From Trichoplax sp. H2 (taxonomy: Eukaryota), in NCBI GenBank assembly GCA_003344405.1, contig NOWV01000153.1, forward strand, positions 1-64,000: DNA of 64,000 bases, read 5' to 3'. Both the position numbers and the translations under genes were made by a program. The notes beneath the pieces are model-generated. The model worked only from the letters and a program-made list of their open reading frames with translations, was not told the origin of the DNA and did not search any database. Of this stretch, positions 1 through 64,000 are shown piece by piece (position 1 is the stretch's first letter; the number at the start of each line of letters is the position of its first letter).

Positions 1-2348
1 TTATATTAGAGTAATTCCTATTGTAAGTAACTAGTTGTAATATATTATCGCTATATTATATTCATCAAATTTAGATAGCTATTTCTTCACGGTAGTTCGT
101 ACCGTGACATGTATATAGTCATCTATACTCTAGCAGAGAGCCTATACCACTACAGTCTATAGTTATGGCTACCAAATATCTCTTAGGATAAATATCTACC
201 GTACATTATACTAAACATGGCTAACAGTCTACAATCACAATACTAAGTTATATTACAATTACGCACCGTAAAAATACTAAGTTGTAGTGCCTAAGTCTTA
301 CACTCCTTAGGTTCGCAATCGTTTGACAAGAAATTTATACATTACTTCTCAACGAGACGTTAACTTATAGTTACAAAATCGACAGCAGATATTTTGCTAA
401 CTAGCGGCAATGATTTAATAATCAACCAATTATGTTATTACGACAAGTAAGTACATCGTAGCTATTTGGCTTCATGTCTGGTATAAATATAATTGGACAC
501 TCCTGCAATAAGTGAATTATGAACTATAACTTGGCGAAATTAGTTACAGCTAGCTTAGATACTCTACAGAATTAAGATATTAATAGGCCATACGATCATA
601 AATATGGTTCTAATGTTACGATTTAATAGTCAAGATCTGATTGCATTGCTAAAATATGTCTGCATTTAATAGAGTATATCTTACTTGGCCGCTATATTTT
701 CAAAATTTTTCAATATTATAACACGGTAGAATATCGAGAAATCTTCATACGAATTTGGTAGAGCTAGAATTTTGAACTGAAACTTTATTGCTCTTAATCA
801 GTTGGACAATTGAATAAAAAGAACGATTTACTAGCCGCTTAATACAATTACTATAATTTAATAACAATTATAGTACACGAAAATGACAATTTGCCAATAA
901 TAATACCTATATACAAGTTAATTAATTCATAGCAAGTGACAAAATATTTGTAAAGTGTAATTAGATAAATGTTTTAACTACAACCTCTACTATAGGTTTA
1001 AGTATAGCAAATTTTAATGCTTAATTAAGTGAATATGCTGCAATAATCAAAATAGAAATGTTATGGTGAGCTAATATAAAATAAACATAGAAGCCAGATT
1101 AAAATTACTACCAAAAATCTTATTCCATAACATTAGAAACCCGAGATTCTAATCTACTAAATTGAAAAAGTTTAACATAAATGATATTTAGTAGCTAGAT
1201 TTTAAATGTTGTTAACATATTAGGCAAATTAAGTCATGGAATGAAATGATGCTAAAAAATTCTAATACTTCTGAAAATATTTGATGCGCTTTAGCACAGT
1301 CAGCAATATAAGGTAAAATTTAAAATGAAGTTGGTATATACCGACCATTTACAGTAGAACCAGTTATCAAAACATTTTCACGCTATTAATAAGTAGTACC
1401 AATTGCTGTGATCATTAGATCACGATTTCATGATAAACAGTATCTATGATCATTCTAGAATCATAACAATAGCCTTGATCAGTATTTAACAAATAATAAA
1501 TCTACAATAATCAAATTTTATTCTTGCCTTGTTAGTACCTAGAAGTGATTTCGAAATCGAGAACTAAAGGAAATATACAGCCGAGCATTGTTATTATGTC
1601 CATTTTTAATTATAGTGGAAGTCATAAAAATTGATTTATTAGGATTATATCGTTTTATGTAGCTGATCAGAAATGACAATCACATTTGCCAAGGTTAAAA
1701 AGCTTCAGGATTTTAACATTCATGAGCCTTATAATCAGAAAAAATCAGACACCTAAGATAATACATGCAAAATATTGAAAGACATTTTGTAAAAGTATGT
1801 TGCCCTTGCTTTTACTTGTAATATTACAATTACGATACCAGAATAACTGCTGATCTACTAAAATATCTGTTAAGAAAACGTATTTTTCGCTTGACTAAAC
1901 AATGTTTATTTGATTCAGTGTTGCATATAAATGATGCATTCTAATGGTTAAAATTAATAAATTATAGACCTACACTAAAATATGCGAATAACTAATCAAT
2001 AAGTGTACAGCAATAACTGAGTTCAAAAATAAGTTATTCACAGTTTATTTCACGCTGATTTCATTATCTAGATGAGTATAATTACAGCTTTTTGCGACTT
2101 GAAATAAACAAAGAATCAATGAATCTAGACCTTAAGAAATAATAGTTACAGCTGCTTGCCTTCAATCCAAGATCATTTAGCGATTTTATAGTCAATGAAA
2201 GCATGGACATGCTACTTTTGTGCTTTCATTAACATTAAATAAATTAAATTTATCTATAATGTAAGCAAAAGCTCTCATATAACTTAATTTCAAATTATCA
2301 TGACTATTTTGATAAGGCACTACCAAAACGTGAAATAACGAGACACTT

Positions 2349-3374
2349 TTAGGAAGGTAAAGAGTTCACTTTAATATGACAGTCGTTGCTTTCGGTGTTT
2401 TCTTTTTCGATAAATGTGATTACAAGCGTTTGATGACTGCAAAAGGAAATTATTTTTCTAGACCATTTTGCTGCCAACTTCTTATATTCTTTTCGTAATA
2501 TTTCATTAGTAAAGGCGTATATTAGCGGATTTACAACCGAATTGCAATAAAGTAATACTAACGCAATCATTTCTACGTATTGGTTAATTTTTATGGCCTT
2601 ATTATGAGCAAGAAATGATATCATACTCATAGTTCCACTCAAAGTTACTGGTAGCCAACACAGAATATTTGTACCCAAAATTAAACATGTTATTTTAATA
2701 GATTTTTTGATGCTACTACAATGAGCAATGCGAGATCTTGACTTACTATAAGCTACATAGAAAATGATAGAATAACAGCTAATGACTGTACTGACAATAG
2801 TAACTGTAAGCACCGCTGCAATTACAAGAAGGATATAGTTTTCACTGGATGCCGTTAATGACAACCAACAAAAATTTTTTAATTGATATTTACCGAAGCC
2901 GCGCAGAGATATTGGCAATAAAGGTAGTAAAGCGGCAATGATAGATTAAATACAGCAAGAAGTTATAATGATAGCATATCGTCGAATACTTGAATTTGCT
3001 AAGTAGTGGTAAGGAAATACGACAGCATAGCATCGATCTAAGGCGATAGTCGTGGATAAAAGTAATGCCATACCATTGCAAAATGAAGCAATGAAACCTT
3101 GAACTTGGCATATAGCATCGCCGTTCTGATACCATAACGCTACTATTAAACATGGTATAGCTAGACTACCAGTGCATAAATCGGTAATATTTAAGCATGT
3201 TAGAAAACTATTTTGGATATTGCGTAAGCTTAACTTGCGAGAAATAACCATCAAATTAAATGAATTAAAAAACATTGACGCAATACAGACTGTCGTTAGA
3301 ATTGGAATAAGAAACTTAAAGTCCGCATGAAGTAAAGGCTGAGCACTATAACTAAAATGCGAACCGTTGGCCAT
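2349..3374 (-). pseudogene. Rhodopsin-family (class A) GPCR, intronless, interrupted by one in-frame TAA at 2946-2948
   Basis: ORFs 2946..3374 and 2349..2918 are in the same frame (1026 nt in total). Reading through gives ...ITSCCI*SIIAALLPLLPISL.... Motifs DRC(Y), CWLP and NPLIY are present, and it is colinear with the intact paralogue at 8433-9458. Confidence 0.8.
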
Positions 3375-6300
3375 ATTGGCTATTAAAGGAGATCAATTGA
3401 GTTATTACTTGTACTATTGCTTAGAGAAGTGCAACCATTACTTTCTTTATTTAGTAGTTTACCTTTTTATGTTACAAGCAGTTAGCAAAATATATTGGAA
3501 GAATTCGTCAGATAAATAATAGAAGATTATGAAATAATGTTGGCAGACACTCTTAAATCCTGCTGACAGGGATTAATACTTCTTGCTGGCTATGGCAATT
3601 AATTTTTCGGCAGTCTTATATATTTCAAGAGATGTCAAAGCATTCAACTTTGCATAGAATAATTAATATCTATTTTCATTTCCATTAAGTGACGAAAATC
3701 AGTAAATATTTCACATGGGTAACTTCTTAATATTCACGCTACTTCTTTCCTTGAGGAAGCAAATTAATGAAGTACTGAAGTAATAAAAATAGTTGATGTT
3801 TATCGATATAAATTGCAGTACATTGGTAACTTAACTCCTATAACACAATTACCGAGCAGTAAATAAGAAAATAAAAAAAATTATCAAAGATAGGATAACA
3901 AGCATAGAATTCGGATGATGACATGCCTGTATTTGCTGTTTTACTATTATCATTTCTATACTACTGAATAATGTAAGGTAATTTTGACTTAATTTTCACT
4001 TGTCATAAGAAATTATATAGTAATAGTTATTGATATTAAACTGATCACCCAGTTATACAAACATCACTAGTCGTACAGCTATATTATTTTAGCCACAAAG
4101 CTTTTTCGAGAAAAGTTCAGGATTACCTATCGATGATATCTAATATTCTTCTGATGTAGAGCAAAAACAAATGGTTTCCTTTGGATTAATTGAGTCAGTG
4201 CTTGAAATGATGGAATGAACAACTTCGTGAAGGATCACGAACAGAATGTTCTACTAATAACTACTAAAGCGTACTTAGCATAAAATATTTCGGTTCTAGT
4301 CTAACTTTGGAATATCTTTGGTATACAGTTTAAACAGAATTAAAATGCTATGAATTTATAAATTGCATAATTCGAAATTTTAGTTTTGCCTGCTTACCAC
4401 GCGACAACAATAACGTCAATTCCACATACAGTATGCAGTATGTAGTAACTATGTTGAAAACATAATAACGCTTAGTTACCATTGATAAGGTATCGAAACT
4501 GAATACCGGTAATAAATACTATTTAAATTCCATCTTTGCTTTATTTTATAATAATTGAAAGCTATGATATAATATTGTCTTCTTTAAAGTATTGTATTTG
4601 CTATTATACTAGCTGAAATAAGGATAATTAAAAGTAAATTTCCACATCGATATCTAAAATCTAGGTCTAATAAGTTTATTATCTTAGCTCGGTAACCTTT
4701 ACATTCTGGCTTTTATCTTTTTGATGATTTGATGATTTGATGATTTTAGCAAGGTATTCTTTGCTGCTGAGAGAAATTTATGGGTAATATAATTACGATA
4801 GTGTCGAAGTGCTGCAATATCAAAGGTCTAAAATTTTAGCAGTAGACATAGGAATTGCTTATTAATAAGATAATTCACTACGTTACTGCATAGGGTCATG
4901 TAACATAAATAATGTGACTAAGCGGACAACAGTGATTTAATTGCTTTTTGAAAGAGTATTTAATTTATTATATTTGTAAATTTAAAATTTGCTTAATTCC
5001 CTTTCGCTATTAGAAAGGGTGAAAATAAGGAATTAGATTTACATATTCAATCCATTACCTCATTCAAGGCTAAGACATCCTTAGATCTTTAGTATGAAAA
5101 CATTTCCATTAATTTTCATTAATTTAATAGTTTAATAATAGCTGATTATATCTTAGCCCAGAATTCTTTTGGCTTAAATAAAAATATTAATTTCTTTTCA
5201 TTTATATATTTATTAATTCTCATATTTTTTAAATCCATAATAGTAGCCTAGAAACTGCTTTCAATGGCAGTTAAATACAGGCATGTGTCTCCTCCAGGAT
5301 CAAAAGTAGAGTCTTTCTATTATAAAAATTAGCCCATTTTCATGTTCTAAAGTTGCTCATAAGAGACTACTAGAGAACATATGCACTAAATTTAATATTT
5401 TTAAACAAATTTATCTTTCGTATATTTCTAGATTTAAACACCTATATCTTTGCACTATACGTTAAAACGCATTAGAGCATGCATACGACACGAGATTAAT
5501 CGCGATAAGAGAGTGAACTAACTTTAGAGTTATCTTAAAAGTTAGGTCTTAACTAAATCATTTGCCCTTATCATAAACGTATTAGCTGCACAATCCTAAA
5601 TGTCACAACAAATAAGTCATAAAATATCACTACACGCTGATGTAAGAGTGCTGTGACTATGTCGTAAAAGATATGAATTTGAAAGACAGTTTCAACAGCT
5701 TTTACAAGAAAGTCGCCTGGTTAACTAATGAGTTATGAGTAAATTTTGATGATTGACCAGTCCCTAGAAAGATGTTTTATCAATTTTCTTTATTCAAAGG
5801 ATTAAGTCAAAAGATTGATGACGTCAAATACCCTAATCTTTATGTCTTCTCTAGCACAAAGTAGACATTTTCGAATTGTAGCGATCTGATGATAGAACGT
5901 AGCAGTATGATAATATAAAATTAGATTTAAAAGGGTGAGATATTTCATTATACGGATTACTGCGGAGATAAAGTGGTACAATTGTCTATAGGATCATAAT
6001 TTCGCGGCCTTAATTTTCAAATTTCTTTCCAAAATTATTCTTGTCGATAGATAGTGACTTAATCACCTGTGATTCTGTAATCTTCGTAGTAAGTATTAAT
6101 ATCTTTATTCCTATTTTTTAATTATATAATCCATTTCCTATTCAGATCATTTAAGTTACTTCAGTTTCTATCACTATTGATAATACGCAGATCTGCATTG
6201 AAAAAACTGGATAAAGTATTGTAGGTAAAGCTAAAATATATCGATATTATTGCACTATTGTTGGGCTATAAATAGCTGACTTAATACAAATGATTGATAT

Positions 6301-6970
6301 GAATATCTTGCGTAACATCCATTTTTAAAATAATAGAATTAAAAAAAATTTTATAATAATGCCTCAAATAATATAAATCTCTCAATCTATATTTAAAACA
6401 GAATTCAATAAGAATAGACTTTTTACTCAAGCAAAAATGTAAAACAATAATCAGTGTCTTATGAGATCTATAAAAAGGACACATTAGCAAAGTAATTATC
6501 TAAATTTTTACAAAGTATAATGATATTAGCTTACCGATATTTAATTGGAAATTTAACAGGCAACCAAAGTGTTGCCTTATATTTCATACTATTCCGGAAA
6601 ATAGCTAAGCTAATATCGCATTTTACTGTATCAGTACTCGTCAAGTAGGGTAAGCTTACAGCGAAAGTAAACACTTTCGAACTTATATGCTATTTACTTT
6701 TTATTATACTCCTCACATCCAATGACAGTATTGTATGCATTCTTACAAGCTCTGAAGTTTAGCTAGACTCGAGAAAACCTCTTTCTCAATATTTCTACTC
6801 TTTTATATGCGTTTTAGCAGGTGACGTTTGATTTCTACTATATGCGTTGTAGCATACAGAATATTTTTTCTTTAATATATTTTGTAGCTTGTAATCTTCC
6901 CTTTTCTTATATGCGTCTTAGCCTAAAATATTACGATGGGCAGTAATGTAAGATATTTGTACAAGTCTAC

Positions 6971-7265
6971 CAGAGACTACTGTATAAAAAAGAAAGAAAA
7001 GAAAAGAGGAAAGTAAACCGATCGTAGACTATACTAAGAATGTGAAAGCCGATTATTTTTTTGGTCATTTCAATTGTATTGCATGTCTGTGGTTGATATC
7101 TAAAACAGCTGCTAATATGCTGCTGAATTGGTAGTTTTGTAGTGTGATATACGGTTTCATTGGCACCGTATAGAAAATGACCGAAAAAATAAAAAGTTCC
7201 TATGTCATTTGCACTGACGGCCGCTTTGCATTCGTCTTTCTTTCCTTTTTATACAGTAGTCACTG
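6971..7265. mobile_element. Non-autonomous hAT-type DNA transposon (MITE), 295 bp
   Basis: ~28-bp TIR: CAGAGACTACTGTATAAAAAAGAAAGAA at left versus CAGTGACTACTGTATAAAAAGGAAAGAA (reverse complement of right end). 8-bp flanks AAGTCTAC (6963-6970) and AAGTCTTC (7266-7273). An inner inverted pair ...TTGGTCATTT / AAATGACCGA... is also present. Confidence 0.8.
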
Positions 7266-8432
7266 AAGTCTTCTAACTTCAAATACGGCTACAGTGTATA
7301 GCTGACGATCATGTTTGACTACTAACTATAATAATATCTAGTATATGGCTAATTGTGGTAAACGTGTGTACATAAATGGGATCATAATATCTTATTCTAT
7401 ATGAAACATTAGAAATTCTATCAATTTGTTCTCCATCTTATAATCTTTCGCCGTCGATTACAGCTTTTATCTTCAAGAATAACTATATATAATTAACGAC
7501 ATCAGTAGCCCTTTCAAGAAATTTATGAAAATTTTCTATAGCAGATTTAGCTCTAAATAAAGTTATGCCGATGGAATTCAGGCGTTGTCTTACAAACTTT
7601 AGATAATACAAGCAACTCTTCGATATTAGGCTAATAAATATTTCTTATCCTAGCGCCGCCCAGCAAAAGTGAATATATACTAAATATAATAGAAGTTATT
7701 TTTTAATATTATTGTAGTGCAGCCCCAAATATGGCTAGGATTGTGATTGTAAGACCGTACGAAAGCAGTAGTACTCGTATGTTATATTGAAGATAGATAG
7801 TTCTTGGTAGTTGTAAGACGAAGCTAATCTATGTAATAAAGTGAAGTTTACAAGAAACCGAAGTTTGTTTTATTAATAAGAAGATCACTTTATCTTAATC
7901 ATGGAACAGTATGCATCTAACAGTAGATTTTAATCTTTAGATCTGTACAACATAATAGCAAATGCTAATTGTCTATTTGTAGAAACGAGGTAGAAGTTTT
8001 TATTAAGTTATTGAAACTAAACATATTTTATCTTTACTATAATTAAGTAAAACTGGATTCAAATATTACACCATCAATATTCGAGCTTTCCCATGAAATC
8101 CATTTAGAGTCGACGTAGCTAGGATCTTACTTTATGTAAATACTATTTCTACAGAATCATTTCGTACGCTATTGTATACCAATAGATCAAACTTAACACA
8201 CAATCTTTATTGTATGCTCAAGAGGAAATCCTTTTAAGATTGATGTAGATTTCATTTTAATCTAACCAATTATTGTCCCACACTCCATAATTACGCTCGA
8301 ATATTACAAGATGTAACTCGATCGTGATACATTATCATTACGTATCTTTAAAGAAATCCAATCTAAGTTAACGTGGCTAAGATCAAGCTTTACTTAATTA
8401 ATTTGAGTTTGAAAATGATAACTTAGTATTAA

Positions 8433-9458
8433 TTACATAGGCAATGAGTTCTCTTTAATATTAATTGTTATTACTCTCGATGTTTCCCTGTTCGGTAAAA
8501 AGGAAATAACTGCTTGATTGTGGCATACAGACATGATATTTGAATGTAACTTTAGTATTAATTTCTTATATTCTTTTCTTAATATTTCATTCGTGCCAGC
8601 GTATATAAGTGGATTTGTAGCTGCATTTAAGTAGACTAATGTCAGCGCGATAACTTGGACATAAATACTTATTTTATATATCTTATTATAAAGTAGAAAA
8701 TGTACAGCACTAATGGTTCCAGATATCATTACAGGTAGCCAACAAATACCATTTGTACCCACAATTAGACTAGTAGTCCTAATGGACTTTTTAATACTAC
8801 CGTAGCTGGCAAAATTAGATCTTGATTTAATGTAAGCTGTATAGAAAGTGATAGAATAACTACTTATAAATACGACGATAGTAACAATTGCATTAATAGC
8901 TGCCATTGTAATAGTGATATAATTTTCATTAGATACCGTTAACGAAATCCAGCATAAATTCTGTATTCGATATTTACCCAAACCGGTTAAAGGTTTTGGT
9001 AACGAAGGAAGTAGAGCAAAAATTATGCTAATAATGCAAGCAGTAATGATGGCGATGTTATTACGTCGACTATCTACACTCGCTAAATACTGGTAAGGAT
9101 AAGTTACAGCGTAGCACCGATCCAAAGCAATCGCACAGGATAAAAATGTTGCCATACCAGTGCAGAATGAAGCAAAGAAACCTTGGACTTGACATACTGC
9201 GTCGCCATCTTGATACCACAATGCTATGATCAAACATGGTATAGTAACAATACCAGTACATAAATCAGTTATATTTAAATACGTTAAAAAGCTTTTTCGG
9301 AAATCGCGTAATCCTGGCTTTCGATAAATAATAATCAAATTGTAGAAATTACTAAATATCGCCACGACACTGATTATCATTAAAATTGGAATAAGGAACT
9401 TAAAGTTCATATGGAGTGGAGGCCGATAGCTATTATTCAAGTCCGATATATTATCCAT
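8433..9458 (-). CDS. Rhodopsin-family (class A) orphan GPCR, single coding exon, ~341 aa
   Basis: Seven hydrophobic segments, N-terminal N-glycosylation sequons, TM2 LNITDL, DRCY, CWLP, NPLIY. The likely start is MDNIS at 9458, just after a polypyrimidine-CAG acceptor; the ORF track start at 9512 is probably intronic. Confidence 0.9.
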   Translation of the reverse strand: MDNISDLNNSYRPPLHMNFKFLIPILMIISVVAIFSNFYNLIIIYRKPGLRDFRKSFLTYLNITDLCTGIVTIPCLIIALWYQDGDAVCQVQGFFASFCTGMATFLSCAIALDRCYAVTYPYQYLASVDSRRNNIAIITACIISIIFALLPSLPKPLTGLGKYRIQNLCWISLTVSNENYITITMAAINAIVTIVVFISSYSITFYTAYIKSRSNFASYGSIKKSIRTTSLIVGTNGICWLPVMISGTISAVHFLLYNKIYKISIYVQVIALTLVYLNAATNPLIYAGTNEILRKEYKKLILKLHSNIMSVCHNQAVISFLPNRETSRVITINIKENSLPM

Positions 9459-12400
9459 GCCTAATAATTCTTTGTCTGTGCAAATTGAAAATACACGAAT
9501 ATATATATACATATATAGATTAATATATCTTTATGTTCAGCCTTTTGATTTTATTCATCAGATGCAGTAAAATCCAGGTAGAGAGAAATTGCATGCTTAT
9601 ATTAAGCTATGCCGGATAGTTTTCATAATAGCTTTAAATATTTAAACACTTTCAAACCATGAAGTATGGATAGTTTATTATTAGCTAAATAATTAATTGA
9701 TATACTAGTCGTATGAAGCTGGAGAGAATCAATAAAAGAGACTCTATTGCCTTAAGATTATCGGACCAAATTCTAATACTATGATAAACGAAGAACAAGA
9801 ACGTATATTAAACACTTTTTATGTAACTATAAAATCCGCTTATACTGACAGCTAATATTTTTGAAGCTCGATTGCTATAAACATGGCATCAAAGAACAAC
9901 CATTGCTTCGAACCTTTCAAATTCTTGTTTTTCACTGTCACATATTGTTAAATACAACTGTTGTATAAACTTTTAAATCAACAATATTACTAGCTCGATA
10001 TTAACTCTTTTCGTAATCTTTAATTATTGTACAGTACCTGCAACAAAAGGCATAAAGTAGATAAATTTTTAGATGCACAATAGTAGGCCATACAATTAAA
10101 AATTATTCTGTCATAAGACCTTACCAAAGTAAAATTCTATTTAATAATCTATAATGATACCTAGAATAGTAGATCAATAAATGTATAACTTCACTTGTAG
10201 TACCTAAATTTCAATCATTACATGACGTAAATCCATTATACGTAACTAATTATATGTGTAAGTATATATATATATATAATATTATCCATTGATGATATTC
10301 AAATGGTGCATATTAATTAATATTTAACTTAAGTCGTAATAACATTAAATAATTTGGAAAATGATTGATTCATGCAGTAACCAATAATGATGGTCATTTA
10401 TCAGTCTCAAGAAAGATTGAAAGTGTACGTACATTTAGTAAGCAATTTCTAGAAACATTTTTCTAGCAACGATCCAGTAATCTGGTAAGAGGCTAGATTA
10501 CAGTTGTTTTAAAATCAGATTAGCATGACTTATACTTTTTTGATGCTCAGCAGAGTTGACATCTGTCATCAAAATAAATATAGGCCAGTAATTGGGGAAA
10601 GATCGATTAGAAATAACTCAAGAAATCGATAGAATGCAATGTCAGCAAAAGGAGAGCACTTCTGATTGCTGTATCTCATTAAAGATCTTTAAGCCTTTGT
10701 GGTCTATAACTATACCATTAAGCTACAAAATTTCATACCACAAGTTGTCTACAACATATCTTCTTAGTACTAGTTATCGTTTTAACGGTTAACTGTACGA
10801 ATGGGTTAATTAATCATGACTGAACTACAACCGTATTAGCCTAGAGTCACTGTAGAAGTTAGCAGAGAGACCTAGTAAGGACTCTTTAGTCCTAGTTGCA
10901 AGGTGAGAAATTAGGTGTTACGCTAAGATAATTAATTTATCCGTCTGCGGTATTATGTTACTTGAAATCAAATAGTTTAACTATGATCGACCGCTAGAAT
11001 TACACCTTGAAACTGTTCTTGGCTAAACAGTACCAAATCCTATGTTGATGTTTTATCCACTTTGCAATAGACAGTTTCCTGGTAGTATCAATTATATCGT
11101 GAACTAGCGGTTGGTTACTTTTTGAATAACACACTATCGATTTTGTCAGGTCATAATTAGTAAAGCTCAATATGACTTTAAAAAGCCTTGCTGTACTTGA
11201 TTAATGCTTTCTTGGAAATAATTAAGAGTGGCTAATGCTATCTATTTGAGACTTGTGTCGATGAAACTTGAAATACTTTTCCTAACTCTATTTAAAGTCG
11301 ATGTCTCCAGAGGATTAGGTAAATTTCAACGAACTATTGACTAGATACGAAATTCCATTTAGAGGACCACTGCAAAATAAGGGATAATGATTAAGAAATA
11401 TCAGGCTCGGGGCATCGTTAATATCCTAAATGCATAGTAGCAAAGTTCGCCTTCGAAAATCATAAATAGGAAGAAGTTATATTTAATTAAGAAATCTTGA
11501 ATTAATTGAGCAACGATTTCATTTGTAACACATGTGTGAAAAACTTACATTTGCTAGCCATTTAATCATTAAAAGTTTAAAAATTAAAAATGATGCGAAT
11601 TGAATAGTACAATATCTATATCGTCAAAATTGCGAATGCCTGATGATTAGTATTGAAGACCGAATATCGTAGTAATCATTATAATTATTAATAGATGGAG
11701 AAATCAATTTAGAGATTTCGGATCAGTTTTGAAGATATAATTACATCTTATGATTAATTAATACTGTTTACAAATTGGTGAACATTAGAATATAAGAATG
11801 ACTTAATGCAGAAGCTACTAGTAATATAGCAACGATCAATCAAAAAATCATATTATCATTTTACTGTATCTCATAAGAGCATCGGTTCAATCGTTACACG
11901 CTAATAAAAAATTTACGTAAATACTCGTGAGTCTCGGCAATCAGCATGCAGTAGAATCAGCATTTTAATAGTGAATAACAAACTAGAAATTCATTATGAG
12001 ATCTTCTCTGTTTTGTTGCAAATACATGTATAATAGATTATAACAATAACGATATTGGCAACCGATATATGGCACTCTCTACTGTTTGTACACTATTAGA
12101 ATCAAAGAATCTTGGTCTTTTCAGTTTATTTCAGAGTAAACTCAAGAGTTTTAATAATATCAGAAATTTATTTGTATTAAACAGTTCCCCTTTATCTTAA
12201 TTATTTATTTTATGCTAGATCTCCAGGCTCATAGTAGTAATTAGAAGGGAAATTTAATTTAATTAACAAAGTATTGCATGATGCAAAGGGTAAAACATTT
12301 CATTCTATATTCTATACCTGTTCATAATTAATTTTAACTCAAAGTTAGAGACAAATCACTTATTTATTAGCATATTTTAATAAATTAGCGAACAGTCTAA

Positions 12401-13379
12401 AGAATTCTTACCCTTAATTCATGAATGATACTGGAGTATTTATATTAATGCAAACAGGATTGCATTTGAAAGGGTGCAAAATTTATCAATAATATGACAA
12501 TATCTACTATTACGAACGACAGATTTTTCTCGTTCGGTAGCATTCTATACTCTCCTAGTTTCTACGTAAGGATTACGCAAGTACTTTTTCATCATTTTAG
12601 CGAGAATTTTATTGAAAAATTTTTCCGATAAAATGGTTGTAATTAGTAAATAAAATTCTAAAATTTTTGCATCCGCAGTTTTGTCATAATATAGCAATCT
12701 AAACAAAATTTGTTACGATCCGAAAGAAACAGTTGACGATGTATGTGTTAGTAGATCATATTAGAATATGAATATTTTAATTTCAGTAGTTATGGATATA
12801 CAAAAATAGCAGCATATAGATAGACAAAGAATCTTACTTTATCTTATTTCAGTCATGGTAATGGTTTTGCTAACTAGAAATTTGATAACAGATAAAGCGA
12901 CATGATACTTACTATAAGTACTATTACGGTATTGGTGTTTAATATCATGTTGTTGCGATGCTGTCATCGTATTTTTTTAGATTAGTTTGCTATTCTTCCC
13001 AAAATTGTTTATTACATTAGATGTTAATGGAAATCTGAATTAATTGTGCTTACGATAATGATGTTCACTACTAGTCTTAACTGAGCATCAGTATTGTTTA
13101 TTTACTTCAGCTTGAGATGTTATTAATAATTAATGTTGTTTACAACTGGACTCTATACTGAGTCATATTAAAATTTATGTCTTGTTTCTCATACTAATGT
13201 AAGTAAATGATATAAAACATGTTTCTCTGTATTGCACCACCTACGTGTGTCGATCGTATATAAGGCCGAGCAGATACTATATCGAGGAATTGCTATTTCT
13301 TTATTGTACGATCAGGTCCATACTTTTTGGGTAATCTTAGAATAAAACTCATAAAGCTAAACAACCTTCTAGCCACTCA

Positions 13380-13742
13380 TAGTGTTATGGTCAACCCCCG
13401 GGAATCGGCCATTTCAAGGGACTAGCCGAACAACTTCGGCCATTCCCTATGACTGGTCGAGCAACTAGCCATTAACTCGGTCAATCCCTATAAATGACCG
13501 AAAAACGTTAATTTTTATGATGCTTTAAAAAAATCTATTAAACATCAAATTAAATAACCCTGATTGATCTAATCTAGCTATGGATTACAATAATATTTGA
13601 TGAGATTTATTTCCTCTTATCACTTCAACTCAGAAAGAAACCTATTAGTATACTTAGCCTGACTAAAAGGTAATTATTATAAATTATCGGAAATAATGAT
13701 ATAAGATTGGAGAATTTTATAACCGGGGAATTTCATAGACTA
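13380..13742. repeat. Degenerate repeat or MITE-like element with three tandem hairpin units (13405-13501)
   Basis: TCGG(C/T)CA...(T/A)G(C/G/A)(C/T)CGA-like units at 13405, 13436 and 13477. Weak terminal inverted similarity TAGTGTTATG..CCCCGG / CCGGGG..CATAGACTA. Shares AAATGACCGAAAAA with the MITE at 6971. Confidence 0.35.
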
Positions 13743-14814
13743 GCCTTCGATGAAATTATCGATGTGCATAATGAAGTCGTTTCTAACTCTAATACTAAAT
13801 TTATTTTCAGCTAATTGCTATGGTATTCTTGACCCGAAACGTGTTCACATGGTTTGGGTTTAAGCAAGGTAGTGTCGACTTATTACTAAGAGATAGCTAA
13901 CAGTAAAGATTTGCTATTAAAAATATTGACAATGTCTTTACACATTGAAAATATGACTAGAATATCCAGGTGTTGTGGTTTCCATTTATTGATAAAAGGC
14001 GAGTTACATATATAAATTTGATGAATTTATGTAAAATATACTAAAATAGGACTTTGCATTGTCGGCATTGCGAGTTAGCATAGCTTGGACACAAGATAGG
14101 AGAGTCTACAATACCTTAGCTAATTTATCGTATTATCATAGCATTCCACGACCCGTTCAGGTAGAATCAAGTATCATCATATCATTTCACTAATCCCTAA
14201 ATAAAGTATATTATAGTGTATACGTAAAAATACGTAAGTGTTTGTATAATTTTCGCATTAATAGACTGATAATGTTCTAGTTAAAGGTTAACATGCCTGT
14301 TAGAGTCAAAGCACTAATTCGGCCAGCAGCATTTGAATAAGCTTTATAAATTTTTTGTAACGCGACGACTAGTTTATCATCTATAGTAATCAATTGTATG
14401 AATAAAATTTTTGAAGGACATCATATCTAATATTTTAGGAGATCATGGTTTGTTTAACTATACTATATGCTTATTTTTTAATAATTAATTTAAATTAATA
14501 TAACTGATTCATACTAAGCTTTGGATATTTTCCTATGACATAATTTATAGCAACTAATATCATTATTTGCGATTTTAATCATACAAATCGAAAATTTAGC
14601 AATATAAAAGTTTAATCATGTTAGACTTTATGCTATGCTACACCGTAGATTCTATGCTATAACGCTATGAAGTTAAATCTAGCATAAATTAGCTTGAGGA
14701 ATTAATTGATGTCGATTTATCTTTAGCTTGTTTAACACTATTCATATCAAAATTTGGTGCAATACATTATCTGAAGATAGAATTAAAATACTCATCCTTT
14801 AAAAACTACATTAC

Positions 14815-15300
14815 TGTGATGGAGGGTTCGATATCTCAGAGGATTGAGATTTAGTCGCCATTTACAATTATTACAACAAAGGGTTTATAAAAGTTATGCT
14901 TTATTGTCGGTTAGTAATGTGAAGTACAGTGAGGTAGTTACGGTAGATCAGCGTGCAAGCTGTCGTGAGTAACGAGTAGAAGTATTAGACTGTGAGAGAC
15001 TAACTAGAAGACTAACAGAGAGGCTAATAAACTCTGAGGTAGAAATCGCCGGTATTTATAGTTTTAAAGATAGAGCACATGCAGAGAATAGGATTGTGGA
15101 ATTAGATACAACATATACCATAACAGGTTACAAAATAGCAGATGATTGTAGAAAACAGCGAGTACCGTAATAACTAAATACAGTAGTCTATATATGAATG
15201 TAGAGTAAGCGGACTGTAGATCTGTCTAAATATAAGAGCAATACAACATGTCTATATTTAAGAGTAGAATATAGTTACAGTATATTCTAAATACACTACA
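14815..15300 (-). mobile_element. Solo LTR (486 bp) of an LTR retrotransposon
   Basis: Termini TGTGATG...CACTACA (TG..CA) with a perfect 5-bp TSD ATTAC (14810-14814 and 15301-15305). The minus strand has CTATAAATA (~15053-15061) followed downstream by AATAAA (~14900-14905). Confidence 0.75.
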
Positions 15301-17401
15301 ATTACTTTTATAACTAATAATTTAGCTTTTACATATCGTACCTAACTACCTACATGATGAAAATGTTACATGAACTCTATAATATCAAAGCTAGCAGATC
15401 ATATTTCTACTTTGTAGAGGCTAATATACGTTAGTCAATATACTTGAGAGGATTAGTTACTAAAAATGTTAGCTTCCAAAAAATTAATAATGCTATTGTA
15501 TACTATCTTGAACTAATGCTCCTTTTACGCTATGATTATACAAATAGAATGGCTAGGTAAAATTTATTTACCGACAATGAGACTTAGACTATACAAGTCT
15601 CAATAGGTTGTAACTTAGACTCTAAAGCGATTACAAATCCCTTTATTAACTCACAGCAGGCTTATTTCTTTGGGTGAACCTTCAAAAAGTAAAGTATCTT
15701 TCTCATCTAAATACAGTTGCATACTGATTAACACTAAACTCGAAACTTCAGTTTGATTTTGTATAAATAAATATTTTTCTACACTTGCCCATTCTCACAA
15801 ATTATAGTATTTAAAGGAAAATATATTACTGGCCGAAGTAAATCTTTGATCGAAATTACTGCGCGATGGCGTCTACGTTATGCCAGGTTATGCTTTTAGC
15901 TGTACTAAAAGGGGTTGCTTTCGGATTGTTTTCTCGGACCATGACAAAATTGTTACCGCTGGTTAGCGTTTATTCTATATTCCATGTATTATTTGAATTT
16001 ACGAATACTTTTTGCGTATTACCAGTACGTAATAATGTACTTATAACAAAGATTGTAGTTATAAATTGATTAGATTAAGTTAATTCTCTTGAACTACTAA
16101 TGAAGCCGGTTACAGTAACTATACAAAAATTGGGAGATTTAGGGAAGACTAGGCTAGAAAATACATTATGCACTAAAGAAACAACAATACCAATAATCTG
16201 GTAAAAATTACTCTCTCACTAACTGAAGTATCAATTGGTGATATCTGTTGTTAAAAGTTGCTAATTTCAATAACATTTTACAGGCGGAAATCCTGCATAC
16301 ACACAGCTATCTAAAGCATGACGCTTTATAACCCGGTAGGAGTGCTGTTGCCGCATTAAAGTGGAAGATGATAGTATATCTTTAATACAATTTGTACGAC
16401 TATCGTTGACGTTTAATTATCATTATATTTTCATCTGTACTTGTATAATCCTAACTGCCTATTAAATACATGCTGTCAGATCGCCTATGATTATTACGGA
16501 CAGTCCAAAAAAACTTTTTTATTATAATTATAATTATTGGGCTTATTTTGCAATAGATGTAACTATATCTAAATGAGGATATACTTAATTGATCTAATAC
16601 CGAACAAAACGTTAAAAAGATAAACAAACAATTTTCGTAACCTATCAGAACAATTGTAAAATGATATTCTTATAGAAATTTGCAATTTTAATGTAAAAAT
16701 TGAAAGAACAATTTGAAGTCGAGACCCATTTTAGATACTCATAGTTTGATATAACAGTTAATACAATTTAATCTAACTAGCTATATCATTAACTATACAA
16801 TTTTAGTACTATTGAAAGGCCTTCACTTTCGTCAGGTCAGTCATAAATCGGTTAAAATTGAAGTTATAGTTCTACATATTGGTATATTTCTGTATCGCTG
16901 GTAAGATAAAATAAGTATATTTTAAAGCTGTAGGCATATTAATCTATCATGATACAATGGATATCAAAATGATTAGAAGATGAATGTGTATCGAAGATTA
17001 TAGTAGCAATGGATACGCGTCTATCTACAATCATGAAAGAAATGTAGGATCGGACGTTAACACAATAATTGATCGATTTTATGATAGGCTCGCTACCGCA
17101 ATATCTACTGTTAGCTCAATTACGGTACCGTACTATCTACGAGTATATATATATACAACTGTCTAATTACCATTGCACAAAAAAATGAGAAAACCCCTGA
17201 TATAGTAGGATTGGTATATTGAAAATTACTCCTATTCTAAGATTATTAACGATCTGAAAATAATAATCAAATGATGTGTATCGATACGTGTATAGTAAAT
17301 ATAAAAGATAAAAATGTGAAGTTTTCTATGTGAAATTTTACATGCAGCAATTACAATTTCTTGTTAACTTTGAAGATCATATTAATTATAAAAGAATTAT
17401 C

Positions 17402-19297
17402 TCATTCGTGTACTGCAGTAGTACTCAAATTCAATGCGGCTGCCATACGGAATATACCCGGTAGCATGCCAGTAAAGGTATTAAACATTTCTTCGGATAT
17501 ACCTTTCGGAATTAGAAATTGGACTATACATGCTTGATTATTGCTCCACATTTCATTTTCCATCATGAAACCTTTGACACATTTAAAAATTAATTCAGCC
17601 CTTTTAACACACCATGAAATTGTCATCTCTTCCGTCATTTCATTGACAAGAAGTAAAGGTATAGTGATAGTTGTGACATCATTGGATGCAGCTGTATTTA
17701 ATGCATTACGTAAGCCAGTCAAGATAGGATGGCGATTAGGTAACCGATCGGATTTGACATCATCATTGACCACTAAATGATAGACTACATGTATATCGGA
17801 TAAATTAGAATGGTGAGTAGAATAGAAATCACCTAATGCCAAGACTACAGAATCATCATCCTCATCCCAAAAGCTATCACGTCGAAGAGAAGAGAGTGTC
17901 GCGGATCGATTGCGTTGATTTTCAAGGTAGCCAGCTTTAACAGCAGAGTCCATATTAGAAATTGCATCAGAGACTGATGGATCATAACTGTGTTGATCTT
18001 CGGGTAACATTTCTAGTGAATCGATATCATTATCTTCGCTGTCTTGTCTTTTAGCTCGTGTTGATTGGGATTTTTGAATACTACGGCGGATATGATGTAA
18101 TTGCTCTGGATGGGATAGAAAGTGAAATTCACTGGATTCTTCGCATATCATGGCAAATTCATTCTTGATACCAGTATAACAATTGGGTTTATCATCTACA
18201 AGTAATATTAAACCATTTAATGTTGACGAATATAACGATAGTGCTGTTTGAATCCTTTGAGGTGGTGGTCCTATACCACTACCGATTGAGCCGGTATAAG
18301 CACTCCTGCATAAATCAAGTGGGTGACCAATCATTAAGCGTATATTATGCATGGTTTTCTTTTGTGTTCCTAAATAAATTGTAAAACTTTCTTCCATTCT
18401 GTTGTCGACATGATTATTGGATTCATGATTTAAATGGCTATCAGGTGCAGCTCTGGATAGCGTTGCAACAATACTATGTGGCATAGAAAGTGTTCTTTCA
18501 GTAGGTACACCATTATTTTCGACCATACTGTTATAGACACGTACCATCCAAGCATAAAATTCACGCTTTTGATTTTCCATCAAATCCGATAGAGTACTAT
18601 TCCATTTAGCATTTTTGAATTGTAACTCTTCCATATGTTGAGCAGCTAATCGGCTGACTTTACGATCGGATGCTATGCCTGATTGAATGGCAATTTCCAA
18701 TTGTTGTTGATGTTGAATTTCAAATTGTTCCAGTTCTGTATTACGTTGTTTGACAATTTCTTTGACTACCGATGCGTAGGTACACTCTAATTGTAAGATT
18801 GCTTCCATCGCCGGTGAATGAATTAAAGCATGATAAACTTGTGCCACCGATTGACCATTATCCAATTGAATGGATTGAACGGCATTCCTTTTATTGCTGT
18901 GATCACTCCAATGAGCTACTTCATCTTGTAAACATTTACACCAATGATCAGAAATATCCTTAATCACATCTGGACCGAATTGTTTCAAATGATGAATCGA
19001 TTGCTCAGCTTTATCCACTTGAAGTTGGCATAATGTCGACGATACAAATTCTTTCAACGAAGCTTGTAACTTGCCAAGCAGATAACATGGTAAATTGTGC
19101 GCGGTTATTAATCGATGTGCTAATTCATTAGTATGGCATGTTAAGGGGACGACAATCTTGACTTTTAAAAGTTTCTTACGCCCACTATTTTGATAGTAGA
19201 AGTGGAATTCTTTGTCGACTTTTGGATAGATCAATTGATCTTTAATCTTATTTTTGCGCTGATGTCGATCATGATGTTGGCGGTTGTTACTGGCCAT
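17402..19297 (-). CDS. C12orf4: C12orf4 / FERRY complex subunit 3 homologue, single coding exon, ~631 aa
   Basis: Recognisable motifs ESFTIYLGTQKKTMHNIRL, QRIQTALSLYS, HSNLSDIHVVYHL, RHPILTGLRN and EEMTISWCVKRAELIFKCVKGFMME. First ATG (MASN) is at 19297; the ORF track starts at a GTG. Confidence 0.92.
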   Translation of the reverse strand: MASNNRQHHDRHQRKNKIKDQLIYPKVDKEFHFYYQNSGRKKLLKVKIVVPLTCHTNELAHRLITAHNLPCYLLGKLQASLKEFVSSTLCQLQVDKAEQSIHHLKQFGPDVIKDISDHWCKCLQDEVAHWSDHSNKRNAVQSIQLDNGQSVAQVYHALIHSPAMEAILQLECTYASVVKEIVKQRNTELEQFEIQHQQQLEIAIQSGIASDRKVSRLAAQHMEELQFKNAKWNSTLSDLMENQKREFYAWMVRVYNSMVENNGVPTERTLSMPHSIVATLSRAAPDSHLNHESNNHVDNRMEESFTIYLGTQKKTMHNIRLMIGHPLDLCRSAYTGSIGSGIGPPPQRIQTALSLYSSTLNGLILLVDDKPNCYTGIKNEFAMICEESSEFHFLSHPEQLHHIRRSIQKSQSTRAKRQDSEDNDIDSLEMLPEDQHSYDPSVSDAISNMDSAVKAGYLENQRNRSATLSSLRRDSFWDEDDDSVVLALGDFYSTHHSNLSDIHVVYHLVVNDDVKSDRLPNRHPILTGLRNALNTAASNDVTTITIPLLLVNEMTEEMTISWCVKRAELIFKCVKGFMMENEMWSNNQACIVQFLIPKGISEEMFNTFTGMLPGIFRMAAALNLSTTAVHE

Positions 19298-19628
19298 GCT
19301 ACGCCTTTTGCCTTTTCGACGATGGTCACAGTTCACCTTAGCAATACAGTCACGGACCCAAGCTAGTATTGAATGTCTTCACCGATTCCAATCTCGTAAA
19401 GTCGAGCGATTCACTGCGTTTACGATTTTATTTTCCCCTTGTAATGATTGCAATAGGAGATTTTATCCTTGGCCAATGGATAGGTAGTCAATCTTGATGA
19501 TAGCAACTTGATATTCTTCTTCAACTTCGGATGTGGTTACTGCCGGCATTGCATGCATGCCTACTAGCTTCTCGATTACCTCTCGCATTCTCTTCAATGT
19601 TACTATAGCACTGGATGGTGTGCACTCA

Positions 19629-19790
19629 TACTGTACTGTATCATGAGTACGTCCTGTCCAGTACAGTACACTCGTTATGGCAACTACAGTACTCAGTACT
19701 GTAAGAACTGGATTACAGTACTCAGTACTGTAAGAACTGGATGACAGTACTCAGTACTGTAACAACTGGATTACAGTACAGTGTACTGTA
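19629..19790. repeat. (GTACW)n-type array including a 29-bp tandem repeat (~3.7 copies, 19685-19790)
   Basis: Unit TACAGTACTCAGTACTGTAAGAACTGGAT starts at 19685, 19714, 19743 and 19772. Confidence 0.9.
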
Positions 19791-20420
19791 ACCCCAGATG
19801 TCCCCCAAAAAGATGGAGTGCTCACTTTTAGCCTGCTCAGCAGTATCGTAAGTAACTCATTATCCTCATCATTGACTGTGGAATGGACTCCATTCGCTTC
19901 ATTGAGTCATTTCATTCTTGACGGTAGTTGCTGTGATAGTCTACTATGTACTACACTGTATGTCCATCAATGTATCCACGATGTCGTCGATGTATCTGTA
20001 GATCATTTAACGCATGAAATTCATTTGACGCTGTACGCGATTGAACGCTGCAAAATACTCCATCTCACCTCGTCCTATCAAAACAGACACTCGACTGCAT
20101 TCGATTCATTGGACGATGTATAGGATTCAACACTGCAAAGTCTTCAATTGAGCCTCGTAATATGAAAACCTACTGTCTCTTGATATTGTTTTCATGCTAT
20201 ACCACTACATTGCATACTGTGCAGTGTACAATTTAGGCAGTCCTGACTGTCAATGGTGTGAAAAGGCAATGGCAACCCGATAGAATCCGATCCAATGGAT
20301 CATTTTCCAACCCCAAATGAGTAGAATTGCCATACAAACACCGTCATACTATGGAAATTCTTGGCCCCAATCGACCGCTTGCTGTCAGGTTTCGGGTTGA
20401 CGGACCCTGGACGAGAAGAC

Positions 20421-20695
20421 TACAGTACAGATCTCCGTCTACAGTGTACAGTACAGTATAATATTACATATAATTATACAGTACTGTATTAGTTATATTA
20501 CTGTACAGTACTGTACAGTATTGTATATTAAGTAAAATTAATATTATAGTACAGTACAGTATACTGTTTCTATACTCATCCTTCTGTACAGTACAGTACA
20601 CTGTTCAGTAGGACCAGACCAGACCAAGAAAACTACAGTACTACAGTCCGCACTGTACAGTACTGTACTGTACGCCACTGTACATAGTACTGTAT
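20421..20695. repeat. (GTACW)n pentamer array upstream of ZDHHC17
   Basis: Dense TACAG/CTGTA/TACTG runs ending ~110 bp before the ATG at 20804. Confidence 0.9.
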
Positions 20696-20803
20696 GACTG
20701 ACCAGTCAACCAAGTGCCATGCACGCCCTCAACACAACTCGGCGAACTCGCCACATCTTGAAAAGAGAGCAGGCACGTCGAGCGTAAAGCTGTTGGAAAC
20801 AGC

Positions 20804-23800
20804 ATGGAAGAAATGAAAGAAAGCACTTCTCTGACCCAAGCCAATGCAACTTTTCAAAATCCAAATAATGTATGCCTAAAATAACAGTGTAATCAATAGG
20901 TAACCTGATCCTTTTTCGCCTCTATTCCAATTCATCTCCACGTCGTTCCACTAACGAACAATGCTTACCCAGCCAAGTTGTTGTATCTTAGTAACCAATT
21001 GGTCAAGCTCGCTTCACTTGGCCACTCTTGACAATAACCCACACTCAATAGTAATCTTCATCATTCATCCGATTCTTCACTTATATGTAGATAGAGATGT
21101 AGGGTACTATTCATGATTGAGAATCAATTTCTAGACTAGGTTAAGTTGGACGAGCTTTCACGACCTACATCTTTCATTTTTTCCCCTTTGCAAAGTAATG
21201 ACTTCTAGCTGTTGCTAATTGAATTGAATGACCTACATCTTTTATTTTTTCCCCATTGCAAAGTATTGACTTCTAGCTGTTGCTAATTGAATTGAATGTA
21301 ACGTAATATGCTGGTGGATCATGGAAGTCAGTATTGTTCAAAACGAAGACAAATTCTATTGCTGGTAGTTATAGGCTAGACTACAGTAGGCTCCATTGTA
21401 AGCTCATCGGTAGCAATGAAAGCGTTCTAGTGTCATATAAGCTAATCAATCATTACTCTTAAAAGCTGTTAATCAGACCACGCTTGATTGGACAGCTCTA
21501 CGGTCTGCCAACCTTTAGATTAGGAATGATCGAGGAAGGACGCAGTCAGTACAACTCTTTTGACAATAAATCAATGTCACAGTAGCACCTCACTCACTCT
21601 TGGCTTAGATCAGGCCCAGTCCTCTTTACCCCTAGGATCAAAACTAAAAGAGAATACTGCATACATTGACTGCAGCTTAGGATAGACCTGCAATCATAAT
21701 GTCAGTAAACGGTATAGAGTAAAACTGTATTGTCAAGAACCGATTACAGATAGCAACTCACTATCTGATTGTTGAAGCAATAAAATTAAAATTCAGTTGC
21801 GATATTACGGCATATTTCACAGAAATTCTACCATTGATGATCATTTTTTCGGATAACATATTAGAACAATGCCAAACCTGCTGCAGTCGAAAGTGTCAAT
21901 AACCAATTTGAAGGTGATCCTGTTCCTGGTAAGCAAAGGCAAAATAAAACATTAGATTATTCCGAATTCGATCTAGCACAAGCTGCTCAACATGGCGCAT
22001 TCGAGAGATGTGTACAGCTAGTAGATGAAGCGCAAGCTGATGTTTGCCAAACTGATGCAGAGGGCATAACGGCATTGCATTGGGCTGCGATCAATAATCG
22101 ATTAGAGATTGCTGAGTAAGTGCAGTTCAATTTGGATAAATGATCAGCAACTGAGTCCCTATGTGGCGTAATCGTTCTACAGTAAATAAAATTATTCTTT
22201 TCTCTTAGATTTTTCGTTCTTAGAGGTGCAGATATCAATGCACAAGGTGGCCTCCTGAAAGGGACACCTATAAATTGGGCGACAAGACAAGGACACTTAA
22301 AAATGGTCGTCTTGTTAATGAGACATGGAGCTGATCCTTCTATTAAAGATACTGAAGGTAGAATGCGTTCACTCTCCGAAATGTTGCAACTTTATATGTT
22401 TATTATCGCCTTCTACTGATGTACTCGTACTTCAACGATTAATATGATAGGATATGCTTGCCTTCATCTGGCTTGCCAGTTTCATCATACCAACATTGCT
22501 GCTTACTTAATAGCAAAAGGCGAGGTAAATTCTGAACGGTGATCTTACTTGATTCGTTAAATTAAATGATTATAATTCGTATTTTGAAATACAGCATTTG
22601 ACATCAGGTACAAATTATATCAAACAAATTTATACAAATGATTGAAATCAAGATTCTTGCAAAATGTTACTATATGCTTCATAATGGTACTGCTTGATTT
22701 ATATTGGATTAGGAAATAGACATGATGGACGACAATGGTATGACACCGCTGATGTGGGCATCTTACAAATGCCATGGGTAATAAGAGAGCCTGTTTTAGT
22801 TTCGAATACATTACGTTTAACTTACATTAACGGAGCATCCCATATAGCTTCAATACCTATACAGTTATATTCTTTGTTGTGATTATTTTTACAAGTACCA
22901 TAACTTGAGACAATCGACATGATTACGAAATAGTAGTGCAGGTTATTCACTAGGCTTAGAATTTTTTGCATCATAACCAATTTATAATTTATCATCGTAC
23001 GCATGTCTCTACCTCTACATACTCTACGTACAAATAACGCAGGATAAATTACATTAATCTATTGTAGAATAGACCCTGTGCGTTTACTAATATCCTGCGG
23101 TGCTGCTTTAAACTTTCAAGATAATGTTCACCTTAATTCAGGTCGGTTAAATTAAAGCTACTTATTCTCTCGTAACAATATCAATTTCCAATCAATGGGT
23201 ATACAATTGCTTACTAATCACTAACTTATATGCTTACAAAATAGCTATACATTGGGCTTTAACTTCTAATAATGGTAGTGCAATAAGTCAATTGTGTAAT
23301 GCTGGCTGTACATTAGATCTGGTCAATGCGAAGGTTAGATGATAATCAAAATGAGTAATTTGTGTAAAGATTTCCCTACTTATAAGATTCCTATGATCGT
23401 GTAAATGATCTCTGCTTATTGTTAACGTGAGAACTTTAATATCGATATATTTGGTCATGCTGTAGAAAGAAACTCCTTTAGATATTGCTGTAGCAAAAAA
23501 GAATAATTTTGCCATTAAAAAAATTGAAGGCAAACTGAAAAAACAGAAACCGTCTGGGAATAGGATTATTGTTTGGATGACATTAAATAAGGTGCTTTTT
23601 TAGAATTCAATTGAATACAAAATTGATACAATATGTTATGGTAATAGAATCAATTTAGTTACTCTGTGCAATCTATCGTTTCTCTTTACTAGGAATTGGG
23701 TAACAAGGTTATGTTCATATACCCGATTATGGCCTTCGGTGGTATTGGTCTATGTTTGCAGTATGGAAGTTCGTTATTGTGGTCAATGCTATATTTGATC

Positions 23801-25518
23801 TTATTGTGGATAGTATCAGCCCAAGTATTAAAGTAAGATAAAAGATTTGAGATTTTGCTTCTTTAGTATCGTAATAACATAAGTATTTTATAAATTACCT
23901 CTGCTCTCAAATTCTCCTTTACCAAATATCGAAATAGAATTTTTTTAAGAAATACAACATTGATTGAAAGTCCAATCATGGCTTCGTGGTATACTGCCAC
24001 TAAATCTTGGATGTACTTTACCTGGATTTACTTATTTTGGCCATGTATCTGACCACATAATACAAAATATGATGTTTATTGCATTATTGTAACACTACAA
24101 AGTTCACTAACAATGTTACTTTCCTTAATCTATTGCCATCAGTTGTAACTGACTTGCCAACACTTTTAGTATTTGTAATTTCCACCACTGGCATCATGTA
24201 CAATTTTTACCGCGTGGTGTTTAGCGATCCAGGGTATTTAGTTGCTAGTTTAGAACAAAAGAAAAAGGTTAGCGACCGCAATGTAACCATCTTGTCAGAT
24301 TTCTTTTACTTTACCGGGTATATCTGACCTTTAGGCTATCATTTACTTGGCTGAGCATGATGAACTTACCGTGGATACGTTCTGTTCTACATGTTTGGTT
24401 AGTTTGATTAATATTTTCTTCTCGAAATTAACAAATCAATTGTATCATATAGGCTATAACGCCTAGCACTCTGGAATATGGTCATCGATTTACTAATAAT
24501 ATCGTATCATTCTAAATCTATACAATATCGTAGCTCAGGAAGCCAGCACGCTCGAAACATTGTTCGATATGTAATAAATGTGTAGCAGCTATGGATCATC
24601 ACTGCCCGTGGATTTTAAATTGTGTTGGTTCGTTCTAATGTACATTATTTGGAATTTTCGAATGTACTTGGGAACGTAGTTGGTAATACCCAATTTTTTA
24701 ACGCTGTTCTACTTTGACATTTGTAGGAGCAAAAAATCACAAATATTTTGTACAATTTTTATTTTTCTTGGTTGTATTAAATTTTTTATACGCTTTTGGC
24801 GCCCGTCGATGTAAGAATTATCATGTCGTAATTATACATAAATATAGCTTTAGTATTATGTTAGTAGATTGAATTGATTCATTTTACGTATAGACTATAA
24901 CGGAGCTTGCCCGGCCTATAGCAATAACGATTCTGGATGGCTGTATCATTGGATTGTGATTGCATTCAAATGCTCGCCATGGGCGTTCTGGTTGGAATTA
25001 AACTCATGGTTTCACTGCTGCTGGATTGGTATGCTGTTTGTTTGTCAGTTTTATCAGGTACGTCTATGTGCCCATGAATGAACATTGAAACAGATCAGAG
25101 GGTGAAATTTTATTAATCTTAATCACTTAACATCGACATTCACAGTTTCATTTATCTATTAGATGATAATCCTTGGTATGACAACAAATGAACGTATGAA
25201 TAGCTATAGGTATAAACATTTTTACAAGAATGGGAAAATCGCCAGTCCTTTTAGGTTAGTGGTTGAAGGTAGCTTATTCGTAACTGAAAAATATAAAATA
25301 CATGTTCTGTAGTGTTGAAATGATTTAATTCGTAAAGAATAGCTAGTTGTAAAGCTGAGTGTATTTTTCTCTTGTTTAGTCGTGGTATTATAGGCAATTT
25401 TATCCAGTTTTTTGAATGCAGTTGTTGTGGACTTTTTCAAATATATCGCATTGATTGGAGTAACAAGTATCAGCATAACTTGATACCGGAAGAAAACGAC
25501 ATCTACTGGGAAGTATAA
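20804..25518 (+). CDS. ZDHHC17: Ankyrin-repeat DHHC palmitoyltransferase (ZDHHC17/HIP14-ZDHHC13 orthologue), multi-exon
   Basis: Spliced reading gives [32 protein letters not shown], ankyrin exons ([16 protein letters not shown]), TM exons, [30 protein letters not shown] (~24533-24628), GMTTNERMN and a last exon ending NDIYWEV* at 25518. Exon 1 (20804-20869) is less certain. Confidence 0.92.
21162..21298. repeat. 68-bp tandem duplication in ZDHHC17 intron 1
   Basis: GACCTACATCTTT...CTAATTGAATTGAAT repeated at 21162 and 21230 with a few substitutions. Confidence 0.9.
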
Positions 25519-27427
25519 TAAAGCCGTAATTACCATCAATCATTTCATTTCGCCTATGATTTATAAACAACAACTGAAACTATGTCATCATGTAAATTAA
25601 TACGCATTTATATCTACACGATGATGGTTAATTTCTTGAATTTGAAATCCTTGTGATGATAACGTTTTATTTTTTCAGTATATTAAAATTGGCCGTAATC
25701 AGTATCAGTGATGTATCTACGTCGCCGTCTGCTGATTGATGTTGATTTTTCTCTTAGCCCTGTACCACTTCGTTAAGTAACATTTGTTAGACAATACAGG
25801 ATCGATCAGGATTAAGCGAGTGTCTATGCTCTTAAATTGATCAATTTGTACTTTTATCTAATTTATGTAATGTAAGAATCAATTTCGCCTCGTATAACGT
25901 ATGTGGCATTAGATTAAGAATTTTTTTCGTCTTAGTCCGGTTCATGCCGTTGTATCTCATGCTTGTAACTGTATATATATATTTCGACACACTGCCATGT
26001 AACGATTTTATTATGGACGTAGACATACGCGTATGCGTATACAATTATAATCAAATGATAGATGCACACTATTTAGGCTACTCTTCACAGACAAAATGTA
26101 ATAGATATATTGGAAGTATTATATCATGGCGTACTTACTTTATCAGTAACCCATTAAAAAGTAACGAGAGGTTAGGATCGGAACAAACGTGTTCGACTAT
26201 CTAGAATGCAATGGTGTATTCAAATGTTGCAAAAAATCAGTTAGCTGGATAGCCGTATGTTTTGTTTCATGACCCGACGAAATGCATGATATATCTTCAT
26301 ATTGCATCACATTAGCTACTTTAATTAAAGGATGTATATTAATAAATTTTGATATTAAAGAACTACGTATTTATTCCAAGTAAGTAAAGCCTTAAAACAG
26401 TCTCGACTAAGTCCTATTGTACGCTCGATAGTAGCCTCTTACAAATGTTCGTAGTTTCTGTGCGTATCACGATAGTGTGAAATCATTTTAAATTGGATGA
26501 CGGTTGGTAACGTAAATTATATTAATTATTGTTTCGAAAGAAAATAGCACACTTAGATCTAAAGTCAATAAAGCATGACCTTACCACTTATTAACTGCAA
26601 GTCAAATGCTTTATTAATCAATCTCGGTAATAAACTCAAATTTAGTAAATGCTACCTTACAATATCGGGAAATAAATATATCAGTAATTACTACGGCTAC
26701 CAGATACTCTATTGCAATGATCACTTCATTGACATTCCCAAATACCATATATCATATGATACTACTATTTATAGACTGCGCAAAATCAGTTACACCAGAA
26801 GTAGCCAAAATAATCGTTTACAATATAAAGTAGGTTAATTGATGGATAGACAACTACAATTATAACATTATTATCATTATTACAATAAAGCAAATCATTA
26901 TAGAACCATATTGATACATTGAATAAGACGGGATTAACCTATAAAAAGATGGATTTCAAATAAGACTATTCTGGAATCACAATCCTCCATAATTGTAATC
27001 AGTTTTGGTACTTTGAATATGCCTACAACAGGGTGACTTTCAGTTAGACATTGACTTAACCTTCTTCATTTTGGTATGATACAAATTTACATAAAAATTC
27101 AAATGGATGGTCACGGCAATTTTAAGAGCTAACACTATTCGCAACATCGTATAACTGACTACAATTCGTTAATTGTAAGAAACGTGGGAACCGATACAAC
27201 AGAACGCAGAATCACGCCTACAACTACTGTAAAAGACCGATAATTATCCGTTAAGTAGCATTAAAATTAATACAAAAAGCATATCACAAAGTTTTAACAA
27301 GGAAAAGAAACATAGTTATTAGAAAATCCAATGCCATCTGCAGCTTAATTTCTCAGCTAGTTCCTAAATATTAAGACCTAGTCCAAGTGGCGTCAACAGT
27401 AGTGGCTGACTAGCGCCAGTCTTTGTA

Positions 27428-30400
27428 TTACTGTTGCTGTTGCTGTTGGGGTTGTGGTTGTTGAGAGGATCGATCGTCACGATATCTTTGATAGTTGCCA
27501 CCGCCAGAACCACGTGGACGGCCTACATCCGTATATCAAAGGTAATTATTATAAATATGCTCCTTAAATCGTTTACAAAAAAAAATAAGCATGCGATACA
27601 AGAATATAACGAACCTCCACGATTTCCTCCACGATTTCCGCCACGTCCACCACGGTATTGACCATCCTGATTTCCCTTCGTTGTAGTTATTGGTATTAGT
27701 TAGAAAAACATTAATATATTTATGTAATAAAGATAATACTTCAATCTTACAGGGAATCTTCCACCGGCACCTTCTTTTCCACCACGATCGCCATTACGAT
27801 TTCTAATCCTGTTGCGGCCTTGATTGCCACGGCCTCGATTCCCACCTCGAAAATTTCGCGGGCGCCTGTTGCCTTTTTGAGCTAAAGAACAATTGAAATA
27901 AATTTTATATACACGTCTATCTACATTATAGTGCAATTTAATTGCAACAATATTAATTATACATTACTCAAACAATGTGGTGTCGAATGAAACAATCCAT
28001 CAGTAATAATAAATTCCAGTATCACAATTATTGTAAAATCAATGATAAAATACTAAAGCATACATTCAAAACCGTCATCTTTCTCTGTAGCTTCGCCTTG
28101 TTCAGCAAAATCTCCCGTAGGCGCATTAGGGATATTTAACTTTTCTTCGGACACTATATCATGACATGATCTATCTTAGTTTTTTAAATACGCATCGGTA
28201 ATAAGGAACTACTTCACGCAACAGGTGTGTTAGCTCGAGTTGTTTGACAAATACTTTAATCGCAAACATACTAAGTAGTTGGTAAAACGTTGATGAGCAA
28301 ACATTTACCTGAATCCTTCTCGACAGAAACTGCCACTTCGACGTTTTTATCATTGTTCTTTACTTCCTAGAAAATATATAACAATTACTATTAATGGAGT
28401 GCCATCCTTTTTAAGTTAAAATATCAAGACGTATAGTAAAAATCATCAATTACCGCCGGTAACAGTTCGCCACTAGTTACTTCCGCATCTCCATTTGATG
28501 GCCTTTCAACGGTTTCCTGCTGTGGCTCTTCCTTTACTGGTTCAGTAACTTTATCTTTAAGTTCACCAGTATACAATGAGCACAATTCAATTCCTTGCAT
28601 AACTGCCATCAATTTATCATCTGCAAGCAAGTACATTAATAGAGTTAAGAGCTGAATCGATCTTAAAATACCGTAGTTACTAATAGACAAAGTTTAAAAT
28701 CAATGAAAATACTTTATCAGTTAATCGTCTTTGTGAACGTACATGTCGTTCCAACTACAGGCTTTTCTTTCTTTTCTATGAGATTATAAAAATGATCACC
28801 TGATGTCTTCACACTATAATAGATATTAAATGTGGAGAATTAATCCAGAAATAAAACAAGGCCATATGCTTAATAAATCCATAATTAGCATTGGTTAAGA
28901 TAGACTGTAATTATTCCATTAATGCTAAGTACCTTGTTGGATCAAGAACTAGTTCCTGAAAAGCCTCGATTTGACGAATTTCATCCTCATTTAATTTCTA
29001 AACCGCCCAATTTTTTGATAACAACATAACATCGAGATTACTGTTAAGCATTGGCTTTAATAAATAACAATCAGCTAGCTCAATTGGCGTATCCAAATTG
29101 CGTCAAGTGAACGGATGCAATTTTACTAGAGAAAATGAAATCTCTTCGCTTGTTATACTATCTAAATCTTACCGTAGCACCGTTGCTACCTTCCAAGAAG
29201 TACTGTCGAGTCTCAGGATTGACAGCAGCTAGGAGTCTTTGCAATTTCAAGATATCGCAAATTCTGACTCGATCTGCTTCAATTCGTGTTGCTTGCTCTT
29301 TCCTCATTTGCTTTTTTTGATTTTTCTGCCACTGCACCATGCACCCAAAAAAATTTTAAGAAATGAAGATAAATTTTAGCTTTAAATAACAATTTCTCGT
29401 ATAGTACCTCACGTATAATTTATTGCTCTTGAGATGGAGCCTTAAATTATAACATAAGCTAATACAAGTTTGATAGTAGTAAGATTGATGACACCAATCT
29501 ATTCTACATGCTATACAGTATCCTAAACCAATCTCTTTTTATATAGGAAAAGCTGGTTTGCACTGTATGACAACACGCTGCATTTTACCGCTTTAAACAC
29601 TTACAATTGCAGCTAAAAGAGTAAATTACGAAAGGGAATGATTCATAATTAAATTAATACATATTGTATTATTAAAGTAAATGGGCTTTAACGTTAAAAG
29701 TTTACACATAATATTGGATATTGCTCCAAAAATTATGCAATCTTCTGTTTTTAAACTAAACTGACACTAGTACTGGGTCTACTTTGCATTCAATCGGATT
29801 TCATCGCTCAATTACTGCAATTCTAGGTTATCATAAGAACTAAATCAGTTTGCATCCAAAGTAGTTTCATATTTTAACAAAATTACCTCTTCCATCAACT
29901 TATAATATTGCTGATTGATTTCGCGATAAGTTTCCAAATCTGTTTCAACACTTTTAGCCTGACTGATTGCTTCCTATCAAAATATAGATTGTAAATACAC
30001 TAATTAATAACACGTAGAAAATATTTGCTTAAACATTTAAAAAATAGTTATCTATTTCGTGATAAATGTATGTGCACAATAGTAACGGAAGCCTTATCCG
30101 CTAGATCTAGTGTAGCACTCTAATCACATACAAGGCAACATTGACCGATTGGGTTGATAGCGCTTCATTTCTACGAACATGAATTTATGTTACGATATCT
30201 ATATAGAGAGCATGGTAGGATACTACTGAGTCACTATTTCATTAGATCTTGCGCTTTCGTAGTATTACCGTTACCGTGGTTAAACTTATTATATACATGT
30301 ACACAGTATAGTATCATGGAACACTAAATACCATTAAAATACAGTAATAATCAAGGTTCAACCTTATCACTTGAAAAGAAGACAATAATAAATGCAAAAG

Positions 30401-31636
30401 ATAGAACGGATCAAGTGTATTCGATCAGAGGAGAACTACCTGCTTGAACTTATCTATATTGCAATTAAGCAAGAGCAGTTCCATAAAGATCACATAATGT
30501 GTATACTATACACTATACAGTATTAATTAACCTTTATCATACGATTGTCATACCCCAAAAAACTGTAGTAATGAAATAGCGCAATGACATGCAAGTGGTG
30601 CTGCTGCCAGGTACTTTCATGTCGACAAAGTGAAAGGTATCTTATTTTTGTATGCTGCAAAGGTCGACACATAAAGATGTCTATCGATAATACGCCTATG
30701 GAAGTTCTCTACAGTATATTAAAGTAAAGGCTAAGGTTGGTAGAATCCCACCAGACAATCCATTATTGCATTCGATGCTGTCGTTCTACTCTACAGTATC
30801 ACCATCATTGAGCCCGAACGAATTGCCATGCACATTCAATCAAGCACAAGACTGACGAAAGCCATGAGAAGCGGCGGTCTCTTGACCGCACAGTTAACAT
30901 CGTCGATCATGAAATGGAAGTCATAACAAGAGTGATGACAATCTTTACTTGTTGAAAACAGTGCCATTGCTATGACTGCAAATGTCCGTGATAGTATGTC
31001 TACTATCAACTTGCGACACTACATCTTGGGTATCAGTGCAGCTATCATCTGTGCTGATTTGTATCATTCATGCAATATCAAGGGTAAATTTAACGATAGC
31101 GACCAGTTCGTTACCTTTTGATCTTGATTCAGTTCTTTGCCTTCCTCCTCGATTTTTTTCAAATTTTCGAGTTTAGTCTAGGTAGAGAAAGTGATTCAAG
31201 TATCGATTTAATTGCATACAAAGTGGTCGAAGATTATCCAAAATTCCACATGTTATGCGTGGGAAAAACGTCTAGTAACATGATGCAAATTGAAAGTAGG
31301 AAATACGTCCACTTTCTATTTATGCCATAACGATCCATCTATTTATACTCTCTACTATCAACTGTACCAATAAAATGGAGCAGTTTCCAATCGATACATG
31401 AACTAACGTGCACTAGACTGCTTCAAATTGATTGTGATGTACCATAACCGCAATGGCATTTTGTCATTGAAAGTCAAGATCACTTTCCATACCTTTCTCT
31501 TACACAAATTGCGAATTTTCTTATCAATAACACCAATAAAGGACCTTGCTAATGATTCTTCATTGGTTTCTATCGCTTTTGGGTTGCTTAGAGCATTAGC
31601 CACTTGGCTAGAATCTTCGTTAGCTGCAGCTGGCAT
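27428..31636 (-). CDS. CAPRIN1: Caprin family RNA-granule protein, multi-exon
   Basis: Exons read IGVIDKKIRNLCKRK|TKLENLKKIEEEGKELNQDQK|EAIS..., then EKPVVGTT (Caprin HR1 region). The C-terminal exons are RG/RGG-rich and end QQPQPQQQQQQ* at 27428. Confidence 0.85.
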
Positions 31637-31782
31637 GATGGAAATGGATTAGTAAGAAGAAGTCAATCAAAATGGCGGTGGTTGATCAACGTTAGTAGCC
31701 GAAAAAAATTGGCGTATGAGATACAGCATGGGAAATCACATGCTTTATCAGCTTGAATTTAGCTCCGGTCTAGTTGTAGGGT

Positions 31783-33295
31783 ACTGTATGGAAGGTGAGT
31801 ATCAATTTTATACTGTACTATAGAAGAATAATCCTGTCCATCGTCGATGACTGTACACCACCGGAATGGCTCAGATTGGGATGATCAGTACGGTATTTTA
31901 CAGTACTATTCACTGTAGACTACAGTACTCCAACTGCCTCTACAGTACTATACACTGTTCACTTACTGGACCGTACCGTAAAGTCTGTACGTAGTATACT
32001 GTACGCTTCATTGGCAATGCCACCAGGTTTCTTAGCACGTTTCCTACTGTACTGTACCGTACTCAGTGTACCATACTGTACTGTACAGTGTACAGTACAG
32101 TCCTGTACTACACAGTGTAAAGTACTGTACCTGTTGTACTGTAGGTGAGATAGGTGAGATCAGGAGCTTGTGAGCAAGTCCCTGGTAAGAACCCAATGAA
32201 CACTGCGGGCGCTTGAATGCGCCCCAAAATCATATGGCCATCAACAGGCATCGTATTCAGACAACTATATCCATCATTTCATGTTATAGCTTCCTCTGAC
32301 CGCTAGGAGTTGTGGATTCCAATGATGTGTTACATGATCCTTCCAACACCTTGAAATATTACCATGCCAGTTCAGCATGAGGGCAGACTTTGTTTGGTTT
32401 TTGTTTATCCTAACAACATCCCTTCCTCTACAGTACTCGGTACTGCACTGTACAGTACATTGCAACTTTACGGCGTCTTGAATTTCATTGTACTGTACTG
32501 TACTGTACTGTACAGTGTACAGTACAGTAGATCTGACTTTTAGATACAGTGTACTGTACTGTACTGTGCAATACTGAGTGAGAAAAATATTACTAAAACC
32601 GATGGGCTAATGCAGTAAGTAGTTGATACCAACTGTACATCTGTTAAATTAGCTTCTACCGAAAATAATATTGCTGTACAGTGTCTGTAGAGACCCTTTT
32701 GAAGGGTCTCTAGTGTACAGTGTGCAACATACTGTATATCTTTCTATTTATAGACTGTCGACGACAGCGAGAGAGAGATGTTTTAATTAATTATACTGTA
32801 CGCGACATCAATTTTGCAAACGATTGTAGAGACCCCCATTTAGCTTTTCAGTTCGATACCCTAATTTTGTTCATATTGTACGGCCATATGTAGCTGTACA
32901 GTACAAAGTAGCTGAGACAGCGATACAATAGGTATATCAATAAAAGAGAAAGCACTTTTTCGCTAGCCACTGATGTAAGAAATAATCAAGGAAGTCGCTC
33001 GCAAAATTAACATCACTTGGAAAAAGTCATGAGCACAACTCAAGTCAGTCGGGTTGCAGCAATGCCGGTTTTCTTCTTTATTAACCTGTAATCACCTCGA
33101 TGGTTTCAGTCTGTCAGTCTGTAACTACTGGACGCTGTACAGTGTACAGTACAGTACTGTACTATGCTATGCAATACAGTACCAGTGTTCAGAACACAAT
33201 CTGCAGTCAGTACGGTACTGTACTCCAATCATCCAGTTTAGTGTCAACTACAGGAGACACTACAGTACGTACTGTACAAAGTGTACAGTACACCC
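31783..33295. promoter_or_regulatory. Divergent CAPRIN/RCN promoter region with three (GTACW)n arrays (~31783-32145, ~32429-32570, ~33125-33295)
   Basis: Head-to-head ATGs at 31636 (-) and 33471 (+). Pentamer arrays fill the interval, and a YY1-like AAAATGGCGG lies nearby at ~31669-31678. Confidence 0.7.
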
Positions 33296-33470
33296 GCAAG
33301 TTATTGTTTACTCTATCCTTTGTACGCATGCACCCACCATATTGTCTTCCTGTAGTTGCAAGTTTATTTAATAGACTGAACATTTGAATTTCAATCAATA
33401 TCCCAAGTGCTGTAGATTAGTTCTTGCTCGATAGCAAATTGGATAGTATCAGGAAGGGCAGAGAAAGAAG

Positions 33471-35714
33471 ATGATGGCGAATTCGGGCAAAAAATGGATC
33501 GTATGGATCACCATTTATTTCATCGTTGTACCACATTATCGTTGCCAACGATACCATCCTGGTGGCAGTAGGTTAGACATGGAAGATCTACTAGGTGAAA
33601 AACATTACGATGAATGGGGTCATCATAATGCTGAGTTTGATCATCGTGCTTTCATTGGTGAAGAAGACGATACATTTCACGAATATTCTGAAGAAGATGC
33701 TAGTGATAGACTGATGTTAGTAATATGCAATGAACACTTTGCGTTATGATTGCCTGGTCAACCTTATTTCCTTTCATACTTGATTAATGTAATACAGCCT
33801 ACGAAAGCAGTAGAGTGCATGGATTAATGGATAGGAGTACGAATTAATAAACGCATAATAATATGTAAAATGATACGATTCCGTACTGATGGACCAACCT
33901 AAACGTTTGTGTTTCAAAATACTAGTGTAACATAGAGTATCAGTCATCGTTGTTAGGAAGCAAATTTTGCAATTAGGTAATTCGTACATTCTATCTTGTA
34001 TTGTTGTATTTTACAGCACAGTTTTCGACGAAATTGATACGAATATGGATGAATATATCGATAAAAATGAAATGAAAGCACGAATTAAGGGCAACCAACT
34101 CAAACGTTTAGAAAAGGAATCTAGAGAAAAATTTAAAGTCTTAGATGTCAATGAAGATAGCATGCTGCCATGGGAAGAGTATAAGCAAGTCATGTTTGCC
34201 AACGATTTAGCTGAAAACAATGGTAAGCAAATCTTCAACAAATTGAAAATCTACTGACAACGTAATACCAACTTGATAAAGTGGAATAAAATTTTCCAGT
34301 ATCTGCAGGAGTTTATCGAAGAATAAAAATTGTATCTGCTTAATGACATGAGTGATATCTTAAGTAATATACTAACATCACTAGTCAACAATGTGTATGC
34401 AGTCCAGTGATATAAATCATTATTAATTAGTCCTCCATCATATGATGTGACATTGTTATCGCTAAAATAGAATGACAGACAAAATTAATGACTCTAAAAA
34501 GTAATTCTATATATGATAATTACTTATTCCCATTATTCTATCGATAGGGAAACTAAGTGACTCTATGCAATCTATGTATACAAATGATCACCGAAAATTC
34601 ATTGACGCTGATCAGGATAATGACGGAATGTTAACCTTAACCGAATTTGCGGCCTTTAACTTTCCTCATAATTTCCCTCATATGCAAAATGCTTTAGCTA
34701 TGGTAAATCAATAGGAAATAAAATTAAGTAAACATAAAAGTAACCTAGCATTGATTTTTTACATTACTTTCAGTTCCAATTTCATTTGCATTAGCTTCAA
34801 TTTTATTAACTAAATTATGCACATTGTTCTTCTCGTTAATACTTAGGAATCGTTGGATACGTACGATAAAAACAAGGATGGTAAAATTTCATGGAAGGAA
34901 TACATTTGTAAGTCAATTGCTGTCGCTGAATTTCTTAAATAATGTGATTTTGAGACTTGTTTACATAACCAAACTGTTTGTGTGCATAACCACAAATCAT
35001 TCTATATTGTGCAATACATTGTACATATATTGAAAATAGGATCAACTAATCCGATTCTTTTGATCACTCTCAATTCAGCGAGTATGTATAACTCAGAAGA
35101 TAACAAAGAACAACCTGGTTGGGTGCGCGATGAAGAGAAAATTTACCTCCTCAGGCATGATAAAGACGGAGATGAATTATTAGACCTGGTGTGATTTTAT
35201 TTGCATATATCCCAGATGTGTGTTACCTTTTCTACTATTAGCAATGATTAGTATCGTTCAACGAAAAATATTCTAAGAATACTTTAAACAACTTCATGTT
35301 CTCTAACTATTGTCATTATCAAAAAATAACCTTGACTGAATTATTATCAGTCAGAAATAAAGAGTTGGATTGCTCCAGAGGAGAATAACGATGAAGAAGA
35401 GGAAGCTAATCACCTTATTGAATCTGCCGATCTTGATCAGGTCATCTTAAACTGCACTTTACTTACGACTAAAATAAGAAAAATTGTACCATGGGGAAAA
35501 ATATATTAATAGTCTGTCTAATGAACAGAAATAATAAAAGATTATTAATAACTGAAATATTTTACGGTCTAACCTGTAGGATGGAAAACTCACAAGAGAA
35601 GAACTTCTTAGCCATCAGTCTCTTTTTGCTGGCCATACGAAAAAATCACGTAAATATGAAGATCCGGATTTCGACTTCGATTATCATGCTGACCGTTATC
35701 ATGATGAGTTATAA
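33471..35714 (+). CDS. RCN1: CREC-family EF-hand ER protein (reticulocalbin/calumenin-like), multi-exon
   Basis: Signal peptide, HNAEFDHRAFIG motif, EF-hand loops (DTNMDEYID, DVNEDSMLP, DQDNDGMLT, DKNKDGKIS, DKDGDELLD, DLDQ|DGKLT) and a C-terminal HDEL* at 35700-35714. The specific vertebrate paralogue cannot be assigned. Confidence 0.88.
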
Positions 35715-36308
35715 AGAAGTTACTTAGTAAATGCATAAACCAATTGATCCTACACGAAATCAACTTAAAATCAAAACATATACTAAATATTCCTCTTTCT
35801 GATGAATTGATCAGTTACTGCTTATAATCAATATATCCTTGCGTTACTGTAATCCAATTTTTGAAACCGTACCTGCACATGCTGAGATTTTGAAACTCAT
35901 AAACCTTATAAACTCATGTTTTATTAATAATACAAATTCATTTTATTTATTATAATCAGTCCGACAAATAAATTGCCTATTGCATCAGTTCACATTAAAT
36001 TATGGAAAATACACTAAGCTAATGATAACTTACACTGCATCACATTTTGACTACAAATACAAGTACGTTTACTTTATAATTGAAATTAAAAAATATTTCG
36101 TCTCCATTATGCACATTGATTAATTGGAACTTGCCGTGTACCTAATTATAATTTCGACCTCATAAGTACTAATATATATCAGGCGGATACTATTAACTAT
36201 AAAAGTACATAATATAAAATTTCTACATTGCTTTGATCCCAAATCTTTGTACGTTCGACAAAAAATAAAAGCGAGTTACTAAACCCAATAGGTATTAGTA
36301 ATTGTGTT

Positions 36309-39300
36309 TTAAAAGTCCATAGATTTATGATGACCAACATTATGGCAAGCTGATAGCTTTGTTTTCTGCGCTGCATCTTCCTGCGCTCTACTGACAGTCT
36401 CTGATAAGTCAGGAGGTAAGAACATTTTCTACAGATAAATTGCAACAGCTTAATAGAACGTAAAACCATTTATACTAATACCTCTACGTGAAGAAGGAAT
36501 AAGTTCTGTCAGAGAATCACCCAAGATCTTACCTCAATAGCAAATTTTTTTCGCTTTAATTTAAAGCCTAAACAGCTAGTATCTGGGATATGACTAACTA
36601 AAGTACTAATCCGAGGCAATTTACGAATATGAAAGGAACCTAAATTGGTAGAAGTAGGTGGTACATTAGAAAAACTAATTTTTATAAATTCGGTACATAA
36701 ACTTTACCATGATAGTTTCGGAAAAGTGGATTAATTTCCTTATCAGAATCCGCATATGATTCTAATCCTATCATTGTATCGCTTATCTTTTCAACTCTAC
36801 GTAAATATGCAACATCCTTAAATAAACGGAGAACGTAAAAATTTTAATACAAGCTACTTAACAGTATCGATGCTGTCAGCTACCAGTCTTAAATAGACAG
36901 TATATTAATACTTTTTATGCTATGATATGATAAAAATAGTTGGAAAAATTAACTATTCCAAATCTTTTTACTACATAAACTTACCTCAAATACTGATACT
37001 GGTATCGTTAACATGCATACAGCATACGAATCACGAAGTAATGCTTTTAATGCAATAAGAAATTTAAGAAGAGATTGATCATATATTTCTGGATTATCAT
37101 GTAACACCACCCTTCCGTCGCAACCCCATAGAGGGGAAGCTAGGCCAGATACACAAATTCGTAATACTTTCTGGTCATGATTTAACTGCTAAATAATGAA
37201 AATATTTAGTTCAGTCGACGATCAAAGGACGCCGAATATGAAAGAACCGATTTTATGAGACTAATTAACGCCTACGTCGCTATTAGTTTTGTTAAAGCCA
37301 TGTTCAGATATTATCCTAGATATGTAGCATAATAAACTGCTATAAACAGGGTTGATCGTATTCCTAAGAAATAAATATAGCAAGTTTAAAGTTCACAATA
37401 GATACATTCGTTTTAGTTTAACAATATTAGCAGGGAATGAGATAGTGTATCAAGATACAATAAGCACTTTAGAGATCTGTAATAGCTTACCAATTCAAAT
37501 TATGATCTAATTTATTTTGTTCAGAAGCTATAAGGTTATTTTTGAAAAAGTATGTTTCCAGTGGTGATATCAAGTTCTTCGGCATAACCTTTCCAAGATC
37601 GAAACTATGGCCTAAGCCTGATGTGACTGTACTACTCTGATTTCAAAGATAGTATATACAGAGGATAGCACGATTAACTCGTAGCTAGGATAGATTGGAA
37701 AAGATGAATTACAATTTATCATGTTTACACACTCACTTGCACCGTAGGTAAATTTTGATATCGCCAAGCAATATTCATATTGTGTTTTTTATCCAACCCG
37801 GGCTCATCCACTGTATTGATGAAGCTGCTAGAATCATCGATATCAGGTAGACCCTAACCCAAAGAGACAGAGTATAAAGAATTCCTCTTAAAATTAATAA
37901 ATTTTCGATATGCTTTAGTTTATTTCTTACCGAAATAGATAAGCTATAGCAGTATACTTTCCCTTTTAAACGCTTTCTTTATTATAGTTTTAGTCGCAAA
38001 GAAAATATAGCGGGTCTATTACAATAAACATGCTTTACAACATGTAAAAGTTAACAGCTATTGATGGTTACCAAGTGATCATCTAAGTTTTCGCGTACCT
38101 CTAACATACTTTCTGGTTGATTACTACTTGAAGCAAGGCATAACGCATGATTGCATACAGCTCCTTCTGCTAGAAAATATTTCACTAACGCATTGGTATA
38201 CGAACTGGAAATATCCTCCTCTATATTAATGTACGGCATAAATAGAAAATGTAACAATGATTACAGTTGCAAACCATCCCGAGTATTGAGCCAACAGATT
38301 ATATAGGTCACCCTAAAATTGTATCATATATAAACTAAGAATAACAAATATAGTTACTGAATATTCACGATACTAAATCATTAAACATACTACTATAATA
38401 AAATTTGAAAATTTGATAATTGTAATTACTTTTTCTATTGTTATACATACTATTCTATCATCTTTGAATATCTTTTACTATACTGTATACTGTATTTTGA
38501 AATTAATACTTAAGAAATACGTACAACATACTCGTATAGAGCTGCAGTATCAGGCTGTTTGGTTATGATTACGTATTTCTATTCTTCATTATATTATTCT
38601 ATCATTTCACTCATTGACGATATATCTGTGATTATAACTTACGAAATTACATGCAGAAAGATTGTAGAGTATAGGAATTGATGATTTAAAGTAAACTTAC
38701 CAACAACTAAGGTTGTGCCAATAGGTAAACCTCCACCTAGATAAATAATAAATATGTAATAATTAATTAATTAATTAATTATAGTTCCCATTAATTAATT
38801 ATAGTATTGCATTTGTATTCGATACTGATTACTCATTCTCAATAACTTACTGCATGAATTTCCTACTGAATGTAGCCATTACATGCAGTAATTTATTATT
38901 AAATATGATCATCACATCAAGTTATTTCAACGATGAAATAATACTCATTATAATTGCAAGTTTGAGTGGTCTATATATAGTTAGTCATTGTCTCAACGTC
39001 TCGATCTCTGCAGTAGAGAGTTACACAGAAGTTTGCAGTACTAGGGGTAGAAGTGCCAGGGCAATACTGTACTGTATCGTGCTTTATCTTACATCGTTTA
39101 ACCATGACTCCTTCATCATGCAGTTTATTTGTTAATGCAGTAGCAAGGATGCAGACTGCTTTAACAGAGTTCAACCCTTTCAAGTATAATCAAGTCATTA
39201 GATCATTAATAGAGTATACCTATAAGACTGTCAATAGCTGGCACACCGGTCGATGTGATTAGCTGGCCATTCCGTAACGATGGAGTAGTGCCTCTTGGAT

Positions 39301-39346
39301 AGCTACCGACGCCTTTAGAAGATTTTTTCTTAAAACTGGATGTCAT
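36309..39346 (-). CDS. ELP4: Elongator complex protein 4, multi-exon
   Basis: MTSSFKKK..GTTPSLRNGQLITSTGVPAIDSLI|GGGLPIGTTLVV|EED..KYFLAEG, IAWRYQ, FKLKRKKFAIE|KMFLPPDL, ending MDF* at 36309. Confidence 0.93.
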
Positions 39347-39494
39347 TATCCTTGACAATTAATTTGCAAGCAAAATCGCACGTAAAAGGACCACAATATA
39401 TCCCAAATTAAACCATATTATAAATTTCCAGGTGGCCAGCTCTTTTGGCGGAACACATTTCGAAGCGATATTGTCTGTATGGACCATAAAGTTA

Positions 39495-39695
39495 TACTGT
39501 ACTGTACTGTATACTGTATAAAGATAAAATAAAATATCTCTATGGCACTGTACAGTACTATACTGTACTGTACAGTACAGTACTGTACTGTACGTGTGTG
39601 GTACAGTATGGACTTTCATGTTCAATAGCAAACAGAGTACTTAGTACTGTACTATCAGGGGACTTTTCGATTTTTTATACTGTACTGTATTGTAC
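39495..39695. repeat. (GTACW)n pentamer array upstream of ELP4
   Basis: For example TACTGTACTGTACAGTACAGTACTGTACTGTAC at ~39561-39593. The array begins ~150 bp upstream of the ATG. Confidence 0.9.
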
Positions 39696-41772
39696 AAATG
39701 TGTAGAATAGATGTCGTTTAAAAACTCATGCTACAGTAGAGATATGCTCGAAACTAGCGACATCTTTTTTACGTAAATGTGCATTGTATGAGAAAAGTCG
39801 CTGAAGTACGGCTACAGTATGTCTGTGTCTATTGTATCATGACAAGGGATGCCAGACGTGACTCCATTCACCTCCATTGATGACAGACGCAGAGCGTTAC
39901 AATGAATGAATGAAAGCTAAAATAAAAACAAGATTTGCAAGTCGTCATTATCACGCAGCAATGGCGAAGTTTGTTTGCTGTTACGATGTATTTAGAAATC
40001 TGAACCTATTGCAATGGCATTCCGTGCTCAATTATTTCTTAATAAGACATAACTAACTCACGAAGGGATACGAAAACTATACAGTACAGTAAATCAATTC
40101 GAGATCAAGGTTCTTTCAGATCTTTTATTTTACATAATCAATAATCAGTAATCAATTATAATGTAATTTAGTAAGGTACTTTCGTCAAGTTAAATGCGCG
40201 TACAAGATAACCGTCCATATTTTTCAGTGACTAAAGCGTACCTTATTGTCAATTTTTCGCCATAAGTTACAAGTTTATACGAGCGCTGAACAACGATAAT
40301 GACTAATTTTACCATAACCGCATTTCCCCTGTGCTGTAAACTAGAGCAAGTATGACAATCTATCTATTTACTGTAGTCCTTGAAATGATACCAAACGAAA
40401 CTTTTACAATACAACCGCGTCCCAAAAAAATAAAAAATAATATTTTGACTCCGTGCAATTTCGAGAAGTAGTCTATCAAATGGTAACACCAACGTTGTAA
40501 TGATTACTTTATGACGAACCAGGAACGAGAATAATTCGTGATTAAAGGATAAAAGTTGACAAACGTTTGGCTATTAATAATAATGTTAGTACGTATTAGC
40601 CATCATTCATATTAGGAATAAAATAAAATTACGGTTTAGTGGAAACTGTACTCTACGTACTTTCAATTCAGTATCTTTAAAGCTTAAGCTAGATATTTTG
40701 AAAGTATCATCATCCTACGATAACGTCAGAATCAGAACAATTTTGCAACAGAGTTACCGTATGCTATAAAATGCAAATACAGTAAACTATACTTCGGACT
40801 AGCGAAATTAAATCAGTCTTTCAGCGCTCCTTTGGAAAATTTATACGGTCTTTGTTTGAGTCTATTTTATCGAAAGTAGTCAGACTTCACACATAGATGT
40901 TACCCTAAATTAATAAAGGCTATCAATTAAGGCAAAAATAAAAAGGCAGTAAAAAATTGTACGCTATTCCTGGTCATTGGCGACATACGTACGTGCAGCA
41001 CATTAAAACCAGTGTTAGTTAAAAATGTTAATAGTATCAGGATTGAGCCCTATAGTTCTATCTAGTGCTTCCAATTCGTTTTTAACATAGTATTGAAAGA
41101 AGATTTTAAAACCCTACAAAGAAATTTTGCCAGCAAATGCTGCGAGCTACTTTGTAACAATATTTATTTTCGAAGCCAAAACTGCTGTCCCTGATGGCTG
41201 CGATCATTTTCAAATTGACAAAGTACAAATGTGATCGTCGTCTATCACTGAAGCAAAAATTTACTCTCTTTTCAAGCAGTCATTCACAATAAAATGACTT
41301 GCATAGCTATTACACGTTAACCTATATCCTTTTCCTTTACAACAAATACATCCGTAAATGTTTGACTGTCCAGCAGTGGGTATGCTGTATATATATTTAT
41401 ACTGTGCTGTACATATGGATGATACGATTTGAATTTGTTCCATGCTATCTGATATAATCTGCGCACTAGAAAGTTTTTCATCCGCAAACTGAAATTGTCA
41501 GATTTTATTCCGCGATTTAGTATTCCCTTACTCGCCTATTGATGAGTATAAGTACTCCGTAATCATTTTACTAATTCCACAAAATAACTCGAACACCGGG
41601 CTCATTCGAAGGTTGAACAAATTTTATTTTGTTGTATTATCAAGCTCAATATTTCATCACAATTACAGGAAAATTGAATTTCTCATAATAACTAGCATTA
41701 GCAGTAATTATTTTGAACAGACTCTCGATGACAGCGTATATTAGAAAGGAAAATTAACAATCGGTTTTCTTA

Positions 41773-43179
<1,407 letters not shown>

Positions 43180-43256
43180 TCAACAAAAGTTCGTTTGACG
43201 TAGAGTTCTGTCGGCAAGGGATTGTGATTCTAACTTAACTGATTTAATCGAGGCTT

Positions 43257-43330
43257 TTTTATACCTTCTGGTAATATCACGTGATCGTCACTGCTTGTGC
43301 AGTCTGTCATTGGTCGAAACGTCTAGAACG
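43257..43330 (-). promoter_or_regulatory. Polyubiquitin core promoter: TATA, E-box, CCAAT, HSE-like
   Basis: TATAAAA (-) at 43257-43263; ATCACGTGAT palindrome at 43276-43285; CCAAT (-) at 43309-43313; cGAAa-cGTCt-aGAAc at 43315-43329. Confidence 0.6.
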
Positions 43331-43369
43331 TATTTACTTAGATAAGCGCAATTGTTTACCAGGGTAATG

Positions 43370-43812
43370 ACAGTACGGTACAGTAATTGACCTATGAGGC
43401 CGCTGGGGGATGACGATGCGAAAGTGCACTGTACTGTATGCAGTATTGTACTGGATGTGCACCATCATTACGGTACTGACTTGTATTTGTTTTTAGGATC
43501 GACGCTACCGTAACGAGTCACTACCGTGATCGATCGTCAAACAAAGAAAGAGTCATTGTCTACAAATCAATCGAGCGTTCATACTGTATTCCTCTACGTG
43601 GGTTATCAACATTGACACAGTGCGCAGTAAACACAGGCAGTGTACTGTAGTACAGTACTTTGACCTTATACAGTACAGTACAAGCTTGAATATTCATCAA
43701 CATACAGTATAGTACAGTACTGTACAGTACAGTGTACAGTACTGTACATACTCTACAGTGAACAATTCCTAGAGAAACATTACACATTACTGCCGGTACT
43801 GTACTGTACTGA
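43370..43812. repeat. (GTACW)n pentamer array upstream of polyubiquitin
   Basis: Scattered units at 43370-43480 and dense runs at 43640-43812. Confidence 0.85.
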
Positions 43813-46448
43813 AGGTCTTTTTAATGAATTAATGAATTTCATAGAGCGATCCTGTTACGTCATTGTTATTTTAAGATGGCCCATTGGAGTTAGGCAAACA
43901 GGTAAAACTGCCTGTGGCAAGGGTAAACAGGGGTAATAGCCATTCGTGTAACTGCTAAAAGCAAGTTTATGGTAATGAGCAATCCTGTTGGGGCCACAGA
44001 AAGACATGTTAGAGTAGCGATTTTTCACCCCAACAAAAGCTATAGTAATACACGTAATGTGATGGAAAGTTCTATAAATGAATATTTAACATTGAGAATG
44101 GCGTCTCATAAACACGGTGATAGAAAAATGTCTAAAAATGCTCTTCTATACCCTATCAGGCTACGACACATGATACCATTAAAACTCCTTTTAATGGAAA
44201 TGAGTCATTACACTACTAGTCACGCTGACAAAAAAATGAAATCTCGTCACTTACTGTATAATGATGCAATAGGAATAAGAAGGAGCAACATGATTGTCGC
44301 TTAGCGTAGGTCTAATTTTAGCGAAAAACCGGGCTGATAGCAGTCAACACAGCAGGCGGTACGAAAAGCAAATGTCCATTGCAATCGATTCAAACACGTA
44401 CTGCATTCGAATTCAAGGGAAGACAGAGATAGAGTAACTCTCCTCTTACGTCAATTATTCTGTGGAGTTGGTGAACAGAATCTGTAGCACAATTGTCGAA
44501 TAAAGCAATCTAAAAAAGATTGTTGGTTATACAAGAGATGAAACTTTTATGAAGATTAAAAAAACGAGGGTAATGTGGGCCCCACAGACAGAATCGATTA
44601 GTCGTAAAACAAAATGTCTACTTAACATCCATTATTCCTGTGATAGAGTGTAGCAACGCCAGGGAGGTTATACTGTAAGTCTATCAAATAAAAGTTTACA
44701 TTATTTGGTGTACGTGGTAGCAGACGATTGTATTTTTAAGGCTAGCAAGAATTAAGCGCTGCTTGCATCAGCGTCTTTGCATCGCAATAGAATACGAGTA
44801 GATGCGATCCGAAGCAATATTGATGCTGAGTGATTACAGAAATTGATAAGGCCTTGCTAATTCATTACTGAAGCCAAGTGGATTGTATTTGACTGGAATT
44901 TTGATAGCAATAAGTTATAATTGCCTATTTAAAACTACCTGTTACCCACGTCGTTTATGAAAACTCACTGAAATTGGTAACCCGAAATGTCGTACCATTA
45001 TAGAATTATTAATAAGACGAGTAATCACTTTTGAACATATTGAAGCTGTTATTAACGATGGAAATAATTATAACTTACAGTATTTTCATGCATCAATCTT
45101 GCTCCCAAGCAATATCCAATCCATGACGGTAAAGTAAAATGAAACTGTCGACTGAAAGAGCTTCAAAAATGAGATACAGATGTGCACAGTAACACTATAT
45201 TACACTCGTATAAATAAATATAATATAAAATACACGTATTTGATCTGACTTGGTGAATGCAGGTTGTCACTACTACCCATAATTATTTTGCAACTAGATA
45301 TGCCCAATAGATGATAATGTTATCGATAGAATGAAAATTCTTAAACACCTTTTTCTTGTACTGTACTCTTATTTTTTAGTCTGAACATTGAATTCTGCAA
45401 TTAGCACATCATTTTCTGAAAATTTAAAATCCATAAGCAACCTCCAAGCTTGGAATTATTAGGCAACAACAGATTTTTATACTCGTATACATACAAATAT
45501 TGCAATCTGATAATATCTGGTATAACGAATTCTCTGTCCTGCCGACTGAGTAAAGAGTCATAGAGATGACTGTGTGCTGAGTACAGCAGCACCAAGTTAC
45601 TGTAACATGTAATTATATTATCAGAAAATCTCATTCATACAGCATGCTATTAATTTGCTTATGTCTAAGTAGACTTAAACATTTTTGTACACATTACCAT
45701 CTAGGTGTATAATTTTAGGATTTACGTCGGAAAATTATTTGAAATACAATGTTAAATTGCCGCGATTTGAGAGAAACCCCCAGCCCAGCAACTTATCTTT
45801 AAAATGATAACTCCGATCTTTTAAAGCCAATGATTCACGCGTACGATACATTAAAGGATAGCTATCGTAATTGACTGGCGTGGACTAAATAATACTGACT
45901 GCACTTCAAAACGGTGTTTCAATAAAACAGGTTTTATTGTAAATTTTTGTTTATATATGTTTGATCGCTGAAATTATTAAGTATCATGGTTTCAATCTTG
46001 TTAACGTACTGCAAGAGTGCGAATCATGGACTTTAGCTATTTCACACTGTAGTAAACCGATGTTTCGTCAAAGGTTTTATTAAATCGATATCTTGGTATA
46101 AATATGCTACAAAGGTTTGAGATCGAATTATTTCAGAAAGAAATTAAGAAAAAGTGGTATGAATAAGAGTGCATGATGACAGCATACATTTTACCAACAG
46201 AATACTTCATTAAATCAATCTAATGTGGTAAGTTTTGGAACGACTACTGGCCCAACCTTCGGTCTGTACTCAAGCTCAGCTATATACTTCGAGCAAAGTA
46301 ACAACTATCAGGAAAAAACTAACTCTGATAATTAATTAAACTTCAATTAGTTATTTCAACTAACCAAGAAGTTAATCTCTACGGCTGTAAAGAGCTAAGG
46401 TACAGCATGTATATATATATATATATGTATATATAAACATTAGCAGGA

Positions 46449-49400
46449 TTAAGACCAATTAGATCGCCTATAAGGAGGTCGATAAGGTTGACGGTTCGGT
46501 TTATTTCCGCCTTGCTTTGCAGTAGTGTTAGCTTTCTTAGCAGGAACAGGTGCTGCATCGAACGTAATTCTTTTCCTTAAATGTAAAGAATGGCCTCTAT
46601 TAATTATTTAAGCTGTAGAAACAACACACATACGTATATTAGTACCCACCGTTGCCCTTTGCTTTCGTTCGGTAGCGCCGTAGACGCACTGTCAGCCTAT
46701 TTCCAAAGGAAAGTAGTTATTAAACGAGTACCACACATGTAATTATCATCACTAAATGCATTTAAATACCGTATAATAACTATAATGATAAGCGTATTCG
46801 GTTATCTTCTAATAACCATAATTCTTATATCAATTAAACGAACCAAAGACACATATTCTTGATTATTACTTACTGTGGATTGCCAGGATAGCGTTACTTG
46901 CGTCTTAAACGAAAGAGGATTTCGGAAAAAATCCTGGTAGATTTTATAAAAACAGTGTAAAGTCAGTATCTCCAATTGTTGCTGTTTAACTCATCATTCA
47001 TTTTAACAAAGCAACAACAAGATACCTTCACTAAATTTGTAATATTAGTCATGGTCTTGATGGCTTGGAGCTTAATCTGATTCTATAAAAAAAGTACAGA
47101 TTGAAGATACTATGTGACAAAGCTATTAAAATGTGAAACAGAGAAAAAGTATCCATTTATCTCATGTGTCGGGTCTTAAATTTTTATTAAACTGGCTACA
47201 TAAAATTCATTTATGTGATTATATTAACCTTTTCCAACTTCAATGCCGCGGCAGTCCTTTCTTGTAGAAAGGATCTCAATCGCTTTGTATAATTTTGACA
47301 ACACAACGTAAAATACTGTAGTCTTAAACAAAATACAGACATGAAATTACCAAATGGTACCAAAATTATAAATCCAAACACACTTGCTATTTGTGATGAA
47401 TGGCTTACCTCTTCTTGAAATCTTTGAACTTATCGCCATCTTCGCTGATAAAAGTTTGAGACTAAAATAAATTTAAATTTTAAACTGCTTTGAACAATTT
47501 CTTCAAAGCTCATAGAAAGTTAATTAGGTGCCTAATACTACAATTAATTAACGCGTACAACTGAAAATGATGGCCTCTTAAAATACTATGCCGTAGTTAC
47601 TTTACCTCACTGCACAACCGATGAAAAGTATACAATAAGCATTCTACATAAGAAAACTGATAATTAGGCTCAGTATCATTGGACTCCTCTTTCGCCTCTT
47701 GACTATTATCTGGTGGTTCAGGAAGATATTGCTGTAAGGGAAAAGTATTCTTATTAAGAAAGTTATATATACATTTATTTATACCTGTAAAGAACTAAAT
47801 TACTACGTAAAACTTACGATCAAGATCGGATACAGCAAAGGTGCACAAGCCTCTGCTACTGTAGTATCGTGACAGCCATTGCTAATTTCAGCGTAACACT
47901 TTAGTATCGAAAGTCGTTCTCCTTCACCATCAATTGAATTTAATACTGGTAAAACATTTCTCGTAACGTACGTCATCAGTTGAGCTGACGACGAGCCTGC
48001 TTTCTGTAACATATGAAAGAGCAAATTGTTAGTACGTGTCTTTATTATCTTACACTAGGAAACTTGTTAACAATGTAAGCAACCTGTATAAACGGAATGG
48101 TAGATTTCAGGCAAGACAAGATGCGACCAACACTATTGCTATCTTTAGGCTGTACAAGTCATACATTAAAAATAAAATAAGTTAGATATAACTATATTCA
48201 GCGGAGACGCACAATGAAATATCTCAATGTAAGTTTTATTCAGGATAAGGACGAGACTGTTGTTTAATCATAGCAGAACGGACCGAAAGCAGAACATCCG
48301 CAAAAGGTTGACTGCTAATTAGCCGAGAGTATATCATCATAACGGAAAGATAATCCGAATTTTAAATTAATCTGGGCTTAATTACTAAGTATATTTGTAG
48401 TTACTTGCCTTGAATTGTTCCTTGACTTCAATTTGTTGCATGATTGCGTCTACAGCCACTTGCGGATTCTTCGTGGTATATTTCAATGACTTTAAAATTT
48501 TCATCAGATCAGCAAACTCTTCCTCTGTGACATCGTTACCTAAAGCCTACAATAATTATTTGTTATATAATACCATACCTTTAAGTCGCAATAGATAGGT
48601 ACCAATTTTTGGTGATGATATCAATATTGATATTATATAATAGAAACGAAGTAAATTATAAATTTAGATTTAGTACGTTTTTAATCTGCTCCGCTAGAAA
48701 CCGTTCATTGTCTTCGTTTGAGTTAAATAAAGTCCCTTTCAGCTCATTTACAGCTACTTTGAGGCATGCTATAGCACATCGACGCATACAATTCAAGCCT
48801 TTGCCTTGTATTTGAGCATTACTTTTGATATGAGAGAAGATAACCTCTAAAACTCCTGTATATCACGTTGTAATAAAACTCTGGTCAGATCGAATACCAC
48901 AATAGATTCTAGTATACTACTTTGCATGATAAAGCTTAGCAGGACAGCAAGTTTAGCAAGCTTTCTTATTGAGATTAATATAGCTTTTTAAATATATTAC
49001 CAGTAGGATCAGCAACCAATAAAGTAATCATACTTCTTCTGCACAATGTCACTTCAGCATCAATATCTATTATTTCGAAAGTTATAAAATTCATCCGTCA
49101 TTCTGTTTGTTTATTAACGGAGGTAAAGCAAACACAATGAGCAAAAAATTTAATGGGCAGCATACTGTTGCAGCCTACTATGTGTTACTTCGCAATATAT
49201 AAGATGAGCAAATGAATAACCATTTAATACTTCCTCCAGTATTCCGATATCCATCGGCTAGAGTTTCGATAATATGATTACTAGTTTAGCTAAGGAATAT
49301 ATTTAAAGTATTTCCTATTAATAATTATAAAACATCCAACGAAGGTAACACGACTAAAAATAAAGTGACGTTTAGTTCATCGTACGCATTATCCACAGAT

Positions 49401-51255
49401 CATTTAGCAAAATTTCGCAAAGTAGTCAGAACATGAAATGGCTGCCCATGTAATTTCGCTTTAGTACTGATACAACATTCATGCAGATGACAATGCTAAA
49501 GCCGTATTAACCAGTTACGCATTTACCACGTTATTATATTTGGTTACAATATCTTTGTCTTGGACAACTAATTCTATCTTAATCTTTGCAAGAAAGATTA
49601 ATATGTATACGTATGCAAGAGATCAAATTACTTCAACTAACCTGTTACCAAAAACTGCGTCAGGATATCAGCTACCCGCTTGCAATATTGGCTATCGTCC
49701 TTACAAAGTTCAGGAAAATGCTTTACAGCAGCCTTCCGCACCTAGTAATAAGTAATTTCATACAAATATCAATTTTTATCATTAGTCTAAATACTTACTT
49801 GCGTACTTGCATCAGCTTTTATGAGTGATTTATTCCATTTACTAAATAAACTAACACTAACAATTGATAAATTGGCTAAACTAGTTTAACACTATTGTTA
49901 GTATCCGATAATGAAAAGTAGACTGACAATGCCAAACACTAGCGTCAAGAAATGTTAGGCAAATATAAAATACTATACAGCAAATTGAATCACTAGCCCA
50001 AGACGAACAATGCCATATTTAGATACAATTTAGGGAGCTTAGAGATTTCAATTTATAGCTGGTACTAGCCATGACCTCTGGTGTTATTGGATATGAATGC
50101 TAGTTATCAAAGAAGTCACGTCTATTCTAATGTATCATTCACTGTACTGCAAGTATGAAACGATACTAACATTACTTTCTTCATCTTCAATTAAATCAAT
50201 CTGCTTATCGAAGGCTTCTTCAGCTAAATCTGGGAAATGCTTGAAGAATTTAGGAATAAATGAGGCTGAAAGTAGCTTCTCTTTCGAATCGCCTTGCGTA
50301 GCTTGCAATATAATCTTGTAACTTTCGGCATGCTACAGATAGAATATAATCAATTAATTCAAAGAGCAACCCAAAACTGAAATTAAAATTGATCTTCCAA
50401 GCGTTTCGAAAGTACTCGTGAGTTTAAGAAAAGCCTATCCATTACGTTGTAACGATCTACTATGATATCCGTTGCAAATATTATAGGGGTGGTAAGGTAA
50501 GCAATCACGATACATAACCGTTCCATTTAAATGTAAAATATTACTTCGATCGAATTGACATGGTCAATATTTTTCAACGCAGTATATTGATGCACATCAG
50601 AACACCAGCCATGATTCAATTTCACCAATCTCGATCATTATCTTAATGTACAGTCATACTATGTACTATGACTATCAACAGTTTGCTGCCATTCCTATGC
50701 AAGTCTGCAGTAATTAATATCAATATAAGTAGACTTTAAACATCGGGTTCAACCAGGAATACATAACCAGGCTACTCAACGATATCATGGCAACGGTTTG
50801 GACAAGTAGCCAATTGGACGATCTTGAATGTAGTATTGTACGCGTATAGCACTCTCTCACTGCATCTACATAGCCCAGCATAGCCAAAATTTGCAAGTGT
50901 AAGCGATATAGTAGTATACTACGCTCACTTACTGAGCTATTCAAGGAAAAAAGCCATCAATAATGTGTTACTACTACTGTCCATGACCTATTTATCAATC
51001 GCTGAAGCATCCTCTCCTACCCTACTGTATCCTACTGTACTACAACAGCAATGTGCTACAGCCATTCTACTACAAAATGGTTGCCATGAAAAAATGGATA
51101 TCTTTCCTTGTAAGATTTTATTTACCTTGAAATTTGCTTATCAAATTACTGCAGCTTATACATAATAAATTGTGCTGTACCTGATTTTTATCAGCAGCAT
51201 CTGCTAATATGCCATAATGCTTGTATAATTCTGAAACACCAATCACTTCAGCCAT
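46449..51255 (-). CDS. API5: Apoptosis inhibitor 5, multi-exon
   Basis: MAEVIGVSELYKHYGILADAADKNQ|HAESYKIILQATQGDSKEKLLSASFIPKFFKHFPDLAEEAFDKQIDLIEDEE, ADILTQFL, DVTEEEF, FSYVECLLYTFHRL, RLQYF and a basic tail ending RRSNWS* at 46449. Confidence 0.93.
48240..48340 (-). ncRNA. Candidate intronic box C/D snoRNA in an API5 intron
   Basis: On the API5 sense strand: box C ATGATGA (48340-48334), C'-like ATGATTA, box D CTGA (48243-48240), 90 nt upstream of the 3' splice site. The segment is GC-richer than the surrounding intron. Confidence 0.4.
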
Positions 51256-51392
51256 GCCACTGCTAGTCCGCACAATTTGTCCGCGTTTACGCTGACTTCG
51301 TCACAAAACCAAGGATGAATAATGGCGTTAGAGTGCGCAAGCGTGAATGATTTTTGTATTCATGAAAAGCATCGAGTTAACTCTACACTGAG

Positions 51393-52235
51393 TCTACAGT
51401 ACAGTACTGTATGATTGAAACACAGGAAAGCGAAGTAACAACAAGTACTGTACACTGTACAGTGTACAGTATACTGTACTGTAGTTACTTTTCATAGATA
51501 CAGTATGTAAGCTCTTCTTTTCTTGACAGTTGGTAGCACTAGTGACGACTCTGTAGTAGTGTTCTGCTAGCAGCTTCATCAAACTGCCTTGTCAGACGAT
51601 AACGTTAAATGCAAGCATGTGTAAAACAGATGTCGTCAAAATCTTTTATGATAAAGTGATTATCTTTTACCGCAAAGTGCAACAGCGGCGTAGCCTATTA
51701 TTATGCAGCGCCTGAGAAGAAAAAACTAGTCTAGTACTGCACAGTGCACACTTGCGCAGTAGCGTACTACAATCAGTCGTACAGTACAGTACAGTACTGT
51801 ACTGTACTGTACTGTACTTGACGAATAACTACTGTAGTACTGTGCATTACTTGTACTGTACATTTTACTGACGCAATGACTACAGTCAAGTCTACTGTTT
51901 TCCTGAATGGGAAAGTCAGTGATTCAGAATCGACTTTAGCTTCTGAAAAGTATCAGGATTTTTATTCAGGTTATTCAGAAGAATCACACACACCCAGGCT
52001 AGTAACAGAATTGGTCTACTGTACTGTACATAGATAACATAGATAACTAGACAGTTAACCTAGATAACATAGATAACATAGATAACTCGTCTGATACACT
52101 GTACTATGTATTGTACTATGCGGTAGATAAGCGACGCTTATCAATTGTTCTTATATTACTGTACTGTACTGTAAACCAAATCATACGTACAGTACAGTAC
52201 AGTGCTCTACAATTCACGATCAAATTACTATACTG
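51393..52235. promoter_or_regulatory. Divergent API5/MANSC promoter region with (GTACW)n arrays and an AGATAA cluster
   Basis: Arrays at ~51393-51485, ~51733-51865 and ~52018-52235; 34-bp perfect palindrome at 51779-51812; TAGATAAC(A) repeats at 52031-52086. Confidence 0.7.
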
Positions 52236-55200
52236 TACTTATTTTGTGTACCACCCACCCGATAACATAATAAGAATAGATGGTGGAGCTTCATGAAGAA
52301 GCAGTAAGAATGGAAAGTGAAAAGTACAAGTATAGGACGCAAAGTAGAACGAGCGATAGATTGACTGACAGAATATATTCTACGCCTACAAGATATATAC
52401 TGTATGACATCTATACAGTATTGTATAAACATATATACTGCATAGACGAGTATATATTACCGGGGCTGCCATGATATCGCATCATTACGCTTGCGATAGT
52501 TAACGGTGCAATCACCAATAAATAAAGGCCCAAGATCAATCCCACGTCGAAGGCAGCTAAAGCCTATTGTATCTTGACGCGATTATTTTTTTTTCTCCCT
52601 CTAGTTTGGATGAAAAGGATCGGGAAATAAAATAAGGTACAAATTAGCCATATTTGAATTAGCCGATAACTAGCAACTGCTATTCAATCTATTTCTAACT
52701 TAGACTTTCCATGGGTATGATAATAAATAAATATCATAGCTAGACGTTAATAACGGTTGTTATCAATGCACACTAATTGTACTATCTACTGTATCATCCG
52801 ATAGGGATAGGGGATGCGCACATTTAATAGGATAATCTTCTAAAAATATCTCTTGACTAATCACCGTCTAGCCTTGACCGGAATTACGTCGGACATAGTA
52901 GCTTCGTTATACTCTCACCGAAGTAATTTTGAAAGGTAAGTTCCTATAATTTTATTTTAAATCGATTAGTCTCGATCCTAATAAACTGCTAAAAACTGAA
53001 TTTTCTAATGCTGGTATGTAACATCTGACCATGTTGAAATTGTAGTTGACTCACGTATAGTCATTTAATGGCTAATTTTCTTGAATAATGCACTTTTATG
53101 CTACAACTCTTAACACATAAGGATTGAGTTAATCGCTACAAAGTACAATATCTTACCACTAGATTAATTTTATCGCCAGGATCGTCGTCTATTTCCGTAT
53201 ATCTTGTTAAATATCCTTCATACTTAGATTGATAGCGAACAAATACCACTCAATCTTGATCGTCTAACTTGATGTTGTTATGGACTGTATTATAGCAGTT
53301 GAGTAGTTCAACTTTCATCATTAAAATGCGGATCGTCAAAGCGGTAATGGGGAATTATGATATTATGTTGTAATGTTGTAATCAATCAGTCTATAATATG
53401 TGGCAAGTATTTATTTGTATAAATTTATTACAAGATAGCCAAACTATCAGTGATACACGTATCTCTACTTTCTATCTAATATTACGGTATATTTTAATTT
53501 CGTATAAAATCTCATAATTGATAGTGATGGCAAAAGACGCCACCCTGCGACAGTACACACAAAGACAACATTTTGTTTTCAAATCGAGGCTTTACTAGTC
53601 AAGAAAAATTTCGTATTTCGACACGAGTCCGTTTACAGTACTATAATAATAATGTTAGAGGTTTAATAATCGTTCTCTATCCACTTGTTAAGCAGTTATT
53701 TAAATTTAATAAATATAGAATTTTGCGGACTTTCAAATTTAGTTTGTAGTGATAGTAACCTTGAATGTACTCCATTGTACTGTATAACTGCCATATTCCC
53801 ACCCATATCCTGCTTTGCTTAATATTTAATTGCAGCAATAGGGCTACGGATAGGATAAAAACTAAAACAGTATGACGGCTTTACAATGACGACCATGATC
53901 AATCATTTCAGACGATTCTACACTTTGATGATTTGTACAGTATTACAATATGGAATCATTTTAAAAATTCGACGATCCAATAAATGTTGAAAAAAAAAAT
54001 AATTACTTTGCATGAGATAAGTAAATGTAACCACAGATTAATGATTGGAATAGCAGTCAATTACTACTTCTAGCTCTTTTTTGCCAGCGCTTGCTCATTT
54101 TCTTAAATTTTGATTGCCATGTAAATACTATATCCGTAATACGCGTATCCTTATCAGGCTAAGCAATATTTTGCTTTATCGCCGTATAAACACAAGTATG
54201 TTAACGTGATCCATTTGTGTTATTTAATAATTTTAATCTACACTATCATACCAATCTTAGTAAATCCAGTCTTTTCTTAAATCAGTTCTATTCTGATACA
54301 GTACAATACTTATCCTGCTATTGATCACTAAAATGAGAATGTAGTCATTTATTGCCATTATTTAATTGGCCTGTAGAAGTAAAAATTCTTATTACTCTTG
54401 CCAATAGTTGTTAAACGCTTTTCCACTCTTTAATTAAGAAAGTGGTAGTAATTTTATATTGAACATCGACGTAACATACAGAATAGATATGATACTATTA
54501 CCATAATAAATAATAAATTAAATTAACATGTTATCCTAACTGATACTATGGCACAAATTAGCTCGATAATAATAAGAACCGATAGACAGAGATATCTGGC
54601 TACAATCAAGATTATCATTGAAATTATTATATAATATTCCTACAGTCTCGTAATACGATAGTATAACACTATTACCAATAAAATAGAGTATAGTAATTAA
54701 TGAACTGATTGCCTTTTATAACAGTATAATTACATTCCTACGAGTTCCTCATACCATATTGGCTGAGTAAAGTATATCCAGCTGTTGCTATTGTATTTCA
54801 ATCAAATAAAATAAATTTAGTAGTGCATGACTCCAATAAGATACAACAGCTTATTTAAATTTCAGTAGTAAATGTGCTATAGCTCAGACTAGAGATCGAT
54901 GCACAAATCATCGGCTCCTAAAATTTTGGCTCTTAATCTATACGCGTATAGTCTAAATCACTACATGGTCGACAGACAGTATACTGATGTAGTATGATTT
55001 ACGTCCAGTTATAGCCTTCGTGACGTGCTATCAAATGTATCATGTTCTATATTATTGAACGATATTAGACATTAATTTATAGTAGATCAATTGCAAATAA
55101 TGTTTAATAAATATTTACAATTGCATTAGAAAATAATATTGTGCAGATCTATAACAGTAAACTTTCGAGTTGGAATTTAAAAAGAATACGAAGATTTAAT

Positions 55201-55239
55201 TTGTTTTCATTCCAGATTATTCCTATAAGTTAAAGAAGC

Positions 55240-57537
55240 ATGACGAATAAGGCACAAATCCAAGTTCTGCTCAGATTTTTAATATTCGCCATCCTAGTAT
55301 TTTTTTGTCAGAGTACATCGTGCCCAGAACCACGAAAATACAATGACTATATAATAGACTCTAGAAAATCGATAAGAAATGGTGCCACTAGAAAATTTCG
55401 TGGTCGTGTTCTGAATCTAAACGAGTGCCAGCAAAGATGTTGCAACGATTTAAACTGTAATATTATCGTTTACAAACCGGAAACAGAAGATTTTAGCACA
55501 AATTGTGTAACTTACAACTGCCCACATAAAAAGTGTGTATTAAAGAGAGCATATGGAATAGATATATATGCCATCACTAAACAACAACCATCAGTAGATA
55601 AGAATACTGTTCATTCTTTGGCCAAAAACAATAATCTTCACCATAATAACTTGCAACATAAGGAAAAGCCTTCTAACAGTAAAGGTAACTAATAATCAAT
55701 CAACTGTCGTAAACTTTAAACCTACAGTATTCCAAACTGATTATTTCAAATCTAACTCATATGATATTTAAAATTCTAGTTATTGCCGTACAGTCAATCA
55801 TGTTAGCTTTCGCACAAAAAAAATCCATTTAAATTTGTATATTTACGTACTATACTACATATTTAGCGATACAACAATCAACAACCACTAATCAACAGAA
55901 ACCAAACCATTTCCGGCCTCATGAAGAAGCAAGTTTTAATCATAAAGTAAAAGTAACACCTACAGTACGTGACAAAATTGACGAATCTAAGGTTGGTGTA
56001 GGTAGTAAAGGTCTCACTAAACTGAAAAAGCCTTCGTTGCAATTAAATTCGAACACTGGGCCTAGTACACATAAGCATAGACCATCAACTAATTCTGAAT
56101 CATCTAAACATTTCAACGGGCTTAACTATCACCTGAATGAAAACAAAGGTGTAATTCATGGAAATGGAAACTTTGAAAGTTCTTTACCTACGAAACCAGA
56201 TGAACATGCTAAACCTAATAATCCTAAATGGCATTGGCCCTTTGAATCTGGTAAATTTCTTGATGAAAGTAAAGACGGTAGTAATCTTGACCCTTTTCAT
56301 GGACCACCTTCTGGAAATAGCCAACAAACAGATCAAGGTTTACTCCAAGATTGGGATAATTCTGAAAGTCATCCAAGCACTGAGGATGATGACTTAAATC
56401 AAGATGGACCGAAATACGTACCACATCAGCAAAGTACCGATCAGGAGCAAGAGCTTAGTAGGCCTAACGTTGATAATAAAAGCCAGCACCCAAATCACAA
56501 AAAACCGCACGAAAGTATTAACATCCATAAATTACCCCCAACAGATGTCGAAAATGTTAAGCGCCCGAATCACGTCTGGCATAAAGAGCATTTCCATAGA
56601 AAGCCAACCCCACGGCGCCCTTTCTTCAATCATCATAAGCCCTCTGGAGAAAGTAGCAACCACTTTTCCTCACCAACTGATAAATCAATCGTTTTCAAAG
56701 GTCATAAGCGCCCTACTGATGGTCATCAAATCAGTACCATAAAACCCACCAGAAATCATAAAGTTACAAAACGTCCTGACATTAGCACACACAGTCATAA
56801 ATGGCCTAGTCATAAATACCCTAACACTCATTTTGGATCTCCAACGCGACATCAATGGCATAAAAAACCAACCCGTCGTCCTGCTGAAGGTATTAGCCAC
56901 CATGGAAGTTTCACAAATCAAAACCACAAGCAAGTCCATAAACCACCCAGCCACAATGTTAATCACATTAAGAATCAATATTATCAATCTACAACTATTT
57001 CGACCGGCTTTAGCCCCACCAGGAAACAAGCAAATCACCAAACTAATCACGTTGGACACTCTCAGACTGACTCAATAAAGGTATTTAGATTAGCAGAATA
57101 AAAATATTTAATTAATCACATTCTTGTATTCCTATCTTTTACCAAAGCATTTTTCTCATGCCTGTCTTCTGTAAATATAGACTCATCAACCAAAATCTTC
57201 GTATACCCCACCGATTGCAACAAGCCATACTACAAAAACTTACATCTCGCAAGTATCTCACCATGGTGATAAAAATATCTCTGTTTCAAACACTAAAAGT
57301 GATAACCAAAATGGTGATGGATTTACATTGGTATTACACGAAGATCATCCTAATCGTGGATTATCTACTAAGGAGAGATCAGAATTTACAAATTTAATTA
57401 TTGCTCTTGGAGTTGCTCTTGGTGTAGTGATCATTCTACTAATTGCTGTCTTGCTACGATTGCGAAGGATACATACTCGACTACGAGTACCGAGCCCTAA
57501 AGATGCTGATTATCTTATTAATGGAATGTATCTGTAA
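55240..57537 (+). CDS. MANSC1: MANSC-domain type I membrane protein (MANSC1/C11orf24-like), 3 coding exons (55240-55684, 55867-57080, 57181-57537), ~671 aa
   Basis: Signal peptide; MANSC Cys pattern CQQRCCNDLNCNIIVY..CVTYNCP..C; His/Pro/Ser/Thr-rich stalk; one TM helix; C-terminal DYLINGMY. Splice phases are consistent. Confidence 0.8.
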
Positions 57538-60500
57538 CATCGAATCCAATAACAATTTCAAGATTACGTTTTAAGAAAGTCGCAAAAACGTAAATGACGA
57601 ACATTTAAGGGATAAAAATGAATGTCTTCGACGGATCCTTCCGTATTGAGCAATCTATTCTATTTTGGTTAACAAAAATGCTTTATTTTAAAAATGGACT
57701 GCAAGTAAAGGATTTTTTCTTGCAATCACAACAATAATTTATGTTTCAGTATCAAATTGACAATTATTATTTTCTTGATCTCAGTATCACCAGTGTAGTT
57801 TTACATTATGTCGTATGATTTATAAGCTGGAAAGCAAAATCACACCTTTTTCTGTACTGAAATTCAAATTTCGACTTCAAGACAGTTAATGATAATAATG
57901 TATTGAGTTCAAGTTGTAACTATTGTTTAGATAGCTATCTTTTACATCCGAAGAAAATTAGATTATGTAAAAACACATTTGATTTTATTACCATACCTAG
58001 TTCTGTAAAATTAATAAAATACTCAAGTAGCTCAAGCTGTTCTTTGCATTTACAGCAGTTTGTACCGCTATTACATTTTTATCGAAATAGAATCAAGTAC
58101 TATTCTCTGAGAAACATACTGAATTTAAAATGGAGGTAATGGCCCGTAATAAATGATTAAGTTAAATAGTGCGCGTTATTATTGTTCAAAGGCTGGTTGG
58201 AGAGTCTACAATATGACAAGTACATTTGCTGTCGTTACCAATACAAACTCTTGTAATAATTGAAAATGAAGCAGACTCACTCTTAATTACCGAGAGAAAT
58301 AAAATTTTGAAACAAGCTTTTAATATCTGACATTGCAATATAAAATTGCCTATCGACTACCTTGTTGGCTCACATTAATACAGTAAGGCTATTAAAGAGA
58401 TTGTAGAAATCTCAATACAAATATGTTAGCGATCTACCATGAAAGAAAGTCTAGACCAATTTTAAAGTACGAAATAAAATTCTTATTGCTATGAACTAGG
58501 AATAGCCCTCGCTTTAGTAAGTATTCTAAGTCTATGTTATTAAAAATTGGAATACGAATCAGCTATGATTTAAATATTAAACTAAACTAGAAGAAAGCAT
58601 AGTAAGGCCTCCTATCTCATTATAAAATCAATATCTATATTGTTAAGGGCGACATCACATCTTATATAATTTTAAGAACTTAGAGTCTAGCCAACACGAA
58701 ATATTTCGCCCTTAACAAATTATTCAACTTCGAATATTGTTTAACAAGCTCATAGAATGTTATCGAGTTAATATATTTCACCTAGACTCGGAAGTTGTAC
58801 TTTCAGCTGCTAACATCACCCAGGCGAATAATGAATTTCGGTTCAACTAGTTTGCAAGTGCTATTATCATCAATTTATTCCTAAATTATAAATTGCTTAT
58901 ACATCAACAACTGTTATTTACGAAGGTTCCAGTTAAGAGGATCATAAATGTCGTAATTATATACCACATCTCAAACGTCATATGAAAATAACCTATAGCA
59001 ACACATGGTAATTTATCAAAGTACTAGCTACTAAATGTGTTGCATTGATATTTTGCAGTTTAGTATTAAAAGAGTTATTTTTACACCTGAAAATGGTACT
59101 AGCTACTGAAATTGTTACTGAGCTACTTTTATCCGTCAATTTAATGCAATAATGATAGAACAGCACGATATTATAGCAACTTCAGTATAGGATTAGAAGA
59201 GAATGCGCAATAAAATCATATTAACCCTAGTAACGGATTATTAGTCGTGGATATGCATGTGGCGGATCAGCTTCTGATCATTTTTTTTTCCGAATTACGA
59301 CATAGCTGTGTGATAAAGTGCCTTCTCAAATTACAACGAGAATTACAATTTCTCGCAAACTTCACTTTATTACATAAGATTAGGTTCATCTTACAGCTAT
59401 AATCTAAGTCTTAAGCGTATTCGGGGCTGCATAAGCAGATTAGCTAAGACTTATGTATGCATAAAACGTTTCTGGAATCTAGAATAACGTCCAATATAAG
59501 AGTAATGGTGCATTTGCTAATATTAACGTTTAAAGCTAGGAGAAAATCCTAGGATTAATTGATTATGCTACTGCCTTGAACTGCAGCGAATTAATTATAA
59601 GGTCATTTATTGATAGATTGAAAGAAAAGAAAATCTTTTATGCGCGTATGCAAGTGAAAGAGGCAATACAATTACTATTTTCAGGGATAAACTGCTTTTA
59701 ATTAGTATGGCGAACAGTAAATTACGATTTATGAATTGCAACCATTTCAGTCATGAAAAGTAGTTATTATAAGCATGACATAAGAAGTACTATCAAATTA
59801 CAAGATAATACCTTAATATTTCTTGAATCACAGCCTGTTCTTATGGAATGTTATTATTATGGTATAGCACGGTATGCACTATCTTTAACAGTAGCTATGC
59901 AGCCCGCTAAATAATAAACTACTACATTAATTAGCCTGCTACTCCTCAAAATATTCTAGCATTAGGATGCCCGTGTCTAAACACCAACTGATGATGCCAT
60001 ACGTAGGAGAAGACAACTATCACTATCCATAAGGGAAAGGTAATTAATAAGTCGATTCTATTAACAATCCATCCACAATTAATCTGATGTGATATAAATC
60101 TAATCTTACGGACAAAAACTTTTGTCAATATCCTACTCAAAGTAGATCTACTTGTTTGAGTAAAATTTAAATTACTGAAATCATAGCTATCATTCACAAT
60201 TTGACATTAAATGAAATATCTAAATGAATTTGAGGACGATAAGGAATAAAACATTAGCAGGGATTAATTTATGATAGTATAATGTGAGTGAATAATTACA
60301 TAAGATGGTTAAAATCTTTCAGAGCTAACATAATTATATTTACGCCTAAAATTGACGATAGTAAAGTTGAAAATCTTCTCAATTCTACATGCAATTACGC
60401 TTAAAATCAGGCAGTTGTTTTTGGATCTAGATGAAAAATTAGAATATTTATTCCTATAAGCTCGCCTTAAGGATACTAATAAATAGCAGCTTTTTAACTA

Positions 60501-61254
60501 CTAAAATTAATAACCTAATTAAAAGTTAGTGAATGACTTTCCACCCAATATGCGGAGAGAAATTTATTCTTCCTAATGATTTGTGTATGTAGACAGCTTT
60601 CCCTTGACATTATAAAGTATGGTAGCTTTATATCATATATACCCATATCATATTATTAAACATTTTTAACTATATCGTGATATCTGAATTACTATGATAC
60701 TATTATAACAATATACGAAGAAAGATATTAATTACAACAAAAAATTATGGTAATTCGGATGATCATGTTTGTCAAGTTTTGAATTTAAACTTCGATTGAT
60801 GAGTTAGATTTAGGGTAACTTAATGCTATTTAAACAATCCAGTCTTGCAATCAATGATTTGCTGTATGACTATTTATAAAATAAATATTTTTAATAAATA
60901 TCAATTAATAAGTAAGCTTGATCAATAAAATTGAATCTATTTTACATTATCTTTAAATTGAATATTAGAGTAAGCTACGGATTATGTTCAACTATATTGT
61001 AACCGTTCAAAGCTGGACATGTTATATTCCGATATCAAGACATTGCCAAAGTAATATCTATTACTGTAAAAAGAAATATCGACTGCTAAATACAGGCAAG
61101 CATGATATTTCTATATACTCTAAATACAGCTATAATAAAATATCAACCTTTGCTGATGAACTATTAATAACTTCAGAAAATCATGCTACTCTCCATTCTA
61201 CATCAACTACAGTAAATCTTATAGTTACATGTAGGTTATAACATAAATGAATAT

Positions 61255-61974
61255 CTAAACCATACTCTGATCTTTGTCATCCAAATTTTTAAGTCGCGAG
61301 TAATTTGCTAATTTCGCTTTCATATGATGCGATCGCTCTAGGTTTGCACGGCCTGGCACCCATCTATTGCCATTATTTCGGGGAAAATTTGATCGGTTCT
61401 GATTAATGCTAATCTTAGTTATGCCATACTTTCGGCGAACGTCTTCACGCAATTGCTCGCGTCCTACTTGTTCTTCCATTAATTCTTGTACATGTTGATC
61501 CTGTTCTTTCTGATGCTCACGAACATGTTTTTGTACTTTGTCTTTCTTATAGTAGCGGCAACAGCAACAATATAAAATGCAAGCCACAAAGATTACAACT
61601 GCAGCTATGGCACAAGGCAAAATAATCAACAAGAGATTGCCGGAAATAATACATTGGGTACGATGCCATGAATCATTAGCACAATCACCAGGGTATGGAA
61701 TAGATCTTCCTCTAGGTAAAGTACGACATGTATTATCATAGGCACACCAATAACATGTTGGGTTTCTTTTAATACAGGTATCACAAGATCGACGAGCTGC
61801 ATTAGATCGACAAGGATTATTATTGAAAGTTACATATAATGACCACCACCACCAAGGGAAAGCTGCAGCAGAATTGCTATTACTTTGGGCTTCAATACTT
61901 TGCCATTGGTAGTTGCTTGAATAAAATAATATCACCAAAACGAGATAGAAGAAGGAAATTGAACATCTCGCCAT
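61255..61974 (-). CDS. PTTG1IP: PTTG1-interacting protein (PBF)-like: signal peptide, PSI domain, TM, Cys cluster, basic tail
   Basis: SCDTCIKRNPTCYWCAYDNTC (PSI domain), TM followed by YCCCC, REDVRRKYG, and a YSRL YxxPhi motif. Confidence 0.85.
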   Translation of the reverse strand: MARCSISFFYLVLVILFYSSNYQWQSIEAQSNSNSAAAFPWWWWSLYVTFNNNPCRSNAARRSCDTCIKRNPTCYWCAYDNTCRTLPRGRSIPYPGDCANDSWHRTQCIISGNLLLIILPCAIAAVVIFVACILYCCCCRYYKKDKVQKHVREHQKEQDQHVQELMEEQVGREQLREDVRRKYGITKISINQNRSNFPRNNGNRWVPGRANLERSHHMKAKLANYSRLKNLDDKDQSMV

Positions 61975-64000
61975 ATTGGAGCTATTTAAATCTTATGTTA
62001 AATCAAAGCATTGGTTGAAAGTTGAAATTTAAAATAAACTTTGGGTTAACAAGTCTTTTCGATCGCAATTGATAATAATATTTATGTACGCTATCTCTCT
62101 ATGGCAGGCGGAAAATTTGAAAATGGCCAAAATGACTTTATTCATCGACAACAGAGAGGGAATATTTCTACTTGAACTATAGCCACAAGTCTTATTACTT
62201 TTACTAAATGAAGCTAGCATAATTTTTTAGAATTTTCTATTTGGCAGAGCGCTAGATCAACAAAGCCATACGTTCATCATTCTACAACAACTGGTATACT
62301 CTGCTATTTTGGGATAAACAAGGCTAAAATTCCCTTTTGATTAGGACATCGACAAACTTTAGCCTACGTCATATTGCCAGTTCTTATAGCTAGTGCAGAG
62401 TCAGCATCATTCATGAACATTCCTATTAAATATGGTGACGTAATATAAAGCATACGCGTACGTTTAGATATAATTTTCTATGTATAAAGGAGGTAAAATG
62501 AATTAGTGCTATTGTAAATTCGCATATTAGGTACCGATAGGGTATGCGAACACTTTCATGAATCTCTATAATAATACTATCGAGATACAGTCAATAATAC
62601 CATCCTATGTAGGCCAGATTTTACTGCATGGACTAGATACTTTATTGAGTTTGCAAAATGTAAAGTACCGTATTGTAGACTCTACTTAACTGAAGCAAGA
62701 GCATCGCTTTATATTCTACTAATACGATTATAGCTGCTTCACAGTACTGTGAAAGTAAAGGAATTATGACTTGTAGTTACTGATGAAATATAGATACGTA
62801 ATTATATTGCCGCCTAAATATAAGTACTAATCGCAATACTGGCCATTAAAATGATATTGCACATAATATAATAAATTTCTTTCAAGAACCGTGTAGTATT
62901 GATTGAGACTAGTATCATGGTGTCTGACTTTTTATTTAAATATTCGCACGATGATCAAGATCACTTAGTCGGTCTCAAAGCATTTTCCTTTGTATTAACA
63001 GAAAAAGTATTTTTCTAGCAATGAATCAGGAAAATTGAAACGAGTCGATTTTTTTGCATAGCATTAGAATAATTCAACTGGCTTTAAAAATCCAGACAAT
63101 GCACGTAACAGACTAAACACTATCTTTCTTTTTCTTAGAAACTACTAGCATACCTTAGAAATAAAATTACATCGAATTAGAAAATAATTACATATAATAG
63201 CCCAGAATAAATTAAAACAATGCAGATTGATATGTGGCGATTTATAAAGGATTGGCATTCTTCGTTATTCATGATATATTTATCGGATATCCAATGACAT
63301 AGTGACCTAAAATACGATATTGAAAATATTAGAATTAAGGTATTTCTAAAAGTTATTCCTCTAATAATTCATCAAGCGACGATGATGAGAGTCGAAATGT
63401 GTCTTGCATTCTGAACGTATTTTATAAAGACATTTTCTTCTTTAATCTTAAATGTCTGTACATATTTAATAACCATGGAACAAATATCAAACATCTAGTA
63501 TTGTGAACAATTGCATAAGCTAATGAATTAAAATTGGTTACAATGAGACACATTTTGATATCAAATTGAAATATCTACAGAAACAAAGCTGATAAAAATC
63601 TAAGTATGTCTTGATATTAGCTAAGAACATGTGTGACCAAAATATAAGGTAAAAGCTGCTGCAGAGCCAATCCTTGACTTTCTTATCTTTGTTTTCTTAG
63701 TCACGTATATTACCAATATGCTAATACAAATTATAAATTAGTGCATGAAAGTAATTGAATATTATGTGAGCTATGATAATGTTGCGAGTTTTGATTCTTG
63801 ATAGCTTACCAGAAACGATGCACATTTAGAATTGCATCTGAAAATTAATACAATATATCAAAATCTAAAAAAGAATTTGCAACACGAGCAACTTCTAGCT
63901 TTGACGATTGTCTGCGTATGCTACTGCAATTCCCGAATAGTTTTCGGCATTCTTAATGCCTAAACCTTTAAGCAACCATTCCATTAACTTACCGATACTT

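Follow-up and report, generated by a model that had tools for sequence, protein, structure and literature searches.

The window, i.e. the whole 64,000-nt stretch of DNA analysed here, contains 11 genes with placeable starts, and this one window constitutes our sample. Judging from protein likeness, its host is Trichoplax: the best named relative of a 631-aa protein encoded in the window is T. adhaerens TRIADDRAFT_2109, with 92% identity over 93% of the query. This protein is the product of a FERRY3/C12orf4-like gene (17405–19297, minus strand), which forms a single exon in the window and belongs to PF10154. Six further genes concern us here: a ZDHHC17-like gene (ATG at 20804), a CAPRIN-like gene (minus strand, ATG at 31636), an RCN-like gene (plus strand, ATG at 33471, with an EF-hand exon by Pfam), ELP4 (minus strand, ATG at 39346, with a PAXNEB exon by Pfam), a polyubiquitin gene (41778–43146, minus strand, six repeats of 228 nt, ATG at 43146) and API5 (minus strand, ATG at 51255, with an API5 exon by Pfam). 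Pfam assigned no family to two CAPRIN-like exons, one ZDHHC17 exon and the first RCN exon; we take the CAPRIN-like gene to be such from the call of an earlier note on this DNA and from the likeness of its N-terminal exon to Caprin-1. The seven genes are termed housekeeping by homology-based identity, not by expression. The remaining four genes are two GPCRs, a PAN/mucin-like gene and a PTTG1IP-like gene.

Word counts revealed a strong excess of one short pattern upstream of the seven genes. The earlier note had described arrays of GTAC pentamers at seven intervals, and these arrays are real: GTACWGTAC is matched 62 times, whereas 100 dinucleotide shuffles of the window give a mean of 0.36 and a maximum of 2. 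Those intervals, which occupy 2,883 bp (4.5%) of the window, contain 59 of the 62, and the other three are found at 10029, 32896 and 45358. TACWGTA is the commonest heptamer of the window, with 167 copies against 14.7 ± 4.0 in 100 Markov-1 simulations. Ten clusters with a combined length of 1,904 bp take up 112 of these copies, and five 5′ intergenic regions (4,365 bp) hold 119, a density of 27.3 per kb as opposed to 0.80 per kb. The window has 22 perfect ACAGT runs of more than 12 bp on either strand (13–25 nt); all of them lie in the five 5′ regions, 140–982 bp upstream of an ATG and always within 1 kb. The genome mean, calculated from the counts of Wang et al. (2010; 0.78 × 7,233 in 104 Mb), is about 3.5 ACAGT repeats per 64 kb. 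The array sequence is abundant at many loci elsewhere in the genome: in a DNA run (X2), contig depths sum to about 95–118 in most bins of the window, but to 1,045, 3,663, 2,643 and 12,266 in the four array-richest bins. From this run, 3,071 contig records aligned to the window, 1,098 of them partially; the consensus agreement of their loose ends is 0.37–0.57 in 22 of the 24 rows listed, and 0.77 and 1 in the other two, with one or two reads each.

In the 1 kb upstream of the ATG, the seven named genes carry 10–25 TACWGTA each, compared with 0–1 at the two GPCRs, the PAN/mucin-like gene and the PTTG1IP-like gene. Within the window, the arrays are thus confined to 5′ intergenic regions, as had been claimed, and the distances from array to ATG given in the earlier note (~330, ~110, ~150, ~180, ~150, ~225 and ~140 bp) agree with ours within a few bases. 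The AT-rich introns and 3′ regions of the array-bearing genes hold no blocks. Neither an Rfam family nor a tRNA (ARAGORN) was detected in the window, so no RNA gene accounts for the gene-less side of the arrays upstream of ELP4, polyubiquitin and API5 (clusters 6, 7 and 8–10 below), and the ORF lists contain nothing convincing on these sides.

Cluster 1 (19629–19790) lies 332–493 bp upstream of the FERRY3/C12orf4-like ATG and has 10 TACWGTA; it includes a tandem repeat at 19685–19791 (29-bp unit, 3.7 copies) with a 19-nt palindrome in each unit, and its DNA hairpin scores a z of −5.3. Upstream of the ZDHHC17-like gene, cluster 2 (20421–20694) has 18 TACWGTA and four perfect ACAGT runs longer than 12 bp. 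Three clusters follow around the next two genes: cluster 3 (31782–32143, 13 TACWGTA) upstream of the CAPRIN-like gene, cluster 4 (32429–32563, 10 TACWGTA, hairpin z −3.0) midway along the divergent intergenic region between CAPRIN and RCN, with a perfect ACAGT run of 25 nt at 32489–32513, and cluster 5 (33145–33290, 8 TACWGTA) upstream of the RCN-like gene. Cluster 6 (39495–39819), upstream of ELP4, has 17 TACWGTA, and cluster 7 (43582–43808), upstream of polyubiquitin, has 13 with a hairpin z of −3.0, plus two outlying words near 43379. The API5 upstream region harbors the last three: cluster 8 (51395–51505, 8 TACWGTA), 140 bp upstream of the ATG; cluster 9 (51780–51860, 9 TACWGTA, hairpin z −5.5), in which (GTACA)3 followed by (GTACT)4 makes up the longest perfect run, with 8 GTACs at 51779–51817; and cluster 10 (52157–52237), at the distal end of the region, with 6 TACWGTA and two 17-nt perfect runs.

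These clusters are built of short blocks. In the five array regions, the step from one GTAC to the next is 5 bp in 63 intervals and 7 bp in 13, and the spacers of the 5-bp steps are A in 28 cases, T in 32, C in one and G in two; outside the array regions the 5-bp step occurs only three times. The 5-bp phase persists over about 25–30 bp and is lost beyond, indicating that the blocks are independent of each other, and only six runs reach four or more GTACs. The description as (GTAC-W)n arrays therefore stands for the 5-bp step and the A/T spacer, but the extent of the feature is that of clusters of short blocks rather than of long arrays. Orientation is balanced overall (51 TACAGTA, 61 TACTGTA) and mixed inside every cluster. 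Adjacent spacers flip orientation in 9 of 25 cases (36%), about ten times as often as in the ACAGT arrays of two other collections (3%–5%; 29 of 926 and 63 of 1,337), whose loci, none of them assignable to a placozoan, served solely as a comparison set for orientation flips. The uniform orientation of a plain slippage microsatellite is thus not seen here. Given that GTAC is self-complementary, each block is near-palindromic whatever its register.

The earlier note knew of no description of this sequence, yet the repeat was reported in 2010 and named again in 2026. According to the available text of Wang et al. (2010, Biol Direct 5:18; PMC2871265), ACAGT is the dominant simple sequence repeat of T. 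adhaerens and makes up 78% of its 7,233 pentanucleotide repeats; of the ACAGT repeats, 54% lie in the 1 kb upstream of genes and 85% in the 5 kb upstream. Hence the genome-wide link to gene starts, on which the earlier note would have its reading checked, is already published. The same text gives a GO enrichment for translation and protein modification, with ribosomal-protein genes enriched, and proposes a role of ACAGT as a transcription-factor-binding site. With perfect runs of more than 12 bp that lie less than 1 kb upstream of genes in a Trichoplax host, the arrays of the window are the (ACAGT)n promoter microsatellite of Trichoplax known since 2010; they are real and promoter-linked, and unit, placement and organism group agree with the published repeat. 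Wang et al., in the text available, count perfect repeats of one orientation, whereas the orientation flips and the GTAC-phased reading are described here, as are the several blocks per promoter and the runs of adjacent array-bearing genes.

Two later publications connect placozoan promoters with three-dimensional chromatin, and this link, like the genome-wide upstream bias, is taken from print. In the available text of Kim et al. (2025, Nature; PMC12221973), about one third of T. adhaerens genes (~3,000), mostly housekeeping, form promoter hubs, their median size being four promoters, and the GP1 genes are highly and broadly expressed. They find a motif enriched at loop anchors, shared by the orthologous promoters of four placozoans through conservation, and ascribe it to the terminal inverted repeats (TIRs) of Mutator transposons, which were annotated with EDTA v2.1.0 and are enriched in GP1 promoters. 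Such hubs of neighboring genes fit the run of seven adjacent array-bearing genes in our window. The array words are absent from that available text, the letters of the motif being given only as a figure logo. As for Chimaera (NAR 2026; PMC12817080), its available text states that a network trained on T. adhaerens Micro-C data yielded the "repeating motifs ACGG and ACAGT". Its motif searches targeted insulation, fountains and, for T. adhaerens, loops; the motifs so found altered the predictions under in-silico mutagenesis, and the network predicts insulation at gene starts. Unit and species of its ACAGT motif are as here, but the motif appears in a single sentence that, in this text, is linked neither to the promoters of particular genes nor to the 2010 paper. 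Moreover, the Chimaera authors equate the transposon motif of Kim et al. with the "ACGG" repeat and list ACAGT separately, as a second one. No cluster of at least three ACGG/CCGT within 40 bp exists anywhere in the window, and only seven TACSGTA words occur within the arrays, which leaves ACAGT arrays tied to promoter hubs only indirectly. Kim et al. do not cite Wang et al., the title phrase of the latter being absent from both text and reference list, and in the searchable literature texts, of which just two mention ACAGT together with Trichoplax, we found no paper connecting the publications of 2010, 2025 and 2026. Among the matches listed, literature hits to array strings concern primers, miRNA sites and similar and none concerns placozoans; none of the listed Trichoplax papers mentioning GTAC is relevant.

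Our preferred reading, to which we assign a probability of roughly 55%, is that the arrays, as instances of the (ACAGT)n promoter microsatellite, act as homotypic clusters of a palindromic site for a sequence-specific protein. The balance of A and T spacers, the frequent flips, the mixed orientation and the independence of the blocks argue for a site rather than pure slippage. The arrays are clusters of short, independently phased blocks, each with 2–8 GTAC cores 5 bp (sometimes 7 bp) apart and A or T between them, and sit about 50–950 bp upstream of genes that serve general functions of the cell. In this putative model, TACWGTA or GTACWGTAC would serve as the palindromic recognition site of the putative protein, multivalent binding of which may keep the promoters open and insulated. 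Bound arrays may then bridge promoters into the promoter hubs seen in placozoan Micro-C data, and replication slippage in 5-bp steps would drive turnover of the copy number. Both the binding of a protein and a causal part of the arrays in these chromatin features are inferred. Other animals, too, have broadly active promoters marked by clustered or low-complexity short motifs that are tied to open chromatin and insulation, such as GAGA repeats with GAF, CGATA clusters of BEAF-32, DRE and Motif 1 at Drosophila housekeeping promoters, and the CpG islands of vertebrates. These systems employ other sequences and proteins, and the likeness is one of analogy only.

Alternatively, the arrays might be a neutral by-product, in which a slippage-prone microsatellite arises in open promoter DNA poor in nucleosomes and lasts there, itself having no role. 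The repeat is indeed widespread: (GTACW)4GTAC is present in 81 stretches of a genome contig collection and at least 113 of a metagenome contig collection, so the sequence is not specific to the lineage, contrary to the earlier note; of its interpretation, the promoter placement and the lack of transposon hallmarks hold, and the lineage-specific and undescribed nature do not. In many sources the repeat is an ordinary microsatellite of one orientation, so that its existence calls for no special function. Neutrality also fits the array lengths, which differ between two close lineages by 5-nt steps or by blocks of array words. Runs of a related organism carry a TACAG insertion at 20633, a 5-nt deletion at 39526 and a GTACT insertion at 39805, besides insertions of 18 nt at 32629 and 20 nt at 33282 in the related lineage, and 7 of the 12 indels listed lie within or beside arrays. 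Such whole-unit variation between close relatives is what plain slippage predicts, and the 5-bp-step indels between the two close Trichoplax lineages show a fast, slippage-like turnover that is equally expected of a neutral repeat. However, pure slippage would yield uniform units, against which the 36% of flips count; each promoter has many independent short blocks rather than one long tract, and the AT-rich introns and the 3′ regions of the same genes lack them. The published GO enrichment (PMC2871265) and, if the motif corresponds to the arrays, the promoter motif shared by four species (PMC12221973) also speak against neutrality, in so far as the available texts go. We consider a purely neutral origin unlikely.

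The proposal of Kim et al. for the loop-anchor motif, applied here, would make the arrays TIRs or remnants of Mutator-type, MITE-like transposons that prefer active promoters. It draws on the published enrichment of Mutators in GP1 promoters, with the motif inside TIRs (PMC12221973, available text), and on inverted array pairs in the window, up to 47 nt long with 83% complementarity and 362 nt apart, which resemble Mutators or MITEs in having similar sequence inverted within a few hundred bp. The complementarity of these pairs, however, consists of pentamer units only. With array words masked, no similarity at E < 0.05 is left among the five regions or between them and other parts of the window. 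Among 148 outward-maximal inverted pairs (exact arms of at least 12 nt), flanks resembling target-site duplications (TSDs; at most one mismatch) occur in three, all 8 nt long and built of array words. All ten ORFs of at least 70 aa in the array regions lack a Pfam family above the cut-off, and the flanks of array copies at other genomic sites differ from one another on both sides. Thus the array regions revealed no family-specific TIR, no TSD of ~9–11 bp, and neither a MULE transposase (in ORFs of at least 70 aa) nor multi-copy internal sequence, which bears out the claim that the arrays have no shared ends, transposon body or real TSD. In addition, T. adhaerens was reported to have a transposon content of 0.13%, with 6 fragments of MuDR and a single MITE family in ~20 copies (PMC2871265, available text), and for the Chimaera authors the transposon motif is "ACGG" rather than ACAGT (PMC12817080, available text). 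A Mutator origin of the arrays is therefore quite improbable.

A purely structural role, in which half-turn phasing and quasi-palindromes, with no protein dedicated to them, keep nucleosomes away or extrude cruciforms when transcription supercoils the DNA, is very improbable as well. The self-complementary GTAC makes every block near-palindromic, and six of nine array segments form better DNA hairpins than their dinucleotide shuffles, with z from −2.8 to −5.5; among them is a perfect 21-bp stem at 51776–51818 in cluster 9. The other three segments, however, do not surpass their shuffles (z from −0.8 to −1.8), single-strand folding is uninformative on extrusion in chromatin, and a strict GTAC core with a free W spacer suggests a recognition site more than a rule for bending. 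Finally, GTAC as a DNA-modification target that marks promoters, suggested by the many methyltransferase sites that are 4-bp palindromes as well, is hardly credible, as GTAC is not depleted outside the arrays (198 of the 357 in the window, with 198 expected for the whole window from base composition). The nanopore methylation calls of Kim et al. cover CG only, according to the available text (PMC12221973).

Returning to the palindromic-site clusters, the contribution of this window is a set of seven adjacent promoters free of transposon hallmarks, with arrays that behave like such clusters; the discovery of the repeat itself dates from 2010. A large share of placozoan gene starts bear the repeat, which makes it a strong candidate for the sequence that underlies promoter hubs and the insulation of gene starts, and the copy number driven by slippage would offer an unusually evolvable means to set promoter strength or 3D contacts. 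A broader proposal, which we put forward as possible but doubtful, is that the ACAGT microsatellite of 2010, the loop-anchor motif of 2025 and the network motif of 2026 are one GTAC-phased, orientation-mixed code for housekeeping hubs. If so, the "Mutator" label would come from a structure-based annotator that takes inverted microsatellite blocks for TIRs, and placozoans would have built a genome-wide architecture on an evolvable simple repeat rather than on a domesticated transposon. The absence of transposon hallmarks in this window bears on testing the "Mutator" interpretation of 2025.

We also searched the gene starts for a YY1-like motif, AANATGGCG, which gave five matches against 1.5 expected; five of 100 shuffles reached five, and the motif is thus not enriched. 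The edges of RNA-run contigs lie on the gene side of the arrays, which is weak evidence for placement as contigs cannot show a transcript start: one contig (X20, record 25) starts at 20782, between cluster 2 and the ZDHHC17-like ATG, while others reach 31708 at the CAPRIN-like gene and begin at 33448 at the RCN-like gene. The CAPRIN RNA contig carries 37 unaligned letters at its 5′ end.

The GTAC-W pentamer arrays of the window (W = A or T) are instances of an element already known, the ACAGT promoter microsatellite of Trichoplax, which an earlier note correctly rediscovered. The window has 62 copies of GTACWGTAC; in 100 dinucleotide-preserving shuffles of it, the mean was 0.36 and the highest count 2. 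The seven intervals drawn in that note (sum 2,883 bp, 4.5% of the window) contain 59 of these 62 copies, so the arrays reported there are real. In k-mer counts of the window, the top heptamer outside pure A/T words is TACAGTA/TACTGTA, i.e., TACWGTA, with 167 occurrences against 14.7 ± 4.0 expected from 100 Markov-1 simulations. Ten clusters with a combined span of 1,904 bp contain 112 of the 167; five regions (sum 4,365 bp) contain 119, yielding 27.3 per kb versus 0.80 per kb elsewhere.

All seven array-bearing genes have 10–25 TACWGTA within 1 kb upstream of the ATG, the nearest lying 112–332 bp away. They are a FERRY3/C12orf4-like gene (ATG 19297, minus strand; PF10154), a ZDHHC17-like gene (20804, plus; ankyrin exons), a gene without Pfam match in its exons (31636, minus), an RCN-like gene (33471, plus; EF-hand), ELP4 (39346, minus; PAXNEB), polyubiquitin (43146, minus; six repeats) and API5 (51255, minus; API5 family). 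The gene at 31636 we take to be CAPRIN-like. Over the same distance, 0–1 such words precede each of two GPCR genes, a PAN/mucin-like gene and a PTTG1IP-like gene, and the convergent 3' junctions in the window have no TACWGTA. The promoter placement claimed for the seven genes, as opposed to the GPCR and PTTG1IP-like genes, is thus borne out. The divergent pairs FERRY3/ZDHHC17 and CAPRIN/RCN flank two of the five array regions; for the other three, ORF lists, Rfam and ARAGORN gave no convincing far-side gene. At 20782, 31708 and 33448, each time between the gene and the blocks nearest to it, contigs from RNA runs begin or end, though such contigs cannot prove a transcript start.

Within the five array regions, GTAC follows GTAC at a 5-bp step in 63 intervals (only 3 outside) and at a 7-bp step in 13. 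The spacer base at the 5-bp steps is A in 28 cases, T in 32, C in 1 and G in 2. As GTACT and GTACA are one pentamer, ACAGT, on opposite strands, the orientation switching described earlier is an ACAGT tract flipping strand; the two orientations are balanced (51 TACAGTA vs 61 TACTGTA), and every cluster is mixed. Perfect runs extend to 8 GTACs at most (51779–51817), and only six comprise at least four. The 5-bp register, with its minor 7-bp class, persists for about 25–30 bp and is lost beyond. Each promoter thus has several independent blocks with unique DNA between them, not one decayed long microsatellite. At 19685–19791, a 29-bp unit is repeated 3.7 times with 92% matches, and each unit contains a 19-nt perfect palindrome with two GTACs 7 bp apart; this tract is therefore a higher-order repeat made from the array motif. 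A small hairpin-like palindrome at 32686–32722 has TAGAGACCC arms with array words on either side, and TAGAGACCC occurs again at about 32830.

The earlier note knew of no description of the arrays, which the literature overturns: the repeat has been in print since 2010. Wang et al. (PMC2871265) reported 11,697 microsatellites in T. adhaerens, of which 7,233 (61.8%) are pentanucleotide and 78% of these ACAGT; the 1 kb upstream of genes holds 54% of the ACAGT repeats, and the 5 kb upstream 85%. Enriched GO terms include translation, chiefly through ribosomal proteins, and protein modification, and a role as a transcription-factor site was suggested. Their rule (perfect repeat > 12 bp) picks out 22 runs in the window, every one in the five promoter regions; the genome average calculated from their figures is about 3.5 per 64 kb. 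Only two works in the searchable literature name ACAGT together with Trichoplax. Kim et al. 2025 (PMC12221973), who do not cite Wang et al., described promoter hubs formed by about 3,000 mostly housekeeping genes (GP1), whose loop anchors are enriched for a motif conserved in four placozoans and sitting in the TIRs of EDTA-annotated Mutator elements; the available running text does not give its letters. The Chimaera network motif of 2026, a repeating ACAGT, came from searches aimed at insulation, fountains and, for T. adhaerens, loops (PMC12817080). That the three are one element, with the Mutator label an artefact of structure-based annotation, is a tentative reading, held down by the Chimaera authors' assignment of the transposon motif to ACGG, which points the other way. 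To the published picture the window adds that GTAC is phased around a free W spacer, that flips are frequent, that each promoter has several independent blocks, that seven array-bearing genes stand in a row, and that transposon hallmarks are lacking.

Public sequencing runs were aligned to 20000–39999. The summed contig depth of the DNA run X2 is about 95–118 in most bins, 160 and 222 in two edge bins, and 1,045, 3,663, 2,643 and 12,266 in the four array-richest bins. Among 3,071 aligned records, 1,098 fit only partly and 825 fit two places. Among the matches listed, the loose ends to either side of a block agree with their consensus at 0.37–0.57 in 22 of 24 rows, and at 0.77 and 1 in the other two, of one or two reads each. 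Together, the excess depth, partial fits and discordant ends indicate a very large number of loci that carry the blocks amid unrelated flanking sequence. In the RNA runs X19 and X20, array bins have summed depths of 72–99 versus about 1–26 in most bins, the well-expressed CAPRIN-like gene body being an exception, and 115 of 151 and 79 of 116 records, respectively, fit only partly. Array words are thus present in RNA-library contigs from other loci, by either transcription there or DNA carry-over.

The sequence is not peculiar to placozoans, and the claim of lineage specificity fails at this level, since the 24-letter (GTACW)4GTAC was found in 81 stretches of a prokaryote genome collection and at least 113 metagenome contigs. 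Most of the arrays found there are long and keep one orientation, whereas those of the window are short and mixed: adjacent spacers flip in 9 of 25 cases in the window, but in 29 of 926 and 63 of 1,337 in the two collections. Several of the long ACAGT arrays in the genome collection (L018, L051, L058, L070, L072, L078 and others) lie in contigs of bacterial MAGs binned as Rubritalea, Metamycoplasmataceae and Dehalococcoidia, with up to 300 TACWGTA in 8 kb; binning of eukaryotic host DNA with the bacteria may explain them. A few outside contigs have window-like mixed arrays, among them L165 (1245–1464), a higher-order repeat of roughly 60 bp, and L003 (3293–3482), adjoining an (AGTAT)n tract.

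We consider it most likely, at a probability of roughly 0.55, that the blocks form homotypic clusters of palindromic sites recognised by a putative protein, whose binding would hold promoters of broad activity open and insulated and might also link them into hubs, while slippage would supply copy-number turnover. The sequence features were observed here, and the upstream bias and chromatin link are taken from print; from these we infer binding and causation. Compared with a closely related organism, array lengths differ by 5-nt steps or array-word blocks: insertions of TACAG at 20633, GTACT at 39805, 18 nt at 32629 and 20 nt at 33282, and a 5-nt loss at 39526. Seven of the 12 indels listed (12 of 18 in all) lie in or beside arrays. 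Neutral slippage in open chromatin is nevertheless an unlikely account, as a near-free A/T spacer next to an unvarying GTAC in fixed register, with such frequent flips, looks like site constraint and not simple unit slippage.

An origin from Mutator TIRs, the source given by Kim et al. for their own motif, is quite improbable. Inverted pairs in the arrays reach 47 nt at 83% complementarity, but are built of pentamer units only. Once array words are masked, sensitive self-BLAST finds no similarity at E < 0.05 between any of the five regions, or between them and other parts of the window; TSD-like flanks accompany just 3 of 148 outward-maximal inverted pairs, all three 8 nt of array words; and none of ten ORFs of at least 70 aa in the array regions has a Pfam family above cut-off. 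The absence of shared ends, TIRs and TSDs noted earlier accordingly holds in the window. In T. adhaerens, TE content is 0.13%, with six MuDR fragments and one MITE family of about 20 copies (PMC2871265). A structural role independent of protein is very unlikely; as single-stranded DNA, six of nine array segments form hairpins beating their own shuffles (z -2.8 to -5.5), and the remaining three fold no better (z -0.8 to -1.8). GTAC as a modification target is extremely improbable.

Several minor features concern the genes themselves. CAPRIN-like, RCN-like, ELP4 and API5 genes adjoin one another at 26500–51255, with no PAX6-like gene between RCN and ELP4 in the window. Their human counterparts are all on 11p13-p12, and this shared location would suggest an old conserved linkage. 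The X20 contig at the CAPRIN-like 5' end (31708–31745) has 37 extra 5' letters absent from the window, which may be divergence, a misjoin or an added leader. Two paralogous GPCR genes lie at 2349–3392 and 8433–9530, both on the minus strand; the first comprises two adjacent same-frame ORFs (2349–2945 and 2946–3392), hence one in-frame stop at a point that the paralogue reads through; this could mean a pseudogene, a variant or an error of assembly. A 68-bp unit is repeated twice (95% matches) at 21162–21298, shortly downstream of the first ZDHHC17-like exon. The FERRY3-like protein of 631 aa marks the genome as Trichoplax, its nearest relative being T. adhaerens TRIADDRAFT_2109 with 92% identity.
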